DNA of 64,000 nt, taken from the IMG/VR virus record IMGVR_UViG_3300021963_000022. One strand, written 5' to 3'. The position numbers were made by a program, and so were the translations under genes. The stretch comes from a virus (taxonomy: Duplodnaviria > Caudoviricetes). Each line of letters opens with the position of its first letter. The first letter of the stretch is position 1. The notes under the pieces are model-generated. The model had not been told where the DNA came from, did no database searches, and saw only the letters and a list, made by a program, of their open reading frames with translations. Shown one piece after another: positions 1 through 64,000 of the stretch.

Positions 1-232
1 ATCTACTTAGGTCGACAAACTTACTAGGGTCTTGTTTGTTCATCATTAACTCATATGCACCCACAACTGCTTGACCAGTACAACTTCCCAAATGACCTTG
101 ACTTTCAATAGGACTAGCCCATTTACGTAAGTCAACTACATCACGTAATGGTTCCCTTTTAAAGGTGTAAGGCAAGTCACGCCAATCGCTTGGGTCTTGC
201 CTTACACGGTACTTAGATTTAAGTACTAGCAT
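1..232 (-). CDS. Papain-like (C1A) cysteine peptidase, 5' part only (runs off window start)
   Basis: Manual translation from ATG at 232: MLVLKSKY...VDLRKWASPIESQGHLGSCTGQAVVGAYE; QGxxGSC is the C1A oxyanion/catalytic Cys motif. Confidence 0.8.
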   Translation of the reverse strand, partial: MLVLKSKYRVRQDPSDWRDLPYTFKREPLRDVVDLRKWASPIESQGHLGSCTGQAVVGAYELMMNKQDPSKFVDLSR

Positions 233-238
233 GTTTAA

Positions 239-583
239 TTAAATTATACGCCATTGTCCTGCACGGAAGACCACTGTTAAACTTGCGTTAGCAGTCAACT
301 GCTTGAAAGGGCTACCATCAATAGTTTCAGCACCAGTACCTTGCACGTTTACTTTACCAGTACCGTTGCCACGTTCTTCTTTAATGATATACTGTCTGCC
401 TGTTATACCTATGGGCAATGTAACAGTTACTAAACTAGTGCTATTTACTCCGATATATTCGTCTGTGGCTGTAGCAGTATAATTACTATACATCATGCAA
501 GAATTACAGCAGCCTGTATCCTCACAAAACTCAGCATCATATCTTAATACTAACTCTCTACTTTTACTTATTGACTGATTCAC
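239..583 (-). CDS. Small virion/tail-fibre-like beta-rich protein
   Basis: C-terminal YTATATDEYIGV...TVTLP...GRQYIIK...TIDG...LTVVF...W module typical of phage fibre-associated proteins; start uncertain (GTG). Confidence 0.45.
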   Translation of the reverse strand: MNQSISKSRELVLRYDAEFCEDTGCCNSCMMYSNYTATATDEYIGVNSTSLVTVTLPIGITGRQYIIKEERGNGTGKVNVQGTGAETIDGSPFKQLTANASLTVVFRAGQWRII

Positions 584-721
584 AATATTTTCCCATTAAT
601 TAGTAGTACTAGTACTACCGTATATACTTACAAAATTGATAATTAAATTATCGCACAATTGTCTTTTTACATAAAGATATTAGGTTAAGAACTTACAACA
701 TATATTACCACAGTGGATATG

Positions 722-756
722 GAAAAAGGTTAGAGTTTTTACACTCTAACCTTTAT
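722..756 (-). terminator. Rho-independent terminator after rpoZ
   Basis: 12-bp inverted repeat aaaggttagagt (725-736)/actctaaccttt (743-754) followed by a U-run on the minus strand. Confidence 0.7.
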
Positions 757-769
757 TAAAACTTATAAG

Positions 770-1003
770 TTATTTGTTTGGACGTAGATTTTCTCTAACT
801 CTTTTTAAGTATTCACGACCAACTAATCCTGCTTCAATTTCTTGTAATGCAGTTACAGTTGGACCTGCTTTAGTGTTAAGTGTAGAACGATGTCCACGTT
901 TCAATTCTCTTACCCTTTGTGAGGCAATGAGAACTAAATCGAATCGATTGCCGATCATACTGGCGGCTTCTTCACTTGAATATCTTGCTCTAGATTCTGA
1001 CAT
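770..1003 (-). CDS. rpoZ: RNA polymerase omega subunit homolog
   Basis: NRFDLVLIASQRVREL...TVTALQEIEAG matches the omega family signature (NRF.LV..A..RAR.L / .AL.EI..G), 77 aa. Confidence 0.85.
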   Translation of the reverse strand: MSESRARYSSEEAASMIGNRFDLVLIASQRVRELKRGHRSTLNTKAGPTVTALQEIEAGLVGREYLKRVRENLRPNK

Positions 1004-1005
1004 AT

Positions 1006-1542
1006 TTACCTTTTAATTCCATAAAAATACAAATCACAATGAGGTGAACCCACTTCAAATGTGTGCGAACTAAACATCTTATCAATGTCTAGGTTATCCC
1101 TGAAATCTTTTTCAGTTAGATTCTTGTAGTAGTCCCAACCTTTGTCTATAGTCAATGGACTATCGCTAGGTGATGTACGTGTAGTACCATGCTCGGGTCT
1201 ACCTGTTGTAGCACATGTCATAAATATCAATCCACCTGGCTTTGTCATACGATGCATGTTTACAAATGTTTCTACCCAATAAGGATTGTGTTCAAAACAT
1301 TCACAGCTACCCACTGTATCATATGTATTATCAGGATGATCTAAGGTTTGACCTTCACATACTAAATCAACATCTCTACCCTGTCCAACGTCAATACCTA
1401 AGTATTGGCAATGACTAAAAAACATTCGTATTGAGCCATTGATATTGAGACTACCTACTTCAAGTACATTGACATTAAAAAAATGTGTAGGGTACAGAAG
1501 TTTTAGTTTTTGTATATAGTTAAATTGTTGTTGATGTGCCAT
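1006..1542 (-). CDS. Class I SAM-dependent methyltransferase
   Basis: VLEVGS motif I, YLGID, FEH, LKPGG-like (TKPGGLI) motif. Confidence 0.8.
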   Translation of the reverse strand: MAHQQQFNYIQKLKLLYPTHFFNVNVLEVGSLNINGSIRMFFSHCQYLGIDVGQGRDVDLVCEGQTLDHPDNTYDTVGSCECFEHNPYWVETFVNMHRMTKPGGLIFMTCATTGRPEHGTTRTSPSDSPLTIDKGWDYYKNLTEKDFRDNLDIDKMFSSHTFEVGSPHCDLYFYGIKR

Positions 1543-1552
1543 TAAAATTCCT

Positions 1553-1628
1553 TGGAGCGGGCGAAGAGGCTCGAACTCTCGACATTTACCTTGGCAAGGT
1601 AATGCTCTACCAACTGAGCTACGCCCGC
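1553..1628 (-). tRNA. tRNA-Gly(GCC)
   Basis: Reverse complement folds as cloverleaf GCGGGCG...CTT GCC AAG...TTCGA...CGCCCGCTCCA. Confidence 0.95.
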
Positions 1629-1629
1629 A

Positions 1630-1779
1630 TTAACTTGGAATAACATGTGGTATATATGGTACATTACGTGGTCCATGTCGTTGTTCAAAAAGCTTTTTAG
1701 CTTCTTGTACGGTCGGTGCATACACACGATCTTTAGTATCACCTTGTGGTGTTCTAACTGTTGTTTCATACATTGGCAT
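1630..1779 (-). CDS. Small hypothetical protein (49 aa, MPMYETTVRTPQG...)
   Basis: Manual translation; fills the gap between two tRNAs exactly, unlike the track ORF 1542-1769 that reads through tRNA-Gly. Confidence 0.6.
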   Translation of the reverse strand: MPMYETTVRTPQGDTKDRVYAPTVQEAKKLFEQRHGPRNVPYIPHVIPS

Positions 1780-1793
1780 ATATTATTCCTATT

Positions 1794-1868
1794 TGGTACA
1801 TCGACACGGTTTCGAACCGCGGACCCTCTCCGTGTAAAGGAGACGCTCTACCCCTGAGCTATCGATGC
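1794..1868 (-). tRNA. tRNA-Val(TAC)
   Basis: Cloverleaf, loop TT TAC AC, T-loop TTCGAAA, 3' CCA. Confidence 0.93.
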
Positions 1869-1878
1869 CTTATTCTAT

Positions 1879-2058
1879 TTAACCACCCTGTGTGCTATCT
1901 TTAACTTTTGTTTCACTAACAATACGTTCAAATTCATCATCTTCGTTTTTGTGATCCTCAACAATTCTTGGATCAGGCTTACGAAAGATTAAGTCAAAGT
2001 TACTATCAAATGTCTTTAATGGGACACTAAATGGTCTTGGACTAGAACCCTTACTCAT
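1879..2058 (-). CDS. Small hypothetical protein (59 aa, MSKGSSPRPFSVPL...)
   Basis: Manual translation; ATG overlaps the upstream stop (ATGA coupling). Confidence 0.65.
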   Translation of the reverse strand: MSKGSSPRPFSVPLKTFDSNFDLIFRKPDPRIVEDHKNEDDEFERIVSETKVKDSTQGG

Positions 2059-2219
2059 TTGTTATTAGTCTTTCCAGAACCACGTGAATTACTTTGTTCA
2101 ATCACAGCAAAACTGCGAATGAATGCACCACGTTCATGTGCGTCACGAATTTTTGCCGCGGCACGTTTAACTGTCTTTGAAACTTTCACTGCTTTCGCAT
2201 CATATCCTCTGCATGTCAT
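2055..2219 (-). CDS. Small basic hypothetical protein (54 aa, MTCRGYDAKAVK...)
   Basis: Manual translation; AAGGA Shine-Dalgarno upstream. Confidence 0.6.
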   Translation of the reverse strand: MTCRGYDAKAVKVSKTVKRAAAKIRDAHERGAFIRSFAVIEQSNSRGSGKTNNK

Positions 2220-2241
2220 AATATTTCCTTTTTAATTAAAT

Positions 2242-2319
2242 TGGTCGGAATGGTGGGATTCGAACTCACGACCCTCTGCTCCCAAAGCAGATGCGCTAAC
2301 CAGACTGCGCTACACTCCG
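2242..2319 (-). tRNA. tRNA-Pro(TGG)
   Basis: Cloverleaf CGGAGTG..., loop TT TGG GA, 3' CCA. Confidence 0.95.
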
Positions 2320-2326
2320 AATATTC

Positions 2327-2647
2327 TTACCAGTAGTACCAGTGTGGCTTACGGCTCACACTAGGGTAATCAATGATATCCAAATCATTGATATCTACAT
2401 TCAATACAATTTTCTCCCACTGACGACCTTTTGCTCGTTGTGGTTGATTCATCATTTCACGAACCCACCACATGGGAGTGCTCATCCAGTGATACTCTGT
2501 ATCAACTTTTTTTTTCTTTTTTGTTAAAACCCCGGGGTATTGTAAATAGTCAATATACTTACGATTACCAATGAGGTAATATTTGTAATCCCAATCTTCT
2601 TCAGGGAATCTGAGTTTACTGGGACGATCTTTGTACGTTCTAGACAT
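2327..2647 (-). CDS. Hypothetical protein (106 aa, basic, Trp-rich)
   Basis: ORF with AGGAG SD between tRNAs. Confidence 0.7.
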   Translation of the reverse strand: MSRTYKDRPSKLRFPEEDWDYKYYLIGNRKYIDYLQYPGVLTKKKKKVDTEYHWMSTPMWWVREMMNQPQRAKGRQWEKIVLNVDINDLDIIDYPSVSRKPHWYYW

Positions 2648-2696
2648 AAAGTTCTCCTTATCTAAAATCGCATATTGACCTCGCTTTCTTAATGGT

Positions 2697-2771
2697 TGGT
2701 TGCGGGGGACGGATTCGCACCGCCGATCTTCAGCTTATGAGACTGATGAGTTACTACTTCTCCACCCCACG
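2697..2771 (-). tRNA. tRNA-Met(CAT), initiator-like, atypical
   Basis: C1:A72 mismatch, loop CT CAT AA, CCA; T-loop reads TGCGAAT and the anticodon stem lacks the three G:C pairs. Confidence 0.8.
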
Positions 2772-2794
2772 GTATATATTGTTATGATGTGAAT

Positions 2795-2971
2795 TTATGC
2801 TACAATAGGACGAAACTCAACCTTGAGTCCGTCTTCAACGTTGAAGTCTGATAGCAAACCGTTTGCTTTGGCAATATTTATTTCTTGCCAATAGTCTTTG
2901 GGTTGATAGCTATCACCCGTAACAGTTATTGTTTTATAAATTTTATCATTTATTAAAATTTTTACTCGCAT
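2795..2971 (-). CDS. Small hypothetical protein
   Basis: ORF; start placed at ATG 2971, 5 nt below a GATAAATA motif. Confidence 0.6.
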   Translation of the reverse strand: MRVKILINDKIYKTITVTGDSYQPKDYWQEINIAKANGLLSDFNVEDGLKVEFRPIVA

Positions 2972-2989
2972 AATACTATTTATCATATC

Positions 2990-3065
2990 TGGTGGAGGAT
3001 ACAGGGATCGAACCTGCGACCTATTGCTTGCAAAGCAACCGCTCTCCCAACTGAGCTAATCCCCC
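2990..3065 (-). tRNA. tRNA-Ala(TGC)
   Basis: GGGGGAT acceptor, loop TT TGC AA, CCA. Confidence 0.95.
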
Positions 3066-3070
3066 TAATT

Positions 3071-3155
3071 TGGTACGAGTGGCCGGAATCGAACCGGCAC
3101 ACCTTTCGGCGAGAGATTTTAAGTCTCTTGTGTCTACCTATTTCACCACACTCGC
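3071..3155 (-). tRNA. tRNA-Leu(TAA)
   Basis: Class II cloverleaf with variable arm, loop CT TAA AA, CCA. Confidence 0.95.
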
Positions 3156-3156
3156 A

Positions 3157-3321
3157 TTATCTCACAAATGCCTGAAAGTAATATGTAGTTGGGTTTAATG
3201 CATACCAACTACGAACCACACTGACACCACCTTGCGGTTGCCAGCCTTCAGACAATAATTCTGCTACTAGTTTATGAAATTCATCATAACTAGCATTTAT
3301 AACCTTATACTCTGTTATCAT
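3157..3321 (-). CDS. DUF1737-like small protein (54 aa)
   Basis: MITEYKVI...LVAELLSEGWQPQGGV resembles the YK.I...V...L..GW...GG pattern; upstream part of the track ORF is tRNA. Confidence 0.6.
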   Translation of the reverse strand: MITEYKVINASYDEFHKLVAELLSEGWQPQGGVSVVRSWYALNPTTYYFQAFVR

Positions 3322-3326
3322 AACTT

Positions 3327-3411
3327 TGGTGCTCCAGGTCGGACTCGAACCGACACGCCTTTCGGCACTGGCTTCTAAGACCAGCGTGGCTACCAATTAC
3401 ACCACCAGAGC
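3327..3411 (-). tRNA. tRNA-Leu(TAG)
   Basis: Class II cloverleaf, loop CT TAG AA, CCA. Confidence 0.95.
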
Positions 3412-3437
3412 AATTAAACTTTTTAAAGAACATACAT

Positions 3438-3466
3438 AGTATATAACAATAATCATATACTGTCAA
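3438..3466 (-). promoter_or_regulatory. sigma70-type promoter
   Basis: TTGACA-17 nt-TATACT upstream of tRNA-Leu(TAG). Confidence 0.8.
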
Positions 3467-3543
3467 ACATTTTGGGTTAGAAGAACTCAGACGTATAATA
3501 ATCATTTACCGGTTAGTTATCACAGAGGTCCAAGCCTTGTTAT

Positions 3544-3619
3544 TGGAGCGGGAGGCGAGAGTCGAACTCGTCTATTTCTGCTTGGAAGGCAGACGTGTAA
3601 CCAAAAACACTTCACCCGC
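3544..3619 (-). tRNA. tRNA-Gly(TCC)
   Basis: Cloverleaf GCGGG..., loop CT TCC AA, CCA. Confidence 0.9.
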
Positions 3620-4154
3620 GTTGATCCTTTTCTTGCCATTTTTTCTTAATAGCATCTGATATCTTTCTTTTATGTTCTTCTGACTTTGGTGGTCTTGATT
3701 TATATTTTGTACCTAATTTAGATTCTGAAATATTCATACGAACTTCATCGGTCATTTTAGGTGCTGTACCATTCTTACGTCTTGCAATCAAGACTTCTGA
3801 CAACCTATCTCTGGTTTCTTGACTATGGTGTTTACCTAACATCTTAGGCATACCCGACTTGTTTATATAATCGAAGCCACCAAAACCACCTCTACGAATA
3901 TTGTAAACATCTTCCCTTAATAGGAATTCATCATTTACAAGTTCTTTTTCCCTAGCAAACATTTCTTCTGCTGTATCAAAATATTCTAAAATATCTTTTT
4001 TAAAATTTTCAATTCCATATTTGTCTTTTGCATAATTTAAGATTTTACCGGATCCCATGTAACCATCATTTAAATTCTTAGTTTTATGAGTGCCTATATA
4101 AATTTTGTTGTCTAACAAATTAGTAATTTGGTATATGTAATAATAGTATTTCAT
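3612..4154 (-). mobile_element. GIY-YIG (Seg-like) homing endonuclease with NUMOD3-like repeats
   Basis: YIYQITN...KIYIG...GYMGSG...R...YN catalytic domain; HSQETRDRLS and KSEEHKRKIS repeats; stop codon lies inside tRNA-Gly(TCC). Confidence 0.88.
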
Positions 4155-4222
4155 ACATTTATTTATCAATAATGTGTAATCTGCTGTTTTACCACTATAC
4201 GAACCCCGCTCATAAATACTTT

Positions 4223-4387
4223 ATGCATACATATGACGCTATCACAGCTACGGGATTATTGATACACTTATCAATGACCGACGATGCTGTGTGTTACATC
4301 CTTGTACACAATTTACAATCCAATACAACTGTAATAAAATTTTTTACCAATATTGAACCGGCATTAGATTTTATTCATTCATTGTAA
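4223..4387 (+). CDS. Small hypothetical protein
   Basis: ORF antisense to the array; ATG 4 nt after CATAAATA. Confidence 0.55.
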   Translation: MHTYDAITATGLLIHLSMTDDAVCYILVHNLQSNTTVIKFFTNIEPALDFIHSL

Positions 4388-4389
4388 TT

Positions 4390-4466
4390 TGGTGCGCCCA
4401 CCTGGATTTGAACCAGGGACCAACGGCTTATGAGGCCGCTGCTACTAACCACTGAGCTATAAGCGC
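4390..4466 (-). tRNA. tRNA-Ile2(CAT), probable lysidine acceptor
   Basis: Loop CT CAT AA; D and T arm sequence (GCTCAGTGGTTAG..TTGGTC.CTGGTTCAA.TCCAG) resembles enterobacterial tRNA-Ile2. Confidence 0.8.
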
Positions 4467-4474
4467 ATGTTCTT

Positions 4475-4503
4475 ATTATATATCAATTAAGATATGTTGT
4501 CAA
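4475..4503 (-). promoter_or_regulatory. sigma70-type promoter (perfect consensus)
   Basis: TTGACA-17 nt-TATAAT. Confidence 0.88.
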
Positions 4504-4509
4504 TTTATT

Positions 4510-4602
4510 TGGTACCCCCGCCGAGAGTCGAACTCGGATGAACCAATTATCTGTTGCTTACGGGATATAAATCCGCCGTTTTAACCATTAAACTACAGGG
4601 GC
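4510..4602 (-). tRNA. tRNA-Ile(TAT) with long variable region
   Basis: GCCCCTG acceptor, loop TT TAT AT, ~22-nt variable region, CCGAG TTCGACT CTCGG T arm, ACCA. Confidence 0.8.
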
Positions 4603-4607
4603 AATTA

Positions 4608-5090
4608 TTACTTCATAGATTGTACAAATTCAGTAGAACCTATCGTATACCATGCACCATCTACTTGCCATCTTACGTTTGGTATCTTTCCTTGCAGGTA
4701 TTGCATTATAATATAAGACAATAGTTTTGAATCCATCTTTTGACCCATTTCTATAAGATTGAGAAAATAGTGTCCATGCTGTTCACTAACATTCATCAAT
4801 ACTTTAGATTGACTAGGTTTCATCCATTCAGGAAATATTTCTGGATGCATTAACCATGCACATTTATAAGATACGCAAGGATTTTCAGGTCTATCATTGT
4901 ATATTGTACAGCCATTACTACCTTTGTAATGGCAAGGCATTCCGTTAAAAAAATGGTGACCGTATGCTTCACCGCTTAACCAACCTTCACAACATGCGGT
5001 ACAACCATCACATTTTCTATCTATAACAGGTTTAGTTTTCTCTAAAGTGTTAGCATCAACTATGGGAATTGTTTTCTTTTTTTTAGACAT
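4608..5090 (-). CDS. YkgJ-like Cys-cluster (Zn/Fe-chelating) protein
   Basis: CDGCTACC...C...CTIYNDRP..PC..YKC pattern. Confidence 0.75.
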   Translation of the reverse strand: MSKKKKTIPIVDANTLEKTKPVIDRKCDGCTACCEGWLSGEAYGHHFFNGMPCHYKGSNGCTIYNDRPENPCVSYKCAWLMHPEIFPEWMKPSQSKVLMNVSEQHGHYFLNLIEMGQKMDSKLLSYIIMQYLQGKIPNVRWQVDGAWYTIGSTEFVQSMK

Positions 5091-5126
5091 GCATTATTTA
5101 TATAGTGCAAGCATGCCTGATAATTT

Positions 5127-5200
5127 TGGCATCCCCCCAAGGACTCGAACCTTGACTAACGGTTTTGGAGACCGGTATGCTGCCATTACATTAGGGAGAT
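5127..5200 (-). tRNA. tRNA-Trp(CCA)
   Basis: Loop CT CCA AA, G73, CCA. Confidence 0.92.
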
Positions 5201-5204
5201 AAGT

Positions 5205-5393
5205 TTATGATTTTGTATCTATGTTTTGACCTTTACTATGAGTAGGTTCTATTTCACCTACTATATTGTACAGATATTGTACAACTTCAATAATTTGTTT
5301 ATTAGTTACAGGATCATTTATATCTTTATATACAGTAAGTCTCTGTTGGTTATTAACCATGTCCCAAGCTGTAGATATACTTTGTACTATCAT
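5205..5393 (-). CDS. Small hypothetical protein
   Basis: ORF; TATAAATA 5 nt upstream of ATG. Confidence 0.6.
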   Translation of the reverse strand: MIVQSISTAWDMVNNQQRLTVYKDINDPVTNKQIIEVVQYLYNIVGEIEPTHSKGQNIDTKS

Positions 5394-5411
5394 ACAACTA
5401 TTTATATAATT

Positions 5412-5489
5412 TGGAGCATCGGGTCAGATTTGAACTGACGATTTTACGGATTTGCAATCCGTTGCATTTGACCACTCTGCCACCGATGC
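5412..5489 (-). tRNA. tRNA-Cys(GCA)
   Basis: Loop TT GCA AA, U73, CCA. Confidence 0.93.
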
Positions 5490-5490
5490 A

Positions 5491-5692
5491 TATTGCTCTG
5501 CATCCCCCGGCGGTAATTATAGAGTATCAAGATATGACGCTATCATACCCATCACACACTCCTTCCACCCGCTTCCCGACAGGGACCGTTCTCGCACTGC
5601 CAGCGGCCTTTCGGTTTAAAGACTACCACCCGTAGTTGTCACACTACTTCTCATCGTGTGGGTCACACTATCCGGAGACACCCGGAACGTTC
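5491..5692 (-). ncRNA. Candidate structured ncRNA (~200 nt)
   Basis: GC-enriched spacer with no credible ORF; hairpins TCCGG/CCGGA, GTAGT/ACTAC, CC-GAAA-GG, TCCC/GGGA. Confidence 0.55.
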
Positions 5693-5780
5693 TGGTGGAG
5701 AGTGTGGGATTCGAACCCACGCACCCATTTCTGGATGACAGATTAGCAATCTGCTGGTTTAACCACTCACCCAACTCTCC
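5693..5780 (-). tRNA. tRNA-Ser(GCT)
   Basis: Class II cloverleaf, loop TT GCT AA, CCA. Confidence 0.95.
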
Positions 5781-5787
5781 TAATACT

Positions 5788-5864
5788 TGGCGCACCGTAG
5801 GGGACTCGAACCCCTGACCCCCGCCGTGACAGGGCGGTGCGCTAACCAACTGCGCTAACGGTGC
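5788..5864 (-). tRNA. tRNA-Asp(GTC)
   Basis: Loop CT GTC AC, G73, CCA. Confidence 0.95.
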
Positions 5865-5937
5865 ATAAGTAGAATAGGACACCCCTTTGGCCTAGGTCGA
5901 TTAAGAGTACGCCTGCCCAGCGACTCTCCTATATTCT

Positions 5938-6022
5938 TGGTGGAGATTACTGGGATCGAACCAGTCGTGCCATAAGGCGGCGGATTTACAGTCCACTGCA
6001 TCACCATTGATGCTTCATCTCC
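5938..6022 (-). tRNA. tRNA-Tyr(GTA)
   Basis: Class II, loop CT GTA AA, CCA. Confidence 0.93.
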
Positions 6023-6026
6023 AAGA

Positions 6027-6340
6027 TGAGTTACGGTTGCAAGACCTAGTGTCTCATTACTGAGAGAAGTGTCAGGGCGATGTAACTCAAAAATTAGTAT
6101 AACATAGATGTGTATAATATTAGGGTTGTTGTATACATCTATGTTATGTATTAGTATAAGCTACTGGTTTCCATGCCAGCCCTTAATTGAGCGGTTACTC
6201 TGTCCATCTCTTTTATTCTAACGTCTGTGTGCAGAGAGATACTGCCTATCAGATTCAGAGTAATTAACTCGCTAACGGTCTTCTGCCACCGGATCTCTAT
6301 CATTAATCAAACGCTATTTTAACGAAAATAGTAACGGGAT
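6027..6340 (-). ncRNA. Candidate structured ncRNA segment(s) between tRNA-Glu and tRNA-Tyr
   Basis: IRs 6027-6034/6082-6089, 6099-6111/6135-6147, 6195-6202/6256-6263 plus inner hairpins; no ORF. Confidence 0.55.
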
Positions 6341-6344
6341 TCTT

Positions 6345-6419
6345 TGGAAGAGCATAGGAGAATCGAACTCCTCTTCTTAGGATGAAAACCTAATGTCCTA
6401 ACCGATAGACGAATGCTCC
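6345..6419 (-). tRNA. tRNA-Glu(TTC)
   Basis: Loop TT TTC AT, CCA. Confidence 0.92.
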
Positions 6420-6421
6420 AT

Positions 6422-6547
6422 GTTATTAGTTTTGCTGACGCACTATTTGCTATGCTCAACGGAATTGCCAGCTGGACGTACCGTTTATATACATAGTTAC
6501 TTAGAGTTGACGTTTACTCAATGGCTTACATCAGCAAAACTAATAAC
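6422..6547 (-). ncRNA. Candidate structured ncRNA closed by a 17-bp perfect helix
   Basis: gttattagttttgctga (6422-6438)/tcagcaaaactaataac (6531-6547) with inner stems CTATG/CATAG, ACGG/CCGT. Confidence 0.6.
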
Positions 6548-6549
6548 AC

Positions 6550-6798
6550 ACTATATGAAAACACACTATGGGAACTATTAAACAAATAATCAGTACCGTC
6601 TACTGATGCAATGTCATTCGTCATTACTGCCTAACTGCCCGTCACGTTAAACAATATTGCTATTGTCGGTACGCTTCTTGTACTCTATGCGAAGCCAGTC
6701 CGTCAACTGGTTATGCTTCCATAGAGTACCTAACGGATCAGGTAACCCTTAATATGTTTACATATAGTCCCTGTAACTTAAACAGGGCTATATGAAAA
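6550..6798 (-). ncRNA. Candidate multi-stem ncRNA (~220-250 nt)
   Basis: Closing helix 6550-6563/6755-6768; inner stems GTACTCTATG/CATAGAGTAC, CCAGT/ACTGG, TCAGTA/TACTGA; directly below two sigma70 promoters. Confidence 0.6.
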
Positions 6799-6855
6799 AT
6801 TAAATTTTAAAGAACTTTGTTGATTAGTGCGATGACTTTTTCAACTCATGCTATG

Positions 6856-6884
6856 ATTGTATCATAACTACCATTTATTGTCAA
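6856..6884 (-). promoter_or_regulatory. sigma70-type promoter
   Basis: TTGACA-17 nt-TACAAT. Confidence 0.8.
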
Positions 6885-6937
6885 ATTCTTTTTTGTGTCT
6901 CTGTTTCCAAGAACTTGTTCAATCAATCTATACATAG

Positions 6938-6966
6938 AGTATAGCAGATTGAGGATTTATTGTCAA
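6938..6966 (-). promoter_or_regulatory. sigma70-type promoter (tandem with 6856-6884)
   Basis: TTGACA-17 nt-TATACT; shares TTTGACAATAAAT with the 6856 and 10295 promoters. Confidence 0.8.
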
Positions 6967-7020
6967 ATTTACGATTTTAGTACTTAATACTACATAAAAT
7001 ACTTGATGATAAATATTCTT

Positions 7021-7620
7021 ATGGAACAACCTACCTTATATGATGAACTAAAATTACCCAAAAATTGTACGTCTGAAGAAATCAAACAAAAATACAAAAT
7101 TTTAGCACAATTACATCATCCTGATAAAGGAGGAGATGTGGAAAAGTTCAAACAAATTAAATTCGCATATGAAGTGTTGAGTGATCCAATTAAACGTAAA
7201 CACTATGATTCAACCGGCGATCATTACAATAATATTAACATCGACAGTGAAGTTATGGGCAGATTATCTGTTATGGTTTCACATTTTATTCAACATATTA
7301 ATCCAGAGTTTGATGATTTAATATTAAAAATGAAAATTGAGATCCGTGCATTACATCAACTGACAACAGATGCTATTGTAGAATGTAATGAATTAATCGC
7401 CAAATATAATATTATTTCTAACAAGATTAGATTAAAAAAAGAAGGCGAGAACTTACTAAAGTTGGTTGTTGATAAACAAGTATTAGGACTTCATAATGAA
7501 GTAATTAACCACAAAAGAGGTTTAATAGTTTTTTCTAGAATGTTAGAAGTATTAGACGATTACCACTACAGTAGTGATGAATGGCGATTACTACTAGAAA
7601 ATGTTGATGGTCCGGCGTAG
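7021..7620 (+). CDS. J-domain (DnaJ class C) co-chaperone
   Basis: LYDELKL...IKQKYKILAQLHHPDKGG...AYEVLSDP.KR..YD; HPD motif intact; helical C-terminus. Confidence 0.9.
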   Translation: MEQPTLYDELKLPKNCTSEEIKQKYKILAQLHHPDKGGDVEKFKQIKFAYEVLSDPIKRKHYDSTGDHYNNINIDSEVMGRLSVMVSHFIQHINPEFDDLILKMKIEIRALHQLTTDAIVECNELIAKYNIISNKIRLKKEGENLLKLVVDKQVLGLHNEVINHKRGLIVFSRMLEVLDDYHYSSDEWRLLLENVDGPA

Positions 7621-7682
7621 AGGAATCGAACCTCTATTGATAGCTTAGAAGGCTACTGTATGATCCATTATACTAACGCCAG
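7608..7682 (-). tRNA. tRNA-Arg(TCT)
   Basis: Loop CT TCT AA, CCA; 3' end overlaps the J-domain gene stop on the opposite strand. Confidence 0.92.
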
Positions 7683-7692
7683 AGTATTTGAT

Positions 7693-7768
7693 TGGCTCCC
7701 CTACGTGGGCTCGAACCACGGACATTTTGATTAACAGTCAAACGCTCTACCGACTGAGCTATAGGAGA
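7693..7768 (-). tRNA. tRNA-Asn(GTT)
   Basis: Loop CT GTT AA, G73, CCA. Confidence 0.95.
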
Positions 7769-7775
7769 ATAATTT

Positions 7776-7850
7776 TGGTGCCGACTATCGGATTCGAACT
7801 GATGACCTATCGCTTACAAGGCGATTGCACTACCACTGTGCTAAGTCGGC
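7776..7850 (-). tRNA. tRNA-Thr(TGT)
   Basis: GCCGACT acceptor, loop CT TGT AA, CCA. Confidence 0.95.
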
Positions 7851-7867
7851 ATATTTTATTTAAGCGT

Positions 7868-7896
7868 ATTGTATCATAGGAAAACTTTTATGTCAA
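7868..7896 (-). promoter_or_regulatory. sigma70-type promoter
   Basis: TTGACA-17 nt-TACAAT; -35 lies at the end of the HNH gene. Confidence 0.8.
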
Positions 7897-7897
7897 C

Positions 7898-8458
7898 CTA
7901 ATTCTGCCAAATCCTAGAATGTTTGGGTACTCCTGCTAACAAATATTCCATTTGGTCAGCAAGTATTGTTCTATGTTGTAATATCATATTTTCATAATGT
8001 GAAGGTACGTACGGAGAATAAAGCAATTCCATACGTACTTCTTTTAAACTTTTATGACCTTTTTTGCTGTTACAATCTTTACAAGCAGTAACAACATTCA
8101 TCCAAGTGTTTTCACCACCTTTGCTTTTTGGAACAATATGGTCTCTACTTAACATATGATAGTTAGGAAAGTGTTCACCGCAGTATGCACATACATGACG
8201 GTCACGACCGAACAATGTTTTATTGCTTAATGCTACACATGCATGTTTGTATGGATTAAATCCGTGACCTTTGATAGCGATGATACTAGATGCTTCTAAG
8301 TAGCTTAATGTACCGTCGTTTTGTATACCACCGCGATATTTAGCCACAATATTACCCATTGACCATGCTATGGCATCTTTTGCTTTATAGGTAATTGCGT
8401 CATCATTTGATATCCATTGCCGGGGAACTCCCGAGATATCTAGTGCTAGAACAGCCAT
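7898..8458 (-). CDS. HNH endonuclease (McrA/HNH_5-like)
   Basis: RDRHVCAYCG...DHIVPKSKGG..TWMNVVTACKDCNSKKG; AAGGAG SD before MAVLALD. Confidence 0.88.
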   Translation of the reverse strand: MAVLALDISGVPRQWISNDDAITYKAKDAIAWSMGNIVAKYRGGIQNDGTLSYLEASSIIAIKGHGFNPYKHACVALSNKTLFGRDRHVCAYCGEHFPNYHMLSRDHIVPKSKGGENTWMNVVTACKDCNSKKGHKSLKEVRMELLYSPYVPSHYENMILQHRTILADQMEYLLAGVPKHSRIWQN

Positions 8459-8505
8459 GTAGTACTCCTTTTCTGTTATTATCACTAATTGTATTTAATG
8501 CCATA

Positions 8506-8580
8506 TGGCGGGTCCTGCAGGAATTGAACCTACATCCCGAAGTTCGAAGCATCGTATTCTATCCATTGAACTAAGGACCC
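8506..8580 (-). tRNA. tRNA-Arg(TCG)
   Basis: Loop CT TCG AA, CCA. Confidence 0.9.
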
Positions 8581-8586
8581 TATAAA

Positions 8587-8736
8587 GGTGGGAGCCTAAC
8601 TATCTTATTGTTAATAAGCCTCGTTAGATTGTCTCGTATAGGCAAGTTTACACACCCGTCAATCATACTATAGTGTCATCACAGTTAACCCCACTGTGAC
8701 TAGATTGACAGGGACTCAAACCTATCGTCTATCCCA
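8587..8736 (-). ncRNA. Candidate structured ncRNA (~150 nt)
   Basis: Nested stems TGGGA/TCCCA, TAGG/CCTA, CCCTGTCAATC/GATTGACGGG, TCACAGT/ACTGTGA; no ORF. Confidence 0.55.
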
Positions 8737-8740
8737 TAAC

Positions 8741-8814
8741 TGGCAGAGGGTACAAGAATCGAACTTGTGATCTCGGAATCAAAATCCGATGTTATGCCAT
8801 TTAACTAACCCCCA
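8741..8814 (-). tRNA. tRNA-Gln(TTG)
   Basis: Loop TT TTG AT, unpaired U1, G73, CCA. Confidence 0.93.
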
Positions 8815-8821
8815 ATAAATC

Positions 8822-8898
8822 TGGTAGCCTCACTGTGACTCGAACACAGGACCCCCGCCTTATCAAGACGGTGCTCTAACCAACTGAGCTATGAGGCT
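8822..8898 (-). tRNA. tRNA-Ile(GAT)
   Basis: Loop TT GAT AA, CCA. Confidence 0.95.
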
Positions 8899-8902
8899 AT
8901 AA

Positions 8903-8977
8903 TGGTGGATGTAAGTAGATTTGAACTACTGACCTATTCCGTATGAAGGAATTGCACTACCGCTGTGCTATACATCC
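8903..8977 (-). tRNA. tRNA-Met(CAT), elongator-like
   Basis: Paired 1:72, loop TT CAT AC, CCA. Confidence 0.85.
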
Positions 8978-9056
8978 TGGTACCCCTGATCGGGTTTGAA
9001 CCGACAACTGGCGCTCTCTCTTGAAGAACCGACTTTTCCTATTTGTCTACAGGGGC
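8978..9056 (-). tRNA. Atypical tRNA, best fold gives AAG (Leu) anticodon
   Basis: GCCCCTG acceptor, Leu-like D loop, stem GTTCT/AGAGC with loop TC AAG AG (C33), short variable region, ACCA. Confidence 0.65.
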
Positions 9057-9062
9057 ATTACT

Positions 9063-9139
9063 TGGGGTGCTTGATGGGATTCGAACCCACGTATATCGGA
9101 ATCACAATCCGAGGTCTTAACCGCTTGACGACAAGCACC
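9063..9139 (-). tRNA. tRNA-His(GTG)
   Basis: Encoded G-1:C73 8-bp acceptor, loop TT GTG AT, CCA. Confidence 0.95.
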
Positions 9140-9152
9140 ATGGTGGAAACGG

Positions 9153-9242
9153 TGGAGGAAGATAACAGAATCGAACTGTCACCTATTCATCATAAGTGGG
9201 ACGGTTTTCAAGACCGTGTCCGCGCCATGCAGCCTATCTTCC
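9153..9242 (-). tRNA. tRNA-Ser(TGA), U73 discriminator
   Basis: GGAAGAT/ATCTTCC acceptor, loop CT TGA AA, long variable arm, TCCA. Confidence 0.82.
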
Positions 9243-9686
9243 ATTGTTTCTATTTTTAGACTTATATGTAGGGAGTTGCGAATCGCAATTACTACACACA
9301 AATCTTAAATTTTCTAAACGATTGTCATTATTAATCCCGTTAATATGGTCAAGTATTAACGGCATTGGTTTATCTTGCCATTCAGGTCCTATATTACAGC
9401 AAGCACATTTGTACTCTATTAAGTTTTTTGATTTTATTCTTGCTTTAATACTATGCCGTGCATATGTAGAATTTTCACAAAACACCTCTGCATCGGGATA
9501 TAATATATCCCATTTAGCATGACGCCCTAATTTTTTACCTGTATTCCAAGCAATATGTCCTTTTTGTGCTCCTGCTTTAGCTGAATGCTTGTGTTTAATT
9601 TTATTTGGATTACTATGACATGACATTTCATGTGCTTTTAGCGATCCTTTGTTATTTATTTCTCTGTTACAATGTGGGCAGTTCAT
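9234..9686 (-). mobile_element. HNH homing endonuclease with N-terminal zinc-finger-like segment
   Basis: CPHC...H..SCH; CACC...LILDHINGINNDNRLENLRFVCSNCDSQ; stop codon inside tRNA-Ser(TGA). Confidence 0.85.
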
Positions 9687-9773
9687 AATAGTTTCCTTAC
9701 TCTTATTTATGCTTTATAGCAATAATTTGACATTTTGATGCTATAAACCTGACTCTGCCACGTTTCCATAATA

Positions 9774-9850
9774 TGGTAGAAGCAGTGGGATTCGAACCCA
9801 CGACTCTCGGATTAAAAGTCCGATACTCTAGCCAACTGAGTTATGCTTCC
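9774..9850 (-). tRNA. tRNA-Lys(TTT)
   Basis: Loop CT TTT AA, CCA. Confidence 0.95.
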
Positions 9851-9856
9851 ATATAT

Positions 9857-9933
9857 TGGTGCGACCGGAAGGACTTGAACCTCCGACTCCCTGTTTCGTA
9901 GACAGGTACTCTAATCCACTGAGTTACGGTCGC
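9857..9933 (-). tRNA. tRNA-Arg(ACG)
   Basis: Loop CT ACG AA, CCA. Confidence 0.93.
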
Positions 9934-9998
9934 ATTCTAAAACATACTTTGGGGATTTCACTTAACGCCTCCCTAACTCAAAGTATGTTTTAGAATGC
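9932..9998. repeat. 20-bp perfect inverted repeat abutting the tRNA-Arg(ACG) 5' end
   Basis: gcattctaaaacatactttg (9932-9951)/caaagtatgttttagaatgc (9979-9998). Confidence 0.85.
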
Positions 9999-10288
9999 CG
10001 TGTATCTCTACACGACACGATAGGGTTATACCCTACCCAGTAGTCTTACTCTTTGTGTTATCGCCACAAATTTCATATATACTGTCCGCCCATTCTATAC
10101 ATTTTGCGCTGTATCACGGCTCTCGTTGCCTGTTCACGCTGTCTATCAAGTGATACCAGTCTGCTCGTTAGCTTTCTTAGTAGCCATATGATAGATCCTA
10201 GCACGGTCGATTTTATTCTGTATCAACTGTGCTAAATCTTCCTTTGTCAAAACATGATTGCTAAACCAATCTCGTTTGTCTTCAGAAG
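9999..10288 (-). ncRNA. Candidate structured leader/ncRNA heading the tRNA operon
   Basis: Minus-strand hairpins CGTGTA-GAGA-TACACG (GNRA), TAGGG/CCCTA, TTTGTG/CACAAA, TCTATCA/TGATAGA, TAGCAC/GTGCTA; begins just below the promoter at 10295. Confidence 0.5.
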
Positions 10289-10294
10289 TTTTGT

Positions 10295-10323
10295 ATTGTA
10301 TCTCTTTGTCCATTTATTGTCAA
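10295..10323 (-). promoter_or_regulatory. sigma70-type promoter heading the tRNA/ncRNA array
   Basis: TTGACA-17 nt-TACAAT. Confidence 0.8.
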
Positions 10324-10351
10324 ATTTCCTTTTGTTGTATTTTTACAACGC

Positions 10352-10390
10352 TAACAAAAAACCCTGAGAGTCTTTCGATTCCCAGGGTCT
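10352..10390 (-). terminator. Rho-independent terminator
   Basis: AGACCCTGGGAATC-GAAA-GACTCTCAGGGTTTTTTG on the minus strand. Confidence 0.8.
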
Positions 10391-10417
10391 TGATAATGTC
10401 GTTATGATGTTAACTTG

Positions 10418-10552
10418 TTACCTAGGCCCCGGGCTATACTCTAGTGTATCATTGCCGCGAATACTTGTTGGATATACTGGTGCAAAGGATACTGTGGCGA
10501 TTGACTGCCATTGTCCCATATGCTTCAGCGATTTACAAGTTTTATTCATCAT
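10418..10552 (-). CDS. Short leader-peptide-like ORF (44 aa)
   Basis: MMNKTCKSLKHMGQWQSIATVSFAPVYPTSIRGNDTLEYSPGPR immediately before the terminator; CTAAATA upstream. Confidence 0.45.
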   Translation of the reverse strand: MMNKTCKSLKHMGQWQSIATVSFAPVYPTSIRGNDTLEYSPGPR

Positions 10553-10697
10553 AGTCTTTTATTTAGTCCTGGTTGTAAATTAGTGCTAAATTGCACTTTT
10601 TCAATTCATGCTGAAGTATAACAGACTATTGATTAAACGTCAACCTTTAGTTTACCCAAATAGTTATACAGCTACAACAACAGTCACTAAATATTTC

Positions 10698-12248
10698 ATG
10701 CTATTCATACCTACTAACTACGAAACCGTCTTCCTTAGCTATGACGAACCAAATTGCGAAAGTAATTACAAACGTCTATTAGAACTATGTCCAACTGCTA
10801 AAAGAGTACACGGAGTCAAGGGATCTGATACTGCACACAAAAAAGTAGCTGAACTATGTACAGGTGATCGTGTTAACATCATCGACGGTGATAACTATGT
10901 GCGGTCTGACTTCTTTACAAACGAGTATAACATAGATGACTTTAATTGTAAAGTTGTTAGCTTTAGTACTAGAAATCATATCAACGGACTACAATATGGA
11001 AACGGTAGTATCAAATCATGGCCCGTTACTCTACTAAAAGAAATGCGTACCCATGAAAATACAAATAGTAATACTACATTAGTAGACTTTGACTTTGGTA
11101 ACTATCTGCAGGTTAACACTCTAGGTAGCTGTGTTATTAACAACGGTAGCCCATTACAAGCGTGGCGTGCTGGATTCCGTGAAGGTGTTAAACTATGTAT
11201 GAGGAATGGATTAGTTGTATCTAGTCTAGAGGAAATCGACTGGCGTAACTTTGATAGACTATGGAACTGGATGCACATAGGCAGTGATGTAGTCAACGGA
11301 CTATGGGCTATACACGGGGCACGTTTTGGATGCTGGCAAGCATTACTTAACTTCGACTTGAAAAATCTACATGACTTTAACTATATAGATAATATGTTCT
11401 ATGACCTTACGTTTAGCGATTCAAAATTTAGAGATAGATTAGAAACAGAATGTAACAGAATTGGTCAACTAATTCGTGTAAAAACAAACGACCGTAGAAT
11501 AAAAAACGTATACAGCAATGGAGATAGCAAACTGTACAAGGAACAAGTAAAACCTATATTACGCTGTCCTGACAACAAACCATATGACATTGTATTCATT
11601 AGCTATAATGAACTCAATTGTGACAAAAACTACAAACTTTTGTTAACAAGATTCCCTAGAGCTAAACGCATACATGGAGTCAAGGGAATACACAATGCAC
11701 ACATAGAAGCGGCAAAACTGTGTGATACTGATTACTTTTGGGTAGTTGATGGTGATGCTGAAATTGTAGATGACTTTAAGTTTGACTATGTTGTACCTTT
11801 CTATGATAACTTATGTACACGTGTTTGGAGAGCAAAGAATCCAGTCAATGACTTGGTATATGGATATGGTGGAGTAAAACTATTACCCAGAACAGCAACG
11901 GTACGAATGAATACAGACAGACCTGATATGACTACAAGCATATGTAAGAACTATGAACCCATAATGGTTGTTAGTAACATAGCACAATTTAATACTGACC
12001 CATTCAATACATGGAGATCGGCATTCAGAGAATGTACTAAACTAAGTAGTCAGGTCATACCCGGACAAATTGATGACGAAACAAAGAAACGATTAGACAT
12101 ATGGTGTACAACGGGTACTGACAGTTATGCAATCGATGGTGCTATCAAAGGACGTGAGTACGGTGAACAGCATAGACATAATATGAATATGCTACAAAAG
12201 ATAAATGACTTTGTGTGGATGAAGGAACAGTATGACAGATTTCACTGA
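10698..12248 (+). CDS. Tandem-duplicated GT-A-like (DxD) protein
   Basis: Two homologous halves VF.SY.E.N...NY..L....P.AKR.HGVKG...AH...A.LC.....(I/V)DGD; start 4 nt after CTAAATA. Confidence 0.65.
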   Translation: MLFIPTNYETVFLSYDEPNCESNYKRLLELCPTAKRVHGVKGSDTAHKKVAELCTGDRVNIIDGDNYVRSDFFTNEYNIDDFNCKVVSFSTRNHINGLQYGNGSIKSWPVTLLKEMRTHENTNSNTTLVDFDFGNYLQVNTLGSCVINNGSPLQAWRAGFREGVKLCMRNGLVVSSLEEIDWRNFDRLWNWMHIGSDVVNGLWAIHGARFGCWQALLNFDLKNLHDFNYIDNMFYDLTFSDSKFRDRLETECNRIGQLIRVKTNDRRIKNVYSNGDSKLYKEQVKPILRCPDNKPYDIVFISYNELNCDKNYKLLLTRFPRAKRIHGVKGIHNAHIEAAKLCDTDYFWVVDGDAEIVDDFKFDYVVPFYDNLCTRVWRAKNPVNDLVYGYGGVKLLPRTATVRMNTDRPDMTTSICKNYEPIMVVSNIAQFNTDPFNTWRSAFRECTKLSSQVIPGQIDDETKKRLDIWCTTGTDSYAIDGAIKGREYGEQHRHNMNMLQKINDFVWMKEQYDRFH

Positions 12249-13209
12249 TATACCATTTGAACGAATAGTTAAGTTTGGTCAGGCTACAATGCTTGATTCT
12301 AACCTATTCAGTATCAGTTGGATATTAGGTAGATTCTGTAACTATAGTTGTAGCTATTGCTGGCCCTATGCTAACAGTCAAACACCAGACTATAAAGAGT
12401 TTGAAGTCTATACTAGAGCTATTGATAGTATCAAAAAACAAGCAAGACATAACGGATTCACTAAGTTTCATTGGAGCTTAAGTGGCGGTGAACCTACCGC
12501 TTATAAGCAATTGAATGAACTTGTAGCACACTTGGGCGTTGAAGATTATCAAAGTATTCACATGACTACTAACTTAAGTCCCGGTATCAAATGGTGGGAA
12601 CGATGGTTAGAGAATACAAAATACATGCAACGCCGTAGTATTACTGCTAGCTTTCACCATGAGTTTGCAGATGAAGTAGAGTTTGGTGATAAGATATTAT
12701 TCTTAATGAATAACCAGGTGTTCGTAACAATTAATCAAGTTATGGTTCCTGAACAGTTTGAACAACTATATGATAGATGCAAACGATTTAATGATAGGGG
12801 TATCAACGTTACACTAAAGCCTCAAAGTGACCCTACAGCTAGCAGAGTAGTTGATGGATATACTGATGACATGCTATATCGTATGCGTACAGGGTTCCCA
12901 CAACAACTAAATCAACAAGACCTATATCAAGTTAAGTTAATAGATGATACTAACAAAGTATGGTATCTGGATCAAGCTGAACGCTTTAATAGTTTTGGAT
13001 TCAACAACTTTAAAGGATGGATGTGCAATAGTGGTTATCAGGGTATAGTAATTAGAGAGAATGAAGTTAAACGTAGCTATAGTTGTATGGATCAACCAAT
13101 TGGTACACTAGATAACTTTACAATATTCACTGAACCAAAAGTCTGTATATCAACCGCATGTGTCAGTTCAGCCGATAGTAAATTACCAAAAGTAAAATGT
13201 ATAAACTAA
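12232..13209 (+). CDS. Radical SAM protein with C-terminal Cys-rich (twitch-like) domain
   Basis: CNYSCSYC, SGGEPT, MTTN; C-terminal WMCNSG...C...C....C. Confidence 0.9.
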   Translation: MTDFTDIPFERIVKFGQATMLDSNLFSISWILGRFCNYSCSYCWPYANSQTPDYKEFEVYTRAIDSIKKQARHNGFTKFHWSLSGGEPTAYKQLNELVAHLGVEDYQSIHMTTNLSPGIKWWERWLENTKYMQRRSITASFHHEFADEVEFGDKILFLMNNQVFVTINQVMVPEQFEQLYDRCKRFNDRGINVTLKPQSDPTASRVVDGYTDDMLYRMRTGFPQQLNQQDLYQVKLIDDTNKVWYLDQAERFNSFGFNNFKGWMCNSGYQGIVIRENEVKRSYSCMDQPIGTLDNFTIFTEPKVCISTACVSSADSKLPKVKCIN

Positions 13210-14180
13210 ACAATATCAAAGAGATTCATTTAGAAATAACAAGCAAATGTCAAGCACGTTGCCCAATGTGCCCTAGACGACCTCATGGTGGACCACTCAA
13301 CCCATATATTGAACTCAATGAAATTACATTAGAAACATTTAAAGAATGGTTCAATGTTGACTTTGTGAAACAACTATCACGGTTGTTTATGTGTGGTAAC
13401 TTAGGCGACCCTATTGTTGCTAAAGATACACTAGAAATCTATCAATACCTACGTGAATCCAATCCCAATATTACGCTATCAATGAACACAAACGGTAGTG
13501 CTAAAGATACAGAATGGTGGAAGAAACTAGCTAAACTAAATGTCAGAGTTATATTTGGAATCGACGGACTAGCTGACACTCATCAATTATATCGTGTATC
13601 TACTGATTACCATAAGATTATAGATAATGCAAAAGCTTTTATTAGTGCGGGTGGCAGTGCTGAGTGGCATATGCTAGCATTTAAACATAATGAACATCAA
13701 ATAGAAAGTTGTGAACAACTTAGTAAAACACTAGGCTTTAACAAGTTTGAAGTTAAACACACTTCACGCTTTCAAAAAGATAATCTACCAGTAATAGATA
13801 ATGACGGTAAGACTGTTCATATCATTGAACCCACACAACGTAGTAAAGAACTACGTGACAGTGTATTGTCAGCTATCACAATAGACAGACCACAAATACT
13901 ATGCAAAGCACAGAAGTATAGTCAGTTGTATATAGGTAGTGACGGAACTGTTAGCCCATGCTGTTGGTTAGATGTTAACTGGTTCGCACCCATGAACGAA
14001 TCACGAATAGATTACATGGATCAGATCGGTGAGTTCCCTAATCTAAACAACAATACCCTAGAAGAAATCTTTGAATCACAATATTTCAATAAGATAGAAA
14101 ACACATGGAATAACAATTCATTAAAAGAATGTAGCAAACAATGCGGTGTGTTTGATAAGTTTGGAGAACAGTTTAAATGA
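13197..14180 (+). CDS. Radical SAM protein with twitch/SPASM domain
   Basis: CQARCPMC, CGNLGDP, NTNG, GIDG; LCKA...DGTVSPCCW...CSKQC. Confidence 0.9.
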   Translation: MYKLNNIKEIHLEITSKCQARCPMCPRRPHGGPLNPYIELNEITLETFKEWFNVDFVKQLSRLFMCGNLGDPIVAKDTLEIYQYLRESNPNITLSMNTNGSAKDTEWWKKLAKLNVRVIFGIDGLADTHQLYRVSTDYHKIIDNAKAFISAGGSAEWHMLAFKHNEHQIESCEQLSKTLGFNKFEVKHTSRFQKDNLPVIDNDGKTVHIIEPTQRSKELRDSVLSAITIDRPQILCKAQKYSQLYIGSDGTVSPCCWLDVNWFAPMNESRIDYMDQIGEFPNLNNNTLEEIFESQYFNKIENTWNNNSLKECSKQCGVFDKFGEQFK

Positions 14181-14782
14181 AAATTGATTTAGAACATTTA
14201 CACTACTGGATGCAAGCTATTAGAAATAGCGAGAACCAAATGCGAACCATGGATGCATTTTGGAGTGGACAACTTAAAAGTAAAGAATGGTTAATAGATA
14301 GCTTAGAGTTTGTTGTCCGTCCATATATTAACAAAACAAAACTAGCAGTAGACATTCACGGTGGATGGGTAGGGGTATTGGCTAGTATGTTATTTCAAAG
14401 TAATTTACATATATCATCTATACGTAGTGTTGATATAGACCATACTTGCGAATCAATTGCTAATATGATGAACCGTAAAGAAGAATTAGAGAATAGATTT
14501 AGAGCAGTAACATATGATATGTGTGACATTAGATCCGATGCTGATATCATTATTAATACAAGCTGTGAACATATTACACAGGATCAATATGATTTGTGGT
14601 TAAGTGGGCTACCACACAATAGTTTAATCGTGTTACAAAGCAATAACTATGACATACCAGAACATGTTAGAATCTGTAATGATTTACAGGACTTTAAGAG
14701 TCAAAGCAGCTTAAAAGTCCTGTTTCAAGGAGAGTTACAATTACCGTTGTACTCTCGTTATATGCTAATTGGTAAGTTATAA
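14177..14782 (+). CDS. Class I methyltransferase-like protein
   Basis: IHGGWVG motif I-like loop, SVDID, IINTSCEH. Confidence 0.6.
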   Translation: MKIDLEHLHYWMQAIRNSENQMRTMDAFWSGQLKSKEWLIDSLEFVVRPYINKTKLAVDIHGGWVGVLASMLFQSNLHISSIRSVDIDHTCESIANMMNRKEELENRFRAVTYDMCDIRSDADIIINTSCEHITQDQYDLWLSGLPHNSLIVLQSNNYDIPEHVRICNDLQDFKSQSSLKVLFQGELQLPLYSRYMLIGKL

Positions 14783-15502
14783 GTTTCTAACTAGTTTACC
14801 TGCTTGGGCATCAGCAATTGTAGCATCACTTGCGGCATTTTTAGGTATAGTAACTAATTGACCTTCAAGTGTAAGATATTGGTAGTTATCATCAACTAAT
14901 GTTAATGAATCAAAAACATTGTTGCTCACAAAGAAATTAATAGTAACATAACGTGTAGCTGTTGAATTATACTTTGCCCACGTAACATTTGATGTAGGGC
15001 AATACATGCTAGCTGTATTATACTGATTAGTAACCGTTGCATTCTCAGACTCTGGGTCATTGGATTTATATAGCACGGTTTCTATATTAATGTTTGGTGT
15101 CATAAACGAAACAATGTTACATACTTTGTCAATTGCACTATCATTAATATACGGAAATATATGATTGGGTGCTATTACACTAAATGAAGGTACACACATA
15201 ACACTAGAATAATTTCTATGATTTGGATACTTGGTAAAAATATTACTAAGATTATCTAGTATAGACTCATTTGCTTCTGAAATAAGGTCAAACGCTTCTT
15301 GGCCAATAGCATCTTTGGCATCATATATAGATATATTAGTCAAACCATCATACGTTTCGGTAGGATTTAAAGTGGCTAATAGCCCTTGAATTCCTTCGGT
15401 AATTTTGGTGTGTGCATCAGTTTCAAAAAAACCAGAAACGCTTTGGTGAGACCATGGAGTCGTCTGAATTGGGGAGTTGAGTAGGTTATTAATGTTAAAC
15501 AT
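14777..15502 (-). CDS. Hypothetical protein, possibly degenerate 2OG-Fe(II) jelly-roll
   Basis: ORF 241 aa; TTPWSH..V.GFF N-terminus and ...R.VTINFF C-terminus; the HxD site reads INDS. Confidence 0.45.
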   Translation of the reverse strand: MFNINNLLNSPIQTTPWSHQSVSGFFETDAHTKITEGIQGLLATLNPTETYDGLTNISIYDAKDAIGQEAFDLISEANESILDNLSNIFTKYPNHRNYSSVMCVPSFSVIAPNHIFPYINDSAIDKVCNIVSFMTPNINIETVLYKSNDPESENATVTNQYNTASMYCPTSNVTWAKYNSTATRYVTINFFVSNNVFDSLTLVDDNYQYLTLEGQLVTIPKNAASDATIADAQAGKLVRNL

Positions 15503-15569
15503 AGTATTGTATTTATCACTGGAAATAAGGTTTATTAAAAGGACATGCTATAACTCAATAAATATTCTT

Positions 15570-16748
15570 ATGAAAATAATTCAAAATCAGCAAGAAATCA
15601 ACATTACATCTCATGTTAAACTGGCTGAAACACAATTAAAGGATAGTAAAATATACGTAGTTAATACGCAAAATTATATTGAACACATTGCGGCTTACAT
15701 AGCTTGGACTAAAGTGGGTGGCAACATCTTTGTTAAATCTACTCTATTACCCGAGAAGCAATCAGAAATACTAGACGAAAAGATTAGTAACTACAGTTAC
15801 GAAAACTCTATATGCTTTCATACTAGCGGAACTACGGGTGTACCTAAATTAGTAGTACACACCAAAGAACAAATGGACAGTATCGCACTTATGGCAACTA
15901 AGCATATGCGTTGGGAAGAGAACACTAGATTTTTGAATTTTTTTCCCGCGTCAACATCTGGGTTCTGGCATATTGTACTTGCCCCTGCATTATATAACAA
16001 TTCAACAATTGTATTAGGGTCACGTGAAACATTGATAGAAAACCTCAATGAGGATGTTAATTACACTATATTAGTACCATCATTAATTGATATGATTCGT
16101 ATGAACAACATGCCAGTTGATTTATCTAGGGTTAAACGAGTGGGTACAGGAGCTTCTGCTGTATCTAAAAGACATGCTGAAATATTGTTCAGTCTGGGTG
16201 CTACTGAAGTTAATCAGTTGTACGGTGCCACTGAGATAGGTTCTCCTTCATTGTACAAGAGTAGCACTTCAATAGATGACTATCCAGACTATTTAGAATT
16301 AAAGAATACAGATATTAGTGAGTTTAAATTAGTCAATAATGAACTATATGTCAAGAGTAAAACATTATGTGTGAACTATAAAGATTTTTCGTCAGACGGA
16401 GAATGGTTTAAGACAAATGATTTATGGGAACAGAAAGGAAACTTAGTCAAATTTGCTGGACGATCTAATGACATTGTGAAACTAAACGGATATCAATGCA
16501 GTTTATTATTAATTGAATCTACTATTGAGAATAATACAAACCTGGGTGAAGTCTTAGCTATCCCTAGAAATAAAATGGGCACTGATTACATTGAAGTAGC
16601 TTACACTAATAACACTATTATTAATAAACAAACACTAAATTCTATGCTAGAAACACATGTTCCTGTTTATAGCATACCAAGAAAATATACATATGTCGAA
16701 TCTTTACCCAAGACTTCACTAGGAAAAAAGATTAGAAATGTACTTTAA
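15570..16748 (+). CDS. ANL-superfamily adenylating enzyme (acyl-CoA/AMP ligase)
   Basis: FHTSGTTGVPK (A3), YGATE (A5), FKTND (A7), GRSNDIVK (A8), PKTSLGK (A10). Confidence 0.9.
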   Translation: MKIIQNQQEINITSHVKLAETQLKDSKIYVVNTQNYIEHIAAYIAWTKVGGNIFVKSTLLPEKQSEILDEKISNYSYENSICFHTSGTTGVPKLVVHTKEQMDSIALMATKHMRWEENTRFLNFFPASTSGFWHIVLAPALYNNSTIVLGSRETLIENLNEDVNYTILVPSLIDMIRMNNMPVDLSRVKRVGTGASAVSKRHAEILFSLGATEVNQLYGATEIGSPSLYKSSTSIDDYPDYLELKNTDISEFKLVNNELYVKSKTLCVNYKDFSSDGEWFKTNDLWEQKGNLVKFAGRSNDIVKLNGYQCSLLLIESTIENNTNLGEVLAIPRNKMGTDYIEVAYTNNTIINKQTLNSMLETHVPVYSIPRKYTYVESLPKTSLGKKIRNVL

Positions 16749-17319
16749 ACAAATATACAAAGATGACCCACTATTACCCGACTTCATTGTACGGTGTTCA
16801 ACATATGGATATAACAATAACTCTACACTAGATAAGATTAAGTTTGATTACTTTGAACATTCTGCATTCTTTGCAGGGATAGAAGATGACAAAATTAAAG
16901 TATTCAGCGGGGTACATAACTTTGAATATGATAACAAACAATATTGGCGTGTAGGATTTAGAGCCGTAACTCTCTATGATGACAAGTTTAAACCAAAACC
17001 ATCTAATAACTTTAGAAAAATATCATACAGCGCCGGTGTGCTTTTCACATTAGAAATGAAATGGGTAGAACATAACTACGGTACGGGTACGTTTATTATA
17101 ACCAGCAACGACAATCAAAATAAAGTTGATACCGCAGGACGTAGTCGTATGTTTGATACTATCGCTAAACGTAATAGAGTAAGTGGATGTACATTATTAT
17201 ACGATAAAATTACATACTTAAACACTGTTCAGAACGTTTGGTTGCTTGACAGAGATTTATGGTTTAGTGACTATCAAAAGTATTACGAGGGTAACATAGA
17301 TGTTAGACTATCTTTCTAA
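16738..17319 (+). CDS. Hypothetical protein, possible GNAT-like acyltransferase
   Basis: ORF coupled to the ligase; beta-rich FFAG...VFSGV...WRVGFRAV segment. Confidence 0.4.
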   Translation: MYFKQIYKDDPLLPDFIVRCSTYGYNNNSTLDKIKFDYFEHSAFFAGIEDDKIKVFSGVHNFEYDNKQYWRVGFRAVTLYDDKFKPKPSNNFRKISYSAGVLFTLEMKWVEHNYGTGTFIITSNDNQNKVDTAGRSRMFDTIAKRNRVSGCTLLYDKITYLNTVQNVWLLDRDLWFSDYQKYYEGNIDVRLSF

Positions 17320-17992
17320 TCTGATAGAGAATTACAAGTATGAGAATGTGAAACAATTTCACAATATACCACTACCATATAGTTATGATAGCAAATATAC
17401 ATGGAGTCATAATGATACAGGATATACCGTTAATAACGAATATACCAGTTGCTATATAGATAAAGCAACAGGCTTTGTATATAAACTAAGCTGTTTGTAC
17501 CGTAATGACGACTTTGATAAGCACAAACTGTTATATAGATTAACAGAGAAATACAACTATAGGATAGAAATACCACGACATTCTGAGACTGTTATAATCA
17601 ATGACAAACAATACTTATACACCGTAGTTCAACGCCCAAACAATCAGATAGGAATTGATTACCATTTAGATATAGTAAACAATAGGGTGAATAATGATTA
17701 CTTCATAGAGTTTATTGACTCAACTGTACCATTGTTTAAAGCACTGTTTGAGGTTGATAGTGTGTTTAAAACAGGATTACCCAGCGTCTTTATACTACCA
17801 ACAAAACGATTGCGTGATGATATAGGCTATTTCTACTTTGATTTTAAAAAGTGGCATCACCCTAAAAATAAATACATGTTAGATAATAGCAATAACTTAT
17901 TGTATCAGATTAATTACTGCAACAATAACGGTATCAAACTTGATACAGAGTATTTAAAACAACATATTGAAAACACATGGACGATAGAATAG
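17300..17992 (+). CDS. Hypothetical protein, possible kinase-like fold
   Basis: ORF 230 aa; VYKL and YFDF motifs are only suggestive. Confidence 0.4.
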   Translation: MLDYLSNLIENYKYENVKQFHNIPLPYSYDSKYTWSHNDTGYTVNNEYTSCYIDKATGFVYKLSCLYRNDDFDKHKLLYRLTEKYNYRIEIPRHSETVIINDKQYLYTVVQRPNNQIGIDYHLDIVNNRVNNDYFIEFIDSTVPLFKALFEVDSVFKTGLPSVFILPTKRLRDDIGYFYFDFKKWHHPKNKYMLDNSNNLLYQINYCNNNGIKLDTEYLKQHIENTWTIE

Positions 17993-18159
17993 CTACAGTA
18001 CACGTGTACAAAGATACTGAGTTACTATTAACTACTCAAATATTCGGACAATGGTTAAATCTAATAACTGATGTGTACTTAGATTGGGAAGACAGTCCCT
18101 ACAATCTAGTTATTGAATACGACAGTAAAACACTTAAGGTAAACAATGCAGGTAGTTGA
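17977..18159 (+). CDS. Small hypothetical protein
   Basis: Overlap-coupled ORF within the operon. Confidence 0.5.
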   Translation: MDDRIATVHVYKDTELLLTTQIFGQWLNLITDVYLDWEDSPYNLVIEYDSKTLKVNNAGS

Positions 18160-18583
18160 TATTATATACGATAAATCTAACTTGAATTTAGGGTTAGACC
18201 ATATACAACATAACACTACCCCTGTATCATATAGCAACGGTGATCTATTAGAATATAATGTTAGTAAAAATCGTTTTGAAACTAACATTGACTATAAGTA
18301 TTCCTGCTATGGTGTTACACAAAGTGACACACTACCTATGCATACAGACGAAGGACGCAATAGTACAATCATTTTACCTATAGATACGGACAATACAACA
18401 CTATTATATGGTAACAATTCGGTAATTATTGACAAACCATTTGTATTAGATACGTCAATATTGCATGGGATCAATGGAATAAAGGGCTTTAGTTTTCTAG
18501 CATTAGACTTTGAATTAGTGTATAATGATGTAGTAGAGTACCTAAAAGATAAAACAAACTTATATATTAAATATGTCGGATAA
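18146..18583 (+). CDS. 2OG-Fe(II)/cupin-like oxygenase
   Basis: LPMHTD (HxD) ... FVLDTSILHGI (distal His). Confidence 0.6.
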   Translation: MQVVDIIYDKSNLNLGLDHIQHNTTPVSYSNGDLLEYNVSKNRFETNIDYKYSCYGVTQSDTLPMHTDEGRNSTIILPIDTDNTTLLYGNNSVIIDKPFVLDTSILHGINGIKGFSFLALDFELVYNDVVEYLKDKTNLYIKYVG

Positions 18584-19841
18584 AAGTAAAACATTCTGTA
18601 TGCACCCATTTACAGGTTTAGCTACAAGAGAAGACGGGGCAATTAAGATATGCTGTCGCAGTCTGCCTATCGGATGGATTCAAAACGAATCATTAGAATC
18701 CGCATGGAACAATGATAAGATGCTTAGTGTACGTAAGCAAATACTAAATGACGAACGCCCTGACGTATGTACACCCTGCTTTGACTTAGAAGATCAGGGT
18801 GTTGAAAGCTTGCGACAACGACATATACAACCCAGACTCCCTGAGAGCAGAATTGTATTGTATCCAAATCAATTAAATCAATTAAATGATGACTATTCAA
18901 TGCCCTTTGAATTCCCTACAATGGAGATTAAACTAAACAATCTGTGCAATTTACGCTGTAGAATGTGTAACCCACTAGATAGTACAAGCTGGCAAGACTG
19001 GAATAGTATCGTTGAATTCTATAAGAAAGAAAACAATTACTTAGTTCCTACGGTAGAGAAGTTAGTGGATAAGCCCGGACAATATATAGGTCCGTTTGAT
19101 GATAGTGACAATTGGTGGAATAGCTTTGAGAAACTAATCCCACACTTTAAACGTGTAGAGTTTGCTGGTGGTGAACCCTTAATGGATCCTCAACACTATA
19201 AGATACTAGATATGCTTAAGCCCTACGCTAAGAATATTGAAATCAAATATGCTACAAACGGTACAACATTGGGTATTAGTAAGAATAGAACAATCTTTGA
19301 CTACTGGCCTCACTTCCGTAGTGTTGCGGTTAACGTATCTATAGACGGAATACATGATGTATATGAACATATTAGAGGTAACGGTGACTTTAGTGAAGTT
19401 GTTAGAAATGTACAAGAGATTAAAAAATTACCTAATATCAGTAGAATCGTGGGGGCATTTACTGCACAAGCGGGCAATATGTTACAAATGGCTGATTGTA
19501 TCAGATATTTCTTAGATGACTTAGGTATATACTTCTACAGTCATCGTGTTAGCTATCCTAAACTACTATCTGCACAAGTATTACCCCAACCATTAAAAGA
19601 CTTATGTATTGAACGATTAACTAATTTGTATAATAATATTGATACAATTAAGAACATTGACTTTAGTGCATACAGTCGTGGCATTACATTACAGCAAATC
19701 AATGACAATATCAACTACTTAAAAGCTGTTGACCAAAACAATTTGTGGAGTGATTACATAGAGTTTAATCGTAGATTAGATGACAGTAGAAAGTGCAAAA
19801 CACTATTAGAAGTTGTACCGGAGTTTAAACCATATGTATAA
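18573..19841 (+). CDS. Radical SAM protein with N-terminal twitch domain
   Basis: N-terminal FCMHPF...DG.IKICC...WN...C..C; CNLRCRMC; FAGGEP; ATNG; SIDG. Confidence 0.9.
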   Translation: MSDKSKTFCMHPFTGLATREDGAIKICCRSLPIGWIQNESLESAWNNDKMLSVRKQILNDERPDVCTPCFDLEDQGVESLRQRHIQPRLPESRIVLYPNQLNQLNDDYSMPFEFPTMEIKLNNLCNLRCRMCNPLDSTSWQDWNSIVEFYKKENNYLVPTVEKLVDKPGQYIGPFDDSDNWWNSFEKLIPHFKRVEFAGGEPLMDPQHYKILDMLKPYAKNIEIKYATNGTTLGISKNRTIFDYWPHFRSVAVNVSIDGIHDVYEHIRGNGDFSEVVRNVQEIKKLPNISRIVGAFTAQAGNMLQMADCIRYFLDDLGIYFYSHRVSYPKLLSAQVLPQPLKDLCIERLTNLYNNIDTIKNIDFSAYSRGITLQQINDNINYLKAVDQNNLWSDYIEFNRRLDDSRKCKTLLEVVPEFKPYV

Positions 19842-20742
19842 GGTACAGGGTATTTGGGGACACGAAAATAGCGTTAAGATTGAATGGAATTTAGGTAAAC
19901 GCTGTAACTACGATTGTAGCTATTGCCCAAGCATTATACACGATAACACCAGCCCACACACTGATATTGAACTATTAAAGAGTACGGTAGATAAACTGTT
20001 GTCTATCAATAAGCCATTACGTATTAGCTTTACTGGTGGTGAACCTACTGTACATCCTAAGTTTGAAGAATTAATAGAGTACTGTAATAGTAAAGATGTA
20101 AAGTTTATTAGTGTTACTACTAATGCTACACGGAAACCTTTGTACTATAAGCAATTAAAACTTAACCAATTAGTGTTTAGTTTGCACTTTGAATATGAAT
20201 GGGAACGTTGTTTAGACACTATTATCAAAACAATAGCCAGTGACAGTGATGAGAAAGACTATCAGAAACACTGTTTAGTACATGTCATGGCGCACCATAA
20301 CTATATGGCTCAAGTTAAAGAAACCGTAGAAAGATTAGATTTCTACCATATTCCATATAATATACGTAGAGTTCGTTGGAGTGATAATATAGACCATGAT
20401 ATCTTTGACGATTTACGCTATGACCAAAAAGACTTAGATTGGATATTAAAAAAAGCTAGCACAGTTATGCCCAATGTAAGAATAGATAATAGCAAGACCT
20501 ATCATGCTAATGATGTGATTAAATTGCATCTAAACAAGTATAAGGGTTGGACTTGCAATGCGGGACTTGAGAGTTTAATGATTAATTGGGACGGTGAGGT
20601 ACATCGTGCTACATGCCGTGTTGGTGGAAGCTTGGGTAATATCTACTCTAGTGATTTTACTCTTCCCGTAGAGCCAATTGTATGTGATAGAAACTTCTGT
20701 ACTTGCGCCGCAGATATACCATTAACGAAAGAATTATTATGA
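19834..20742 (+). CDS. Radical SAM protein (paralog of 12232-13209)
   Basis: WNLGKRCNYDCSYC, TGGEPT, TTN; WTCNAG...CRVG...C....C.C. Confidence 0.9.
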   Translation: MYKVQGIWGHENSVKIEWNLGKRCNYDCSYCPSIIHDNTSPHTDIELLKSTVDKLLSINKPLRISFTGGEPTVHPKFEELIEYCNSKDVKFISVTTNATRKPLYYKQLKLNQLVFSLHFEYEWERCLDTIIKTIASDSDEKDYQKHCLVHVMAHHNYMAQVKETVERLDFYHIPYNIRRVRWSDNIDHDIFDDLRYDQKDLDWILKKASTVMPNVRIDNSKTYHANDVIKLHLNKYKGWTCNAGLESLMINWDGEVHRATCRVGGSLGNIYSSDFTLPVEPIVCDRNFCTCAADIPLTKELL

Positions 20743-21320
20743 GATTAGTAACATTTGGATGTAGCTTAACATATGGTGACAGCTTACCTGACAATAAATC
20801 AGCATGGCCCTATTTAACTAGTAAACATCTTAATATTCCCTGTGATAATCAAGGACAACGTGGCGTTAGCAATCATAAAATATTGTACAATATTCTGAAC
20901 TATAAGTTTAACCCAGACGATATTGTAGTAATCATGTGGACGTATGTTACTAGAGAGATGCGTTTACAAATTGATGGTACTAGCGAATTGTTTGGACCAT
21001 GGGATAAGGGTGGCATTGAAAGACCGTGGGTTGAATTCGCAGAACCCTATGATTATAGCGTTAAAACACTAATCAATATACATCATGCTAAACTACACCT
21101 AAACTCACTAAACATGAAACATATACACTTTAAAGCTGATAACAGCACAGAGTTACCTTTAGCAATGGATAAGTGTACGTTTATCAACAATGTTTTTGAC
21201 TTCGATGTGAGTAAGGTTGACCCAGTAGACTATGGATTAGATAATAGTCATCCGGGCCCCAAAACGCATGAACTGTTTTCTCTTACAGTAAGTGACTTAA
21301 TTCGGGAAAAGTTTCTTTAA
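20739..21320 (+). CDS. SGNH/GDSL-like protein
   Basis: TFGCSLTYG block I, G.SN block II, D.SHP block V. Confidence 0.65.
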   Translation: MRLVTFGCSLTYGDSLPDNKSAWPYLTSKHLNIPCDNQGQRGVSNHKILYNILNYKFNPDDIVVIMWTYVTREMRLQIDGTSELFGPWDKGGIERPWVEFAEPYDYSVKTLINIHHAKLHLNSLNMKHIHFKADNSTELPLAMDKCTFINNVFDFDVSKVDPVDYGLDNSHPGPKTHELFSLTVSDLIREKFL

Positions 21321-22689
21321 GGTTAAGCTTACGCTGACTATCAATGTGACTTATATATTCACTGAACGCGGGCAATAGATGGGTATCATCACTGCCGTCC
21401 ATAAACTTTAATACAGCTTCATATCGTTTCCAACCATATGGATTCTTATGCCAGAACTCATCTGATTGTGTATAATTATTCCATAGCCAGTCTTTCAACT
21501 CACTAAACAATTGATGTACTTCTTGCTTATCTACTTCAGGTAACACACGTAAGCTAAGATATGTAGGAATATACAGTAGATGAAAGTTAATTAATCCGCC
21601 ACCGTACTGAGTATTTCCTGGACCATATCCTAAATTAACCTTTCTAAACTTACTATTGACTTTCCATTTAATAAATTCAGGTAAATGTTTAATGTTTAAT
21701 ACTTGTATAGCGGTAGCAATACTTACTTCAATGTTGTCCGGTGTATTGTCTAACTTATGTAAGTTCTTTTCAACTGTAGCCCAGTCACTAGGATAACGTA
21801 TATAGTAGTTACGTTGGTCAGTACCATCTAAACTAAAGCCAAACTTTACTTTCTTAAAGTGTTTCCATAAGTCTATAATATCATCATCTACTAATAGTCC
21901 ATTGCTATTGTATCTTAATAGTATACGATCCTGGTATCCCTGTCTAATGATTTCTTCAATAAACATCTTATGTTCTTTAATCATTAATGGCTCGCCACCG
22001 GCAAAATATACTTGTTTTAAGTTAGGTATTTGCTTGTACATTTCAGCCCAAAAATCTGGGTTCTCATGCCAATAATTATTAAATGATTGCTCATCCCAAC
22101 CCATTTGCCGTTTTAATTCATCATTCTTATATAGATTGATAACCTTCTTATACTCTGTAACCCACTTACTACTATCATGTGGGCTACACATAACGCATTT
22201 TAATTGACAAGTATGTCCTAATCGTAAGTCTAAGTACACTAATTCTTCGGGGATGGTTCCGTCTTCTTGTGTTTGTTTAATTAGTTCTTCTACATCTATA
22301 TCTTCTTGCATCCACGTGTATGTTTCCCATAACCTTTTACTACTAACACCTTGTGATTCTTCATTAAAGCATTTAGTACAGCTTTTAGGTATCTTACCAT
22401 CAAGCATCGTAGTTCTAACACTACGCATGTATTCATTATTCCAAGCACTCATGGGTGTTTCACGACCGAAGTTAGCTGGCTGTCCACTCTCATTCTTAAC
22501 TAATCCTATAGTATGGTCACCACCTGCGCCACTAGCATTACTACTACAGCATAGACGCATATCACCGTTAGGACGTGTAGCAAAGTGTATCCAGGGTAAT
22601 ACACAGAATGTATCTACTTTTGCTTGATTTTTAATCTGTTGTTGAAAGTTTCCAACTGGGGAATCTTCTGGTTGAATCCAATATGTCAT
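21283..22689 (-). CDS. Radical SAM protein with N-terminal twitch domain
   Basis: FCVLPW...GDMRLCC...WN...C..C; CQLKCVMC; FAGGEP; NSNG; SLDG. Confidence 0.9.
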   Translation of the reverse strand: MTYWIQPEDSPVGNFQQQIKNQAKVDTFCVLPWIHFATRPNGDMRLCCSSNASGAGGDHTIGLVKNESGQPANFGRETPMSAWNNEYMRSVRTTMLDGKIPKSCTKCFNEESQGVSSKRLWETYTWMQEDIDVEELIKQTQEDGTIPEELVYLDLRLGHTCQLKCVMCSPHDSSKWVTEYKKVINLYKNDELKRQMGWDEQSFNNYWHENPDFWAEMYKQIPNLKQVYFAGGEPLMIKEHKMFIEEIIRQGYQDRILLRYNSNGLLVDDDIIDLWKHFKKVKFGFSLDGTDQRNYYIRYPSDWATVEKNLHKLDNTPDNIEVSIATAIQVLNIKHLPEFIKWKVNSKFRKVNLGYGPGNTQYGGGLINFHLLYIPTYLSLRVLPEVDKQEVHQLFSELKDWLWNNYTQSDEFWHKNPYGWKRYEAVLKFMDGSDDTHLLPAFSEYISHIDSQRKLNLKETFPELSHLL

Positions 22690-23285
22690 TAATATAGTCC
22701 TGGTAATATTGTGCCGATACCATCATTGATTCTATGATTACCCGGCTGTTTGTATTGTACACTAAGTTCTTTAATATAAGGTTTGTCAATCATAAACTTA
22801 ACATTCTTTATAACATCATCTAATGCTAATGTATTTAAGTGTTCGTAATGCTTATGTATATCAACGCTAATCTCTTGTAAATGCCCTAAATTAATCATAT
22901 AACTGTCTAGGTAATTGTTATGGAACATACGTGCAAACGCTATTTTTCTATGTGTAAACTTTAAACTAGCTTTCTCTACATCATAACTACTGTAGGGATT
23001 GTTCAATAATAACGTATTAACATAGCTTCCTATATTAATAACCTTGTGCTGTATCTTATTATGATAGCAATGTTTATCTAAATTAGCTAACAGTTTCACT
23101 TGTCCAAACTGCATGGCCCTAGTGAAGTTAATTGTATAATCATAGTTTGGTGTATCTAGTAAGAAATTAGTTATATCGCCGTGTAGGTCAAACCCATTGC
23201 GTCTACTGTAATAAGTTAAATCAAATAGTGTACTAAATCGTTGTCCTAACGGATGTGATTCGTCACACGTTATTCTAGCTTTCAT
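22689..23285 (-). CDS. Degenerate SDR-like protein
   Basis: KVINIGS...YDVEK (YxxxK) motif; no clear Gly-rich loop. Confidence 0.45.
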   Translation of the reverse strand: MKARITCDESHPLGQRFSTLFDLTYYSRRNGFDLHGDITNFLLDTPNYDYTINFTRAMQFGQVKLLANLDKHCYHNKIQHKVINIGSYVNTLLLNNPYSSYDVEKASLKFTHRKIAFARMFHNNYLDSYMINLGHLQEISVDIHKHYEHLNTLALDDVIKNVKFMIDKPYIKELSVQYKQPGNHRINDGIGTILPGLY

Positions 23286-24156
23286 AATATATCCTTGTGT
23301 ATGGTAATAGTGTTATGTTCTTTGTTATACATAGTTCATCTATTAATATGTAGCGTTCTTTACTGTAATCATTTAATGATGTGATATAATGATATACATT
23401 GCTGATCCAGAGTGTTGAGCCGTTTGGAATAACATCTAATAAACGTTTTATATCTTTTGTATTCCGCATATCAATTAGCTCGAATCCAACATTAATTGTT
23501 CTAAGATAATCATAGTACGTGTTTAGTTTAATAAAGTCAATACCATTAATATCGTCTATTGTAGCAGGATTAAACCCTGTTGTCAATAGTCCTAGATACT
23601 TGACATATGTGTCATATCGGTTGTTTGAATGTAATAACTCTTGTTGGAAGCTTAAGCTATCATTACTGTAGTCATAATAGATAACACTTTCCAGCATGTT
23701 TTCATATGCTAATTGTGCTAAATGTGACCCACTACTAAGTCCTGCAAGTGCCACAGTATCGGTAATGATGGGCAATGGTTCTGTGTTTATAGCGTACACT
23801 TTCCTATCATTCTCGTATGTGTTAATGATATCCGTAATAATATTACGGTCTGTTGTATTATAGAGGTCGTATACGTTATCAGTGAATGTTGTTATAACTG
23901 TATTATCGGTTGATTTTTTTAATACAAGTTTACCATTCTTATATACTTCCACGTTGGGTAGTTTACGTATCTTATTGTTTAAGTCTGGGTGACAAATTAT
24001 ACCCTCATCTATCAGATAATAGGGTTTAGTATATGTCCCAATATTGGGCTTAACTGTGTTAATTTTGTCGTTCTGTAACAATATACCATAATGCACTAGG
24101 CTTTGGGCAGTGTATATGTTTTGTTTATTGTTTAAATATAGATGGTAATCTAGCAT
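23275..24156 (-). CDS. Hypothetical protein
   Basis: Long ORF; start set at ATG 24156, 8 nt below CTAAATA. Confidence 0.6.
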   Translation of the reverse strand: MLDYHLYLNNKQNIYTAQSLVHYGILLQNDKINTVKPNIGTYTKPYYLIDEGIICHPDLNNKIRKLPNVEVYKNGKLVLKKSTDNTVITTFTDNVYDLYNTTDRNIITDIINTYENDRKVYAINTEPLPIITDTVALAGLSSGSHLAQLAYENMLESVIYYDYSNDSLSFQQELLHSNNRYDTYVKYLGLLTTGFNPATIDDINGIDFIKLNTYYDYLRTINVGFELIDMRNTKDIKRLLDVIPNGSTLWISNVYHYITSLNDYSKERYILIDELCITKNITLLPYTRIYYES

Positions 24157-24189
24157 GAGATAAATATTTAGTTCATAAATAAGCACCCA

Positions 24190-25044
24190 ATGCAAAAGTA
24201 TACACCAACTGAGAATGCATTAGTCCCATACGTATTCCCCGAAATATCTGAGTTATTTAAAAATAACATAGAGTTACCTCATTGGGATACCCGCCATGAC
24301 ATATTAAACAACTACCGTACTGAATGTCTTAATTGGTTGCAAAATGGTAATAGTACTATAATCCGTGGCTTAGAACGTTTCAAGTATGTTTATGTATTAT
24401 ATGGTGGCAGTCAGTATATTGATGATTTAGTTAAGTTTGAAGACCGTCACATAGAATTACATAAGCATGAATATGTAGCATATAGAACACTATTAGACTT
24501 ACATAATATGAAATTTACCCAGCATGATTCATTTGATACTATGGGTAAGGATTCAGATAAGTTAGTGATAGTTAGTTATCCGTTCAGTTTAAACGGGAAC
24601 AGGGATGTTGATATAGAGAAACTATTAACTGAATCTACTAGTAAAATCACACTGGACAGCGTATTCTTAGGTACTAATATGTTCCCTATTACATTAGACT
24701 TTAATAAATTATCTAACGTTGAAAGTTTTGTATTCAGTTTTAGTAAAGGGTTTGGATTAAGATATTCTAGGATTGGGATTATGTTTACAGATAAATTCAT
24801 TCCGGAGTATGACATATATCATAAGTATGCTTATTTAAATCTATATTCTTGCCAGATTGCACGTGAGTTAATGAGTAAATACAATATAGATTACTTTACA
24901 GAGAAGTATAAATCTGTGCAGGAAGAAGCCTGCAAATTATTAAACGTGGCTACATCAGATTGTTTACATTTGGGTATTGATACTAATACAGACTATCCTG
25001 ATAAGAAAGTTAGAATCACACATTTATTTGACAAATTATGCTAA
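24190..25044 (+). CDS. PLP-dependent (fold I) aminotransferase-like protein
   Basis: TLDSVF (PLP Asp) and FSFSKGFGL..RIG (Schiff-base Lys) motifs. Confidence 0.7.
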   Translation: MQKYTPTENALVPYVFPEISELFKNNIELPHWDTRHDILNNYRTECLNWLQNGNSTIIRGLERFKYVYVLYGGSQYIDDLVKFEDRHIELHKHEYVAYRTLLDLHNMKFTQHDSFDTMGKDSDKLVIVSYPFSLNGNRDVDIEKLLTESTSKITLDSVFLGTNMFPITLDFNKLSNVESFVFSFSKGFGLRYSRIGIMFTDKFIPEYDIYHKYAYLNLYSCQIARELMSKYNIDYFTEKYKSVQEEACKLLNVATSDCLHLGIDTNTDYPDKKVRITHLFDKLC

Positions 25045-25526
25045 TAGAAAAGACAGATATCAGAATAGACCTAGAGGGTTTACGCAAACATTATTTAAAT
25101 AATGTACAGAACTGGCCCCAACATAAGAGTAGAATATGTTTGAATAACCATGATGACTCAGAGGATTACGTACTAAATGCAGGGCAACGATTGATTTATA
25201 CTGAGTTCAAGTATATGAATAGTATATTCAAAGATACTATATGGGAAGACACATTAAAGATTATTCCAGGGAAGATTGGACGTGCTAGAATAATGAATAT
25301 GGGCCCAGCTAAGTTATTAACAATGCATAGAGATACTGAAGCACGGTGGCATATTGCGTTATTTACTGATCCTAGCTGTGTTGCATATGATTTAGAAACT
25401 AATCAAGCATTCCATATACCAAGTGACGGATACTTATATAAATTGAATGCAAGAAGATTACATACTGTGTTTAACAGTAGTAACAATGTAACCCGTACTC
25501 ATTTAGTAGTGTGTGAATATGTATAA
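25038..25526 (+). CDS. 2OG-Fe(II) oxygenase (Asp/Asn-hydroxylase-like)
   Basis: RARIM...TMHRD...WHIAL...LHTVFN...RTHLV. Confidence 0.7.
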   Translation: MLIEKTDIRIDLEGLRKHYLNNVQNWPQHKSRICLNNHDDSEDYVLNAGQRLIYTEFKYMNSIFKDTIWEDTLKIIPGKIGRARIMNMGPAKLLTMHRDTEARWHIALFTDPSCVAYDLETNQAFHIPSDGYLYKLNARRLHTVFNSSNNVTRTHLVVCEYV

Positions 25527-25803
25527 GAACTATTTTAAAATACATATTGGGGACAAAGAATTATTCAAAGATATATTGCCCAATACATCTTGGCAAGAGA
25601 AAGACATATTAGGTAAACTAATGGCTGACTATATCCCGTTAAGATTACATGAAATGATACCCGTTAGTGAGTATTATGAATGTAGATGGGATAGTATTGA
25701 TAGTTACAATGAAGTTATCAATACTATTGAGTATAGTCAGATAATAAACAAGCTATTAGAGTATTCAGCTAACGTTGAGTGGTTTGAGTTTCTGCCAAGC
25801 TAA
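25513..25803 (+). CDS. Hypothetical protein
   Basis: Overlap-coupled ORF. Confidence 0.5.
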   Translation: MNMYKNYFKIHIGDKELFKDILPNTSWQEKDILGKLMADYIPLRLHEMIPVSEYYECRWDSIDSYNEVINTIEYSQIINKLLEYSANVEWFEFLPS

Positions 25804-26184
25804 GTTTTCTACACTATTATCTCTTATTTCATAGTTTTCTAATGTGGGGTAGAGCCAAATATTATCTACTAGATTGTTCTTATCAAATGTATTGATAATA
25901 TCTGCTACTTTAACAGGATCTATTTGTTTATGCATATACAGATAGATTGTAGTATAAACCTTTAAGCTATCAGTAAATCCGCTTTCAATCATTTTAGATA
26001 GTCCTATACCAGTATTAGTAGTATATCCCTCTAGACTCTCAATGGGCATTAACATGATAACTTTATTGCCTATAATGTCTTTAGTGTAGTCATCACCGAT
26101 GTTACTGACAATTGTATAATCTATTTCATTTAGATTATTGCGTACAATGTTATTGTACTCACAGTTGTTGCCGATAAAGTTCAT
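25765..26184 (-). CDS. Hypothetical protein
   Basis: ORF; probable start MNFIGNN. Confidence 0.5.
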   Translation of the reverse strand: MNFIGNNCEYNNIVRNNLNEIDYTIVSNIGDDYTKDIIGNKVIMLMPIESLEGYTTNTGIGLSKMIESGFTDSLKVYTTIYLYMHKQIDPVKVADIINTFDKNNLVDNIWLYPTLENYEIRDNSVENLAWQKLKPLNVS

Positions 26185-26818
26185 ATTCCTTGTTCCATAT
26201 TGAGTTGTATTCAGTATTTTTATAGTTCGTAAACCATGGACCACCGTCAGTATAATGTAAAGCTTTAGGTGTTCCGGTACAATACCCAACTAAGTGATTC
26301 CAAGCAGTGTCTATTGATCCTATATGTTTATCGTCTAACCATTTAAATTGATGTAGATAATTTGGTTCCATATTGTTTACGTCTATATTTCTATTTAATA
26401 TGTGTTCACAGTTGAATAGAATAAGACTAGACCAATTCTTTCTAGGATAAGAATATTGTGTTTTGTTATCCATTTTAATTGATGTTTTTGGTGTGTAGGC
26501 GTGTTTGACTACCATAACAGCATAGTCGTTATTAACTGTGTTGAATAGTTCATTTACATCAGTTAAGAACAAGAAATCGCAGTCGCAGAACAATGCCCAG
26601 CCAGTATATTTATTAAGTAATGGCACCGTGAATCTAGTTAATGTAAATTCTGTACTAGCCTTATCGTCTATGGGCCTGGTGTAGATATGTTTGTCTCGTA
26701 GTTCCTGTTGAACTATGGGTAATACATTTACATTGCTATGTCGTAAGATGCTGTGTTTACATACTTCATAAACGTTATTAAGCCTAGAATCATATCCAAC
26801 ATATACGTTATTTGTCAT
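26159..26818 (-). CDS. GT8-like glycosyltransferase
   Basis: STEFT.TRF..P, FCDCDFL (DxD), YPRKNWSS, WNHLVG, HYT.GGPW. Confidence 0.8.
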   Translation of the reverse strand: MTNNVYVGYDSRLNNVYEVCKHSILRHSNVNVLPIVQQELRDKHIYTRPIDDKASTEFTLTRFTVPLLNKYTGWALFCDCDFLFLTDVNELFNTVNNDYAVMVVKHAYTPKTSIKMDNKTQYSYPRKNWSSLILFNCEHILNRNIDVNNMEPNYLHQFKWLDDKHIGSIDTAWNHLVGYCTGTPKALHYTDGGPWFTNYKNTEYNSIWNKEYELYRQQL

Positions 26819-27368
26819 CTACCACTATCCAGCCTAGTTTTAGTAAGTCTTCTCTAATTTCGTCTGTTACCGCACTTTCGGGAACAAAATTCTTACCTTG
26901 TATATAGTATTCTTGTTGTTCTTTAGTTAAGCTATTGAATTCATCGTCATCTAATATTTTACTATCTCTAATCCCAGAACAATACCAATCAATGTAATCA
27001 CCCTTCTCTTGCATGTCGGCAATAATACCGCCGGCATGTCTCCAACTGCAACTCCATTTCTTTTCAGTCAGTATGGGCCATACATCATTCTTAGTAAAGT
27101 CATTGTTACACATAGAAGCATAAAGATGTTGTGCGTACACATTGTCTTTTTTGACTTTATCAACAATCCATTGAGTACTACGCAAGTCGTACTCCATGTT
27201 GTCTATTTTCCATTCATATGTTTCTTCAAGGTCAAGCTGCCGTTGATGAGAACTTTTATAAAAGTCAATCATTTCTTCTGCTGATTCCACAGTTTTCTCA
27301 CCCAGTTTAACTTTCTCAACTAGATTTTTTATTTGAAATGTCCCACGTTCTTTGCTTCTTACTATCAT
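26808..27368 (-). CDS. Hypothetical protein
   Basis: ORF 186 aa in operon. Confidence 0.65.
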   Translation of the reverse strand: MIVRSKERGTFQIKNLVEKVKLGEKTVESAEEMIDFYKSSHQRQLDLEETYEWKIDNMEYDLRSTQWIVDKVKKDNVYAQHLYASMCNNDFTKNDVWPILTEKKWSCSWRHAGGIIADMQEKGDYIDWYCSGIRDSKILDDDEFNSLTKEQQEYYIQGKNFVPESAVTDEIREDLLKLGWIVVDDK

Positions 27369-27913
27369 TTTTTATAAATCTTACTATAGAATATATGGTT
27401 ACCGATCTCTGCTACTTTACGATATGGCCAATTAGGTTGTACAGTGGTGTTATGAAAGAACAAGGTACTACGAGGTACAACATCTTTATACATACCCAGT
27501 ACCATTACTTCATATGCTGTTTGTAACGATTTAATGTATCGTGCATCACGTTTATTGGGTGGTGCTTTGTTCTCACATACCCAACTAAACTGACAGATTT
27601 TCTTATTGTCTATATTTGTAACTTGATTGATTACTTTACATGGGTTAGCACCAAAGCCATGACGCACTCTGTTTAATACTACATGTGCTACGGCTGCTTG
27701 TCCTTTAAGTGGTTCACTGCCTGCTTCAAAGAATATGTTATTAGCCATGCATATTAGTTGTTTCATATCTACCATTTTGTTAGACAGAGAATTTTGCATG
27801 ACGGGGACTACTGTTGTTTTGGGAAGTAATGTTCCAAGTAAAAGAATGGACATTACGATTAAAAACTTAAAGTTCTCTAATAGAGAAGTTTTCATATTAT
27901 TCCTTTCGTTCAT
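27365..27913 (-). CDS. SleB-like cell wall hydrolase (Hydrolase_2)
   Basis: CMA.NIFFEA..E...GQ.AVA.V.LNRV, CQFSW, FFH, IGNHIFY; N-terminal hydrophobic segment. Confidence 0.88.
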   Translation of the reverse strand: MNERNNMKTSLLENFKFLIVMSILLLGTLLPKTTVVPVMQNSLSNKMVDMKQLICMANNIFFEAGSEPLKGQAAVAHVVLNRVRHGFGANPCKVINQVTNIDNKKICQFSWVCENKAPPNKRDARYIKSLQTAYEVMVLGMYKDVVPRSTLFFHNTTVQPNWPYRKVAEIGNHIFYSKIYKK

Positions 27914-27915
27914 AT

Positions 27916-27944
27916 AGTATACACTATATGTGATAAGTACACAA
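27916..27944 (-). promoter_or_regulatory. Possible sigma70-type promoter of the SleB gene
   Basis: TTGTGT-17 nt-TATACT. Confidence 0.45.
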
Positions 27945-27961
27945 CCTTAGTTTAACCGAAT

Positions 27962-29950
27962 TTATAGGTTATCCCAGCAGTCGCAGTTACATCTAATAAC
28001 ATCATCGATTGCTTCTAAAGGTGTATAGATTGATGGTATCACAGTAGTTGGAGCATATGTATACACATCAAGATTTTCGGGTATTAAGTTAGTTTCAGGG
28101 CTACCAGCTAAACTTCCCGGTATAGCTACCCCTGTCAATTTTGGTATACCCAAATTGTTTACAAACGTAATCGATAGCTTATTGTCAATATCATTATCTA
28201 ATATGCCGCCGGCTAACATAATACGTTGTGCGTTGCGAATTTCTCGCATTAATCCTATGATACTTCTACCACCAACGGTAGTAATGTCAGAGATTTTTTC
28301 CAATACATCAACACTCATTTCTGCTTGAGTTTCTGTTGCATATTGGTTAATCATATCTACAAAACTGTAGATATCAGCTAATGCGCCCACTGTATCCACT
28401 GATATAGTGTCGCTTCTAAGATCAATTTCTTTTTGAAGTTGTGTTCCTAGATCGTTCCATAATGTATTCAAGTATGCGGCATCAGTTGGGTTATTAGTCA
28501 TGATAGCGGCTACTTCTGTATTTGCATCATTTATTAAACCTTGTAATGCTGTATATGGACCTGCAGTTAATAATAAACTATTAATGTTAGCATATATTGT
28601 TGTTAGGTTAGATGATTGTAGTTTAAGAATATATGTTTGTATCTCATCTAATTTGTATGCATTACCCACTAATGCACCAAAGAAGTCATACATAGTATAC
28701 GTACCACTATCACCTGATCCATTTGCTATTTGTGCTAATGCAGGTGCTACAAGTGTTTGATTTGTTGGTACATCAGTATTATTAAGATTCAAGTCTTTCA
28801 ATGTTTCCATATTAGCTACAACTTGTGCTAATTTTTGTACGTCCATTGAAGCAATATTTTTAATCTGTTGTATCGTTGTACTAAACGCATCACAGGCGGC
28901 TGCTATATCACTAGGAATAACATTGTTTAATCTTGTGCCATATGATAGTAATTGACTGTTTACTCCAGTGCCTTCATATATCAAATAGTATGTTTTACTA
29001 TTAGTAGGTAAATCTATTGAGTTGTATTTAGGTACGGTCAATGTTGAGTAACTGTTGGGGAATATCTTAATAGGGTTTAACAAATCTGCAAGAGTGTTTA
29101 ATCCTTTTGTTTGACAGTTTAAAGGTATCAATACATTTTCTAAGTCAGTACCCATTATAATCTTATATGCTGTATAGATTTTCTTTTGTTGTTCTATAGT
29201 AGCGGGTGTAGTAGCTGTTAGAATACTTAATATTTCAGGAGAGGTTAGTCCTGTAGCTAGTAAAGCCAATGATACAGCTTTAGTGAATGCGTTATTAGCT
29301 TGTAGAGTTAGTAGCAAGTCAGCCGGGTTACCAAACGTTGCTATTTTCTTTAAGTCTAAAGCACGACCTAAGTTAATTAGATCCTGTCCCCAATATATTG
29401 TAGATAGACTGACACCGGTAACGTCTCCGGTTACCAGATCATCCATGTTACTATATGCGCCTTTTAAGAAGTCTGCGCTATTGACCATGCTACTAATAAC
29501 ATCATTGTTGCTGTTTACATAGTTATGACATACCATATAGCTATTAACAAAGTCAGCATATGTTCCACCATTTGGGTGTAGTTCGTTATATGCTTGAATA
29601 GCTAATTGTGCAATAAATCCAAACTTATTATGAGTAGTAGATATTGATGTAGTGTAAGTAGTTGGTGGGGTATTACCTAATGCACGTATAGATCCTGCAC
29701 CTATACTGATTAGATTATCATATGTACCTTGAGTTATACCTGATCCAATTTTGCCCTGTGCATATATTGCTGAGAGCATAAGATTTAGCAAGCAAGTTGC
29801 ACCAACTATACTTCCATAACTATATGTAGTAGGTGGTGTATAACCACCGGCATAGTCAGAGCTATACTGACCCTGCTTGAATCCTATGCTTTGCATTAAT
29901 GAGCTTAAAACATTAAGACTCAGTGGAGTTTGTTTACCTGCTAGACTCAT
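27962..29950 (-). CDS. Large hypothetical, probably virion/baseplate-associated protein (662 aa)
   Basis: Coupled to the PAAR gene; helical T/A/N-rich; C-terminal CNCDC. Confidence 0.55.
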   Translation of the reverse strand: MSLAGKQTPLSLNVLSSLMQSIGFKQGQYSSDYAGGYTPPTTYSYGSIVGATCLLNLMLSAIYAQGKIGSGITQGTYDNLISIGAGSIRALGNTPPTTYTTSISTTHNKFGFIAQLAIQAYNELHPNGGTYADFVNSYMVCHNYVNSNNDVISSMVNSADFLKGAYSNMDDLVTGDVTGVSLSTIYWGQDLINLGRALDLKKIATFGNPADLLLTLQANNAFTKAVSLALLATGLTSPEILSILTATTPATIEQQKKIYTAYKIIMGTDLENVLIPLNCQTKGLNTLADLLNPIKIFPNSYSTLTVPKYNSIDLPTNSKTYYLIYEGTGVNSQLLSYGTRLNNVIPSDIAAACDAFSTTIQQIKNIASMDVQKLAQVVANMETLKDLNLNNTDVPTNQTLVAPALAQIANGSGDSGTYTMYDFFGALVGNAYKLDEIQTYILKLQSSNLTTIYANINSLLLTAGPYTALQGLINDANTEVAAIMTNNPTDAAYLNTLWNDLGTQLQKEIDLRSDTISVDTVGALADIYSFVDMINQYATETQAEMSVDVLEKISDITTVGGRSIIGLMREIRNAQRIMLAGGILDNDIDNKLSITFVNNLGIPKLTGVAIPGSLAGSPETNLIPENLDVYTYAPTTVIPSIYTPLEAIDDVIRCNCDCWDNL

Positions 29951-30228
29951 GGGACGAATACATCAGGACTACCTTTTACGATACTATGACCGCAACTATT
30001 TCCTGACCCCACTCTGAGTACAGGTGAGCCTTCACAGAATACTGTTGGGCTACCTGATGTAGTAGTTGCGGCTCTATGAGGAGGGTGTGATCGACCCCAT
30101 GGTGAGTGGGGTGTCATAGTACTAACGTGTAGTCCTACTTTGATACCATTAGCAAATACAGTAGAAGCACCTCTGACGATACCTCCACCTGCTTGATTCT
30201 GATCACCTACCCTACTCAATTTTGCCAT
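29947..30228 (-). CDS. PAAR-domain spike tip protein (T4 gp5.4-like)
   Basis: RVGD...GA.TVF.NG...H...H.......GS.TVF..G.P..RVG...CGH....GS.DVF. Confidence 0.88.
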   Translation of the reverse strand: MAKLSRVGDQNQAGGGIVRGASTVFANGIKVGLHVSTMTPHSPWGRSHPPHRAATTTSGSPTVFCEGSPVLRVGSGNSCGHSIVKGSPDVFVP

Positions 30229-30229
30229 A

Positions 30230-30535
30230 TTAACCTAATATTAGTTTTTTATCAGGAATCTTAATTCCTGTTGTTGCTTCAATGTATTTCATCTTAATGC
30301 TATCTTCAGTCTCAGCATACATTGTAACGTTATTAGTATTTAGTCTGAATTCACCCTTCGGTTCTGCAGTAAATACGCTAGGAATCATTTGCATACCCTG
30401 TTGCATAGGTGCAATAGAGACTGGTTCTTCAATTTCAATAAAGTCTCCACCGGATTGGATAACTTTAGCGATAAGTTCTTCTCCTGAGTTAAGTTTAAAT
30501 GTATATACTTGATTTTGTTTTAGTGTTATTTGCAT
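30230..30535 (-). CDS. Conserved phage hypothetical (Sm-like fold possible)
   Basis: FKLNSGEELIAKV...P...Y...T.GI pattern common in T4-like genomes. Confidence 0.65.
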   Translation of the reverse strand: MQITLKQNQVYTFKLNSGEELIAKVIQSGGDFIEIEEPVSIAPMQQGMQMIPSVFTAEPKGEFRLNTNNVTMYAETEDSIKMKYIEATTGIKIPDKKLILG

Positions 30536-30765
30536 TAATTGCTTTCTATTAGTTTTTGTTTAAGTTCGGTGAATCCACCGATCAATTCTCCATCTAAGAA
30601 GATTTGTGGTACTGTACGAGCAGTTGGCACTGCTTCTAATAATTCTTCTTTAGTGTATCCGTCACCGATCTTCTTTTCTTCAAATTCGATGCCTTTTTGT
30701 TTTAATAATGCCTTTGCTTGATCGCAATAAGGGCAGTGGTATTTACTCCATACGATTGCTTTCAT
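30535..30765 (-). CDS. Glutaredoxin
   Basis: CPYC active site, TVPQIF, IGGF. Confidence 0.92.
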   Translation of the reverse strand: MKAIVWSKYHCPYCDQAKALLKQKGIEFEEKKIGDGYTKEELLEAVPTARTVPQIFLDGELIGGFTELKQKLIESN

Positions 30766-30773
30766 ATTACCTC

Positions 30774-30917
30774 TTATTTCCAAAAGAATAATATTGCTTT
30801 TAGTTTATCAATATACTTTTGTAAGTATTTTGTTTGAATGTCTTTTGCGTATTGTGGTTGAGAGAAGTTCCAACCTATAAATGCACCTACTACTATATAA
30901 AATAATGTTTCTAACAT
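30774..30917 (-). CDS. Small membrane protein (47 aa, MLETLFYIVVGAFIGWNF...)
   Basis: Manual translation; AAGGAG SD; N-terminal hydrophobic helix. Confidence 0.6.
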   Translation of the reverse strand: MLETLFYIVVGAFIGWNFSQPQYAKDIQTKYLQKYIDKLKAILFFWK

Positions 30918-30929
30918 ACCTTTTCTCCT

Positions 30930-31367
30930 TTATTGTTGTCCTAATAGTTTTTTCATTGTTCTTACGTGTACCCTATCTTTTTCTTTTTCTTCTTCAGGAA
31001 GTTGTTCATAAGGTACATGTTGTGCGGCATTGTAATCTTGTTTGGGATTACGTCTCATCCATTGAATATGTATATATTCGCTAGCTTGTTCTTCATCATT
31101 AGGAAACTGTTTAACTGCTTCTAATGCGGCTTGACCGGCAGCTAAGTTTTCTTTCTGCCAATCAGGATGAATTTTGTTAAACGATTGATTGATATCACCT
31201 TCAGTACCATCACTATTCTTTTTAATTCTAGGCTTTGTACCGGTAGGATCATAATTCTTACGCCATTCTTCATGCGCTAAACTAGCAAATTTTGTGACTG
31301 GATCTTCATTAATTTGCATAGATTCATTAATCATGTTTAATTGTTTTCTAATATCTTTTTCTATCAC
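30930..31367 (-). CDS. RyR-domain-like protein
   Basis: AHEEWR and H..W...N...HVPYEQLPEEEKEKDR motifs. Confidence 0.6.
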   Translation of the reverse strand: MIEKDIRKQLNMINESMQINEDPVTKFASLAHEEWRKNYDPTGTKPRIKKNSDGTEGDINQSFNKIHPDWQKENLAAGQAALEAVKQFPNDEEQASEYIHIQWMRRNPKQDYNAAQHVPYEQLPEEEKEKDRVHVRTMKKLLGQQ

Positions 31368-32464
31368 AGTACTGGTAACTCCTCATAGTTAACTACATCT
31401 GACATAACGCCAATAACGTAGTTAGTAGATTCGTTTTCTTGTAACGCTGTTTGTTTCTTGTTAATGTTTACGTGCTTGTTGAACCATGGAATAGGACTAG
31501 ACCTAGGATGATTCTCCGCATACTTAATACCTATTTCTTTTAGTTTAATAAATGCAGTATGGTCTACAAAGTCTTGTAAGATTTCTGCATTCAACCCAAT
31601 TACTACACCTTTACTGAATAAGTATGTTGCCCATTCTTTTTCTTCTCTGATGACTTCCATATATAAACTATATACTTCTTTTTGCATTTCATTTGAAATT
31701 TGTACAAACTCGTTATCGTCTTTTGTAACATTATTAATTAACCATGCTGTCCATTCTGAGTGAAGCAACTCATCTTGCAGGATCAAAGAGATAATGTTTC
31801 CGTTACCAATGTAAATCTTGTTCTCTACCATAGCAAGACTTGTTGCAAAACTAACCATAAAGCGTAATGCTTCTAATGCATAACTTGCATGTAGAGCCAT
31901 CCAAATAGCTTTTTTATGTTCGTGTAGGTCTACTTCTATCCCTAATTCTTTCTTACAGTTAAGTTGATGTAGTGCTTCATAGTGACGACCTATGTTAGCT
32001 GCCATTCCCACAATCTCTGTAGTATCATGTATCTTATTAAATTCTTCTTTAGGCACTCCGTATACATTACGAATGATGTGGCTATAACTCTTACTATGAA
32101 TGCTTGTTTCAAAGAATCCCCAAGTAAGAGTTAACGCTTCGAGTTCCGGGATACTACACACAGGACCGAATACTTGGCTTGGGGCTCTACCTTGAATGCT
32201 ATCAAGTGCCGTTTGACGTAACAGATTTGAAGTAAAAATATGTTTAATGGCATCACTTGATTCCTTATGGTCAATTTTATCTTTTGTCAGACTAATCTCT
32301 TCCGGTACCCAAAAGAAACCACGTGCTGTTTCTTCATACTTTTGTAATTTAGGATACTTTACTTCTTCGAATCTCTGTACTGTAACTGGGCCGGCTGGGT
32401 CCAAAAACATCTTACGTGACAGATAGTCTGTCTTTGTTGTTAAATTATATTGACTGGTGCTCAT
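31364..32464 (-). CDS. nrdB: Ribonucleotide reductase class Ia beta subunit
   Basis: FFW.PEEI, LDSIQGR, E..IHSKSY, LEA.RF..SF, DE.LH, C-terminal Tyr (STNY). Confidence 0.93.
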   Translation of the reverse strand: MSTSQYNLTTKTDYLSRKMFLDPAGPVTVQRFEEVKYPKLQKYEETARGFFWVPEEISLTKDKIDHKESSDAIKHIFTSNLLRQTALDSIQGRAPSQVFGPVCSIPELEALTLTWGFFETSIHSKSYSHIIRNVYGVPKEEFNKIHDTTEIVGMAANIGRHYEALHQLNCKKELGIEVDLHEHKKAIWMALHASYALEALRFMVSFATSLAMVENKIYIGNGNIISLILQDELLHSEWTAWLINNVTKDDNEFVQISNEMQKEVYSLYMEVIREEKEWATYLFSKGVVIGLNAEILQDFVDHTAFIKLKEIGIKYAENHPRSSPIPWFNKHVNINKKQTALQENESTNYVIGVMSDVVNYEELPVL

Positions 32465-33045
32465 TTTTTACCTTTTGTTTGTATTTTATTTTCAAAAACA
32501 TTAGGTGCTGCTACGGGGTGTTTCGCACATGCTTTTGGATCTCCCTGTCCTGCTTCAGTTAAGAAATCAACTCCTTTTTGAATTTGATTGATTGGGCATT
32601 TGCAACTAGCTGTTTGTGTTCCATTGATAGTTTTATCATATGTACATACCATACTCCAGCAATTTGTGCTACCGGCTGCTAACTCTCCAGGACATGATTG
32701 AACAGTGGCTCTAGTTGCACTCTTTGGCTTTTGTACAAAGTTACTTGCTTCTTGTGGATAGAATACTTTAGGTGCAAACAAACTCCATACGCTGTTAGCA
32801 TCAGGGGCGGCACAACTACCCTTCATATTTCCACCTGTCAAATCAGCAATAGCCAAACCTTCAAGTACAGGACATGTACAACTTACTTCAGGCCATACTT
32901 GTCCGTCATTGGTTGTAATAGTTTTTCCAGTAGTTTTACAAGTAGAGGCTGCACATAGTGCATACTTACCGTTACACAATGCAATTTCTTGTGCTTGTGC
33001 ATTACCGAATATAAAAAGTGATAAGATTAATAATAGTTTTTTCAT
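32461..33045 (-). CDS. Secreted Cys-rich hypothetical protein
   Basis: Signal peptide MKKLLLILSLFIFGNAQA; 12 Cys in the mature region. Confidence 0.7.
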   Translation of the reverse strand: MKKLLLILSLFIFGNAQAQEIALCNGKYALCAASTCKTTGKTITTNDGQVWPEVSCTCPVLEGLAIADLTGGNMKGSCAAPDANSVWSLFAPKVFYPQEASNFVQKPKSATRATVQSCPGELAAGSTNCWSMVCTYDKTINGTQTASCKCPINQIQKGVDFLTEAGQGDPKACAKHPVAAPNVFENKIQTKGKK

Positions 33046-33054
33046 GTTTTTCCT

Positions 33055-35382
33055 TTATAGAACGCAACTTTCGCAATATTCTTCATCTTCAATTGCATCT
33101 AATTTAATGAAGGGTATTACATTATTTTCTTCAGATAGAGCAGCCTTTGAACCCATTTTGTTAATCAAGCTGTAGTATACCGTTTTAATACCCCACTTAT
33201 AAGCAAGCATTAAGTTCTTGCTAATCAATGTACCGGGTACTTTACCTTTATCAAAGAATGCAGGGTTATAGAATGTGTTAGTACTAATCGATTGGTCGAT
33301 GTATGCTGCCAGTACTGCCGCAGTTTTTAAATATTCTACACAATCTTTTTGATCCCACATCAACTGATAGCGGTTCTTTAATCTTTTGTATTCTGGAACA
33401 ACTTGTACAAAACTACCTGCTTTAGATTCTTTTACACTAATCATTTCCATTGGCATCTCAATGCCATTTGTTGAGTTTAATACTACTGAGCTAGATTCAA
33501 CAGGTGCTATAGCCATTAGTGTAGCATTACGGATACCATGTTTCAGTAGTTTTTGACGAAGTAGTTCCCAATCCATACTAGGTGTAAAGTCTGTTAGTTC
33601 ATCTACACCTTTGTTTCTACGTTCCCAGGGAAATATACCTTTGCCATAATATGTTTGTGCAGACTTCTCACAAGCACCTTTTTCTTCTGCTAACTCTACT
33701 GATGTTTCAGTTAGATAGAATGCCTGATGTTCCATCCAACGTTTAACTTCTGCTAGTGCTTCTTTCTCACCGTATTTGTAATTACGTTTTGCATGCCAGT
33801 AAGCTAAATTAGTAATACCAACTCCTAAAGGCTCAAAGTCTAGATTAGCTAGTTTACTTTGAACGCTCAAGAAGTCTTGGTAACTTAGGAGATTGCTTAG
33901 TGAACGTACTAATACTCTACAAGCCTTACGCATCTCTTGTGGTGTTCTAAATGCACCCCAGTTAATGCTACCCAATGTACATAGGGCTATGCGTCCTGTC
34001 TCGTCTTCAATTCGCTGAAAAGGCTTAGTAGGTAATAGTATCTCTTGGCACAAGTTACTTTGATAAATCGGATCAACGGTTGTATCAAACGGTCCTTGAT
34101 TGATAACGTTATCAATGTTAACCATATAGATACGACCAGTATCTGTTCTTTCTTTAAGAATACCATTCTTAAAAATCTCTACTGCCGATATCGTTTTCTT
34201 TTTGATACCACGCTTGTGTTCGTACATAGTGTATAGTTTTTCAAACTCAGCACTATCTCTGTAATATGCTTCATATAGATCAGGTACTTCATGTGGATCA
34301 AACAATGTCATATTCTCATTGTTACGATAACGATTCCAGAACATCTTATTGACTACAACACTATAGTCCATTTGACGTACACGTGTTTCTTCTGTACCTT
34401 GATTGTTCTTCAATACAATTAAATCTTCAAACTGATAGTGCCATACTGGGAATGTAACTGTGCAACTTGCATTACGTACACCACCTTGACTGCAACTACG
34501 TAGATCACCAAACCATTTCTTCAAGAAAGGAATCATGCCTGTATGTTTGATTTCTCCGTTACGAATAGGTGAGCCTAGTGGGCGAATGCGCCCAATCTCT
34601 AATCCTATGCCAGCACGTTTGCTAGCATACTTTGCCATCATTTCACCAGCCGCAAAAATACTATCGAGAGTATCATCACTAGAAATAAGAACACAGGAAC
34701 TAAACTGCTTGGTAGTAGTACCGAGACCAGCAAGAACTGGAGTAGCGAGGGTAAAATGACCATCGCTCGCACATTCATAATATTCTTTAACATATTTTAG
34801 TCTCTTTTCTATTGGTTCATTGTGGAATGCCGTTGCGGCTGCTATTGCATAACGAATCTGAGGAGTCTCATAAATTTGACCAGTAGCACGGTTCTGTACT
34901 AAGTACTTTTCTGCTAGTTGAGCGATAGCCGCATAGGTGTAATTTTCGTCCTTACTATGGTCTATAAACAAATCAATGATATCCCATTCCTCTTTAGTAT
35001 ACCATTTTAATAGTTCATCAGTGTACATACCTAATTCTATATTCTTTTTAACAATTTCATATAGCGCTGGAGGTGTGTAATTACCGTATACTTCTTTACG
35101 TAGCATAGAGACCTTTTGTCTACCTGCTACATATTGATAGTTAACGTTGTTAATGTCTGGGTTTTCTGTTTCATCAATCAAGTTTACCATTGCTTTAAGC
35201 AATAGTTCATCGATTGTTTTTGTGCTCATTCCATCATGTAATTCTATTTGAGCTTTGATTTCTATCATGCTAGGGCTTACGTTATCTATGCCTTTGCATC
35301 CAAAACTTACTTGTCTTTGTATTTTACTAATATCTAGTGGTACTATTTTGCCGTTACGTTTAACTACATTTATGTTGTTCAT
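33055..35382 (-). CDS. nrdA: Ribonucleotide reductase class Ia alpha subunit with ATP cone
   Basis: VVKRNG ATP cone, SSCVL, SNLCQEI, LCTLG, YY pair, C-terminal CESC; no intein. Confidence 0.96.
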   Translation of the reverse strand: MNNINVVKRNGKIVPLDISKIQRQVSFGCKGIDNVSPSMIEIKAQIELHDGMSTKTIDELLLKAMVNLIDETENPDINNVNYQYVAGRQKVSMLRKEVYGNYTPPALYEIVKKNIELGMYTDELLKWYTKEEWDIIDLFIDHSKDENYTYAAIAQLAEKYLVQNRATGQIYETPQIRYAIAAATAFHNEPIEKRLKYVKEYYECASDGHFTLATPVLAGLGTTTKQFSSCVLISSDDTLDSIFAAGEMMAKYASKRAGIGLEIGRIRPLGSPIRNGEIKHTGMIPFLKKWFGDLRSCSQGGVRNASCTVTFPVWHYQFEDLIVLKNNQGTEETRVRQMDYSVVVNKMFWNRYRNNENMTLFDPHEVPDLYEAYYRDSAEFEKLYTMYEHKRGIKKKTISAVEIFKNGILKERTDTGRIYMVNIDNVINQGPFDTTVDPIYQSNLCQEILLPTKPFQRIEDETGRIALCTLGSINWGAFRTPQEMRKACRVLVRSLSNLLSYQDFLSVQSKLANLDFEPLGVGITNLAYWHAKRNYKYGEKEALAEVKRWMEHQAFYLTETSVELAEEKGACEKSAQTYYGKGIFPWERRNKGVDELTDFTPSMDWELLRQKLLKHGIRNATLMAIAPVESSSVVLNSTNGIEMPMEMISVKESKAGSFVQVVPEYKRLKNRYQLMWDQKDCVEYLKTAAVLAAYIDQSISTNTFYNPAFFDKGKVPGTLISKNLMLAYKWGIKTVYYSLINKMGSKAALSEENNVIPFIKLDAIEDEEYCESCVL

Positions 35383-35392
35383 TTTTTACCTG

Positions 35393-35827
35393 TTATAATT
35401 TTTTATGCAATTCAGCAACGCTAATTCGGCGTTTGATTGTAAAATCTGTTGAATTTATATTTACTACCATATCGGGCCAGTAATTAAGTACATATTTTGC
35501 ACTATCAACCAAGACTAATACTACATCTTCTCCACTTAAATCTGTTGCTTCTGCTATTTCAATGTCGGAAATTCCTATCAATAACAGAGTATAACACATT
35601 CCTAGTGCTCTTGCAACAGTACAATAGGTGTTTTCTACCAAAAGATCCCATGGTCCGGGCCACCGATCACTATCAAATAAATGCAAATGGTGATTGACTA
35701 ATGGGGCATTTTGCCACCATTTGTCCACTTCTATACATTTAGTCTTAACATCACTATCTTCTAGTTTTTCTCTTAATTTGTACCAGTCGCTGAGCCTGGT
35801 ATCATAATTCAATTGGAATACATTCAT
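35393..35827 (-). CDS. Hypothetical protein
   Basis: ORF 144 aa (WP.PW.L...N.YC..A.ALG..YT). Confidence 0.65.
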   Translation of the reverse strand: MNVFQLNYDTRLSDWYKLREKLEDSDVKTKCIEVDKWWQNAPLVNHHLHLFDSDRWPGPWDLLVENTYCTVARALGMCYTLLLIGISDIEIAEATDLSGEDVVLVLVDSAKYVLNYWPDMVVNINSTDFTIKRRISVAELHKKL

Positions 35828-35854
35828 TAGATAACTACTTATCTAAATTAAAAA

Positions 35855-36865
35855 TTAGTTGATGTTTTCTTGTTTCATATAACTATGTACCGTATCTAAT
35901 GAGGAGCTAATAGCCATATGCATATCAATGTATACGTACATTCCACAACGTCCAATAAACGTATTCTTTGGATTCTCTATCTCTCTATACTTCTTATATA
36001 AATCTCTATACGTGTCAATCGGGTAATAACGTTCATTGTTGTTATCTTTGTAATCACATGGTTCTTCAAACGTCAAAGTAGTATTACCGGTCTTAATATT
36101 ATTGGGTAACTTATTCCATTCAGTCATTCTAGTAAACGACCCATTATCAGTAAAGTTAACTACAGTAGTGGGCAACAAATTTGGTAACGGGAATGTTATA
36201 GAATGAAACTTGATAGACCTATATGGTAATTCTCCATGCACAAAATCATAATAAACATCAATGGGCATAGAGTTAAAGATATGGTCATAACTATTTTCCA
36301 TACTTTTATCAAATAGGGTGTTTAACTTAACTGTTATATTAGGATGATTTAGTATGTTAGTGAATAAAGTAGTATATCCATGAGTAGGCAAGTATTGATA
36401 TTCATCTCTAAAATATCTATCATCGTCATTATCTCTAGTACTAACTCTATTCAATACATCTTTGCTTAATGTTTTATAATGTTCCCCCCACATCTTTTTG
36501 CTATAGGGTTCAAAGAAAGTTCTATATACATCTTCTTTCTTAACTGTTTGCAATGTAGTTGTATTGACTGGAAACGGAACATATTTTCCGCTTTCTAGTA
36601 ATGCCAATACATGATGTTCATAGAATGTCCATTCAGTAAACTTACTAACCCAATCAAATACTTTTTTATTGCTAGTATGAAATATGTGCGGACCATACTT
36701 GTGTATACGTAATCCATGCTCATTAATATAATCATATGCATTACCACCTATATGATCTCTGCTATCTATAACTGTTACAGTATAATCATTTTCAGCTAGT
36801 TCACGTGCGATAGTAGCTCCAGCAAAGCCAGCGCCTACTATTAAGATATTTTGTTTTGTTCCCAT
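35855..36865 (-). CDS. glf: UDP-galactopyranose mutase
   Basis: GAGFAG FAD loop, HIGGNAYD, HKYGPHIFHT, YQ.LP..GYT, LPYRS, RYYP, GR.G.Y.Y.DM. Confidence 0.93.
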   Translation of the reverse strand: MGTKQNILIVGAGFAGATIARELAENDYTVTVIDSRDHIGGNAYDYINEHGLRIHKYGPHIFHTSNKKVFDWVSKFTEWTFYEHHVLALLESGKYVPFPVNTTTLQTVKKEDVYRTFFEPYSKKMWGEHYKTLSKDVLNRVSTRDNDDDRYFRDEYQYLPTHGYTTLFTNILNHPNITVKLNTLFDKSMENSYDHIFNSMPIDVYYDFVHGELPYRSIKFHSITFPLPNLLPTTVVNFTDNGSFTRMTEWNKLPNNIKTGNTTLTFEEPCDYKDNNNERYYPIDTYRDLYKKYREIENPKNTFIGRCGMYVYIDMHMAISSSLDTVHSYMKQENIN

Positions 36866-37644
36866 AATTCGTTTGCATCCGCTACATAAAAAGATATATC
36901 TTTAATTTGTCCCAAATGAATTGCCAGTGTTTTCATTGGCATTAGTATTTTAACATCTTGTTGTTGCCATATATGACTAATAGTATTACCTTCCCAATAT
37001 CCATCTATTGTTCCTATGTCTAATAATGAATAGAAATTTTCTTTATACTTTTTAAACAGTGATACTGGAATCATAAACGATTCATGCGTAAACCATGTTG
37101 TCCTATAATATCTATCAGGACCTGGCAATACTAAACATTCTCTTACATATGTATCATTAAATTCATTAAATGGATGATAATATAATTGAGTAAAATCTTG
37201 TGGGAATATGCCAATTGAAACGTCAGGTGCGGTTATCTGTTGAAAATAGTCATATGCCTCTATCATCTTACTAATAGTATCAGTATAGTGCAAGTAATCA
37301 TCTTCTACCAAATAAACCAACTCATCATCGGGTAGTTGACTAATATAGTCTAATGCTATTTTTAAACTATATCTAGATTTTTGTTTTATGTCTTTGAATG
37401 TAATGGATGGGTCTATTACAACATCATGAACTGATGCACCTTCATAAAACTCATGCACAAACTGTTTTGTTTCTACTGAAGAATCATCATCTATTACATG
37501 TAAGCTAAAGGCCTGACCGTAATGAGTTAATGAAGTTACTAGTGATTTATAGCACCGTTTTACACAATCATCTTTTTGGACAATACGATTACTTGCTATT
37601 GAGGCTTTATCACATGTTCTTAGTACTACATTCAACTTTTGCAT
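36841..37644 (-). CDS. GT2-like glycosyltransferase
   Basis: VIDDDS, VYLVEDDYLH, A.HL motifs. Confidence 0.75.
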   Translation of the reverse strand: MQKLNVVLRTCDKASIASNRIVQKDDCVKRCYKSLVTSLTHYGQAFSLHVIDDDSSVETKQFVHEFYEGASVHDVVIDPSITFKDIKQKSRYSLKIALDYISQLPDDELVYLVEDDYLHYTDTISKMIEAYDYFQQITAPDVSIGIFPQDFTQLYYHPFNEFNDTYVRECLVLPGPDRYYRTTWFTHESFMIPVSLFKKYKENFYSLLDIGTIDGYWEGNTISHIWQQQDVKILMPMKTLAIHLGQIKDISFYVADANELWEQNKIS

Positions 37645-38438
37645 TACTTCAAGCCTAAGATTTTACGAATACCTGTAGCACTGATAGCATGGGTTTTTTC
37701 ATCAAATATTTCTTGTTCAATCTTATAACCAACATCACGCCCGTACGTAATATTGACGATGTTTGGTACAACTTGAATCTCATATTGCCCTTGATACAAT
37801 GGATCCAAATCACGTTTAATAAATGACTTAACCTTTTCTATTTCAAATGGGTTACTACCTTGCCAGCCCTGACAGTCACGAATTTGAATAACAACTTGAC
37901 CTGTTTTAGCAATAGCACGTTTAAACAAAGCACGATGACCTTCGTGCCATGGCTGCCAACGACCTAACATTTGTACAGTTTCTTTTTTCCAGTCAAATGT
38001 GGGTCTACGCCTATTGTCATGTAGATGTGCAAAAATGAATTCACTCCATTTTTCACTGTTTTGTTCTGTGATGCGAAAGTCATATACTTCAGGCTGGATA
38101 AATGCTTTGTTGGTATCTTCGTATCTACCTTCTTTAATTGTATCAACCCATATAGTCCAATCAGCTTTGAAATTATTACGCATCTCAACTAGTGGTGCAA
38201 CAAAATCACATATTACATACTCTATGTCAGTCATTGCATCTGCTAGTTCACGCATACGCAAGCTTTGACGTATACGTCCTTCTTTGCTAAAGTCCCAATC
38301 ATTATATTTTTTACGTACATCATCGGCATTGAGCCAAGCTACACGTTTGTTAGTTGTTTGTAGATGCCCAAGTAAATGTTGAGCCAGATGAGTTTTGCCT
38401 GAGCCCGGCAAGCCCATAATAAGAATACGCTGTGTCAT
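37644..38438 (-). CDS. APS kinase-like domain fused to C-terminal HxGH nucleotidyltransferase
   Basis: MGLPGSGKT P-loop, LNADDVR, DFS.EGR, DFVAP; C-terminal MLGRWQPWHEGH. Confidence 0.82.
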   Translation of the reverse strand: MTQRILIMGLPGSGKTHLAQHLLGHLQTTNKRVAWLNADDVRKKYNDWDFSKEGRIRQSLRMRELADAMTDIEYVICDFVAPLVEMRNNFKADWTIWVDTIKEGRYEDTNKAFIQPEVYDFRITEQNSEKWSEFIFAHLHDNRRRPTFDWKKETVQMLGRWQPWHEGHRALFKRAIAKTGQVVIQIRDCQGWQGSNPFEIEKVKSFIKRDLDPLYQGQYEIQVVPNIVNITYGRDVGYKIEQEIFDEKTHAISATGIRKILGLK

Positions 38439-38493
38439 GTTATCTCCGTTAGATATAAAAATATTTATAACAGAGATAACATGTCTGTATATT

Positions 38494-38910
38494 TTACATC
38501 AATGCGTCAACATCTTCATGTGTGGTTGCGGCATCAATTTCGGCTAATCGTGCTGTTAATGTTGTTTTGGCTGTAGTTATTGCAGTAATGTCAAATTCTT
38601 CAGATGGGTTAGCACTCATTTGAAGTCTCATTTGAGTTTGTACTACCTTTTGGAATTGTTCATTAGCTTGCCCAACTAATGTACCTTTACGTTCATCAAC
38701 ACTTAAATCACGTTTACCCCAAACAATTTCTGCTGGAGTTTTAGTAATATCAAAAGTGTGAGTTGTCATAATTTCACGGTTAGGTGTTAGGTCAGGAGTA
38801 ACCTCAACTGCTTCACGCCATCCATCTTGTCCTACGGGAGGTGTAGTGTCCCAGCATTCTACTACTGCATCGGCTACTATTTTTACCCAATATCCTGTTT
38901 TAATTGCCAT
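38494..38910 (-). CDS. Hypothetical, probably fibre-associated protein
   Basis: ORF with AAGGA SD and AATAAATA motif. Confidence 0.6.
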   Translation of the reverse strand: MAIKTGYWVKIVADAVVECWDTTPPVGQDGWREAVEVTPDLTPNREIMTTHTFDITKTPAEIVWGKRDLSVDERKGTLVGQANEQFQKVVQTQMRLQMSANPSEEFDITAITTAKTTLTARLAEIDAATTHEDVDALM

Positions 38911-38931
38911 ATTAATGTTCCTTTGTAGTAT

Positions 38932-40719
38932 TTATTCTTCATCTAAGTGAGTTTCAGCAATAAATTTATTTATATCTGTATTGATGTCAGTAAAGACGGT
39001 TGTCCAATCTCCAAAAGTTTTTTGTCTATATAATCGTACACAACCATACCATTCAGTTGTATTACCGGGTTTAGCCCATAGATAGTATGGTAGGATAGGT
39101 ACTATAATCCAAGTTGATACACCCATTGAAGCTGACAAATGTGCTATACTAGTACAAGAAGATATAACCAAATCACATGTACTGATTGCATAAGCTGTCT
39201 CTTCCCAGTGACTTAACGGAACTTCATTAATCCATTGTGGTCTATGTTCTGAACCCAAATCACGTTGTAATGATATAAATTCTACATCATCATTCTTAAT
39301 TGCTTCAAAGAAGGGATTTGGTGGAAATATCCTATGTTGTTCATGTTCAAAGTCTGGGTTACCTTGCCAACGCACACCTATACGTAATTTCTTACCGTGT
39401 TTATTTCTAGTTCTAATGATATATGGATTGCCGTCGACATTTTTATATTCCATACCTAAGAACACAGGTGCAGACATACTAGGTAACCAGAAGTCGTGTA
39501 CTACCCCAAATATAGCTTCGTGTTGAATTACTGCCACTACCCCCTTAACATTACGGAATAGTGTTGCAAGTTGTCCTGAGCAAGCTACAATAACTTCACA
39601 TCCTCTATCAGCTATTTCTCTAGCAAATCTAACAGAATGAATTTGATCGCCTAATCCACCCTCAAGGTTTAGTAGTACAGTTCCTTTACTGAAACCATCC
39701 CATAACGGCATAGGTGATTTAGGTGGTTCGTTACCAAATACTTTTTCTAATCTGCCGCGATACAACAGTTTATGACCTTCTAGTAAATTGCCCTTCCACA
39801 TCTCATACCAACCACGATTAAAAGCAGCACGATTATTCCAAGGTTCTTCTATTGCTAGCTTTTCCCCTATCTTGTTTCCTTCTTCAAAATTACCTACTAT
39901 ACCAGCCGCCAGTTGCAAATCTAAATCATGTATTGGACGACTGTTCGGTCCTTCTCCTAACCAGAATCTTGGTTGTACAAAATCTCTGTGATGTCTACCC
40001 AGCACTTGTTCTGCTTTTTGATTATGCTGTTTAGCTAATATAGGTTGAATGTCATGCAGACCTTTGACTTCCCAAACTTCTTCATCACGTTCTCGTAGAC
40101 CTGTACCATCGATATTATTAAAATCATATCCATCAAAATCAGATAGTTCTAAGAAGTCATGTATTCTTTTTAATTGTTTTTTTGGATTGTTAATTAAGTC
40201 ATCGTAATCAACAAACAGAATACATTCAGGTGCAAATCTATATCCAGACTCTAATAATTGATATGATTCTTTTATATGTTTAACCAAGTAGTCATTATGT
40301 ATAAAGTCATTAATATCAGTTGGTTTAGCGACACGTACCATACTTGCTACACAATCAGGTACGTTTCTTACTGTAGCGATAATTTTTGGTTTATGCCCTA
40401 GAACTTGAGCCATAGTAGGGATGTTTACTGGGCTTACCCAGCCACGTGCTTTATCTAGTATAATTGGTTTATTGATATGAATATATTTTTCTTCGCAGAT
40501 AGTTCTTAGAATTCGTTGAATTTCTTTTTTTTGATCTACTGTATCTTTAGTAGATGATTTGACTGGTAGAGAATCTGCCCAAGCACGTAGAGTACCAATC
40601 AACATGTCTAGTAACCCACTAGTAGAAGATGCATGGATATCAGGATGTTGATTTAGAATTCCAGCTAAAACAGTTGAACCACTTCGAGGTAGACCGGAAA
40701 GAAAGTATATATTTTTCAT
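38932..40719 (-). CDS. Sulfotransferase fused to GT9-like (GT-B) glycosyltransferase
   Basis: SGLPRSGST PAPS-binding loop, VRNVPD..AS; C-terminal EGGLGDQI..RF, GVRWQGNP, CDLVISSCTS.AHL. Confidence 0.8.
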   Translation of the reverse strand: MKNIYFLSGLPRSGSTVLAGILNQHPDIHASSTSGLLDMLIGTLRAWADSLPVKSSTKDTVDQKKEIQRILRTICEEKYIHINKPIILDKARGWVSPVNIPTMAQVLGHKPKIIATVRNVPDCVASMVRVAKPTDINDFIHNDYLVKHIKESYQLLESGYRFAPECILFVDYDDLINNPKKQLKRIHDFLELSDFDGYDFNNIDGTGLRERDEEVWEVKGLHDIQPILAKQHNQKAEQVLGRHHRDFVQPRFWLGEGPNSRPIHDLDLQLAAGIVGNFEEGNKIGEKLAIEEPWNNRAAFNRGWYEMWKGNLLEGHKLLYRGRLEKVFGNEPPKSPMPLWDGFSKGTVLLNLEGGLGDQIHSVRFAREIADRGCEVIVACSGQLATLFRNVKGVVAVIQHEAIFGVVHDFWLPSMSAPVFLGMEYKNVDGNPYIIRTRNKHGKKLRIGVRWQGNPDFEHEQHRIFPPNPFFEAIKNDDVEFISLQRDLGSEHRPQWINEVPLSHWEETAYAISTCDLVISSCTSIAHLSASMGVSTWIIVPILPYYLWAKPGNTTEWYGCVRLYRQKTFGDWTTVFTDINTDINKFIAETHLDEE

Positions 40720-40754
40720 AGAGATATTTAGAACTATCCCTATATTACAAAATA

Positions 40755-41579
40755 TTAATTGGGTGGATTCTTACCTAATGCTTCAAGTAACTTTGCTTTA
40801 AGCATACTATCTAATGGGACATTCTGATATATATAAGTTAATATACCACGTACTTGAGTATAACGTTCATCTTTATGAGTATGGTTAATAAACACTATAC
40901 CACACGTTACATAGTTTTCTAAATCTTGTATTTTATAATAATGCGTTAATAGATACCACAATGTCCAACAGTTAGTTGGATTTGTCTCATACTCGTCCTT
41001 CAACATCTTTATATACAATTCAGGACGAGATTGTTTCTTGAAATCTTGGTCATGAATCAAGTAGATATCTTTGTTATATATCTCAACTTCATATCTATCT
41101 TTATGCTTGAACCAAAGATGTTCATATATGGGTTGTGCCCAAATATAATCATGCCTACGATGTATCTTGTTAGTTCCTAAAAAGTTAGGTGGACCAACTC
41201 TAACGTTTTCAGTATATAAATCTAGTCTATCGCATGAAATATTAGTAACAGTAGGATTTACTTCTATTGTCTTTTTCATTTCAGTCAATACGTTGATACT
41301 AAAATATTCATCTAAGTCAGGACTTAAACACCAATCTACATCAGTGGGAATCATATCTAAGTTATAGTTACGTGCTACATTGAATATCCATGGGGTAAAT
41401 ATCTTTTGTTCAATTATAAGATTACTATCTGTTTTTGCAGCCTCTTGAAACTTTTCCCAAGTCCCGTCTGTTGAACCGGTATCAAGTATAACTCTGTATG
41501 TAAGGTCTTTGGTATAATATAACCATTTCTCTACATATTGTAGCTCGTTTTTACATATTGTGTATGCCGCTGTTTTCAT
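40755..41579 (-). CDS. GT2-like glycosyltransferase
   Basis: YTICKNE, LDTGSTDGT, FNVARN, SPDLDE, HEH-like YEHL. Confidence 0.8.
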   Translation of the reverse strand: MKTAAYTICKNELQYVEKWLYYTKDLTYRVILDTGSTDGTWEKFQEAAKTDSNLIIEQKIFTPWIFNVARNYNLDMIPTDVDWCLSPDLDEYFSINVLTEMKKTIEVNPTVTNISCDRLDLYTENVRVGPPNFLGTNKIHRRHDYIWAQPIYEHLWFKHKDRYEVEIYNKDIYLIHDQDFKKQSRPELYIKMLKDEYETNPTNCWTLWYLLTHYYKIQDLENYVTCGIVFINHTHKDERYTQVRGILTYIYQNVPLDSMLKAKLLEALGKNPPN

Positions 41580-42181
41580 TCTTGTGTTTTGATAAATGCT
41601 GTTTGTGATCCGTCAGGGATATTTAATATGTTCAGTTTATGCCAGTTACATTGAATAAACATCTCTACCGCCATTCGTACACTCATCTGTGCTGATTGTG
41701 TACCGTTCTTATCTGTGTAACGCCAAGTAGTAGTATCATCACATAGAATAACTCCTCCTACATGTAGTATCTTCCAAGCTAATACTAAGTCAGTTAATAC
41801 TTCACTTGCTTTGTGATCTCCGTCGATGTAGATAAACTCTGCTTTAACATTAGTGTTAATCAAATCCATCAAACCATCTGTACTAAATTTTGAAATATAT
41901 GTTACATTCTTATGTTCGTTTGTTTCGAGGTTATCTAAAAAATTTTGTTTTACTACATTAAAATCTTCACTCATATCATTACTGCCGACATGAGGATCAA
42001 TTGCGTAAATGTTAAGATTCTTATTGTATAGAGTAAGTTGGTCACTCATCCAAAATGTAGTAGAACCTTCGAACACACCCACTTCTACAATTGTGTTAGG
42101 TACACCATATGTTTGTACTAGATGACCAATGTTAACCATTGCACCCTTACCGCAATTGAAATCCATACTAAATTTGTACAT
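41576..42181 (-). CDS. Class I SAM methyltransferase (Methyltransf_24-like)
   Basis: VEVGVFEGS, AIDP, FIYIDGDH, GGVILCDD. Confidence 0.82.
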   Translation of the reverse strand: MYKFSMDFNCGKGAMVNIGHLVQTYGVPNTIVEVGVFEGSTTFWMSDQLTLYNKNLNIYAIDPHVGSNDMSEDFNVVKQNFLDNLETNEHKNVTYISKFSTDGLMDLINTNVKAEFIYIDGDHKASEVLTDLVLAWKILHVGGVILCDDTTTWRYTDKNGTQSAQMSVRMAVEMFIQCNWHKLNILNIPDGSQTAFIKTQE

Positions 42182-42786
42182 TATTGCTTTCTATATATAA
42201 CTATATTTTTTTCAGGATTAATATAGGGTGTTTCTTTGACCTTAGTCAAATGTTTCTCTATCTCAGTAAACACATTGAAGTTATCGTTATTCCAAATCAC
42301 GTAACCTTTTTCATCTACATCACTAGGAACAAATCTGTTATCTTCATTTACTAAAACTAAGTATCCATTGGGTTTTAGCGTGTTGACTAAATTTTCTATC
42401 TCTTGTTTTGGATTCTCTACGTGCTGTAATACAAATACTGCTAGACACACATCTATTGAATTGTTGTCAGGTAGCTGTGATATTATTTTAAACTTACGTG
42501 GGTTACTGACATATAATGTAGCAAAAGTTTTCATGCTTTCGCTAATATCATAACCCAATACAGAACAATCAAACTTGTTTACAATATTTTTACTAACACG
42601 TCCCATGCCACAACCAAAGTCTAAAACAATCGATTCGTTAGTAATAATATTTTCGTTAGCTATTATATCAACTAAAAATTCAGTTTCTTTGCAAAACTTT
42701 TCTGGTTTGTCAGCCTCGAAACTAAGAACCACATTCATTGCTTGGGTGATTGTGGTTACATCAAATGTTTCTTTGATATATCTCAT
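42181..42786 (-). CDS. Class I SAM methyltransferase
   Basis: VLDFGCGMGR, GYDIS..M, VLQH, LKPNG. Confidence 0.85.
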   Translation of the reverse strand: MRYIKETFDVTTITQAMNVVLSFEADKPEKFCKETEFLVDIIANENIITNESIVLDFGCGMGRVSKNIVNKFDCSVLGYDISESMKTFATLYVSNPRKFKIISQLPDNNSIDVCLAVFVLQHVENPKQEIENLVNTLKPNGYLVLVNEDNRFVPSDVDEKGYVIWNNDNFNVFTEIEKHLTKVKETPYINPEKNIVIYRKQ

Positions 42787-43502
42787 GTTACAAGTTTGTC
42801 GTTGCGTTCAGTAGTTCTACCGGTCAATGGTCTAGCAAGAATAGTTGTGTCTGTTGTTACATTAATATTTTTATCATAAGCAAACATGCCCTGATGTGTA
42901 ATGTTGAACAAGTCTGCTCTCATCATAATATCTAATGGAGCACAAATTCCCATCTTCAATACATGAGCAATCAAGTTCTTTGCCATTAACGGATCGATTG
43001 CATATGCATGGGCACGACAGATAAACAGATAGTTAGGGCCTTCACTAGCATGCGGTGGAATAGTTGGATGTATTCCCCAGCCTTGCTCTGCCCATTCAGC
43101 ACCACCTAGATAGCATATTGAGTTTACTGAATCATATGATGTAAACTTTTTAGTCATAATGCTATCATGTTCAAGTATAACAATAGGCTTATCGATCTTA
43201 GCACAATGAATCCACAAGCTGATATGACTTAATGCACAAGCAACTTCACCTCTAGTTAAGTAGTGGTCAGTAATCTTTAGCATTTTAATAACTGAATCAC
43301 CTACACTATGATCGGGTACTGTGATTTCAGGGCCAATGCCATTAAAGGCATCCCACACTTTATATTGCATACCTGCATTCATACAACTGAGTTGACATCG
43401 TTTAGAATACCTCTCAGAAGATTCATTACCTTTTACAGTAATGATGTAAGCGTGTTCTACTTCAAAATCACGCTTGTAAAATAAATTAAGATTTGTGTCC
43501 AT
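42783..43502 (-). CDS. GT25-like glycosyltransferase
   Basis: GEVACALSH..LW, ILEHD, AHAYAI, PLD. Confidence 0.75.
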   Translation of the reverse strand: MDTNLNLFYKRDFEVEHAYIITVKGNESSERYSKRCQLSCMNAGMQYKVWDAFNGIGPEITVPDHSVGDSVIKMLKITDHYLTRGEVACALSHISLWIHCAKIDKPIVILEHDSIMTKKFTSYDSVNSICYLGGAEWAEQGWGIHPTIPPHASEGPNYLFICRAHAYAIDPLMAKNLIAHVLKMGICAPLDIMMRADLFNITHQGMFAYDKNINVTTDTTILARPLTGRTTERNDKLVT

Positions 43503-45207
43503 CTAGTGCCCGTTTAAATTCAGTATAGTCGATACGACCTGGTTTATGTACTTGAATTAACATTCTAGTTGATAATGCTACATTATTCAAGTGATTTAGG
43601 GCATGATTAAGTTCTTCTTGGGTGATGGTACCATTTGATAGGCGTTGTTGATATGGGTCAGTGTATTCAAACTGGACATCACATACTTCAATATCAATGT
43701 CTTCTTCAAATGCTAGTAATGAATCACTTTCACCTTTATTTGCTTTTTCAAACATATGACGTTTGTTAAACAAGTTAAACATAGCAACCGTAATTAAACG
43801 TTTGTGTGTTGGGTCATCTAATGCTGTATCGCATCTCCAATGTGGTGTTTGTATTTCCCAAACAGCACCGTTCTCGCTTACACGATATAGTTCTTTAATA
43901 ACATCAATAAAGTCTCTACCAGTCTCACCCAGATGTTCTAAAATATCTTTAGCAACAACGTGTGAGTATTCATTGTCTTTCCACGGCCAGGGTAGAACGC
44001 TTAAATCAACATGTTCATCTGCATCAATGAATGTTGATTTGTCAACGTTAACAAAACCATCAAATTTTTTAAAGCCACAACCTAAGTTTAGTTTCTTAGT
44101 GATACGATCTTCATCTGGTTGATCGATATGTTTCAAGTTGAAACGTGCTTCTAGTGCAGTATAAAGACTTTGAAATGTTGGGTTCCATTTCTTAGGATCG
44201 GTTTGTCTAAAGATTTGTACGCACTTATAGTATGGACTTGTGTTAGAATCAGGTGAACCAGATGTCCAAGTATGGTATGGAAGAATAGGAACGATGACCC
44301 ATGTTTCTTTACCCATTGCGGCTGCTAAGTGTGCAACGCTAGTACAAGATGAGATAACAATATCCATGTTAGCAATAGCTGCCATTGTATCTTCCCAACT
44401 TAACAAGAAATGTTGCAAGTCAGTTACATTCTCTGGCAATTGAATAATGTTATGATCCTTTTGCAAGCTATAAATTTGTAGTTCATCATACTTTGTTAAG
44501 TTAGTAATAAAGTTCTCTGGGAACTTTCTAAATTGTTGATGTTCAAACTTTGGATTACCCGCCCAACGAATACCAACTTTAATCTTTTCACTATTGACAA
44601 ATGTTTTCCAAATTTCTGTACTATCTGGTTTAGCAGTTAAGTATGGACCATTAGGAAAGTCTGAGAACTCATGACCGGCTACCCAACCGGCACTAAAGCC
44701 CGGTACCCAAAAGTCATGAGGTACTGTATGTGCTTGATTGCGTAGTATAACTTGATCCACACCTTCAATACGTTCAAATACAGAAACTAGTTCAGGGGCA
44801 CATGCAATGTATACTGCCTTTGCACCTTGCTTCTTAAAGCTAGTTGCAAAACGTGCGTGAATGATTTCATCTCCGTAACCACCTTCTAGTGATACAATGA
44901 TAGATTTATTATTGATAGAATGTTTTTCTGGGTTAAAGATTGGTGCATCTGTTTTCAGAGGAGGGCTACCATATACATTTAAGAAACGTCCGTTCTCTAG
45001 TAATTGACAACCTTTTTTATAATCACCATCTTGAATTAAGAACCAGCCGCGGTTGAAGCAATGTCGCATCCAAATATCTTCAGTATTAACTCCTTTAGCA
45101 TCTAGTATTTTTTTAGGGCCTATGTTTTCTAATTTGTCTGAAAGCTGTCTGGCCTCTTGATGTTTACCTTCCAATTGAAGTTTGAGCATCATGTCTATTT
45201 CGTGCAT
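43486..45207 (-). CDS. GT9-like glycosyltransferase fused to C-terminal methyltransferase-like domain
   Basis: EGGYGDEI..RF, GIRWAGNP, MDIVISSCTSVAHL; C-terminal LNLGCG, LEHL, DPTH. Confidence 0.78.
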   Translation of the reverse strand: MHEIDMMLKLQLEGKHQEARQLSDKLENIGPKKILDAKGVNTEDIWMRHCFNRGWFLIQDGDYKKGCQLLENGRFLNVYGSPPLKTDAPIFNPEKHSINNKSIIVSLEGGYGDEIIHARFATSFKKQGAKAVYIACAPELVSVFERIEGVDQVILRNQAHTVPHDFWVPGFSAGWVAGHEFSDFPNGPYLTAKPDSTEIWKTFVNSEKIKVGIRWAGNPKFEHQQFRKFPENFITNLTKYDELQIYSLQKDHNIIQLPENVTDLQHFLLSWEDTMAAIANMDIVISSCTSVAHLAAAMGKETWVIVPILPYHTWTSGSPDSNTSPYYKCVQIFRQTDPKKWNPTFQSLYTALEARFNLKHIDQPDEDRITKKLNLGCGFKKFDGFVNVDKSTFIDADEHVDLSVLPWPWKDNEYSHVVAKDILEHLGETGRDFIDVIKELYRVSENGAVWEIQTPHWRCDTALDDPTHKRLITVAMFNLFNKRHMFEKANKGESDSLLAFEEDIDIEVCDVQFEYTDPYQQRLSNGTITQEELNHALNHLNNVALSTRMLIQVHKPGRIDYTEFKRALDGHKS

Positions 45208-45247
45208 ATTTTCTCCGTTGTATGTTTAATTTGGCAGTGCCGACGTT

Positions 45248-45284
45248 TTTGTCTATAAAACTGTAAAGTTATTTATAGACAAAA
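45248..45284 (-). terminator. Hairpin after the RCC1 gene, overlapping a TATAAATA motif
   Basis: tttgtctataaa/tttatagacaaa inverted repeat; TATAAATA at 45270-45277 on the minus strand. Confidence 0.55.
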
Positions 45285-45301
45285 CACTAGGTTGATTAAT
45301 T

Positions 45302-48300
45302 TTACTTAGTAATACCGAAGTGGTTGTAACCATTTGATACTGTGCCAGCAGATATACCTACTGCAGTAATTATAGGTCTTATTGGACGGTTGTCATTGAA
45401 TCCCCATTCATATAATACATTGTTAGGATCAACTAACAATGTATTATTAAAGTTAGCTGATACTTGTGTCCAAGATGATGAGCCAATTTGAGTAGGTATA
45501 CTGTACATATTAGGTGGTACAAGTGATTGATTATTACCTATTTGTACCGGGCTTGATCTACTAATTCTATCGTTCACCCCAAGCTGTCCACTATTATTTA
45601 GACCCCATGTAGCCATTTTACCATCAACTATAATCAATCCTTGACTTGCATTATTACTAACGGATAATATTGGACTAACATAAGTACCTATTTGCACAGG
45701 GGCACTACGGGGTACCTGATCACCTAATCCAAGTTGACCACTAGCATTAATACCCCAACCAAATAAGTAACCATCACTACGTATACCTAATTGATATCCG
45801 TTTTGCGTTGAAATATTAGTCCAGCTATCAGATGTTGTAGGTAAGAATACTGGACTTGTGGCAGCTAATACGGAATCAATACCTAATTGACCTGTACTAT
45901 TATTTCCCCATGTGTACAATCCATATAATAAATCAAGACCTGTAGTAGAGGCGCTGCCGGCTGATACCATAGCCCAACTACTTGTACCAATTTGTACTGG
46001 ACTACTACGATTTGAAGTATTAGCATCACCTGTTTGTCCGTTTGAATTCAGTCCCCATGCAAATAACAATTTATCACTGCGTATTCCTACCGTATGATTA
46101 AAACCAGAACTAACAGATGTCCAGCTAAATGCACCAAGTTGTACAGGGCTACTACGCCAACTTATATCATTTAATCCTAGCTCGCCAGAATTGTTTCCTC
46201 CCCAAACGTACAATAGTCCAGTTGAGGTAATTGCGGCTGTGTGGCTCCATCCTGCTGAAATAACACTCCAGCTACTACTACCGATCTGTACCGGACTACT
46301 TCTAGATAATTGTGCATTATCACCTATTTGACCATTAGTACCTAGACCCCACATAAACAATGCGCCATCACTTCTTATGGCTCCACGTCCTCTATTAGAA
46401 ATACTGAGCCATGTACTACCCGTTGCAATTTGCACTGGACTATTTCTGGATATTACATTATTTTGTGCTAACTCACCATTTGTGTTTGCTCCCCAAGCAA
46501 ATAGTCTATTAGTAGCATCAAGAGCCAAAAAGGCAGCACCACCTAGTGCTGATGCTACTGATATCCAACTACTTGTACCAACTTGTACTGGACTACTTCT
46601 GTTAACTGAATCACCTAATCCCAGTTGACCTGAATCATTAGAACCCCAACTCCATAATGTACCATCACTACGTATTGCAGCCATTGATGAAGTGCCGACA
46701 GATACCTGAGTCCAACTACTTGTACCAACTTGTACTGGACTACTACGATGTATTGTATTATTTAATCCTAATTGGCCTTGTATGTTTTGGCCCCACATAA
46801 ATAGCGCACCATCACTACGAATGGCTGCACTTGTAAGGCTATTTATATTAACTTGACTCCAGCTAAACGCAGCTGGTTTACTTGTATTGGTTAAGTAAGT
46901 TTGTTGTATTTGGGCACTAGTAAATGAGTTAACTTGTACAGGGCTACTTCTATGAATTACTGATCTATCACCTAGTTGACCATTAGAGTTGCCACCCCAA
47001 GTAAACAATAAATTGTTTGAATTAATAGCTCCTACGGTAGAACCACCTGCACTAACCATAGTCCAGCTTGCACCAATTTGTACTGGACTACTTCTACTTA
47101 ATTGTGCATTATCACCTATTTGACCAGTAGTACCTAGACCCCATACAAACAATCTCTTGTCTACTGTCAATGCTGTGTTGTAAGAGTTACCGGCACTAAC
47201 TTGTGACCAGCTACTTGTACCAATTTGAATAGGTACTGATTTACTAATAATAGTATTATCACCTAATTGACCATTAGTACCTAATCCCCAAGCCCATAGT
47301 GTATTATCACTACGTATGCCAATTGTTGTGGCTGCACCTGCACTAATTGCATTCCATGATTCAGTTACCGATCGGACAAACATCGGGCTACTTCTAGCTC
47401 CTATTGTTTCACCTAATCCAAGTTGTCCACTAGAATTTTGACCCCAAATATAAAGTTGTTTATTTGTAAATGAGATTGCCATAATTACTCCAGGATTAGT
47501 TCCTGAACTAACTTTTGACCAGGTGCTTGTACCAATTTGTACAGGACTACTACGATGCACTGTATCATTTAATCCTAATTGACCGTTAGTATTAAGTCCC
47601 CAAGCCCATAATGTGTTATCCGCTTTTATAGCAGAAGTTGACCAAGCTGAGCCAGCAGATACACTTGTCCAACTACTTGTACCAACTTGTACCGGGACAA
47701 GCGCACTGGAGGAGTTGCCGGTGCCAAGAGCGCCAAACACGCCAAAACCACAAGCCCATAGCGAGCCGGTGGTTTTTATAGCCATAAAATATCCTGCACC
47801 AGACGAGACTTGTTGCCAATTAGTATCAGTACCAACTTGTACTGGGCTACTGCGTGGGATACCAGACTGATTTTGACCGAGCGCGCCGGATGCCGCATCT
47901 CCCCAAGACCATAATGTTCCATCTAAGCGTATGCCGTACATATTTGTACTGCCATCTGGGCTGCCTGCACTGATTTGGGACCAGCTACTTGTACCAACTT
48001 GTACAGGACTACTACGATTTATTGTATCATTTAAACCTAATTGACCAGTAGCGTTATTTCCCCAACTAAATAATGCACCATCAATACGTAAGGCGGCTGC
48101 TATTCCAGTTCCTGCATTAGTACTTCCAGTTCCTCCTGAAATCATAGTCCAGCTACTTGTACCAACTTGCACTGGACTACTGCGATGTTCTCGGTCATTT
48201 AAACCAAGCTGTCCATTGACATTAGCTCCCCAACTCCATAACGTGTTGTCTATACGAATTGCATAGGTTGCTCCATTACCGACAGATACCTGAGTCCAAC

Positions 48301-51300
48301 TACTTGTACCAACTTGTACCGGGCTATACACAGCAGTAATAGAATTTAGCCCTAATTGACCATAATTATTCAGACCCCATATAAATAACGCACCATCATT
48401 ACGTATTGCTGCCAATGTTCCGAGATTGCCGCTTGCACTAATTTGTGTCCAACTAAACCCAGTTTTACCTGTATTAGTAAGATATGTTTGTTGTATTTGT
48501 TCAGTAGTAAACGTACTAATTTGTACAGGGCTACTACGATTAGCAATAGTACCCAATCCTAGCTGGCCTGATCCGCCTGCTCCCCAACCATATAATAAGT
48601 TAGCAGAAGATATACCAAATGTAGTAAGGTCTGTAGTAGTTGTTATACCACCTGCACTAATTTGTGTCCAACTACTTGTACCAACTTGTATCGGGATACT
48701 ACGATGTAATGTATTATTTGAACCCAAATTACCATCATCATTATCACCCCACGTGAACAATAAGCCATCACTACGAATAGCTGCCACATGACCGGCAGAT
48801 GCTGTTGCTTTAGTCCAACTATATGCAGTAAATGTATTGGCAGCTGTATTACCCCAACCATACAATTTGTTATTTGTCTGTATACCTACATTATGATAAT
48901 AACCTGCACTAATTTTACTCCACGCATCAGTACCGATCTTTTTAGGCATTGAAACGTAACTTGCAATTTGTACTGGACTACTACGATGTAGCATATCATT
49001 TAAACCCAATTGCCCAGAGTTATTGTCACCCCATCCATATAATAATATATTCCCATCATGTGTACCAATGGTAGAAGTGCTGCCAGCAGAGATAAAAGAC
49101 CAACTACTAGTACTTATTAATGTTGGAGTACTACGATTCACTGTATCATTTAAACCTAATTGACCATAGCCATTATTTCCCCATGCATATAATAATTTGT
49201 TACTTGTTCTACCAACCATAAACGAAGTACCAACTGATATTTGAGACCAACTACTAATGCCAACTTGTACTGGAATACTTCTGGAAAAAACAGTATTGTT
49301 ACCCAATTGACCGCTACTATTAGCTCCCCACGTGAACAATAAGCCATCACTACGAATTGCTGCCGATGCGTAAAGACCTTGCATTGATATTTGGTTCCAA
49401 GAATCATTCGCAGTACGGATGAAAACTGGGCTACTACGATTTATTGAATCATTTAAACCAAGTTGTCCGATATTGTTATTTCCCCAACTAAATAGTTGTT
49501 TGCTAGTATTTTCTATAGCTACTATATGGTCAGCTAGTCCATTAATGTTGAACCAACTACTTGTGCCAACTTGTACAGGACTACTACGATGTATCCTATC
49601 ATTTAAACCTAATTGACCGTTAGTATTACTACCCCACGCCCACAATGTATTGTCGCTTCGTATGGCTAGTGTCTGAAGTACTCCTGAAGCAACTGATGTC
49701 CAGCTACTTGTGCCAACTTGCACTGGACTACTTCTGTTAAAAATATCATTTAAACCAAGTTGTCCGGTAGTGTTAAGTCCCCAAGTCCATAAATTATTAT
49801 TAGACGATATTGCTGCCATAGCCGAGTGACCAACTGACACTTGAGTCCAGCTACTTGTACCTATTTGAGTTGGACTACTACGATGTATCCTATCATTTAA
49901 TCCTAGTTTTCCATCAGCATTACTGCCCCATGTAAACAATATACCATTGATACTCAATGCAGCGGTAGCACCATTATTAGCTCTAACTTGAGTCCAGCTA
50001 CTTGTACCAACTTGCACCGGACTACTTCTGTGTATAATATCATTTAAACCAAGTTGTCCGATATTGTTATTTCCCCAACTAAATAATGCACCATCACTCC
50101 TTATTGCAGACACACAATATTGACCGGCTGCAACAATTGTCCAACTACTAGTACCAATTTGTACAGGACTACTACGATTTATTGTATCATTTAAACCAAG
50201 TTGTCCGATATTGTTAAGTCCCCAAGTCCATAATGTACCATCAATGCGTACAGCGTATGCAAATTCTTCTGCTCCGACTGACACTTGAGTCCAACTACTT
50301 GTACCAATTTGTACTGGGCTAGATTTATTAACTGTAGTATTGTCTCCTAGACCACCCCAAAAGCCTAAACCCCACATAAACAATGCGCCATCACTTCTTA
50401 TGGCTCCGGTAGTAACAGCCCCACTAGTTCCATTAGCACTTATTGATGTCCAACTATAGGTTGATGATCCTGTATTTGTTAAGTATGTATTTTGTTGTTC
50501 AAGGGTGGTTATTGATGTGACTTGCACTGGACTAGATATATTATTGCTGTTTGATCCGATACCCAATTGTCCATTTGTATTGTTACCCCAAGCCCAAAGT
50601 GTACCGTCACTTTTTATGGCACTTACTCCGTAGGATGACCAACGACTATCAATCATTATCCAGCTGCTTGTACCAACTTGTACAGGACTACTTCTGTTAA
50701 ATCCACTTGTGGGCGCATTTATGCCTAACTGTCCGTAAAGATTAGTACCCCAAGTCCATAAACTACCATCATTGCGTATAGCACCGTTTCCACCTACTAT
50801 AGTCCATGAATTATCTGTACCAATTTGTGTTGGACTACTACGATGTATCCTATCATTTAAACCCAGGTTTCCATTAGTATTAAGTCCCCAAGCCCATAAT
50901 GTACCATCACTACGTATTGCAGTAGTCCAAGATTCGGCAGTATTAACCATAGACCAGCTACTTGTACCAACTTGCACTGGACTACTTCTGTTAAAAATAT
51001 CATTTAAACCAAGTTGTCCGATATTGTTAAGTCCCCAAGTCCATAATGTACCATCACTTTTTATACCAGTAAATTTACTACTTTCATTAGTTAAACTAGT
51101 CCATGACGATGTGATATCATTAGTTAATAGATAGTTAGTTAACGTTTGTAAACTATCATAAACCCATGGTTGATATTGCAATCCCCAACCATATAGTGAG
51201 TTATCAGATGCAATAGCTAGTGAGTGTACATTACCTGCACTGATTTGTGACCAACTGCTACTACCAATTTGTGTTGGACTACTACGATTTGAGCCGCTAT

Positions 51301-54300
51301 TATCTACTTGATATGAACTATTGTTACCCCAACCAAATAATTGATTAGTACTAGTTAATGCAAGAACGTGATTTACACCTGCACTAACTTGTGACCAACT
51401 ACTAGCACCAATTTGTGTTGGGCTATTTATGTATGGTGTTGCACCAAGTTGTACAGGACTACTACGAGGTTCTAACCAACTACCTGATATAGTTACAGGG
51501 TTAAACGGTATACCTAATTGGCCATAATCATTGGCACCCCAGAAATATGCTCTACCATCAGTAGTGATACCACCTACTGTTCCAGCGCCGGCATTAACAA
51601 CAACCCAATTACTTGTACCTACTAGTACTGGGGTACTACGATGTACCTGATCACCTAATCCGAGTTGTCCACCAGTATTAAATCCCCAAGTAAATAGTTT
51701 TCCATCGGATCTAACAGCGGTTGACATCGACATTCCAGCACCAACACTTATCCAAGAATCATTCATTGAGCGAATGAATACCGGGCTACTTCTGCTTGTT
51801 AAGTTTAATGTACCTAACTCACCGATAGTACCGTTACCCCAAGTAAACAATGCGTTACCTGTATCGGCTGCAGTAATACCTAACACGTTAGTAAGGCCAG
51901 TTACCATTGTCCAGCTAGTTGAACCAATTTGTAAAGGTGTTAATTTAGAAGTATTAGTACCATCACCGAATGTTCCATATGTATTGTTACCCCATGCAAA
52001 TAGTAAACCATCACTTCGTATTGCCAAAAACCCCATAACAATTAAACCAATTGTAGTCCAAGAATCTGCTACTGAACGAATAAATACTGGGCTGGATCTA
52101 GAAACAAGAAAACCGTTACCCATTTGACCATTGGAATTGCTGCCCCAAGTAAACAGTTGTCTATTTTGATCAAGTGCGGTTATCGCAGTACCTGCATTAA
52201 CGGTAGTCCAACTACCTGTACCTGTAGTAAGAGTAGGGCTATAATAATAAGTTGCTCCTAAGCTATCACCCATTTGGCCTGCGGTGCCCAAGCCCCACAT
52301 ATATAGTAAATTATTACTTATACCAGCTGTGATTGTACTTGCAGTTACTACACTCCAACTACTTGTACCAATTTGTACTGGACTACTACGATGTTGTGTA
52401 GAATCCGGAGTTCCTAACACACCATTAGTACCTGCACCCCATGTGAATAATGAGCCTCCACTACGTATAGCTACTGTCCATGAGGCACCAGATGCTACTT
52501 GAGTCCAACTACTTGTACCAATTTGTACTGGGTTACTACGATGTTGAGTAGTACCATCACCTAGTTGTCCAAATGTGTTTACTCCCCATGCATATAGTGC
52601 ACCAGTTGTACGTATAGCAGTACTTACATTACCTGCAAAATAAACTTTTGACCATGTGTTTTCAGTACCAATTTGTACTGGGCTACTACGATGTATCCTA
52701 TCATTTAATCCCAGTTGACCTAAATCATTAAAACCCCAACTCCATAATGTACCATCATTACGAACACCTAATATTGTACCGCCGGATGCGTAGTAGTTAG
52801 GGCCTGTTGCAACAGCAGTCCAGATGCTTGCACCAATTTGTGTTGGACTACTACGATGTATCCTATCATTTAATCCCAGTTGACCTGAATCATTAGAACC
52901 CCAACTCCATAATGTACCATCACTACGTATTGCAGCCGTTGTTCGTTCAAATGTTGCTACTGTCAACCAACTACTTGTACCAACCTGTACAGGACTACTT
53001 CTGCTTTGTACATCATTTAGTCCTAATCCACCATAAAATCCTTGGCCCCATGCAAACAATAATCCGTCATTACGAATAGCAAACGTTGTATCTTGATTAG
53101 TTACTACAGTAGACCAACTGTAGCCAGTCTTACCTGTTTTTGTCAAATATGCCTGTTGTTCTGCAGGTGAAGTGAACGAAACAATTTGTACAGGGCTTGT
53201 TCGTGCATTAATAGATGAATCACCCAATGCGCTGCCTGATGGTTGACCCCAAGTGAACAATGCACCATCACTACGTATAGCACCAGTTGCGGTGGCATTC
53301 ACACCTACGGCCACAGTAGTCCAATTACTTGTACCAATTTGTACTGGGCTACTACGATGTTGAGTAGTACCATCACCTAGTTGACTGGCGCCGCCATACC
53401 CCCATGCAAATAATTTACTATCAGTTCGTATTGCAAGTGTGGTATTAATTTCTGCTGACACCAGTGTCCAACTGTTACCTGTACCTACTTGTACTGGGCT
53501 ACTTCTAGCAATAATATCGTTTACTCCAAGCTGACCATAATTATTCAGACCCCAACCATATAACTTACCATCCAGTGTAATAGCAAAGGTAGATGTAGCA
53601 ATCCCCCCTATAGATGGCACAAATGACCAACTACTTGAACCAATTTGAACTGGACTACTACGATGTACTAGGTCATTTAAACCTAATTGACCATTTGTAT
53701 TGCTTCCCCAAATAAATAACAATCCGTCACTTCTAATAGCGTAAGTATGACTAACACCAGCAGCAATACCACTCCAATTACTTGTGCCAACTTGCACCGG
53801 ACTACTTCTGTGTATAATATCATTTAAACCAAGTTGTCCGGTAGTATTAAGTCCCCATGCAAATAACTTACTATCGCTACGAATAGCAAATGAATTAGAG
53901 TAACCTGCACTTACTTTAGTCCAGCTCAATGTTCTAGGTTTACCTGTACTAGTTGACCAAGCAATTTCATCAGCTAATGTAAACAATGATGTTATTATAA
54001 CAGGGTTTTCGAATATACCTCCACTACCATTTGTACCTAATTGCCCATTGGCATTGTTACCCCAACCATATAAAACATTGTTATTGTCTAACGCAAGAAC
54101 GTGATTTACACCTGCACTAACTTGTGACCAACTACTAGCACCAATTTGTACTGGACTACTACGATGTACCTGATCACCTAATCCGAGTTGTCCACCAGTA
54201 TTATTTCCCCATGACCATAGTGTTTTATTGTCATGTATTGCTAGTGTAAAATTGACACCTTGTGTAACTTGGTACCAATTATGCGTAGTTGCATTTACCT

Positions 54301-57300
54301 GCACCGGGCTACTAGTATTTACTACACTGTTAATACCTAATTCACCAACTGTATTACCGCCCCATGCATAGATATAACCGTTACCATTACTATTGTCTTG
54401 TATTATTCCCATGCGTCCAGCAACCATAGTCCAACTACTTGTACCAATTTGTACTGGGCTAGATTTATTAACTGTAGTAGTGTCTCCTAGACCACCATAC
54501 GTGTTGTTACCCCATGCAAATAATGCGCCATCACTACGAATTGCAGAGACTACATATGCACTAACAATATTACCAGATTGACTTGAACTAACCATAAGCC
54601 AACTACTTGTACCAATTTGTACTGGGCTACTTCTATTTGTAGTGTCATTGATACCCAATTGGCCTGTGGAATTATCTCCCCAAGACCATAATTTATTATT
54701 AATATCAATACTAAAAGCGTTACTAAAACCGGCGGCTAACTTCTTCCATTTACCTGTACCAATTTGTACCGGGCTACTGCGATGCACGGTGTCATCTTCA
54801 CCTAATTCTCCTACTGCATTATCACCCCATGACCATAATGTTCCATCTAATCTTATACCATATGAGGATGAGTCTAATCCAGCTACTGCAGAAGTCCAAA
54901 ATAAATTACCAATTTGTACTGGGCTACTGCGAGCCACAACAGTATTATCTCCTACTTGACCAATAGTATTGGCTCCCCATGCAAACAATCTGCCATCAAC
55001 AGTAATACCCACAGGAGTAAGATTTCCTGCAGAAATAACATTCCAGAGACTTGTACCAACTTGTACTGGACTACTTCTAAGTACGGCGGTTGTATTTGCA
55101 CCTAATGCACCGACTGAATTATCAGATCCCCATGACCAGAGTGTTCTGTCACTACGTATGGCAAACAAAAATCCACGTCCAGCACTAAGTGCAGTCCAAC
55201 TACTTGTACCAACTTGTACTGGACTACTGCGATGTACTAGATTATTTGTACCTAACTGACCATATGTATTACTACCCCAAGTCCATAAACTACCATTACT
55301 TCGTATACCTGCTGCAGTTTGTGTTCCATCTACCGGCGTACTAGAGCCTGATAGATATGTCCAACTTAATAAATCTTTACCTAACTGTATTGGCTGTGAT
55401 TTAGATATAATATTGCTGTCTCCTAATACGCCAGAGTCACCTTGACCCCACAACCATAGTGTATTATCATTTCGTATACCTGCAATGTGCAATGAATTAG
55501 GAGTTCCTATACCTATACCTGTCCAAGAATCATTCATAGAACGAATAAAGACCGGTGATGATCTATGCGTTGTGTTGTTCTCCCCTAGTTGTCCGTTGGT
55601 GCCAGTGCCCCATGTAAATAATTGCCCTGATGAGTCAATACCCACACTAGTTGATCCTCCACCAGGTACTAGACTCCAACTACTTGTAGTAATTTGTTGG
55701 GGAATCGTTGTAGTACCCGGAACTGATAGACCATTTGCGCCATTATTATACAGCCCCCATTTAAATAATAATCCATCACTCCGTATAGCAGAGTACAAAT
55801 TATCACCTGCACTTACGTATGTCCATGAATCTTTACCTGAAATAATGAATACTGGGCTACTACGTGAAATACTATTACCTTCGCCTACATATTGTCCAAG
55901 GCCCCAAGACCATAACATACCATTACTGTCAATAGCGGCAGCAAATCCACCTACCATATTCCAACTGTTAGCACCACCAATTTGTACTGGGCTACTACGA
56001 TGTTGAGTAGTACCATCACCTAATTCTGATTGTCCATTATATCCCCACGCCCATAATGACCCATCTATTCGTCTTCCGTACATAGCAGGGTAACCACCGT
56101 TAACTTGAGACCATAAATTTGTACCAATTTGAACTGGACTACTACGAGATACTATGTCATTTAAACCTAATTGGCCATATGTATTATCACCCCAAGTAAA
56201 TAATCTGTTATCTGAAGTAATACCCGAGCTAGCATTAATGTAACTGTTTATCATAGTCCAGCTACTTGTGCCAACTTGCACTGGACTACTTCTGTGTATA
56301 TTATCATTTAAACCAAGTTGTCCGGTAGTGTTAGTTCCACATGCCCATAAACTACCATCATTGCGTATAGCCAGGGATACATATCCTATAGCGGAGACCA
56401 TGATCCAGCTACTTGTACCAACTTGCACTGGGCTACTACGCCAATTTGTATCATTTAATCCCAATGAACCGAGACCGTTATATCCCCAGGCCCATAGTGA
56501 TCCGTTATTTTTAATAGCCAGAGCCTGAAAGCCACCACTAACATGTGTCCAATTATAATCTGTACCAACTTGTACTGGACTACTTCTATGAACTTTATCG
56601 TTTAATCCCAGTTGTCCGTATGTATTATCACCCCATGTCCATAAACTACCATCATTACGAATTGCAAATGTAGAACCATTGCCTAATATTGCCGTAGTCC
56701 AACTATCTGTACCAATTTGTACAGGACTAGACCTGCTGTTAGTGGAGTTTATACCTAACTGACCATATGTATTACTACCCCAGGCAAATAATTTACCATC
56801 ATTACGTATAGCTAACTTATTGGCTGAGCCACCATTTATATATACCCAACTAGTTCCAGTTGAACCTATTGTAGTTAAATATGAATTATATGAAACTGTT
56901 AATGGAGATGTTGTTAGTGCAGTAATTTGTACTGGACTACTTCTTGATATACCATAACCATCGCCAATATACGTTCCAAGGCCCCATGTGTATAATTCGC
57001 CCCCCGTGGTTATTCCCATAGTCATGTTTTTACCACTAGTAATCATAGCCCAACTATCTATACCAATTAGTACAGGACTAGACCTGCTGATAGTGGAGTT
57101 TATACCTAGTTGCCCGTTTGTATTACTACCCCAGGCAAATAACGCACCACTGACAGTTATACCGGCCATCATGTCGGTGCCAGCACTAACCATAAGCCAA
57201 TTACTTGTACCAACTTGTACTGGACTACTACGATGTACCTGATCACCTAATCCGAGTAGTCCACCAGTATTATTTCCCCATGACCATAACTTTTGATTTG

Positions 57301-58462
57301 AATCTATAGCGGCACTATTTGGAGAGGGAATACCACCGTTTTGAATCAATTTACTCCAGGTACCTGTACCAATTTGTACCGGACTACTTCTATGTAGAAT
57401 ATTATTTAAACCAAGTTCTCCAAAAGTATTACCACCCCATGACCATAATGTATTATCTGCACGTAGTGCTAGTGCAGTTCCGTAACTACCCATGTTTCCA
57501 TTAACTGAAATACTAGTCCAGCTACTTGTACCAATTTGTACCGGACTACTACGATGTATCCTATCATTTAATCCTAATTCTCCATGGGAATTAGATCCCC
57601 AAGCAAATAATACACCGTCATTTCTTATAGCAAATAGTGAACCTATTTGATTATATGCTACTGTAGTCCAACTACGCTGTGCTATAGCTATACTACTTGT
57701 ATATGATTTTTGTATTTGAGATGTACTTAATGAACCAGTTAATGTTGGACTGGAAAGCTGTGTGGTATTATTGTTACCGGATTGGCCTTGGGAAACATTA
57801 CCCCAAACAAACAACAAGTTGTCATTACGCACCCCAAAACGACCGCTGGAGGTGCCTGCTGCACCACCTAATGCAATCCAACTACTTGTACCAATTTGTA
57901 CTGGACTACTTCTAGAGATAAGAGTATTATCACCCAATTGTCCTTCACCATTTCGACCCCAAGCCCATAGTGTGCCATTTGATTTTATAGCTATACTATT
58001 AATACCGGTTAATACCTGAGTCCAGCTTGAAGGTTCCCCCCATACTGATGACATACTATTATTACCAAGTTGACCATTAAAGCCTAAACCCCAAGCATAT
58101 ATTAGTCCATTATAATCAATAGCATAAGAAGTGTCACCGTTAGCACTAACCTTACTCCAATTATTAATCCCAAGTTGTACTGGGCTACTACGATGTACTA
58201 AGGTGACATCATTGTTACCTAATTGACCATATGTATTAGCACCCCAAGCGAATAGTTTGCCATCACTTCGAATGCCTATTGTATGACTTAAACCGCTTGC
58301 TATCTGACTCCATGACTGTGCACCAATCAATGCAGGACTAGATTTAAAAGTTCTATCTTCTGTACCTAATTGACCCCATGTATTGTCACCAAACATGTAT
58401 AATGATTCTACATCTACTCCCGTTGAGGGCTGGACAGTTAATAACCACTTTTCTAATGACAT
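45302..58462 (-). CDS. Giant RCC1/BLIP-II-repeat beta-propeller protein (4386 aa), probably virion-exposed
   Basis: About 80 (length-based estimate) ~50-aa repeats: AIR.DG.L(W/F).WG.N..GQLG....RSSPVQ(I/V)GTSSW..VSAG. Confidence 0.92.
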   Translation of the reverse strand: MSLEKWLLTVQPSTGVDVESLYMFGDNTWGQLGTEDRTFKSSPALIGAQSWSQIASGLSHTIGIRSDGKLFAWGANTYGQLGNNDVTLVHRSSPVQLGINNWSKVSANGDTSYAIDYNGLIYAWGLGFNGQLGNNSMSSVWGEPSSWTQVLTGINSIAIKSNGTLWAWGRNGEGQLGDNTLISRSSPVQIGTSSWIALGGAAGTSSGRFGVRNDNLLFVWGNVSQGQSGNNNTTQLSSPTLTGSLSTSQIQKSYTSSIAIAQRSWTTVAYNQIGSLFAIRNDGVLFAWGSNSHGELGLNDRIHRSSPVQIGTSSWTSISVNGNMGSYGTALALRADNTLWSWGGNTFGELGLNNILHRSSPVQIGTGTWSKLIQNGGIPSPNSAAIDSNQKLWSWGNNTGGLLGLGDQVHRSSPVQVGTSNWLMVSAGTDMMAGITVSGALFAWGSNTNGQLGINSTISRSSPVLIGIDSWAMITSGKNMTMGITTGGELYTWGLGTYIGDGYGISRSSPVQITALTTSPLTVSYNSYLTTIGSTGTSWVYINGGSANKLAIRNDGKLFAWGSNTYGQLGINSTNSRSSPVQIGTDSWTTAILGNGSTFAIRNDGSLWTWGDNTYGQLGLNDKVHRSSPVQVGTDYNWTHVSGGFQALAIKNNGSLWAWGYNGLGSLGLNDTNWRSSPVQVGTSSWIMVSAIGYVSLAIRNDGSLWACGTNTTGQLGLNDNIHRSSPVQVGTSSWTMINSYINASSGITSDNRLFTWGDNTYGQLGLNDIVSRSSPVQIGTNLWSQVNGGYPAMYGRRIDGSLWAWGYNGQSELGDGTTQHRSSPVQIGGANSWNMVGGFAAAIDSNGMLWSWGLGQYVGEGNSISRSSPVFIISGKDSWTYVSAGDNLYSAIRSDGLLFKWGLYNNGANGLSVPGTTTIPQQITTSSWSLVPGGGSTSVGIDSSGQLFTWGTGTNGQLGENNTTHRSSPVFIRSMNDSWTGIGIGTPNSLHIAGIRNDNTLWLWGQGDSGVLGDSNIISKSQPIQLGKDLLSWTYLSGSSTPVDGTQTAAGIRSNGSLWTWGSNTYGQLGTNNLVHRSSPVQVGTSSWTALSAGRGFLFAIRSDRTLWSWGSDNSVGALGANTTAVLRSSPVQVGTSLWNVISAGNLTPVGITVDGRLFAWGANTIGQVGDNTVVARSSPVQIGNLFWTSAVAGLDSSSYGIRLDGTLWSWGDNAVGELGEDDTVHRSSPVQIGTGKWKKLAAGFSNAFSIDINNKLWSWGDNSTGQLGINDTTNRSSPVQIGTSSWLMVSSSQSGNIVSAYVVSAIRSDGALFAWGNNTYGGLGDTTTVNKSSPVQIGTSSWTMVAGRMGIIQDNSNGNGYIYAWGGNTVGELGINSVVNTSSPVQVNATTHNWYQVTQGVNFTLAIHDNKTLWSWGNNTGGQLGLGDQVHRSSPVQIGASSWSQVSAGVNHVLALDNNNVLYGWGNNANGQLGTNGSGGIFENPVIITSLFTLADEIAWSTSTGKPRTLSWTKVSAGYSNSFAIRSDSKLFAWGLNTTGQLGLNDIIHRSSPVQVGTSNWSGIAAGVSHTYAIRSDGLLFIWGSNTNGQLGLNDLVHRSSPVQIGSSSWSFVPSIGGIATSTFAITLDGKLYGWGLNNYGQLGVNDIIARSSPVQVGTGNSWTLVSAEINTTLAIRTDSKLFAWGYGGASQLGDGTTQHRSSPVQIGTSNWTTVAVGVNATATGAIRSDGALFTWGQPSGSALGDSSINARTSPVQIVSFTSPAEQQAYLTKTGKTGYSWSTVVTNQDTTFAIRNDGLLFAWGQGFYGGLGLNDVQSRSSPVQVGTSSWLTVATFERTTAAIRSDGTLWSWGSNDSGQLGLNDRIHRSSPTQIGASIWTAVATGPNYYASGGTILGVRNDGTLWSWGFNDLGQLGLNDRIHRSSPVQIGTENTWSKVYFAGNVSTAIRTTGALYAWGVNTFGQLGDGTTQHRSNPVQIGTSSWTQVASGASWTVAIRSGGSLFTWGAGTNGVLGTPDSTQHRSSPVQIGTSSWSVVTASTITAGISNNLLYMWGLGTAGQMGDSLGATYYYSPTLTTGTGSWTTVNAGTAITALDQNRQLFTWGSNSNGQMGNGFLVSRSSPVFIRSVADSWTTIGLIVMGFLAIRSDGLLFAWGNNTYGTFGDGTNTSKLTPLQIGSTSWTMVTGLTNVLGITAADTGNALFTWGNGTIGELGTLNLTSRSSPVFIRSMNDSWISVGAGMSMSTAVRSDGKLFTWGFNTGGQLGLGDQVHRSTPVLVGTSNWVVVNAGAGTVGGITTDGRAYFWGANDYGQLGIPFNPVTISGSWLEPRSSPVQLGATPYINSPTQIGASSWSQVSAGVNHVLALTSTNQLFGWGNNSSYQVDNSGSNRSSPTQIGSSSWSQISAGNVHSLAIASDNSLYGWGLQYQPWVYDSLQTLTNYLLTNDITSSWTSLTNESSKFTGIKSDGTLWTWGLNNIGQLGLNDIFNRSSPVQVGTSSWSMVNTAESWTTAIRSDGTLWAWGLNTNGNLGLNDRIHRSSPTQIGTDNSWTIVGGNGAIRNDGSLWTWGTNLYGQLGINAPTSGFNRSSPVQVGTSSWIMIDSRWSSYGVSAIKSDGTLWAWGNNTNGQLGIGSNSNNISSPVQVTSITTLEQQNTYLTNTGSSTYSWTSISANGTSGAVTTGAIRSDGALFMWGLGFWGGLGDNTTVNKSSPVQIGTSSWTQVSVGAEEFAYAVRIDGTLWTWGLNNIGQLGLNDTINRSSPVQIGTSSWTIVAAGQYCVSAIRSDGALFSWGNNNIGQLGLNDIIHRSSPVQVGTSSWTQVRANNGATAALSINGILFTWGSNADGKLGLNDRIHRSSPTQIGTSSWTQVSVGHSAMAAISSNNNLWTWGLNTTGQLGLNDIFNRSSPVQVGTSSWTSVASGVLQTLAIRSDNTLWAWGSNTNGQLGLNDRIHRSSPVQVGTSSWFNINGLADHIVAIENTSKQLFSWGNNNIGQLGLNDSINRSSPVFIRTANDSWNQISMQGLYASAAIRSDGLLFTWGANSSGQLGNNTVFSRSIPVQVGISSWSQISVGTSFMVGRTSNKLLYAWGNNGYGQLGLNDTVNRSTPTLISTSSWSFISAGSTSTIGTHDGNILLYGWGDNNSGQLGLNDMLHRSSPVQIASYVSMPKKIGTDAWSKISAGYYHNVGIQTNNKLYGWGNTAANTFTAYSWTKATASAGHVAAIRSDGLLFTWGDNDDGNLGSNNTLHRSIPIQVGTSSWTQISAGGITTTTDLTTFGISSANLLYGWGAGGSGQLGLGTIANRSSPVQISTFTTEQIQQTYLTNTGKTGFSWTQISASGNLGTLAAIRNDGALFIWGLNNYGQLGLNSITAVYSPVQVGTSSWTQVSVGNGATYAIRIDNTLWSWGANVNGQLGLNDREHRSSPVQVGTSSWTMISGGTGSTNAGTGIAAALRIDGALFSWGNNATGQLGLNDTINRSSPVQVGTSSWSQISAGSPDGSTNMYGIRLDGTLWSWGDAASGALGQNQSGIPRSSPVQVGTDTNWQQVSSGAGYFMAIKTTGSLWACGFGVFGALGTGNSSSALVPVQVGTSSWTSVSAGSAWSTSAIKADNTLWAWGLNTNGQLGLNDTVHRSSPVQIGTSTWSKVSSGTNPGVIMAISFTNKQLYIWGQNSSGQLGLGETIGARSSPMFVRSVTESWNAISAGAATTIGIRSDNTLWAWGLGTNGQLGDNTIISKSVPIQIGTSSWSQVSAGNSYNTALTVDKRLFVWGLGTTGQIGDNAQLSRSSPVQIGASWTMVSAGGSTVGAINSNNLLFTWGGNSNGQLGDRSVIHRSSPVQVNSFTSAQIQQTYLTNTSKPAAFSWSQVNINSLTSAAIRSDGALFMWGQNIQGQLGLNNTIHRSSPVQVGTSSWTQVSVGTSSMAAIRSDGTLWSWGSNDSGQLGLGDSVNRSSPVQVGTSSWISVASALGGAAFLALDATNRLFAWGANTNGELAQNNVISRNSPVQIATGSTWLSISNRGRGAIRSDGALFMWGLGTNGQIGDNAQLSRSSPVQIGSSSWSVISAGWSHTAAITSTGLLYVWGGNNSGELGLNDISWRSSPVQLGAFSWTSVSSGFNHTVGIRSDKLLFAWGLNSNGQTGDANTSNRSSPVQIGTSSWAMVSAGSASTTGLDLLYGLYTWGNNSTGQLGIDSVLAATSPVFLPTTSDSWTNISTQNGYQLGIRSDGYLFGWGINASGQLGLGDQVPRSAPVQIGTYVSPILSVSNNASQGLIIVDGKMATWGLNNSGQLGVNDRISRSSPVQIGNNQSLVPPNMYSIPTQIGSSSWTQVSANFNNTLLVDPNNVLYEWGFNDNRPIRPIITAVGISAGTVSNGYNHFGITK

Positions 58463-58465
58463 ACT

Positions 58466-58975
58466 TTACCCACCAAACTCTGGCCAAATAATGTTAAACG
58501 GATCTGTCTGTGTAGTAATATCAGCTAATGCTTGCATATATGCATCCATTAATGTTAAATTATCTACAGGTGTTTCGCCCAGTCTAACTTGTCTATCATA
58601 ACGAGTATATCTCCACTCAAATGATGACATTCTAGTATCACGTTCACCTCTTATTAGGTTCCATTGTGCATTAGTACTAAATTCTTGTTGTAATTGTATA
58701 TCCTCTGGAGTAGGTTCATATACTGCAAATCTTGGTAACTCAATAATGTCCATTGTCTCATATGCTACACCATCAGAAAAATATTGTCTAGGGTTATCTA
58801 TTTTTTGTGTTTCTGGATTATATTCAGGATACGCTTTAACTAAAGTATACCAACCAACAGACAATCTTTCTTCTTCAGTAAATACATGAAAATTACTGAT
58901 GTTTTTCCAATTATTTGGAATAAGGTCATATACACCTTCTATGTTACCGTCAACTACATGTGCATAATTAGCCAT
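58466..58975 (-). CDS. Tail fibre assembly chaperone-like protein
   Basis: C-terminal W..IR.ERD.......W...Y.QAL.DIT.Q.DPF.I.WP motif. Confidence 0.75.
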   Translation of the reverse strand: MANYAHVVDGNIEGVYDLIPNNWKNISNFHVFTEEERLSVGWYTLVKAYPEYNPETQKIDNPRQYFSDGVAYETMDIIELPRFAVYEPTPEDIQLQQEFSTNAQWNLIRGERDTRMSSFEWRYTRYDRQVRLGETPVDNLTLMDAYMQALADITTQTDPFNIIWPEFGG

Positions 58976-59367
58976 TATAAATTCTGCCCTGAAATGAATG
59001 CTTGCCAGTTTGTACCACCATCAACTGTAAAGAACGCAAAAACGTCTTCTTTACCATTAGATGAAGTTAGTGTAGGAGCCGTACCTGTTGGCCAATGAAA
59101 GCTTGCAGGCCATGTGACTGACCGTGCTGTTCCGTCTGCTGTAAAGATTAATACAAATGAACTTACTCTTCCTGATGCTTGTATATTAGACAATGTTATA
59201 GAAGTTATATTTGCGTTTAATGCCACTGTAAATACTGCGGCTGTGTTTAGATTTAGTGCCAAGGCGCCTGCAGAAATAGTTGCGGCCGCACTTACTTCTG
59301 CTGAATTATTAGGTAAAAATATTTTATTATCGTCAATGACGGTTGAACTGCTTACTTTTATGGCCAT
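58975..59367 (-). CDS. Small tail-associated beta-sandwich protein
   Basis: L.L.T..VF...L..N.......F.L...DGT.R.VTWP....WP.GTAPTLT...G..D.F.F...DGGT.W. Confidence 0.7.
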   Translation of the reverse strand: MAIKVSSSTVIDDNKIFLPNNSAEVSAAATISAGALALNLNTAAVFTVALNANITSITLSNIQASGRVSSFVLIFTADGTARSVTWPASFHWPTGTAPTLTSSNGKEDVFAFFTVDGGTNWQAFISGQNL

Positions 59368-59397
59368 CTTCGCTCCTTTGAACTCGGCTACTACTAT

Positions 59398-62175
59398 TTA
59401 TCTTTTTTTAAGAGCGTCTATATCCTCTTGCTGTTTTTTCACGGCTTCTATTAAGAATGCAATTATTGGTATATAATTAACAGCTTTCTGTCCTTGTTGA
59501 TTTGTATTTACAAGTTCAGGTAGTATCTTCTCAACCATCTGCGCCATTAGACCATATGATTTCTTTTTACTATCAGCCCAATTGAATCCCATACCAAACA
59601 ACTGTGACAATACTGCCATTGGATCAGTTATTGATTCCTGATTCTCTTTCAATGTAGCGTCAGACAATGTGTTTAAGTCTGTAACAGTTAATGTACCTGT
59701 ACCAGGAACAAACTGTAGCTTAGTTGATGATATGCCAGCTGTTAAGAAACCACCAGAAGAACTTGTAGCATATACAGGATAATATGTTGTGCCAGAACCC
59801 GTATCATCTGTAATAGTGGGAATAGCTTGAGACCAAGTTAAATTACCCGTACCGTCTGTCTTTAAGAAATGATTAGCTGTTCCATTAGCAATGTGAATAT
59901 TTGATACTGAACCCAAGTTAACATTGCTAACATTTGCAAAGTTGACTGTGTTAGTAGTAAAGTTGACCGTGCCGGTAGTAAAATTAACTGTGGTGGCAGC
60001 ATTACTTACCGTTAATCCAGTTAGTGCGCCTACACTAGTAATATTAGGTTGACTTGATGCACTAGATACAATAGTACCATAGAAGTAGTTAGCACTAATA
60101 TAATTAGCGCCAATGATGTTACCAGTAATATTTGCATTACCAGCTATGATGTTACCAGTAATATTTGCGTTACCAGTAACAGATGTACCTGTACTTGTAA
60201 CAACTAATATGTTAGCGTTTCCGCCTGCGCTAACTGTTACATTACCATTAGCTGAAGGTATGTTAATATTGCTATTACCATTACTGAATAAACCAGTGAA
60301 GTAGTTTGCACTAATCAAGTTAGCACCAGTAATACTACCGCCTGCCCCTGCGCCAGCACTAATATTATTAGCAATCACATTGCCTGTAGAGGTTAATGTT
60401 CCTGCTACATTAATACCTGTACCAGTAACAACTAGGATGTTAGCATTTCCAACAGCACTGATATTAACATTGCCGTTTGCAGATGGTATATTTACATTAC
60501 TATTACCATTACTAATAGATGATCCGCCGCCTCCGCCACCTGATTGTGCAACCCACGATAAGCTTCCTGCTCCGTCAGTCTGTAATACGTAGCCATTAGT
60601 TCCACCTGTAATAACTACATTACCAACTGCACCTAAATTACTTTGACCGGTTACATTTAATGTACCAGATACATTTACCCCAGTTCCAGTAACTATAGCA
60701 GTAGTATTACCTACAGCAGTAATATTGATATTACCATTTGCGGCTGGAATAGACACTGCACTGTTACCATTTCCTAAGGTAGAGCTTGAACTTATACTTA
60801 CCCAAGCTAAATTACCTGTGCCATCTGTTTGTAGATATTGACTACTGGAACCGCCGGTAATTCTAACATTACCTACATTTCCTAAATTAGCAGTAGTGGT
60901 TGCAACAAAGTTATTTGCTGTAAGAGTTGTAGTTGTTTTATTAAATGTCAACCCTGCATTGCCGCCAAAAGTACTACCATCATTAAATTGAATAAATGTA
61001 TTACTTCCACCTGGTGTTCCGCCGCCACCAAAAGACCATGCAACACCATTAGCATATAGTAAGTTGTCAGTTAATACATTACCTGCACTTATATTACCTG
61101 TAACCGCTAAGTTACTTAATGTACCAACACTAGTAATGTTTGGTTGTGCATTAGTATAAACAGTACTAGAAACTAATGCGTTCGCTACTTGACCTGAAAC
61201 ATTAGCACCAGCTACACTATTAGCAGTTGCCGCAAATGAAACTTCACCTGAAACATTAGCACCAGCTACACTATTTGCAGTACTTGCATATGCGACCGCG
61301 CCTGAAACATTAGCACCAGCTACTGAATATGCAGTGTTTGCAACGTTTGCATTTGCTACAAAACCGGTTACATTAGCACCAGCTACACTATTAGCAGTTG
61401 CCGCAAATGAAACTTCACCTGAAACATTAGCACCAGCTACTGCATTAGCTGTAGTAGCATATGTTGCCAATCCAACACTTATATTTGCAATATTAGCATC
61501 AGTTACAACAATATTACCATTCATGCCACCATGAGCAGAACATTGGTATTTGTAATTACCTGTTATACCATATGGAACTTTCCAATATAATGTTCCTGAT
61601 ATTTGTCCTTGAGCTGAAGTAGTAGATAATACTGTTCCTGTACTATCAACATGTTCTAAGCCAGTACTGTAATTTGCGCCACCACTTGTTTGAATTAAGA
61701 ATGGATGTCCTGATACATTCAAATTAAATGCTAATGTTTGACCACTAGTAACATATAATGCAGGATTGACTGTAGCACCATATTGGTCAAAAATATACCC
61801 GGAAGATCCACTAGCAGTGACATTTAGTCGTGTTGTGCCTTGCAGATATAATTTATCTGTACTTAGTCCGGCTGTGGTAAAAGTTGTGATATTACCAAAA
61901 GTTAATGCACTTAATTGACTACCATTACCGGTAAAGAAGTTAGCTGTTGCTAGATTACCTAAATTAGCATTACCGGATGTGATATTGCCTGTTATAGCTA
62001 AACTTGTTAGTGTACCGACACTTGTTATATTTGGTTGTGCGGCTGTGGTTAGAGTTCCAGTAACATAATTAGCACTAACTAAATTAGCACCATTGATGTT
62101 ACTAGCTGTTACATTGGCAAAGGTGTAATTATCAGTTGTATCTAAATTAAACGGTTGTAACTTTGTAATTGCCAT
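59398..62175 (-). CDS. Tail fibre with C-terminal S74 intramolecular chaperone
   Basis: G/N/A/T-rich low-complexity shaft, cupredoxin-like insert (HPF..., YQCSAH..MNG), C-terminal LSD..LKEN...G..AQ.VE..LPE.V...VNY...L.EAVK. Confidence 0.85.
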   Translation of the reverse strand: MAITKLQPFNLDTTDNYTFANVTASNINGANLVSANYVTGTLTTAAQPNITSVGTLTSLAITGNITSGNANLGNLATANFFTGNGSQLSALTFGNITTFTTAGLSTDKLYLQGTTRLNVTASGSSGYIFDQYGATVNPALYVTSGQTLAFNLNVSGHPFLIQTSGGANYSTGLEHVDSTGTVLSTTSAQGQISGTLYWKVPYGITGNYKYQCSAHGGMNGNIVVTDANIANISVGLATYATTANAVAGANVSGEVSFAATANSVAGANVTGFVANANVANTAYSVAGANVSGAVAYASTANSVAGANVSGEVSFAATANSVAGANVSGQVANALVSSTVYTNAQPNITSVGTLSNLAVTGNISAGNVLTDNLLYANGVAWSFGGGGTPGGSNTFIQFNDGSTFGGNAGLTFNKTTTTLTANNFVATTTANLGNVGNVRITGGSSSQYLQTDGTGNLAWVSISSSSTLGNGNSAVSIPAANGNINITAVGNTTAIVTGTGVNVSGTLNVTGQSNLGAVGNVVITGGTNGYVLQTDGAGSLSWVAQSGGGGGGSSISNGNSNVNIPSANGNVNISAVGNANILVVTGTGINVAGTLTSTGNVIANNISAGAGAGGSITGANLISANYFTGLFSNGNSNINIPSANGNVTVSAGGNANILVVTSTGTSVTGNANITGNIIAGNANITGNIIGANYISANYFYGTIVSSASSQPNITSVGALTGLTVSNAATTVNFTTGTVNFTTNTVNFANVSNVNLGSVSNIHIANGTANHFLKTDGTGNLTWSQAIPTITDDTGSGTTYYPVYATSSSGGFLTAGISSTKLQFVPGTGTLTVTDLNTLSDATLKENQESITDPMAVLSQLFGMGFNWADSKKKSYGLMAQMVEKILPELVNTNQQGQKAVNYIPIIAFLIEAVKKQQEDIDALKKR
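61199..61440. repeat. Internal tandem repeats in the tail fibre (71-bp direct repeat)
   Basis: Identical 71 bp at 61199-61269 and 61370-61440 encoding VAGANVSGEVSFAATANSVAGANV. Confidence 0.85.
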
Positions 62176-62304
62176 GTAGTAGTTCTCTTAATATAATCCA
62201 TCTATGTATTTAATCCAATTTGTTTTGTAACAGTTACACAGTTATTTCAATATAATGTATCTTCATTCCACGAATTATTTTAGTGTGTTGTTAATTTTAT
62301 TCTT

Positions 62305-63327
62305 TTAAGTTGATGAATAACCAGCGGCTGCTAATCCAAGTCTAGCTGTACCGACACCAGTTGTGTCTGTAGCTACCACACCGGTGTTTGAAACCAAGTT
62401 GGTCATACTAAGAACATTGGAGAAATTTGTATTGGTGCCATATCCAAATATAGCTTTATCTCCACCATAACCTGCGGCTGCTAATTCATATCTAGCAGTG
62501 CCGACACCTGTTGTATTACTAGCAACCACGCCTGTATTTGATACTAGATTGGTAATTGAAAGATTAGTTCCATTACTACCATAACCAAAAATAGCTTTAT
62601 CTGTACCATAACCTGCGGCCGCAAGTGAGAATCTACCAGTACCAACACCTGCGGTATCAGTTGCTACTACACCAGTGTTTGATACTAGGTTGGTGGTCGT
62701 GATGCCGAATCCATTAAGGTCTTCACCAAATGCAAATATAGCCTTATCAGTACCATAACCTGCGGCTGCCAACCTGTGTATGTAAGCAGTAGAGACAGAA
62801 GTATCATTAGATACGACTCCTGTGTTTGACACAAGATTAAATAAGGTAAGCACATTATTGTTTGAGCCTCTACCAAATATAGCTTTGTCATTTCCATAAC
62901 CGGCGGCCGCAAGTTGACTTCTGGCTGTACCAACGCCTGTAGTATCAGTAGAAACAACACCTGTATTTGATACTAAATTGGTCATTGATACATAAGTATC
63001 GTTGTTGCCACCATATCCATATCCAAATATAGCTTTATCTCCCCCATATCCAGCAGCTGCTAATCTCAATCTAGAACTGCCAACACCAGCAGTATCTGTA
63101 GCTACCACACCGGTGTTTGATACAAGGTTAGTTACTGATGTTTTAGTACCTGACGATGTTAAAAATCCATATCCAAATATAGCTTTCTGTGTGCCAGGAC
63201 TAGGCGGCAGAGGCCAGTTATTGGCTTGTTTAGCTTGCATCTGTTGAGTAGCGTTGTAAAATCCAGAATTTGATGCGGCATTAACCTGTGTAGCAGACAT
63301 TACACCGCCATAATATCTTTTAACCAT
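62305..63327 (-). CDS. Six-repeat beta-propeller-like virion protein
   Basis: Six NLVSNTGVV..D..GVGT.R..LAAAGYG.DKAIF units. Confidence 0.8.
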   Translation of the reverse strand: MVKRYYGGVMSATQVNAASNSGFYNATQQMQAKQANNWPLPPSPGTQKAIFGYGFLTSSGTKTSVTNLVSNTGVVATDTAGVGSSRLRLAAAGYGGDKAIFGYGYGGNNDTYVSMTNLVSNTGVVSTDTTGVGTARSQLAAAGYGNDKAIFGRGSNNNVLTLFNLVSNTGVVSNDTSVSTAYIHRLAAAGYGTDKAIFAFGEDLNGFGITTTNLVSNTGVVATDTAGVGTGRFSLAAAGYGTDKAIFGYGSNGTNLSITNLVSNTGVVASNTTGVGTARYELAAAGYGGDKAIFGYGTNTNFSNVLSMTNLVSNTGVVATDTTGVGTARLGLAAAGYSST

Positions 63328-63328
63328 T

Positions 63329-63700
63329 TTAGCTTATATCCTCATAACTGCAAGTAACACATAATGTGTTAGCTGTACCGGCTATAGCTCCTAAACTACT
63401 GTTTTCTTCTAAGTAATACTGACTTGTTTTATCAATAACATTTAATGTGCTATTGCTAGGAACACTTACATTACCCACAAGTTGAAATAATGTTCCACCA
63501 ACGTTGGCTGCATTGTAATAACCAACTGTTACATTGGCTGCGTTAGCTCCATAGTTTGCTACGTTTAATACGTTTACTTTTAAGCATTTTCCACTACCGC
63601 TAGCATTGTTTAATACTGTAGTTGCACTTGTTGTTGTTAGGTTTGCACCCGTTGTTTTACCATTGATTGTTGTTGCACTGATTATGTTTGGTGCTGCCAT
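63329..63700 (-). CDS. Small virion-associated hypothetical protein (MAAPNII...)
   Basis: GGAGG SD before ATG 63700; ...I.K....YLEE...L...A.....SYE.IS pattern. Confidence 0.7.
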   Translation of the reverse strand: MAAPNIISATTINGKTTGANLTTTSATTVLNNASGSGKCLKVNVLNVANYGANAANVTVGYYNAANVGGTLFQLVGNVSVPSNSTLNVIDKTSQYYLEENSSLGAIAGTANTLCVTCSYEDIS

Positions 63701-63701
63701 A

Positions 63702-64000
63702 TTATCCTCCAAATATTAATGAATAGCCTACTGCGGCAGCTGATGATGCTCCACCACCGCCTCCAGCGGTTAAATTGATTGTTGTTACTTCTATATAACT
63801 GCCATTTGCAGGGGCACTGCTGAATGTGATGTTTGCTCCAGATAATGTATAATCTGAACGTAATACTGTTACACCATTATAGTTAACACTAGTTTGATTT
63901 ATGCCAATTGGAGTAGTGCTTAAAGTAAATATTGTTTGTACACCATTACCAGTAAAGTTATCTACTGTTACGTTTGCCGCATTACCACCACTTTGTGCCA
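63702..64000 (-). CDS. 3' end of a tail-fibre-like gene (partial)
   Basis: Manual translation ...DNFTGNGVQTIFTLSTTP...ITFSSAPANGSYIEV...GYSLIFGG*. Confidence 0.75.
   Translation of the reverse strand, partial: AQSGGNAANVTVDNFTGNGVQTIFTLSTTPIGINQTSVNYNGVTVLRSDYTLSGANITFSSAPANGSYIEVTTINLTAGGGGGASSAAAVGYSLIFGG

Follow-up and report, generated by a model that had tools for sequence, protein, structure and literature searches.

A jumbo-phage tRNA array that is probably interleaved with cassette-like structured RNA genes

What fills the gaps between the tRNA genes of this phage? The window, meaning the whole stretch of 64,000 nucleotides analysed here (IMG/VR record IMGVR_UViG_3300021963_000022; Duplodnaviria, Caudoviricetes), carries seven spacers, at 5491-5692, 5866-5936, 6027-6340, 6422-6547, 6550-6798, 8587-8736 and 9932-10288, which a preliminary description from the letters alone took for structured RNAs co-transcribed with the tRNAs. 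We consider it likely that this uncultured freshwater jumbo phage possesses a multi-promoter tRNA operon interleaved with independent, cassette-like structured RNA genes, and that this explains the locus as a whole.

The seven spacers lie where they had been placed, each between tRNAs on the same (minus) strand, and covariance-model searches find no Rfam 15 family in any of them. ARAGORN called 27 tRNAs in the 64-kb window, and Rfam added a tRNA-Tyr whose syntenic counterpart is called in the relative L005; HNH and GIY-YIG endonuclease genes are also located within the array. The spacers do not occupy tRNA-sized slots, as had been supposed: the actual slots are 71-355 nt long. Their GC enrichment is clear only for elements E7 (0.53) and E6 (0.49), the others lying at 0.38-0.43 against a background of about 0.36. 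The expected sigma70-type promoters are present upstream of the spacers as four minus-strand sites that match the consensus at 11 of 12 positions and are conserved in relatives; promoter-like sites overall are no more numerous than in shuffled sequence, and only these four stand out. The TTGACAATAAATGG motif of the promoter at 10295-10323 is found again at 6884 and has been conserved in L003, and the tandem promoters are nearly invariant in L003-L005. Three long AT-rich inverted repeats were found, as were the GNRA loops described on the minus strand (GAGA in E1b, GUAA in E5c and GUGA(CA) in helix H3 of E7).

5941-6022, minus strand: tRNA-Tyr(GUA), missed by ARAGORN and found by Rfam at 36 bits
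10323-10295, minus strand: sigma70-type promoter, TTGACA-17-TACAAT, 11/12 match, upstream of the Arg(ACG)-Lys tRNA block
7896-7868, minus strand: sigma70-type promoter, 11/12 match
6966-6938 and 6884-6856, minus strand: tandem sigma70-type promoters (6856-6966), each an 11/12 match, predicted to drive the E3-E4-tRNA-Glu block
9932-9951 with 9979-9998: AT-rich inverted repeat, 20 nt, 100% complementary
6421-6438 with 6531-6548: AT-rich inverted repeat, 18 nt, 100% complementary
6099-6117 with 6129-6147: AT-rich inverted repeat, 19 nt, 89% complementary

Related IMG/VR jumbo-phage contigs contain syntenic tRNA arrays and homologues of every one of the seven spacers, and the complete genomes among these relatives measure 345-525 kb. 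When homologous spacers are compared, E7, E5a, E2, E3b, E4, E5c and E1b all covary, well above controls. Folding energies of the minus strand, expressed as z-scores against dinucleotide shuffles, are low for E1b (-7.7), E3 (-6.9), E4 (-5.7), E5c (-3.5) and E2 (-2.7) and near those of shuffled sequence for E7 (-1.3), E6 (-0.4) and E5a (-0.3); the structures of E7 and E5a are thus supported by covariation and not by folding energy.

The sequence comparisons identify E7 as a new RNA family with a complex fold. Its 27-nt core has an exact match in 102 IMG/VR contigs. Genomes of about 350 kb carry one E7 each (most complete relatives have a single copy), and E7 has no Rfam match at E≤10 and, like E5a, no blastn match among 50,697 GenBank phage records. 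Across 70 copies, 99.1% of cells in the predicted pairs are paired, compared with 88.1% in shuffles and 40-51% when partners are slid; double changes occur in 16 of 37 pairs (270 cells), and the covariation score of 0.324, against 0.114 in shuffles, was reached by none of 500 shuffles. Six diverged copies carry a long-range helix in entirely re-coded form, with its pairing kept.

5491-5692, minus strand: E7, an RNA of about 200 nt whose 5' end directly follows the CCA of tRNA-Ser(GCU) and whose 3' end lies 4 nt before tRNA-Cys
5502-5586, minus strand: E7 3' domain, one long irregular hairpin with an outer helix, a GCGG/CCGC helix, invariant internal loops and the apical stem H7
5581-5586 with 5502-5507, minus strand: outer helix of E7
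5569-5572 with 5510-5513, minus strand: GCGG/CCGC helix of E7
5556-5561 with 5522-5527, minus strand: base of the apical k-turn stem H7

Within the 3' domain, L137, L151, L142, L128 and L158 each have a completely re-coded outer helix, the pair C141-G201 is CG in 67 copies and UA in 2, and five of the six pairs at the base of H7 show double changes. H7 has the C-stem, 3-nt bulge and tandem G-A/A-G pairs of a kink-turn (GAGUG-UGU-GA...GA-UACUC), and in several copies reads C/D-like, as GUGAUGA...CUGA; the k-turn is optional, since a regular helix stands in its place in other copies. E7 also carries two invariant GGGUGG sites, and both of its hairpin loops contain ACC, an arrangement that recalls RNase P and T-box RNAs, which contact tRNA ends through GGU-ACC. 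No recurrent partner protein appears in its neighbourhood.

E5a is likewise identified from its sequence as a new RNA family, found by its core in at least 119 IMG/VR contigs (83 distinct copies) and with no Rfam match at E≤10. It folds into at least four hairpins and an H-type pseudoknot that exists in at least seven complementary versions. Among five complete relatives, three have one copy, one has two, and in one E5a was not found. The smaller elements beside it differ in their distribution: E5c (22 distinct copies) shows compensatory changes in 9 of its 18 pairs, and E5b is present in some relatives and absent from others. E6 is confined to a narrow clade (core in 14 contigs), where its seven distinct copies, at 92% identity, contain zero compensatory pairs and are too invariant for covariation to tell; its structure is putative.

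6150-6344, minus strand: E5a, an RNA of about 190 nt beginning directly after the CCA of tRNA-Glu
6235-6240 (loop) with 6206-6211, minus strand: H-type pseudoknot of E5a
6099-6147, minus strand: E5b, a 19-bp AT-rich palindromic hairpin (inverted repeat)
6023-6096, minus strand: E5c, a hairpin element closed by an 8-bp stem and containing a GUAA tetraloop, immediately 5' of tRNA-Tyr
5866-5936, minus strand: E6, 71 nt, between tRNA-Tyr and tRNA-Asp

The remaining spacers hold further elements and, in one case, a conserved reading frame.

9934-10075, minus strand: E1b, a run of hairpins including one with a GAGA tetraloop, identified by folding z-score and covariation
8587-8736, minus strand: E2, 150 nt with a closing stem, between tRNA-Gln and tRNA-Arg(TCG)
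6761-6794, minus strand: E3a, a conserved leader hairpin, CAUAUAGCCCUG...CAGGGACUAUAUG
6560-6760, minus strand: E3b, a cargo of about 200 nt with a G-U-rich closing stem
6422-6547, minus strand: E4, a multi-branch RNA of about 85 nt with a 21-23-bp AT-rich closing helix, ending 2 nt before tRNA-Glu
10146-10313, minus strand: 55-codon ORF within spacer E1, its ATG between the -35 and -10 of the promoter at 10295-10323

E1b, E2, E3b, E4 and E5c each have between five and nine compensatory pairs: five in E1b (12 distinct copies), five in E2 (27 distinct copies; its 18-mer core occurs in 35 IMG/VR contigs), seven in E3b (17 distinct copies) and nine in E4 (25 distinct copies from 44 loci), where the closing stem is among them. 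G-U pairs far outnumber A-C mismatches in the predicted helices, with counts of 24 to 0 (E1b), 113 to 3 (E2), 83 to 3 (E3b) and 48 to 3 in this group, a bias consistent with an RNA of minus-strand sense. E1b ends in a 16-20-bp AT-rich stem (9932-9998), which carries a variable loop and extends over the first 2 nt of tRNA-Arg. E3b is swapped for a short unrelated insert in L003 and L004, and in other phages lies directly after E7; E4 is absent from L004.

The 55-codon ORF makes the description of the spacers as non-coding doubtful for 10146-10288. It is intact, at 168 nt and with no indels or stops, in eight distinct homologues; it belongs to no PHROG family, and its substitutions show no third-position bias (89/66/85 by codon position). 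Its conservation suggests that this ORF is probably a small protein gene and, therefore, that part of spacer E1 is probably coding. Could the spacers in general be small-protein genes or decayed tRNA genes? Besides this ORF (10313-10146, minus), stop-free stretches of up to 74 codons run along the plus strand across E7, but these are antisense artefacts that run into tRNAs, and the length differences among E7 copies are not divisible by three, and these copies covary as RNA. At E≤5, tRNA matches (ARAGORN, RF00005) comprise only the annotated tRNAs and 5941-6022, and no spacer scores with the tRNA model. We therefore regard this explanation as very improbable, and the same search gives no support to the earlier suggestion that the elements are tRNA decoys.

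Selection might instead act on the DNA, with the elements representing palindromic, MITE-like mobile inserts or scars of homing endonucleases. The elements are patchy among relatives, the array harbors HNH and GIY-YIG genes, and its AT-rich inverted repeats can be perfect, with E5b a simple palindrome missing from L005. The excess of G-U over A-C, however, indicates selection on the minus-strand transcript, and compensatory changes, the pseudoknot and variable-length inserts in the stems all keep RNA pairing; the elements also reach high depth in RNA libraries. This explanation, for which we see hardly any chance, is largely refuted already for E7, E5a, E2, E3b and E4.

RNA libraries contain both E7 and E5a. 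Depth was taken from assembled metatranscriptome contigs and summed across relatives sharing at least 88% identity. Four metatranscriptomes from three studies gave summed contig depths of 9536, 507, 19145 and 279 at E7 position 5597, and of 7178, 16, 12800 and 15 at E5a position 6302, while ORF bins of the same stretch had depths of 0-15. Only in two runs of one study is the depth extreme; there, E7 and E5a are covered 100 to 1000 times as deeply as the ORFs beside them. Both RNAs look abundant in lake RNA samples. Together with conservation across a large phage family, covariation and the strand set by the G-U excess, these deep E7 and E5a contigs bear out the earlier proposal that the spacers are RNA-level elements of a tRNA operon. 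The further proposal that they are parts of one large ornate RNA does not hold: contig counts differ (102 for E7, at least 119 for E5a, 35 for E2 and 14 for E6), and the elements are gained and lost independently and have different neighbours.

How these RNAs are made is suggested by their junctions with tRNAs. In 35 of 69 E7 copies, no more than 3 nt separate the 5' start from a tRNA 3' end, and eight tRNA identities are involved. For E5a, a tRNA lies ≤3 nt upstream in 54 and ≤3 nt downstream in 61 of 83 copies; for E2, whose tRNA partners vary, the counts at ≤3 nt on the two sides are 20 and 22 of 27; the 3' end of E4 is ≤10 nt from a tRNA in 23 of 25. Punctuation of polycistronic transcripts by tRNAs is the mitochondrial model of RNA processing, and tRNA-flanked RNAs are released similarly in mascRNA and in engineered tRNA-gRNA arrays. 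For non-tRNA RNAs 0-3 nt from tRNAs, cleavage by RNase P and at tRNA 3' ends would define the ends. We propose that the sigma70-type promoters give rise to polycistronic precursors containing tRNAs and elements, with each element a self-contained fold, usually with a terminal helix, that often fills the inter-tRNA gap to within 0-3 nt. An element's 3' end would arise where host RNase P cuts at the next tRNA, and its 5' end from tRNA 3'-end processing; the enzymes and exact ends in this tRNA-punctuation scheme are those that we infer from the junction statistics, which are consistent with release of the elements by tRNA processing. About half of E7 copies, though, have no directly adjoining tRNA on at least one side, where other elements, ORFs or the locus end are found instead, so tRNA processing cannot alone make their ends. 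E1b, E4 and E5b have AT-rich closing helices of 16-23 bp that could plausibly serve as RNase III stems or as stabilizing ones; five complete relatives encode no RNase III gene. Compared with other punctuation systems, the one proposed here would belong to a bacteriophage and is predicted from sequence; many of its elements have closing helices of their own, and some copies lack a flanking tRNA.

The same junctions could mean that the elements act only in cis, insulating tRNAs from misfolding and offering sites for RNase P, E or III before being degraded, and would have no role of their own. Closing stems lie 0-6 nt from tRNA 5' ends, that of E1b overlapping the first 2 nt of tRNA-Arg, and the loop cargo of E1b and E3 is exchanged between relatives with stems retained; such a role is plausible for E1b, E3a, E5b and E5c. 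As an account of the whole set, we judge it unlikely. E7 and E5a possess invariant unpaired cores of 20-30 nt and conserved tertiary pairings in more than 100 contigs, which is unexpected for disposable spacers; they adjoin many different tRNAs, or none; and their depth in RNA libraries far exceeds that of their flanks. Within an operon of independent RNA cassettes, E7 and E5a probably accumulate as stable RNAs that would act in trans, and may scaffold RNPs, or be binders or catalysts tied to tRNA metabolism or translation.

The closest precedents come from other phages. The T4 tRNA cluster encodes two non-tRNA stable RNAs of about 120-140 nt, rnaC (species 1) and rnaD (species 2), which like these elements directly adjoin tRNAs on the same strand; the T4 cluster also contains a GIY-YIG homing endonuclease gene, segB, as this array contains a GIY-YIG gene. 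To our knowledge, rnaC and rnaD still have no assigned function. The E7 covariance model R1 has no match in the T4 cluster (L201) at E≤10, and E5a, compared by blastn, has none among the phage records. In contrast to T4, this array has many more elements, some of them pseudoknotted, in several families that are widespread in uncultured freshwater jumbo phages. GOLLD (RF01998) and ROOL (RF03087) are also often phage-borne, lie near tRNAs, adopt complex folds and occur in lake metagenomes, but they measure 500-800 nt, whereas the elements here are separate cassettes of 70-200 nt with independent distributions; neither has a covariance-model match at gathering score over 64 kb, or at E≤5 over 5300-10600. 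Theta (minimal HDV-like) ribozymes, which lie a few nucleotides from phage tRNA ends and have been proposed to process tRNAs (PMC10879173), resemble these elements as small structured RNAs next to phage tRNA ends. HDV-type Rfam models have no match at E≤5 in 5300-10600, and by eye the helices of E6 and E7 do not follow the HDV order P1-P2-P3-P1'-P4-P2', E6 lacking the P1-P2-P3 order.

The short words GAGAACGGUCC, GGGUGGUA and GGUCC..GGAAGC, with the k-turn and the link to tRNAs, resemble features of RNase P RNA, T-box leaders, SRP helix 8, the YrlA Y-RNA and tmRNA, yet all of the corresponding Rfam models are silent on the spacers. A bacterial RNase P RNA has no covariance-model match in the window or in five complete relatives; E7 lacks a P1, its joining segment is 1-2 nt, and its long-range helix encloses the GCGG/CCGC helix, making the arrangement nested rather than a P4-type pseudoknot. 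As a T-box, E7 has no RF00230 match, no terminator after it and no terminator/antiterminator within it, and its downstream context varies among tRNA, ncRNA and ORF. It has no SRP model match, and in L142, L128 and L158 the 5' strand that would mimic helix 8 co-changes with the distal 3' tail and not with the local GGGA. The sole YrlA/Y RNA match is 18-bit noise over two tRNAs, and five complete relatives lack a TROVE (Ro60) gene.

A more specific idea, that E7 and/or E5a are new functional classes of jumbo-phage RNA acting on tRNAs, as ribozymes or binders of tRNA 3' ends, is in our estimate quite unlikely. If true, E7 and E5a might govern how the tRNAs that the phage encodes are matured, repaired or protected during infection.

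The tRNA array spans 1553-9933 on the minus strand and holds 27 tRNAs by ARAGORN, to which Rfam adds a tRNA-Tyr at 5941-6022. Several protein-coding genes lie within it:

3612-4169, 7898-8485 and 9234-9686, minus strand: homing-endonuclease ORFs (one GIY-YIG and two HNH), interleaved with the tRNAs
7003-7620, plus strand: ORF for a J-domain (DnaJ, PF00226) protein, mid-array on the opposite strand, kept in relatives

The GIY-YIG/HNH ORFs recall phage T4, in which segB likewise sits among tRNAs. With the J-domain ORF as synteny anchor, we identified syntenic arrays on IMG/VR contigs 137-349 kb long; since complete relatives measure 345-525 kb, the source is an uncultured jumbo phage. DNA runs containing the region come mostly from freshwater or lake samples, and GenBank phages show no likeness to it except at single tRNAs, with megablast and blastn returning tRNA matches only, or none. 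Beside the array, a radical SAM protein gene (PF04055; 12232-13209, plus strand) opens a long plus-strand gene block, and a single ORF of 4386 amino acids (45302-58462, minus strand) presumably encodes a giant virion-associated protein. With a called length of 93 nt, one array member, tRNA-Ile(UAU) at 4510-4602 (minus strand), is unusually large for type I and may contain an insertion or intron.

The seven inter-tRNA spacers proposed in the preliminary description to carry structured RNAs lie where it placed them, and all align with relatives. Other features it read from the sequence are also present: four minus-strand sigma70-type promoters (at 10323, 7896, 6966 and 6884) match the consensus at 11 of 12 positions and vary hardly at all in relatives; E1b, E4 and E5b, three of the candidate RNA elements, are closed by inverted repeats of 20, 18 and 19 nt, respectively; and GNRA loops occur in E1b, E5c and helix H3 of E7. 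The description of the spacers as non-coding holds for E7, whose copies differ in length by non-multiples of three, and is doubtful at 10146-10313 (minus strand), where eight distinct homologues preserve, unbroken and at the same length, a 55-codon ORF (MDKEIQYKTSEDKRDWFSNHVLTKE...). This ORF matches no Pfam or PHROG family, and its ATG lies inside the promoter at 10323, past the -35 and before the -10, so that transcription reading through from upstream would be required to express it. Folding-energy z-scores are far below zero in the elements closed by stems and close to zero in E7, E5a and E6, and we therefore judged structure in these three by comparing copies.

Comparison of copies bears out the proposal of structured RNAs in E7 (5491-5692, minus strand). 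Compensatory changes are visible by eye among 61 distinct aligned copies, and a covariance model recovered 70, eight of them without the exact core. In the 70-copy alignment, which was fitted to the model and is thus biased toward its structure, 99.1% of cells are paired, versus 88.1% in shuffles and 40-51% with slid partners; double changes affect 16 of 37 pairs (270 cells), and the covariation score is 0.324 versus 0.114 in shuffles, with none of 500 shuffles as high. A separate count on a MAFFT alignment gave the same helices. The helix GUCCCU/GGGGAU, whose first base is G or A and last base U or C, is re-coded in diverged copies as GUCCUU/GAGGAC, GUCCUG/CAGGAU, GAACCU/GGGUUC, CCUCUCUG/CAGAGAGG and UUCUUUUUG/CAGAAAGAA. 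Nested inside it is GCGG/CCGC, for which two dissimilar copies supply a double change from C-G to U-A, and inside that H7, which contains a k-turn in many copies and is an ordinary helix in others; the 3' half of E7 is thus one long irregular hairpin, with almost constant internal loops (GUCGGGAA opposite CG; GUGGAAGG opposite CUAUAAUUA). An 8-bp helix, GGUGGUAG/UUACCGCC, is not favoured, as the double change C141U+G201A backs GCGG/CCGC. The 5' half consists of three covarying hairpins (H1-H3), then H5 and a 3-bp stem, and a single double change suggests that the H2 loop (ACC) contacts G82-U84.

E5a (6150-6344, minus strand) is known from 83 distinct copies with a mean identity of 87%, in which four hairpins covary. 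The loop of its GCAG...CUGC hairpin is complementary to the segment immediately upstream of UGGACAGAG, and this duplex occurs in the versions UCUCA/UGAGA, UCUUU/AAAGA, UCCCU/AGGGA, UCUCU/AGAGA, UCCUU/AAGGA, UCCCA/UGGGA and UCCUA/UAGGA; the fold is an H-type pseudoknot. Base-pairing or homology between E5a and E7 was considered and dropped, with no cross-match between covariance models. Counts for the remaining elements are as follows:

Compensatory pairs in the other array elements
E4: 9 pairs, some in the 21-23-bp closing stem; 25 distinct copies
E5c: 9 of 18 pairs; 22 distinct copies
E3b: 7 pairs; 17 distinct copies
E2: 5 pairs; 27 distinct copies
E1b: 5 pairs; 12 distinct copies
E6: none, too invariant to judge; 7 distinct copies

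Predicted pairs are far more often G-U than A-C (24/0 in E1b, 113/3 in E2, 83/3 in E3b and 48/3 in a fourth element), which argues for selection on the minus-strand RNA rather than on a DNA palindrome. Two further minus-strand spacers between tRNAs, 1629-1793 and 1869-2241, are kept in 19 and 42 related loci and probably represent additional ncRNA families; spacers 2320-2696 and 2772-2989 have almost no homologues among the related loci fetched.

Identity searches place none of these elements in a known family. In Rfam the spacers match nothing at the gathering score or at E<=5, and E7 and E5a alone nothing at E<=10; the matches returned are noise, from miRNA, snoRNA and plastid UTR models overlapping tRNAs. 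GOLLD, ROOL, tmRNA and YrlA are accordingly rejected for the array elements. The suggestion that the elements are tRNA decoys finds no footing either, as they are not tRNA-like and none of the spacers matches the tRNA model at E<=5. Likenesses of E7 to RNase P (a P2/P3/P4 topology), to an SRP hairpin and to a T-box were dropped once diverged copies were read. An HDV-like fold for E6 was set aside, as E6 read by eye showed no P1-P2-P3 order. The E7 core is absent from all 185,579 species representative genomes, among which the E5a core occurs on one 3-kb contig only (L228, 2965-2986), from the uncultured cyanobacterium MAG Umea_bin-05048; the contig may be a phage fragment assigned to the wrong bin or else a faint hint of the host, which it does not suffice to name. 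In the full texts searched, neither the core sequences nor phage tRNA-array ncRNAs are described.

Both E7 and E5a are present in RNA libraries. When contigs of four metatranscriptomes from three studies were aligned to 1400-10700 at >=88% identity, summed contig depth was 9536, 507, 19145 and 279 at E7 position 5597 and 7178, 16, 12800 and 15 at E5a position 6302; these depths are contig means summed over relatives, with extreme values from one study and RNA ends not visible. The same contigs give depths of only ~0-15 in ORF bins 3577-3887, 6998-7619 and 9175-9796, so the signal cannot be put down to DNA carry-over. Bacterial tRNAs contaminate the tRNA bins, and since foreign tRNAs also confound contig cover in the E2 bin, we make no claim of E2 expression; array parts lacking RNA contigs should not be read as silent.

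An exact-core scan of IMG/VR found E7 in 102 contigs, E5a in at least 119, E2 in 35 and E6 in 14. Four complete genomes have one copy of E7 and a 524-kb genome has two; among the five complete relatives, E5a has one copy in three, two in the 524-kb genome and no match in one. The elements are gained and lost independently of one another: among loci from other contigs, L004 lacks E4, L005 the E5b palindrome and L003 E2, E3b cargo is swapped for other sequence in L003 and L004, and in other phages an E3b-like sequence directly follows E7. The proposal that the elements are parts of one large RNA is therefore not borne out. No protein gene recurs beside E7, the top ORF cluster being an antisense artefact; a small RNA-polymerase-omega-like ORF (MNKQLSSEDAVAAYGDRFEMVLAASQRARELKNG...) lies ~1.1-1.3 kb downstream of E7 in L069 and nine other loci, near relatives' tRNA arrays.

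In their placement the elements resemble cassettes, tRNA-sized or larger, that any slot can accept. In 35 of 69 copies, E7 begins no more than 3 nt from the 3' end of a tRNA on the same strand, with eight tRNA identities represented, and in 20 of 69 a tRNA follows it within 10 nt. For E5a, a tRNA lies within 3 nt upstream in 54 and downstream in 61 of 83 copies; for E2 the corresponding counts are 20 and 22 of 27, and 23 of 25 E4 copies end no more than 10 nt from a tRNA. This layout resembles tRNA punctuation, and the junction statistics are consistent with a model in which RNase P and tRNA 3'-end processing would release the elements. The five complete relatives encode no RNase III, TROVE (Ro60) protein or RNase P RNA, and their tmRNA-model matches are only sub-threshold tRNA look-alikes; host enzymes would thus have to perform the processing. 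Common signals for junctions or processing may lie in the word UUUUCAUAUAG, found at two element junctions (6555-6580 and 6785-6800, minus strand), and in the GUGUGUU-type runs with which several closing stems end.

Ever since T4, phage tRNA clusters have been known to contain stable RNAs other than tRNAs, which still await an explanation. The T4 cluster's pair of such RNAs is the closest precedent, although E7 is not homologous to them, its model finding no match to rnaC or rnaD. The array described here holds a whole set of stable-RNA candidates, at least two of them large, complex-folded families with invariant cores. Neither Rfam nor cultured phages contain E7 or E5a, which represent new RNA families and bear the hallmarks of complex RNAs that are functional; over 100 contigs of uncultured freshwater jumbo phages carry them, and they seem abundant in lake metatranscriptomes. 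RNAs of this type have often proved to act as ribozymes, as RNP scaffolds or as regulators. Our best guess is that the elements work in trans as stable RNAs linked to tRNA metabolism or translation; a putative tRNA-directed catalytic or binding role we consider improbable. The alignments and the E7 covariance model built here make these families directly testable, and cassettes bounded exactly by tRNAs suggest a general route by which phages express small RNAs and release them from tRNA precursors.

Follow-up and report, generated by a model that had tools for sequence, protein, structure and literature searches.

What a phage would make with several radical SAM (rSAM) enzymes encoded together with glycosyltransferases, a methyltransferase, and an adenylating ligase is the question raised by the island at 10.7–26.8 kb of the window, the whole 64-kb stretch of DNA that was analyzed. 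The source phage is abundant, uncultured, and giant, and originates from a lake. A preliminary description read the island as a late-expressed pathway for an unusual acylated amino-sugar or for the modification of virion proteins.

Gene content and layout of the island

Among the open reading frames (ORFs) of the window that reach 150 aa, exactly five have the CX3CX2C motif. All five lie inside the cluster (Table 1) and pass the Pfam cut-off for PF04055, which bears out the earlier count of five rSAM proteins. Their genes span 12.2–22.7 kb, and no other rSAM gene is found in the 64 kb. The three architectures proposed before are also recovered: an N-terminal twitch domain in g12 and g15, a C-terminal SPASM domain in g04, and a C-terminal Cys-rich twitch-like domain in g03 and g13. 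In the N-terminal part of g12, four Cys are invariant among paralogs. The five SPASM/twitch paralogs are mutually ancient, and since they are 24–27% identical to one another (24% for g13 and g03) whereas orthologs across phages are 58–70% identical, each has its own conserved job. To our knowledge, no member of the NF033640, g03, or g04 families has an established substrate. The named models closest to them describe peptide or cofactor maturases and viperin/MoaA, and every one of these matches falls well short of its cut-off; for g04 the best is TIGR04317, a cofactor-enzyme maturase.

Table 1. Genes of the island with their positions in the window
Gene	Position	Strand	Assignment
g02	10698..12248	+	Tandem fusion of two GT2-like GT-A modules
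g03	12232..13209	+	rSAM, C-terminal Cys-rich twitch-like domain, family F8/B1; PF04055 44 bits; CNYSCSYC motif
g04	13197..14180	+	rSAM, C-terminal SPASM; PF04055 45 bits, PF13186 35 bits
g05	14177..14782	+	Class I SAM-dependent methyltransferase by predicted fold
g06	14777..15502	-	241-aa orphan; no family match
g07	15570..16748	+	Short ANL adenylate-forming ligase, 392 aa, accessory; PF00501 68 bits
g08, g09, g10, g11	16738..18583	+	Four small genes; no Pfam or PHROG match
g12	18573..19841	+	rSAM, N-terminal twitch/SPASM; NF033640 308 bits vs. cut-off 170
g13	19813..20742	+	rSAM, C-terminal twitch-like Cys domain; PF04055 47 bits; g03 paralog
g14	20703..21320	+	205 aa; SGNH-like by motifs only; no profile match
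g15	21283..22689	-	rSAM, N-terminal twitch/SPASM; archetypal NF033640 member, 390 bits vs. cut-off 170
g16	22689..23285	-	Short SDR/Rossmann-like protein, weak assignment
g17	23275..24156	-	No family match; present in 2 related loci only
g18	24190..25044	+	Short class I/II aminotransferase-like (PLP) protein
g19	25038..25526	+	Small Fe(II)/2OG beta-hydroxylase-like cupin, Cpz10/AspH-like
g20 (96 aa), g21 (174 aa)	25513..26289	+, -	Accessory genes; no family match
g22	26159..26818	-	GT8-like glycosyltransferase, borderline; PF01501 24.2 bits vs. cut-off 24.3, E 3e-5

The tandem GT-A gene described before is confirmed in g02, whose ORF could begin at 10608, while homologs favor 10698. Its two modules share 35% identity, the DxD motif is invariant, and the AF2 model (pLDDT 87) adopts a GT-A/GT2 fold according to Foldseek and VIA-align; the Pfam GT2 match is below cut-off (17.8 vs. 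23.3). For g05, a search of Pfam, NCBIfam, and PDB gave no sequence match, and the methyltransferase label holds by predicted fold (AF2 pLDDT 90.6; Foldseek E ~1e-9 to NTMT1, DnrK, and NodS). Two or three 2OG-Fe(II) proteins had been proposed, of which g19 stands, with HxD...H...R invariant among 22 homologs, and the further ones have no Pfam or PHROGs match. The SDR-like label of g16 is kept as a lead: a local HMM built from F10, a family of 43 loci, matches it with an E of 9e-14, and the F10 representative itself has just a weak N-terminal RmlD_sub_bind/Epimerase match.

The tight gene overlaps noted before are borne out by the gene coordinates. The cluster encodes no membrane protein, flippase, or polymerase, and no enzyme of activated-sugar synthesis (nucleotidyltransferase, 4,6-dehydratase) is recognized within 10.7–26.8 kb. 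Further glycosyltransferase (GT) genes lie at 38.9–41.6 kb of the window, near baseplate and fibre genes. The island itself is a few kb from a PAAR spike gene, and in relatives it is situated beside fibre-like genes. Late-type promoter motifs, which had been reported, could not be substantiated: the canonical late promoter TATAAATA does not occur between 10 and 31 kb, and the seven copies counted over the entire window are no more than chance would give. Only the 7-mer ATAAATA is seen in the two gaps between divergent genes, one ahead of g06/g07 and the other ahead of g18, which is a weak signal. Late expression has no solid basis.

Among the remaining genes, the ANL ligase g07 (ORF listed from a TTG at 15477) has the core motifs ascribed to it, namely TSGTTGVPK, YGATE, GRSNDIVKLNG, and PKTSLGKK. 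The PLP-dependent enzyme g18 and the GT8 enzyme g22 remain leads, the former through an Atlas feature score of 0.98 against viral clusters of class I/II aminotransferase-like proteins and the motif SFSKGFG..R.G, the latter through a PF01501 match just under the cut-off. The GNAT and kinase-like labels, which together with a 2OG label had been assigned within g08–g11, find no Pfam or PHROGs match, and the SGNH label of g14 has no profile behind it.

Conservation in related phages and in Bdellovibrionota

Relatives of g12 in IMG/VR number 157, of which 80 loci (median identity 70%) were kept for the comparison. Judged from gene content across these loci, the cluster is a conserved core with strain-specific filler cassettes. 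The core comprises the g02 GT-A units, the five rSAMs, g05, g19, and g16, and recurs in most of the 80 loci. Among the rSAMs, g13 is present in 77–80 loci, always immediately after g12, g15 in 70–80 at 68% identity, the g04 family in 67–70, and the g03 family in at least 47 at a median of 60%. The methyltransferase g05 is found in 61–64 loci, and g19 in ~70 at ~30% identity, with a link to the Asp_Arg_Hydrox-positive family F19. The order and orientation of core families are shuffled among the phages, and many inserts occur in no more than one or two of them. A complete relative of 357.6 kb (G001) carries 13 PF04055 rSAM genes, all at 167.6–189.4 kb and the majority in a single co-directional run; seven are of the N_Twi type. 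In this genome each g02-type module has a gene of its own, placed immediately upstream of rSAM genes, and an IscU and an A-type Fe-S carrier are also encoded.

The filler has a different distribution. The ligase g07 occurs in 2/80 loci, those of the two closest relatives, and belongs to a phage-only clade outside which identity falls to 26% or less. In distant phages no rSAM gene is found within 10 kb of the ANL ligase, which lies near genes for GDP-Man dehydratase, GT10, UDP-Glc dehydrogenase, and DegT. Since it is rare and travels without rSAMs, the 'acylated' part of the proposed product is at best a strain-specific decoration, and neither the ligase nor the majority of the accessory enzymes named before belong to the conserved system. 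Similarly, g06 is found solely in another IMG/VR contig of the same phage (L001), g10 is unique to the source phage, g20 and g21 occur in L002 and L007 only, and g22 is present in three related loci. Links by HMM connect g14 (23 loci) to F18, F32, and F102, and weakly g08 to F15 (28 loci) and g09 to F62.

The trio g15/g03/g04 recurs on Bdellovibrionota chromosomes, a setting recognized by RlmN, GcvP, Lon, and NADH-dehydrogenase neighbors. Cellular occurrences of the family are concentrated in this group (31/151 sampled genomes vs. 0/14 controls). Within three genes of the 29 bacterial g15 orthologs, which are 42–49% identical, lie a g04-like rSAM in 22 cases and a g03-like rSAM in 20. A g02-like GT-A and a g05-like methyltransferase (family B6) are also neighbors, and the commonest other families are GT2 (B3 in 20 loci, B4 in 17) and GT4. 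NodU-type carbamoyltransferase, aminotransferase, and MFS or multi-TM proteins are frequent as well. A counterpart of g18 (B5, 24% identity) occurs in 11/80 cellular loci and within three genes of 3/29 bacterial g15-type genes. In a midpoint-rooted tree without support values, the g15 phage clade is sister to a bacterial clade, and each phage paralog group pairs with a bacterial group. The earlier view that rSAMs, sugar-type transferases, and methyltransferase form one functional unit is upheld by their co-occurrence in phages and, independently, on Bdellovibrionota chromosomes beside GT2/GT4.

Possible roles of the island

With a probability of about 0.5, the island is a cytoplasmic glycoconjugate-tailoring pathway for making or modifying an unusual sugar decoration. 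A sugar decoration is the most likely product because the core genes co-occur in Bdellovibrio-like predators beside sugar-transferring enzymes, and the cytoplasm would be the place of action because all cluster proteins are soluble. In such a pathway, the GT-A units would transfer a sugar to an acceptor in the cytoplasm or assemble one on it. This acceptor could be a protein of the virion, a lipid-linked precursor of the envelope, a nucleotide sugar, or DNA. Each rSAM paralog would use a 5'-deoxyadenosyl radical and an auxiliary Fe-S cluster to alter one unactivated sugar carbon, possibly by epimerization, dehydrogenation/dehydration, or C-C or C-methyl chemistry. The methyltransferase and the hydroxylase may add further decorations, as may the aminotransferase-like protein, the ANL ligase, and the GT8 in the source strain. 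The nucleotide-sugar genes adjoining the accessory ligase in distant phages also favor a sugar product, as do the further GT genes at 38.9–41.6 kb. On the other hand, GT2 enzymes glycosylate peptides and cofactors too, and SunS and MftF are among the GT2 matches, which counts against a sugar-only reading. The lack of a recognized enzyme for activated-sugar synthesis, of a flippase or polymerase, and of any membrane protein in the cluster also weighs against the pathway, and gene co-location counts as no more than indirect evidence.

It is unlikely that the rSAMs instead act like RiPP maturases on phage (virion) or host proteins, whose residues they would cross-link, epimerize, or methylate, with the GT-A units then glycosylating the same target. 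Most characterized SPASM/twitch rSAMs are peptide maturases, and the rSAMs here weakly match PapB, YhhB, CefB, AlbA, and YydG, but every maturase match is far under its family cut-off. Peptide S-glycosyltransferases (SunS/ThuS), ppGalNAc-transferases, and the PBCV-1 capsid GT are among the top fold matches of g02, g19 falls among Asp/Asn-hydroxylase-like cupins, and the spike gene and, in relatives, fibre-like genes lie nearby. Nevertheless, a profile search found no RRE/PqqD domain in any of the five rSAMs, no small Cys-rich or repeat ORF adjoining them is conserved across the 80 loci, and the overlapping genes leave no room for a hidden precursor; neither a RiPP precursor nor a carrier protein was found, in line with the preliminary description, which had seen no obvious one. 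Slightly lower in probability is a diffusible product used during host or prey consumption, either a glycosylated secondary metabolite that resembles an aminoglycoside or nucleoside antibiotic or a redox cofactor. Sets of several conserved, distinct rSAMs acting jointly are characteristic of pathways to cofactors and antibiotics, the best model of g04 is a cofactor-enzyme maturase, and the bacterial counterparts, with their concentration in Bdellovibrionota, have MftF/SunS-like GT2, TobZ/NodU-type carbamoyltransferase, aminotransferase, and MFS transporter neighbors. Each of these neighbors, however, is limited to a minority of the bacterial loci, no transporter is encoded in the phage island, and neither a cyclitol synthase, a precursor peptide, nor another source of a scaffold was found.

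Hypermodification of nucleotides or DNA, in which the island would make an exotic base or sugar for phage DNA to evade host nucleases, is more doubtful again. The combination of rSAM, PLP enzyme, and kinase is known from thymidine hypermodification, but neither a kinase nor a pyrophosphorylase is recognized in the cluster. The N-termini of g13 and g03 resemble the nucleotide-acting viperin, MoaA, and QueE over the generic cluster-binding segment only, and the nearest solved relative of g19 acts on a uridine-derived nucleoside antibiotic intermediate. The Bdellovibrionota module lies beside GT2/GT4 without DNA-metabolism neighbors, and the complete relative has no Pfam match for TGT or QueC. 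The least probable reading is that there is no single pathway, and that a hyperplastic stretch of a T4-like genome gathers independent auxiliary rSAMs, oxygenases, and transferases. The shuffled gene order, the inserts confined to one or two phages, the independent movement of the ANL ligase, and the rSAM cassettes in hypervariable regions of pelagimyophages (PMC7029224) all fit such a stretch. Yet the grouping of g15, g03, g04, the g02 unit, and g05 is maintained in over 70 phage loci and recurs on bacterial chromosomes, and 13/13 rSAMs of the complete relative form one 22-kb block.

Comparison with known systems

The fold of g02 resembles that of B4GALNT1 (Z 12), and SunS/ThuS, PBCV-1 A64R, and PgaC are also matched, while the profile of g19 is similar to the beta-hydroxylase Cpz10 (7V4F, E 2e-22). 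A redox cofactor, if it were the product, would liken the island to mycofactocin, which also combines an rSAM-SPASM, a GT2, and a methyltransferase. Arrays of rSAM genes in aquatic T4-like phages have already been noted in the literature, and hypervariable regions with rSAM cassettes are known in pelagimyophages (PMC7029224).

Setting and conserved core of the island

The island at 10.7-26.8 kb holds 21-22 tightly packed genes (ORF listing and Pfam), whose orientation alternates over five or six blocks. Stop and start codons overlap in many of them, and the GC content of 0.32-0.37 is that of the surroundings. Downstream genes for ribonucleotide reductase, baseplate wedge, fibres, and a PAAR spike tip, together with an ORF of 4386 aa, identify the source as an uncultured giant T4-like phage. 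A tRNA array to the left of the island contains two protein-coding genes, and the three genes immediately to its right are probably a spike and lysis module. A second group of sugar-type genes adjoins the giant ORF and baseplate genes; the giant ORF, a single reading frame, separates it from the baseplate-wedge/fibre gene. The late-type promoters reported in the preliminary description were not recovered. The cluster has no copy of the canonical T4-type late promoter TATAAATA, nor does the whole interval of 5.4 to 38.4 kb, and only ATAAATA 7-mers occur, in two divergent intergenic gaps of the cluster. Sigma-70-like and terminator-like sites are at chance level.

Coordinates of features in the window, in the complete relative G001, and in related phage and bacterial loci (L)
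Feature	Source	Coordinates	Strand	Remark
DnaJ-domain protein	window	7003-7620	+	within tRNA array
HNH endonuclease	window	7898-8485	-	within tRNA array
Segment sampled for 31-mers	window	12232-21320		
Cell-wall hydrolase (PF07486), 662-aa protein, PAAR-motif protein	window	27365-30228	-	immediately right of island
PAAR-motif protein	window	29947-30228	-	
Second sugar-type group	window	36841-45207	-	
595-aa protein	window	38932-40719	-	second sugar-type group
Beta-1,4-glycosyltransferase-like gene	window	40755-41579	-	phrog_13126, second sugar-type group
573-aa protein	window	43486-45207	-	methyltransferase segment, second sugar-type group
4386-aa ORF	window	45302-58462	-	
Baseplate-wedge/fibre gene	window	59398-62175		
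Radical SAM island	G001	167.6-189.4 kb		
IscU	G001	233659-234039		NifU_N, E 7e-56
A-type Fe-S carrier	G001	266414-266716		E 5e-15
Cold-shock/2OG-Fe(II) oxygenase fusion	L041	17642-18472	-	family F17
N_Twi paralog	L081	7205-8596		
N_Twi paralog	L081	8580-9914		
CX3CX2C protein, ~500 aa	L024	14498-15976	-	F30/F47
CX3CX2C protein, ~500 aa	L005	15901-17430	+	F30/F47
N_Twi fusion	L163	2228-6715	-	Bdellovibrionota
N_Twi fusion	L166	1377-3527	-	Bdellovibrionota
N_Twi fusion	L164	4449-7058	-	Bdellovibrionota

Megablast of the cluster against the phage GenBank collection gives no match, and tblastn of the radical SAM (rSAM) gene g04 in the same collection finds only distant rSAMs of the Campylobacter CP220 type and of the Pelagibacter phage Mosig, at ~27% identity. 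IMG/VR holds 157 relatives of the rSAM gene g12, and tblastn and clustering on the 80 loci kept separate a core from its filler. The five rSAM genes (g03, g04, g12, g13, and g15), the methyltransferase gene g05, and the 2OG hydroxylase gene g19 have matches in 61-80 of the 80 loci. The tandem GT-A gene g02 has matches in 17 and g14 in 23, and the SDR-like g16 reaches 43 through an HMM link to family F10. Matches to g16-g18 (by tblastn) and g20-g22 are limited to two or three loci, and g06 and g10 occur in the same phage only. Nine genes (g06, g08, g09, g11, g14, g16, g17, g20, and g21) find nothing in Pfam, PHROGs, or NCBIfam. Related loci also hold further divergent rSAM paralogs, 2OG oxygenases, and an Asp/Asn-hydroxylase family.

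A complete 357.6-kb relative, G001 (IMGVR_UViG_3300044701_000569), confines all 13 Radical_SAM matches of its genome to one island, mostly in a single co-directional run, and seven of them belong to the N-terminal-twitch (N_Twi) type. Here the two g02-type modules are not fused; each is a gene of its own, with rSAM genes directly downstream. Ten non-rSAM genes of this island find nothing in Pfam, PHROGs, or NCBIfam. Far from the island, G001 encodes an IscU and an A-type Fe-S carrier, which plausibly serve to load its 13 rSAM enzymes.

The ANL ligase g07 was described as a ligase with all core motifs and as a member of the pathway. The former holds: g07 reaches 68.4 bits with PF00501 (cut-off 29.9), and A3, A5, A8, and A10 can be read in the sequence. 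The latter fails, with matches in two of the 80 related loci and occurrence elsewhere without rSAMs. The C-terminal domain PF13193, present in cellular matches, is absent from the Pfam result for g07 and its phage clade; NCBIfam alignments of g07 extend to the C-terminus. The clade is confined to phages and consists of short ANL enzymes; ~68 clusters reach at least 37% identity, after which values fall to 26% or less. Two distant members have no rSAM within 10 kb and lie near GDP-mannose dehydratase/epimerase, GT10, UDP-glucose dehydrogenase, DegT, and a hexapeptide-like gene. Thus, g07 is an independent cassette with a sugar-pathway association and not a partner of the rSAMs.

Radical SAM enzymes and their partners

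The CX3CX2C motif occurs in only five window ORFs of at least 150 aa, all inside the cluster, and all five score 44-48 bits with PF04055 (cut-off 29.5), which upholds the proposed set of five rSAMs. Their division into three architectures also stands: an N-terminal twitch in g12 and g15, a C-terminal SPASM domain in g04, and a Cys-rich tail in g03 and g13. With NF033640 (N_Twi_rSAM), g12 and g15 score 308 and 390 bits against a curated cut-off of 170, and they are full-length members (profile positions 1-397 of 398). Four N-terminal cysteines, invariant in nine paralogs (C9, C27, C66, and C69 in g12), precede the CX3CX2C motif, and Pfam places SPASM in the N-terminal part, at residues 9-69 and 29-107. 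The C-terminal domain of g04 matches PF13186 at residues 236-316 with 35.4 bits (cut-off 21.5). The g03 and g13 proteins are paralogs with 24% identity and have the Cys-rich tail only, with no Pfam SPASM match. PDB sequence searches give no useful match for g15 and g04 and only a generic viperin-type N-terminus for g13, and the nearest named models for the three rSAM families score far under cut-off.

The conserved CC pair of the twitch domain is replaced by C-H and C-Y (SCHHP and SCYHP) in the two N_Twi paralogs of L081, so auxiliary-cluster ligands vary among N_Twi paralogs. Phage families F30 and F47 are ~500-aa CX3CX2C proteins whose N-terminus resembles, by eye, the cobalamin-binding domain of class B rSAM methylases. 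F17 is a fusion of a cold-shock (nucleic-acid-binding) domain to a 2OG-Fe(II) oxygenase domain, found at 25 related phage loci and without a copy in the window.

Among the partner enzymes, the tandem GT-A protein g02 consists, as described, of two modules that are 35% identical. Modelled at pLDDT 87, the second module has a GT-A fold with VIA Z 10-12, all of its Foldseek matches are GT-A, and its neighbours among PDB and Swiss-Prot models are of GT2 type only. D61 and D63 of the DxD motif are invariant. The sequence scores 17.8 bits with PF00535, under the gathering cut-off of 23.3; g02 is thus predicted to be GT2-like by fold and is not a sequence member of GT2. The methyltransferase label of g05 is likewise sustained by its model (pLDDT 90.6), a class I SAM methyltransferase fold (Foldseek E 1e-9, probability 1.0, TM 0.6). 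Its sequence has no family match, and the conserved Gly-rich motif I, DIHGGWVG, has invariant G62, G63, W64, and G66. The 2OG-Fe(II) label is substantiated for g19, a cupin of Asp/Asn beta-hydroxylase type, where the HxD...H facial triad and the 2OG-binding arginine (H97, D99, H142, and R153) are invariant. The remaining labels fare less well. The PLP-dependent g18 is aminotransferase-like at the level of a lead, the GT8 assignment of g22 is borderline (PF01501, 24.2 bits against a gathering cut-off of 24.3), the SDR-like assignment of g16 is weak, and the GNAT, kinase, and SGNH labels are without any profile support.

Bdellovibrionota counterpart

Scanning genomes with an alignment of four paralogs yields 212 relatives, of which the best 80 were analysed. 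Nearly all of these 80 are Bdellovibrionota, the contigs that carry them are in many cases large or entire chromosomes, and neighbours such as RlmN, GcvP, Lon, NADH dehydrogenase, and DHODH indicate that the bacterial copies are chromosomal. NF033640 exceeds its cut-off in 31 of 151 sampled Bdellovibrionota genomes, compared with 0 of 14 control genomes, and four Bdellovibrionota genomes carry 12-33 matches each. Clustering of the best 80 loci gives 180 N_Twi copies in 78 loci, together with g03/g13-like (44), g04-like (31), g18-like (11), g05-like methyltransferase (10), and g02-like GT-A (8) counterparts. Other neighbours belong most often to two families of GT2 type (20 and 17 loci), to GT4, to a class V aminotransferase or NodU-type carbamoyltransferase family, or to MFS transporters and multi-TM proteins.

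Bacterial orthologs of g15 number 29, at 42-49% identity. Within three genes of them lies a g04-like rSAM in 22 cases and a g03-like rSAM in 20, and GT-A, GT2, and methyltransferase genes also adjoin. In a FastTree phylogeny of N_Twi proteins (midpoint-rooted, no support values), the phage paralog groups each have a different bacterial group as partner, that of g15 being the one that adjoins GT-A, g03, and g04 genes. This topology suggests that the N_Twi paralogs diversified before exchange between phages and bacteria. A genome-contig scan with g15 alone gives no match, and two large protein searches, with g15 alone and with a paralog profile, recover nothing but phage proteins that are almost identical, with no cellular context. 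A literature search found no account of rSAMs with an N-terminal twitch, nor of any in Bdellovibrio.

Three Bdellovibrionota proteins fuse N_Twi to extensions of ~1000 aa at the C-terminus or ~240 aa at the N-terminus, with no recognisable partner domain in PDB and Atlas searches. Outside Bdellovibrionota, N_Twi genes occur on a 2.4-kb contig of a Candidatus Entotheonella MAG (L097), in a Dojkabacteria MAG (L119), and on a Limisphaerales chromosome (L151); the short contigs of this kind may be misbinned phage DNA. One 349.5-kb contig labelled 'bacterium' (L116) looks like another jumbo phage.

Candidate product and comparison with known systems

The conserved unit is a non-redundant rSAM set tied to GT2-type transferases and a methyltransferase, and all of its proteins are soluble. 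Fold assignments and the two independent genomic contexts make cytoplasmic tailoring of a sugar-containing product the most economical reading, at a probability of roughly 0.5. The ANL ligase, the aminotransferase-like protein, and GT8 would then be strain-specific additions in this phage. In a bolder and improbable version, the g15/g03/g04 trio and its GT2-like partner would be an ancient exchangeable module of giant aquatic phages and Bdellovibrio-like predators, both of which kill Gram-negative cells. It might perform undescribed radical sugar chemistry, such as epimerising an assembled glycan at several sites or rearranging its carbon skeleton, and the product would serve as a 'self' mark or act on the consumed cell.

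Modification of a peptide or protein is unlikely. The five rSAMs show only Radical_SAM and SPASM in Pfam, no cluster protein has a PqqD-type match, the cluster genes overlap, and the 80 loci show no conserved Cys-rich or repeat small ORF of at least 50 aa, in agreement with the earlier impression that an obvious RiPP precursor is missing. Slightly less probable again is a soluble metabolite or cofactor as the product. DNA or nucleotide modification is no better placed than the exchangeable-module scenario, and a shade below the metabolite. G001 has one PTPS match, far from the island, and no match to PF01702 (TGT) or PF06508 (QueC), which leaves no case for an island rSAM replacing QueE; a 7-deazaguanine route with such a stand-in was rejected. 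The lowest standing goes to a mere assortment of independent genes. Order and orientation vary among related loci, but the g12-g13 and g03-(g04)-g05 adjacencies are kept.

This phage lineage is very abundant: more than 4000 protein clusters match g15, and at least 11 studies have metagenomes, from lakes, other fresh waters, and estuaries, that contain the same genotype (88% or more of the 31-mers sampled). The two runs that match best may represent the source samples of this DNA. Relatives devote ~20 kb, up to 13 oxygen-sensitive enzymes, and their own Fe-S assembly genes to the proposed product. The three conserved rSAM families have no member of known reaction, and establishing one would add a new branch to rSAM chemistry. 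The module on Bdellovibrionota chromosomes, including at least one sequenced isolate, offers a cultivable route to the function of genes from an uncultivable phage; the isolate genome behind locus L135 (record NZ_JBLEQP010000001.1) carries it at about 1.86-1.90 Mb.

NF033640 is a catalogued family with neither substrate nor reaction known for any member, and membership therefore assigns no function to g12 and g15. RiPP maturases (PapB, AlbA, SuiB, and PqqE) share the SPASM/twitch architecture, with weak profile matches far below cut-offs; unlike their systems, the island lacks an RRE domain and a precursor peptide. The mycofactocin pathway (MftC, MftF, and a methyltransferase) has the same combination of rSAM-SPASM, GT2, and SAM methyltransferase, and a bacterial neighbour GT2 (B29) has MftF as its best match (E 3e-23, below cut-off). 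In contrast, the island has no MftA-like peptide, MftB RRE, MftD, or MftE, and g04 scores far under the cut-off of the MftC model. Sugar-tailoring twitch/SPASM rSAMs of aminoglycoside and related pathways, such as BtrN, are likewise small enzymes with a single auxiliary cluster, and they too work alongside glycosyltransferases, aminotransferases, methyltransferases, and a carbamoyltransferase. BtrN itself is among the weak, insignificant PDB sequence matches of g13 (E about 0.09). However, the twitch domain of g12 and g15 is N-terminal and the island has no 2-deoxy-scyllo-inosose synthase or other scaffold enzyme; the likeness to BtrN is one of working principle by analogy only.

The g02 model aligns to the viral GT-A enzymes A64R of PBCV-1 and R699 of Mimivirus. 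Soluble cytoplasmic glycosyltransferases, a giant virus, and proximity to structural genes are common to both settings, whereas those virion-glycosylation systems are without rSAM enzymes, and for this phage virion glycosylation is only a candidate role. The g19 family profile matches Cpz10 (PDB 7V4F; PMC9814697), which acts as an Fe(II)/2OG beta-hydroxylase in caprazamycin biosynthesis, with E 2e-22; the two share a small cupin with HxD...H, and only the ~100-residue catalytic core aligns.

The closest published precedents are rSAM cassettes in aquatic T4-like phages, reported without function (PMC5332604, PMC7029224). Fe-S assembly genes accompany 12 rSAM genes in the marine T4-like genome TARA_ERS488813_N000010 (PMC5332604); in pelagimyophages, the host-recognition cluster carries rSAM cassettes (PMC7029224). 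In both studies the genes were counted and general Fe-S metabolism or surface change was proposed; no core module, bacterial counterpart, or product was defined. Compared by description, those arrays resemble the present island in having numerous rSAM genes within a variable region close to tail genes, and the Fe-S assembly genes of the TARA genome are paralleled by the IscU and A-type carrier of G001. The present analysis adds the distinction of a conserved core from filler in this genome, the placement of the ANL ligase outside the system, and the quantified three-rSAM-plus-GT module common to phages and Bdellovibrionota chromosomes.

Follow-up and report, generated by a model that had tools for sequence, protein, structure and literature searches.

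What do the glycan-modifying enzymes encoded next to a giant RCC1 protein act upon? The question is raised by a stretch of 64,000 nucleotides from a virus of the Caudoviricetes, a giant phage from a lake, hereafter the window, in which the fibre, chaperone, RCC1 and enzyme genes of the locus all lie on the minus strand. The features are, in gene order:

59398..62175, minus strand: 925-aa fibre protein, with a baseplate-wedge/fibre-connector-like N-terminus and a Peptidase_S74 intramolecular chaperone C-terminus
58975..59367, minus strand: tf130, 130-aa fibre-tip domain protein (phrog_9017 tail fiber protein, 2e-18)
58466..58975, minus strand: 169-aa tail-fibre assembly chaperone (PF16778, 34.2 bits vs cut-off 26.6; phrog_4912)
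45302..58462, minus strand: 4386-aa all-RCC1 protein, candidate fibre appendage and candidate glycosylation substrate
45240..45285, minus strand: intergenic hairpin, whose 5' arm holds a T4-type late-promoter-like box, TATAAATA
43486..45207, minus strand: 573-aa fusion, core enzyme of the module, with a helical N-terminus and predicted GT9-type GT-B and class I SAM methyltransferase domains
42783..43502, minus strand: GT25-family glycosyltransferase (PF01755, 2.6e-13)
42181..42786, minus strand: SAM methyltransferase, Methyltransf_11 type (PF08241, 1e-15)
41576..42181, minus strand: SAM methyltransferase, Methyltransf_24 type (PF13578, 2e-16; weak TylF-like O-methyltransferase match)
40755..41579, minus strand: GT2a, GT-A (GT2-like) glycosyltransferase (phrog_13126 beta-1,4-glycosyltransferase, 7e-32)
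38932..40719, minus strand: 595-aa fusion of a PAPS-type sulfotransferase (residues 1-250) and a second GT9-like domain (residues 263-594)
38494..38910, minus strand: p138, 138-aa conserved protein, which co-occurs with the sulfotransferase fusion
37644..38438, minus strand: 264-aa fusion of an APS-kinase-like P-loop N-terminus and an HxGH nucleotidyltransferase-like C-terminus
36841..37644, minus strand: GT2b, 267-aa weakly GT2-like protein (PF00535, 20.3 bits, below cut-off 23.3)
35855..36865, minus strand: GLF, UDP-galactopyranose mutase, which makes UDP-galactofuranose (PF03275, 2e-49)

Gaps between genes range from -25 to +94 nt from the fibre gene to glf, and ten tightly packed co-directional genes follow the RCC1 giant after 94 nt. 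A sequence-only reading had described this arrangement, with tail-fibre and chaperone genes upstream, and its account of the layout holds. It had further listed glf, a GT25 enzyme and two standalone methyltransferases, all recognized by Pfam, and two GT9-like domains, one fused to a sulfotransferase and one to a methyltransferase, which are borne out by fold modelling and by their paralogy. The enzymes are as it named them, but the 138-aa protein had been left out, and of two proposed GT2 enzymes GT2a is well supported and GT2b weak. Its interpretation of the locus, a glycosylated and sulfated virion appendage, is partly supported.

Tandem blades of about 50 residues, running from about residue 22 to the end, place the 4386-aa protein in the RCC1 family. 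About 84 blades are present, enough for twelve seven-bladed propellers (83 are counted by the blade HMM), with short helical inserts. Above the family cut-offs, Pfam recognizes 72 PF00415 RCC1 stretches (1814 bits) and 22 PF25390 RCC1-like-domain stretches (2310 bits). Residues 3589-4060 are modelled by AF2 as four-stranded blades throughout (pLDDT 86.5). Serine (14.0%), glycine (13.5%) and threonine (9.6%) are abundant, and the N-terminal peptide is conserved among relatives. The protein belongs to phrog_4219 (1e-70). Phage RCC1 proteins are filed in PHROGs under DNA metabolism, a filing that the present data suggest to be wrong.

The RSSP (n=57) and GTSSW (n=27) motifs of the giant recur with a modal spacing of 49-50 residues, that is one blade, and the regular spacing reported in the sequence-only reading is therefore real. 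In the AF2 model RSSPVQ[IV] is a beta-strand and GTSS the loop after it, in every blade; because of this recurrence the serines are, as modelled, structural repeat positions, and not mucin-like or linker-like Ser/Thr tracts. Motifs of the RSSP/GTSSW type track the presence of the enzyme. In nearly all RCC1 proteins adjacent to it the motif [ST][ST]P[VTI][QL] is found 0.35-0.88 times per blade, versus 0-0.18 in RCC1 genes of another class in the same Bdellovibrio genomes, and 0.00 in Clostridioides phages lacking the enzyme. Exceptions are the enzyme-adjacent RCC1 proteins of two loci (L102 and L132), with just 0.14 motifs per blade, and those of S-SRM01, which lack the strict blade motif. The motif may merely mark a sequence subfamily co-inherited with the enzyme.

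The first gene after the giant encodes the 573-aa fusion, for which the AF2 model (pLDDT 89.7) distinguishes a helical region (about residues 1-75), a GT-B domain (about 84-358) and a methyltransferase domain (about 367-573). Sequence comparisons with Pfam gave no match (no GT9 at E <= 0.01), and those with the PDB returned nothing; the heptosyltransferase I model TIGR02193, one of the curated GT9 models that the protein fails to match, scored 14 bits against a cut-off of 185. Matches came from fold searches only. Foldseek paired the model with PDB 3tov at 8e-7, and VIA Z scores were 18.6 for 3tov, 17.8 for WaaF, 17.1 for TibC and 16.7 for WaaC, versus 10.9 for the next unrelated GT-B enzymes, which are epimerases. 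The modelled GT-B domain is thus closest to heptosyltransferases, and a GT9-like fold is predicted. As the similarity is tied between LPS heptosyltransferases and TibC, the fold does not single out the acceptor. In a 32-sequence alignment of the family, all members share a Gly-Asp motif close to where the catalytic domain begins, and Cys288 is the sole invariant cysteine. The enzyme has 115 viral relatives, and is 49-95% identical across viral loci.

The GT25 protein scores 50.8 bits against a Pfam cut-off of 24 (profile positions 19-104 of 199) and belongs to the family; GT25 genes occur in 74 of 137 loci, and are the second most constant enzyme of the module. The 595-aa protein is a PAPS-dependent sulfotransferase by its matches to Sulfotransfer_3 (PF13469, 1.4e-18, 68.4 bits vs cut-off 27) and PF00685 (46.4 bits vs 22), covering residues 6-193 and including the N-terminal PAPS-binding loop; its closest solved sequences are, at a weak 2e-5, protein-tyrosine sulfotransferases. 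Its GT9-like domain is paralogous to residues 1-363 of the 573-aa protein (34% identity, 8e-70), and its orthologues in eight loci (L001-L008) directly follow RCC1 genes. GLF combines a PF03275 match of 168 bits with an N-terminal FAD-binding Rossmann domain (PF13450, 72 bits), and reaches 5e-82 with the NCBIfam equivalog TIGR00031 (275.9 bits, just under the cut-off of 303.75). GT2a falls below the Pfam GT2 cut-offs (23.9 vs 27.5, 19.5 vs 23.3), and relatives of GT2b are found in 39 of the 137 loci.

The 264-aa protein matches phrog_10255 over its full length (5e-50). It scores 45.6 bits with PF01583 (cut-off 21.1), just profile positions 5-94 of 152 being matched, and 1.4e-6 with the APS kinase 2yvu of the PDB; the NCBIfam APS-kinase models are all far below their cut-offs. 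The complete two-domain gene is found, among the module loci, only where the sulfotransferase is present, and the protein probably supplies the sulfate donor. For p138 a TM score of 0.58 to a PF16778 cluster in the Atlas provides a lead to a possible tail-assembly-chaperone-like fold; no sequence similarity of p138 to the 169-aa chaperone (by BLASTP) or to PHROGs was detected.

The region is a large example of a conserved module. Its core is made of a fibre-tip domain, a fibre chaperone, a Ser-rich RCC1 multi-propeller, a soluble fusion of a GT9-type glycosyltransferase and a methyltransferase and, usually, a GT25 enzyme; the other enzymes, which surround the core, vary. The distance from the end of an RCC1 coding region to the GT9-like gene after it is below 400 nt in 69 of the 82 viral loci that could be tested, and within 1.4 kb in 78. 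Among 50,697 GenBank phage records, strong matches to the enzyme and to the RCC1 subtype of the giant occur in the same three phages. The association across phage genomes that the sequence-only reading had put forward as its test is thereby upheld, and much of it is inherited synteny within one lineage. A megablast search of GenBank phages with the enzyme cluster gave no match. One carrier of the module is the cultured Synechococcus phage BUCT-ZZ01, in which fibre, chaperone, RCC1 and enzyme genes follow each other in the same order as in the window; its RCC1 protein has 700 aa.

The pairing is found outside viruses as well. Of 49 bacterial or archaeal loci, 22 have a same-strand RCC1 ORF within 150 nt of the enzyme, and 32 have one within 3 kb. 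The sources of these loci, which vary in gene order, include Bdellovibrionota, Saccharibacteria, Nomurabacteria, Phycisphaerales, a Caulobacter MAG and Methylocucumis, and the module is also found in a contig binned to an archaeon. Mis-binning of phage DNA may account for some MAG loci, and almost certainly does for two of them (L089 and L090). In the complete 3.4 Mb genome of B. bacteriovorus Bd16 the enzyme is present once, and RCC1 genes number about eight, two of them directly following the enzyme. Two kinds of exceptions were met: Bdellovibrio HCB337 has the enzyme and no RCC1 gene within 10 kb, and in L055 and L056 the enzyme follows a different giant repeat protein, which takes the place of RCC1. 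Genetic linkage of the enzymes to the RCC1 protein extends far beyond the lineage of the window phage. A prasinovirus paper (PMC12906663) considered as a link between RCC1 and glycosyltransferases is irrelevant, as 'RCC' there stands for culture-collection strain numbers.

Signals that might drive expression of the locus were also sought. The TATAAATA box lies 63-70 nt ahead of the 573-aa gene, in a hairpin (z = -2.3) that L009, a relative at 95%, retains apart from one change on both arms. Boxes resembling late promoters are located ahead of the genes for tf130, the 573-aa fusion, p138 and the kinase; the consensus used is that of T4, which the phage may not use. Scans of the locus for sigma-70 promoters and terminators gave results at chance level. 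Metatranscriptome contigs from four studies contain exact matches to short parts of the 573-aa gene and of the p138/kinase region, a sparse coverage to which DNA carry-over may contribute and whose gaps are uninformative.

The enzymes probably decorate the propellers; glycosylation itself we infer. The reading that we favour, by a narrow measure, is that the cluster enzymes modify the RCC1 propellers in the cytoplasm, and that the decorated giant is mounted on the tail fibre. Late in infection, the enzymes would act in the cytoplasm on folded or folding propellers. Twelve of the partner RCC1 proteins of Bdellovibrionota start with a twin-arginine (Tat) motif, a mark of export after folding, which suggests that the Bdellovibrio partners are folded and modified in the cytoplasm. 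The GT9-like domains would put a first sugar on the Ser/Thr positions recurring once per blade, and the GT25 and GT-A enzymes, with the mutase supplying UDP-galactofuranose, would lengthen the glycan. This would then be capped by the methyltransferases and the sulfotransferase, while the APS-kinase fusion would top up the sulfate donor. Mounted on the tail-fibre apparatus, the decorated giant could serve as an adhesive or shielding appendage.

The same enzymes might instead remodel the host envelope, at the level of LPS core, O-antigen or capsule, for example blocking superinfection or the sticking of virions to dying cells, the RCC1 gene being a mere neighbour. GT9 and GT25 enzymes are best known from the synthesis of LPS and lipo-oligosaccharide cores, glf from O-antigen and capsule pathways, and enzymes of the WaaC/WaaF type work at the cytoplasmic face without membrane helices; the fold match of the 573-aa model to WaaC/WaaF is moreover as good as that to TibC. 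Yet no convincing membrane helix was predicted in the cluster proteins, and no flippase, polymerase, ligase, lipid-carrier transferase or export gene is found in the cluster. The enzyme also adjoins RCC1 in lineages that have no LPS, in contigs binned to Saccharibacteria, Nomurabacteria and an archaeon. Modification of the host surface is disfavoured on these two grounds, and we regard it as unlikely. The gene layout, which matches that of fibre genes and includes late-type boxes, and, weakly, the preference for proteins of the nearest solved relatives of the sulfotransferase argue in the same direction.

Likewise unlikely is that another virion protein (the 925-aa fibre, the tf130 tip, the capsid or the tail tube) is decorated, or a free glycan made, with RCC1 acting as a lectin-like binder or scaffold. 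Beta-propellers often bind ligands, and the enzyme of L055 and L056 follows a giant that is not RCC1. Mycobacteriophages glycosylate capsid and tail-tube subunits (Freeman et al. 2023, as cited in PMC12619734). Against this stand the bacterial loci: in Bdellovibrio nothing but RCC1 proteins constantly accompanies the enzyme, fibre and capsid genes being absent. The Ser-rich blade motif, too, tracks the enzyme.

Apart from any decoration of the propellers, the location of the giant is to be considered. It might act inside the infected cell or be released on lysis, modified or not, for example as a decoy or matrix protein. The giant has no recognizable anchoring, fibre-attachment or trimerisation domain, and complex prediction with tf130 and the first 250 residues of the giant, both given as alignments, scored 0.00, which speaks neither for nor against binding. 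But its gene sits in the fibre module, directly after the chaperone, which belongs to the PF16778 family by its above-cut-off score and its position beside a fibre gene. The 925-aa fibre matches phrog_677 (7e-24, residues 19-226), phrog_8215 (5e-29, residues 826-925) and PF13884 (9e-9). The tf130 domain forms in relatives the C-terminus of long fibres of 575-1544 aa, is matched by residues 1099-1162 of the BUCT-ZZ01 tail fibre (1e-11), and in CPR bacteria is found at the start of RCC1 proteins (L103, 5e-21; L091, 2e-15), fusions of the Rosetta-stone type. RCC1 proteins have been found by mass spectrometry in purified virions of phages W70 (W70_237-239, PMC11370258) and GAP32 (GAP_001, PMC5259590), those of W70 falling into the same PHROG as the giant. 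RCC1-type propellers are present in annotated tail fibres of the Pseudomonas phages Littlefix and PollyC, and in a C. difficile phage an RCC1 protein is placed between two fibre genes. An intracellular or released giant is thus quite unlikely, and from its place in the fibre module, the tf130 fusions and the virion data the RCC1 giant is a candidate fibre-associated protein.

Hypermodification of the phage DNA by the transferases is very improbable: phage glycosyltransferases often act on DNA, and the cluster borders the ribonucleotide reductase genes nrdA/nrdB, but these are apart from it in many relatives, no base-modifying or nucleotide-handling enzyme is present in the cluster, and the same enzyme-RCC1 pair occurs in bacterial chromosomes beside Tat-exported proteins.

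Propellers decorated in the cytoplasm would find their nearest known parallel in the BAHT systems (TibC-TibA, AAH-AIDA-I; PMC4358343), in which, as in the case of TibC and TibA, a GT9-type enzyme glycosylates serines of a repeat protein encoded next door. The soluble cytoplasmic GT9-type fold is shared by prediction (TibC Z 17.1, rmsd 3.0, 248 residues aligned), the enzyme gene similarly adjoins a long repeat protein with regularly spaced serines, here the putative substrate, and modification in the cytoplasm before leaving, known for BAHT, would apply to the phage as well. Differences are marked. TibC has an N-terminal beta-barrel (PMC4358343), replaced by helices in residues 1-75 of the 573-aa model; the four-cysteine iron finger is absent from the 573-aa family, which has one invariant cysteine; the partner is a beta-propeller array and not a beta-helix autotransporter; the phage GT9-like domains are fused to a methyltransferase or a sulfotransferase; and no heptose-pathway gene is found in the window. 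WaaC/WaaF and other CAZy GT9 enzymes (PDB 2h1f, 1psw, 3tov) are the best fold matches (Z 16.7-18.6), but the 573-aa family has no Pfam GT9 match, occurs in contigs of organisms without LPS, and pairs with RCC1 genes (HCB337 and L055/L056 excepted) rather than with core-LPS genes.

Mycobacteriophages, as described by Freeman et al. 2023 (cited in PMC12619734), similarly carry glycosyltransferases beside structural genes and decorate their own virion proteins. In that account the modification, which was measured, falls on the C-termini of capsid and tail-tube subunits, in phages of actinobacteria; in the window phage the proposed target is a fibre-associated propeller array, other enzyme families are involved, including those for sulfation and methylation, and the system is known from its genes. 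The W70 and GAP32 proteins share phrog_4219 with the giant, but are single propellers of about 40 kDa of a more distant RCC1 subtype, versus about twelve propellers in the giant, and no GT9-like enzyme was found in either phage. Like PAPS synthase, which unites ATP sulfurylase and APS kinase, the 264-aa protein appears to join an APS-kinase-like P-loop to an HxGH nucleotidyltransferase-type domain; the two domains fall far short of canonical length, and the nucleotidyltransferase part scores best against NMN adenylyltransferases. New here are the presence of the module in BUCT-ZZ01, the Tat signals of the Bdellovibrio partners, the fusion of tf130 to RCC1 proteins and the bearing of the published W70 and GAP32 virion proteomics.

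More tentatively, the module could represent an undescribed system of protein O-glycosylation, methylation and sulfation for RCC1 beta-propeller adhesins, a mobile unit common to phages, predatory Bdellovibrio and episymbiotic CPR bacteria, which in the window phage would lay a sulfated coat bearing galactofuranose on a fibre appendage of twelve propellers. Should the enzymes indeed decorate the propellers, no glycosylated and sulfated receptor-binding appendage would have been described in phages before, and GT9-type protein glycosyltransferases would gain a new class of substrates. The question can now be tested directly, since BUCT-ZZ01, whose host is Synechococcus elongatus PCC 7942, and B. 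bacteriovorus Bd16 both hold the core pair. For abundant lake phages, the chemistry of the fibre determines host range, stickiness and survival. Attachment to other cells is a necessity for phages, for predatory Bdellovibrio and for episymbiotic CPR bacteria alike, and the occurrence of one module in Bdellovibrio and in CPR bacteria would, if true, point to a shared toolkit for cell-to-cell attachment.

On the minus strand of the window the fibre block is followed by the 4386-aa RCC1 ORF and then by ten enzyme-type genes; the giant ORF and the enzyme-type genes are spaced by -25 to +94 nt. No close relative of the window was found among GenBank phages. The genes most relevant here are the following.

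Fibre block, minus strand: 925-aa fibre protein with a self-cleaving S74 chaperone end
58975-59367, minus strand: tf130, a 130-aa fibre-tip protein, free-standing gene in the window
Fibre block, minus strand: assembly chaperone (PF16778)
45302-58462, minus strand: giant 4386-aa RCC1 protein
43486-45207, minus strand: 573-aa GT9-like/methyltransferase fusion (the enzyme)

Boxes resembling T4-type late promoters, identified only by match to the T4 consensus, precede tf130, the 573-aa gene, the 138-aa gene (p138) and the kinase gene. The giant gene and the enzyme operon are separated by a perfect 14-bp inverted repeat (45240-45285, minus strand), whose 5' arm carries a late-promoter-like box, TATAAATA. 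The RNA hairpin (z = -2.3) is kept in the 95% relative L009 with both arms altered (C-G to A-U).

The following enzyme assignments are supported by Pfam, NCBIfam and PHROGs: UDP-galactopyranose mutase (glf), a GT25 enzyme, two SAM methyltransferases, a PAPS-type sulfotransferase domain and an APS-kinase-like domain joined to an HxGH nucleotidyltransferase-like domain. Of the two GT2 enzymes proposed by the sequence-only reading, one stands as a GT-A enzyme and the second assignment is weak; the 138-aa gene that separates the sulfotransferase and kinase genes (38494-38910) had been overlooked. The Atlas model of p138 resembles phage tail assembly chaperones (TM 0.58), to which no sequence match was found. 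p138 accompanies the sulfotransferase fusion elsewhere, including Phycisphaerales, Saccharibacteria and Caulobacter contigs. Pfam gives no match for the 573-aa protein. In its model, built on an alignment of 32 relatives (pLDDT 89.7), a helical N-terminal part is followed by a GT-B domain and then by a class I methyltransferase. The GT-B domain is tied among GT9 enzymes (Z 18.6 for 3tov, 17.8 for WaaF, 17.1 for TibC, 16.7 for WaaC), and the protein does not match curated GT9 sequence models. A domain paralogous to this one occupies residues 263-594 in the sulfotransferase fusion (8e-70), and both GT9-like fusions had thus been correctly called.

The nearest working analogy for the enzyme and its RCC1 partner is the BAHT pair TibC and TibA. 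TibC, a cytoplasmic GT9-type enzyme, adds sugar to many serines in a repeat protein whose gene adjoins its own (PMC4358343). BAHTs, however, have a beta-barrel N-terminus and a four-cysteine iron finger, whereas the N-terminus of the phage enzyme is helical and a single cysteine is invariant; BAHT membership was therefore rejected. Among phages, glycosylation of virions is established for mycobacteriophages only, with capsid and tail-tube proteins as the targets (Freeman et al. 2023, as cited in PMC12619734).

The co-occurrence of RCC1 genes with these enzymes, which had been left to be checked across genomes, holds in viral loci, in bacteria and archaea, and in GenBank phages. Relatives of the 573-aa protein were found in 115 viral loci, of which 80 were kept, and eight loci with the sulfotransferase fusion were added. 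In the 82 with usable upstream DNA, the RCC1 coding sequence ends less than 400 nt before the enzyme in 69, and at 1.4 kb or less in 78. The constant core of the module is formed by RCC1, the GT9-like/methyltransferase fusion and GT25; the other methyltransferases, GT-A enzymes, glf and sulfation genes vary. Relatives 95% identical in the 573-aa gene lack both the sulfotransferase/GT9 and the APS-kinase fusions, and the sulfation cassette has therefore been recently gained or lost. Opposite window 37644-40719, the closest relatives have GT2a, a 139-aa p138-like gene and GT2b (L009:13629-15870). In two related phage contigs, L055 and L056, the gene preceding the enzyme encodes not RCC1 but another giant repeat protein of 2575 aa, which matches DUF6242 weakly (L056:2099-9826), which suggests that the partner protein can be swapped.

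Because much of the viral co-occurrence is inherited synteny, bacterial, archaeal and GenBank phage genomes were also examined. A profile scan yielded 49 bacterial or archaeal loci with a relative of the enzyme (34-69% identity); phage DNA is the probable source of two that were binned to Bacteroidota MAGs. A same-strand RCC1 ORF, on either side of the enzyme, lies within 150 nt in 22 of the 49 and within 3 kb in 32, in lineages including Bdellovibrionota, Saccharibacteria, Nomurabacteria, Phycisphaerales, a Caulobacter MAG and Methylocucumis. Loci without one are mostly short contigs. The complete Bdellovibrio Bd16 chromosome has one enzyme copy and about eight RCC1 genes, two of them directly after the enzyme. 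Among 50,697 GenBank phage records, strong matches to the enzyme were restricted to Synechococcus phages BUCT-ZZ01 and S-SRM01 and marine virus AG-345-E08, the same trio that gave the best matches to the giant's propeller. The RCC1-enzyme module is not mentioned in the papers searched, among them the description of S-SRM01.

RCC1 blades span the giant from about residue 22 through the C-terminal end (72 repeats by Pfam, 83 by a custom blade HMM), enough for twelve 7-bladed propellers. The protein is 14.0% Ser and 9.6% Thr, with RSSP occurring 57 times and GTSSW 27 times at a spacing of one blade. In the AlphaFold model of residues 3589-4060 (pLDDT 86.5) RSSPVQ[IV] forms a beta-strand and GTSS the loop preceding the next strand, so that the Ser/Thr clusters are structural repeat positions, seven per propeller; this placement rules out disordered mucin-like tracts. 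A recurring insert, F-T-[TS]-x-x-x-Q-Q-x-Y-L-T-N-T, is modelled as a short helix separating blades. Many relatives conserve the first ten or so residues (58430-58462; M-x-L-E-K-W-L-L type) in RCC1 proteins whose lengths vary between 418 and 4386 aa, and this peptide may serve in docking or in chaperone recognition.

The giant has 0.71 [ST][ST]P[VTI][QL] motifs per blade. Other RCC1 proteins encoded beside the enzyme nearly all have values of 0.35-0.88, the exceptions being S-SRM01 and the L102 and L132 proteins (only 0.14). Values fall to 0-0.18 in the second RCC1 gene class of the same two Bdellovibrio genomes, and to 0.00 in Clostridioides phages with fibre-module RCC1 proteins and no GT9-like enzyme. 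In Bdellovibrio HCB337 no RCC1 gene lies closer than 10 kb to the enzyme, but several RCC1 proteins rich in the motif are encoded at other places in the genome. The tracking fits blade serines as putative acceptor sites; it could also reflect nothing more than a sequence subfamily travelling with the enzyme.

Twelve Bdellovibrionota partner RCC1 proteins begin with the twin-arginine motif [ST]RRxFL. Such proteins adjoin the GT9-like gene at L113:11610-18246 and other loci (L098, L104-L122), and the second RCC1 class of these genomes lacks both this and the Ser-rich motif. The Tat pathway exports proteins already folded, and the signals would suit a propeller that folds, and is acted on by a soluble enzyme, before it leaves the cytoplasm. 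The phage needs no export step, since virions assemble in the cytoplasm.

The sequence-only reading proposed a Galf-containing, methylated, sulfated glycan on the phage's own fibres or on the host surface. Our analysis confirms the observation and upholds part of the interpretation: the gene linkage is strong, while we infer the chemistry, namely the identity of the sugar, the modified residues and the placement of sulfate and methyl groups on glycan or protein. That the enzymes modify the RCC1 protein is favoured by slightly better than an even chance. Modification of the host envelope is unlikely; the cluster lacks genes for a flippase, polymerase, ligase or lipid-carrier transferase, and its proteins show no convincing membrane helices. 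Equally doubtful is that another virion protein is modified, or that RCC1 acts as a binder. The remaining alternatives rate lower still.

The evidence for the giant, the favoured substrate, as a virion part is indirect and convergent. Its gene comes after the fibre chaperone gene, and the cultured phage BUCT-ZZ01 has the same order of fibre, chaperone, RCC1 (700 aa) and enzyme. Full-length tf130 aligns to the first ~134 residues of the Saccharibacteria-locus RCC1 protein (L103:3042-5654; 5e-21), and its C-terminal ~85 residues near the start of the Nomurabacteria-locus one (L091:5830-8373; 2e-15). The tf130 domain is N-terminal in RCC1 proteins of CPR bacteria, whereas fibre proteins of 575-1544 aa in relatives, and a fibre protein of BUCT-ZZ01, end with it; L151:2114-5620 is a further locus of the domain. 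The annotated tail fibres of Littlefix and PollyC, two Pseudomonas phages, contain similar propellers. An independent case of a multi-propeller RCC1 protein in a fibre module is C. difficile phage LIBA2945, where a 1627-aa protein is flanked by two annotated tail-fibre genes (L153:2132-7015); this phage has neither the enzyme nor the Ser-rich motif. Mass spectrometry detected three RCC1 proteins of phrog_4219, the best PHROG of the giant, in W70 virions (PMC11370258), and an RCC1-like protein in GAP32 virions (PMC5259590). The phage RCC1 families phrog_4219, 7220 and 16766 are classed in PHROGs as 'DNA, RNA and nucleotide metabolism'; a structural or fibre role is suggested by their gene context and by published virion proteomics.
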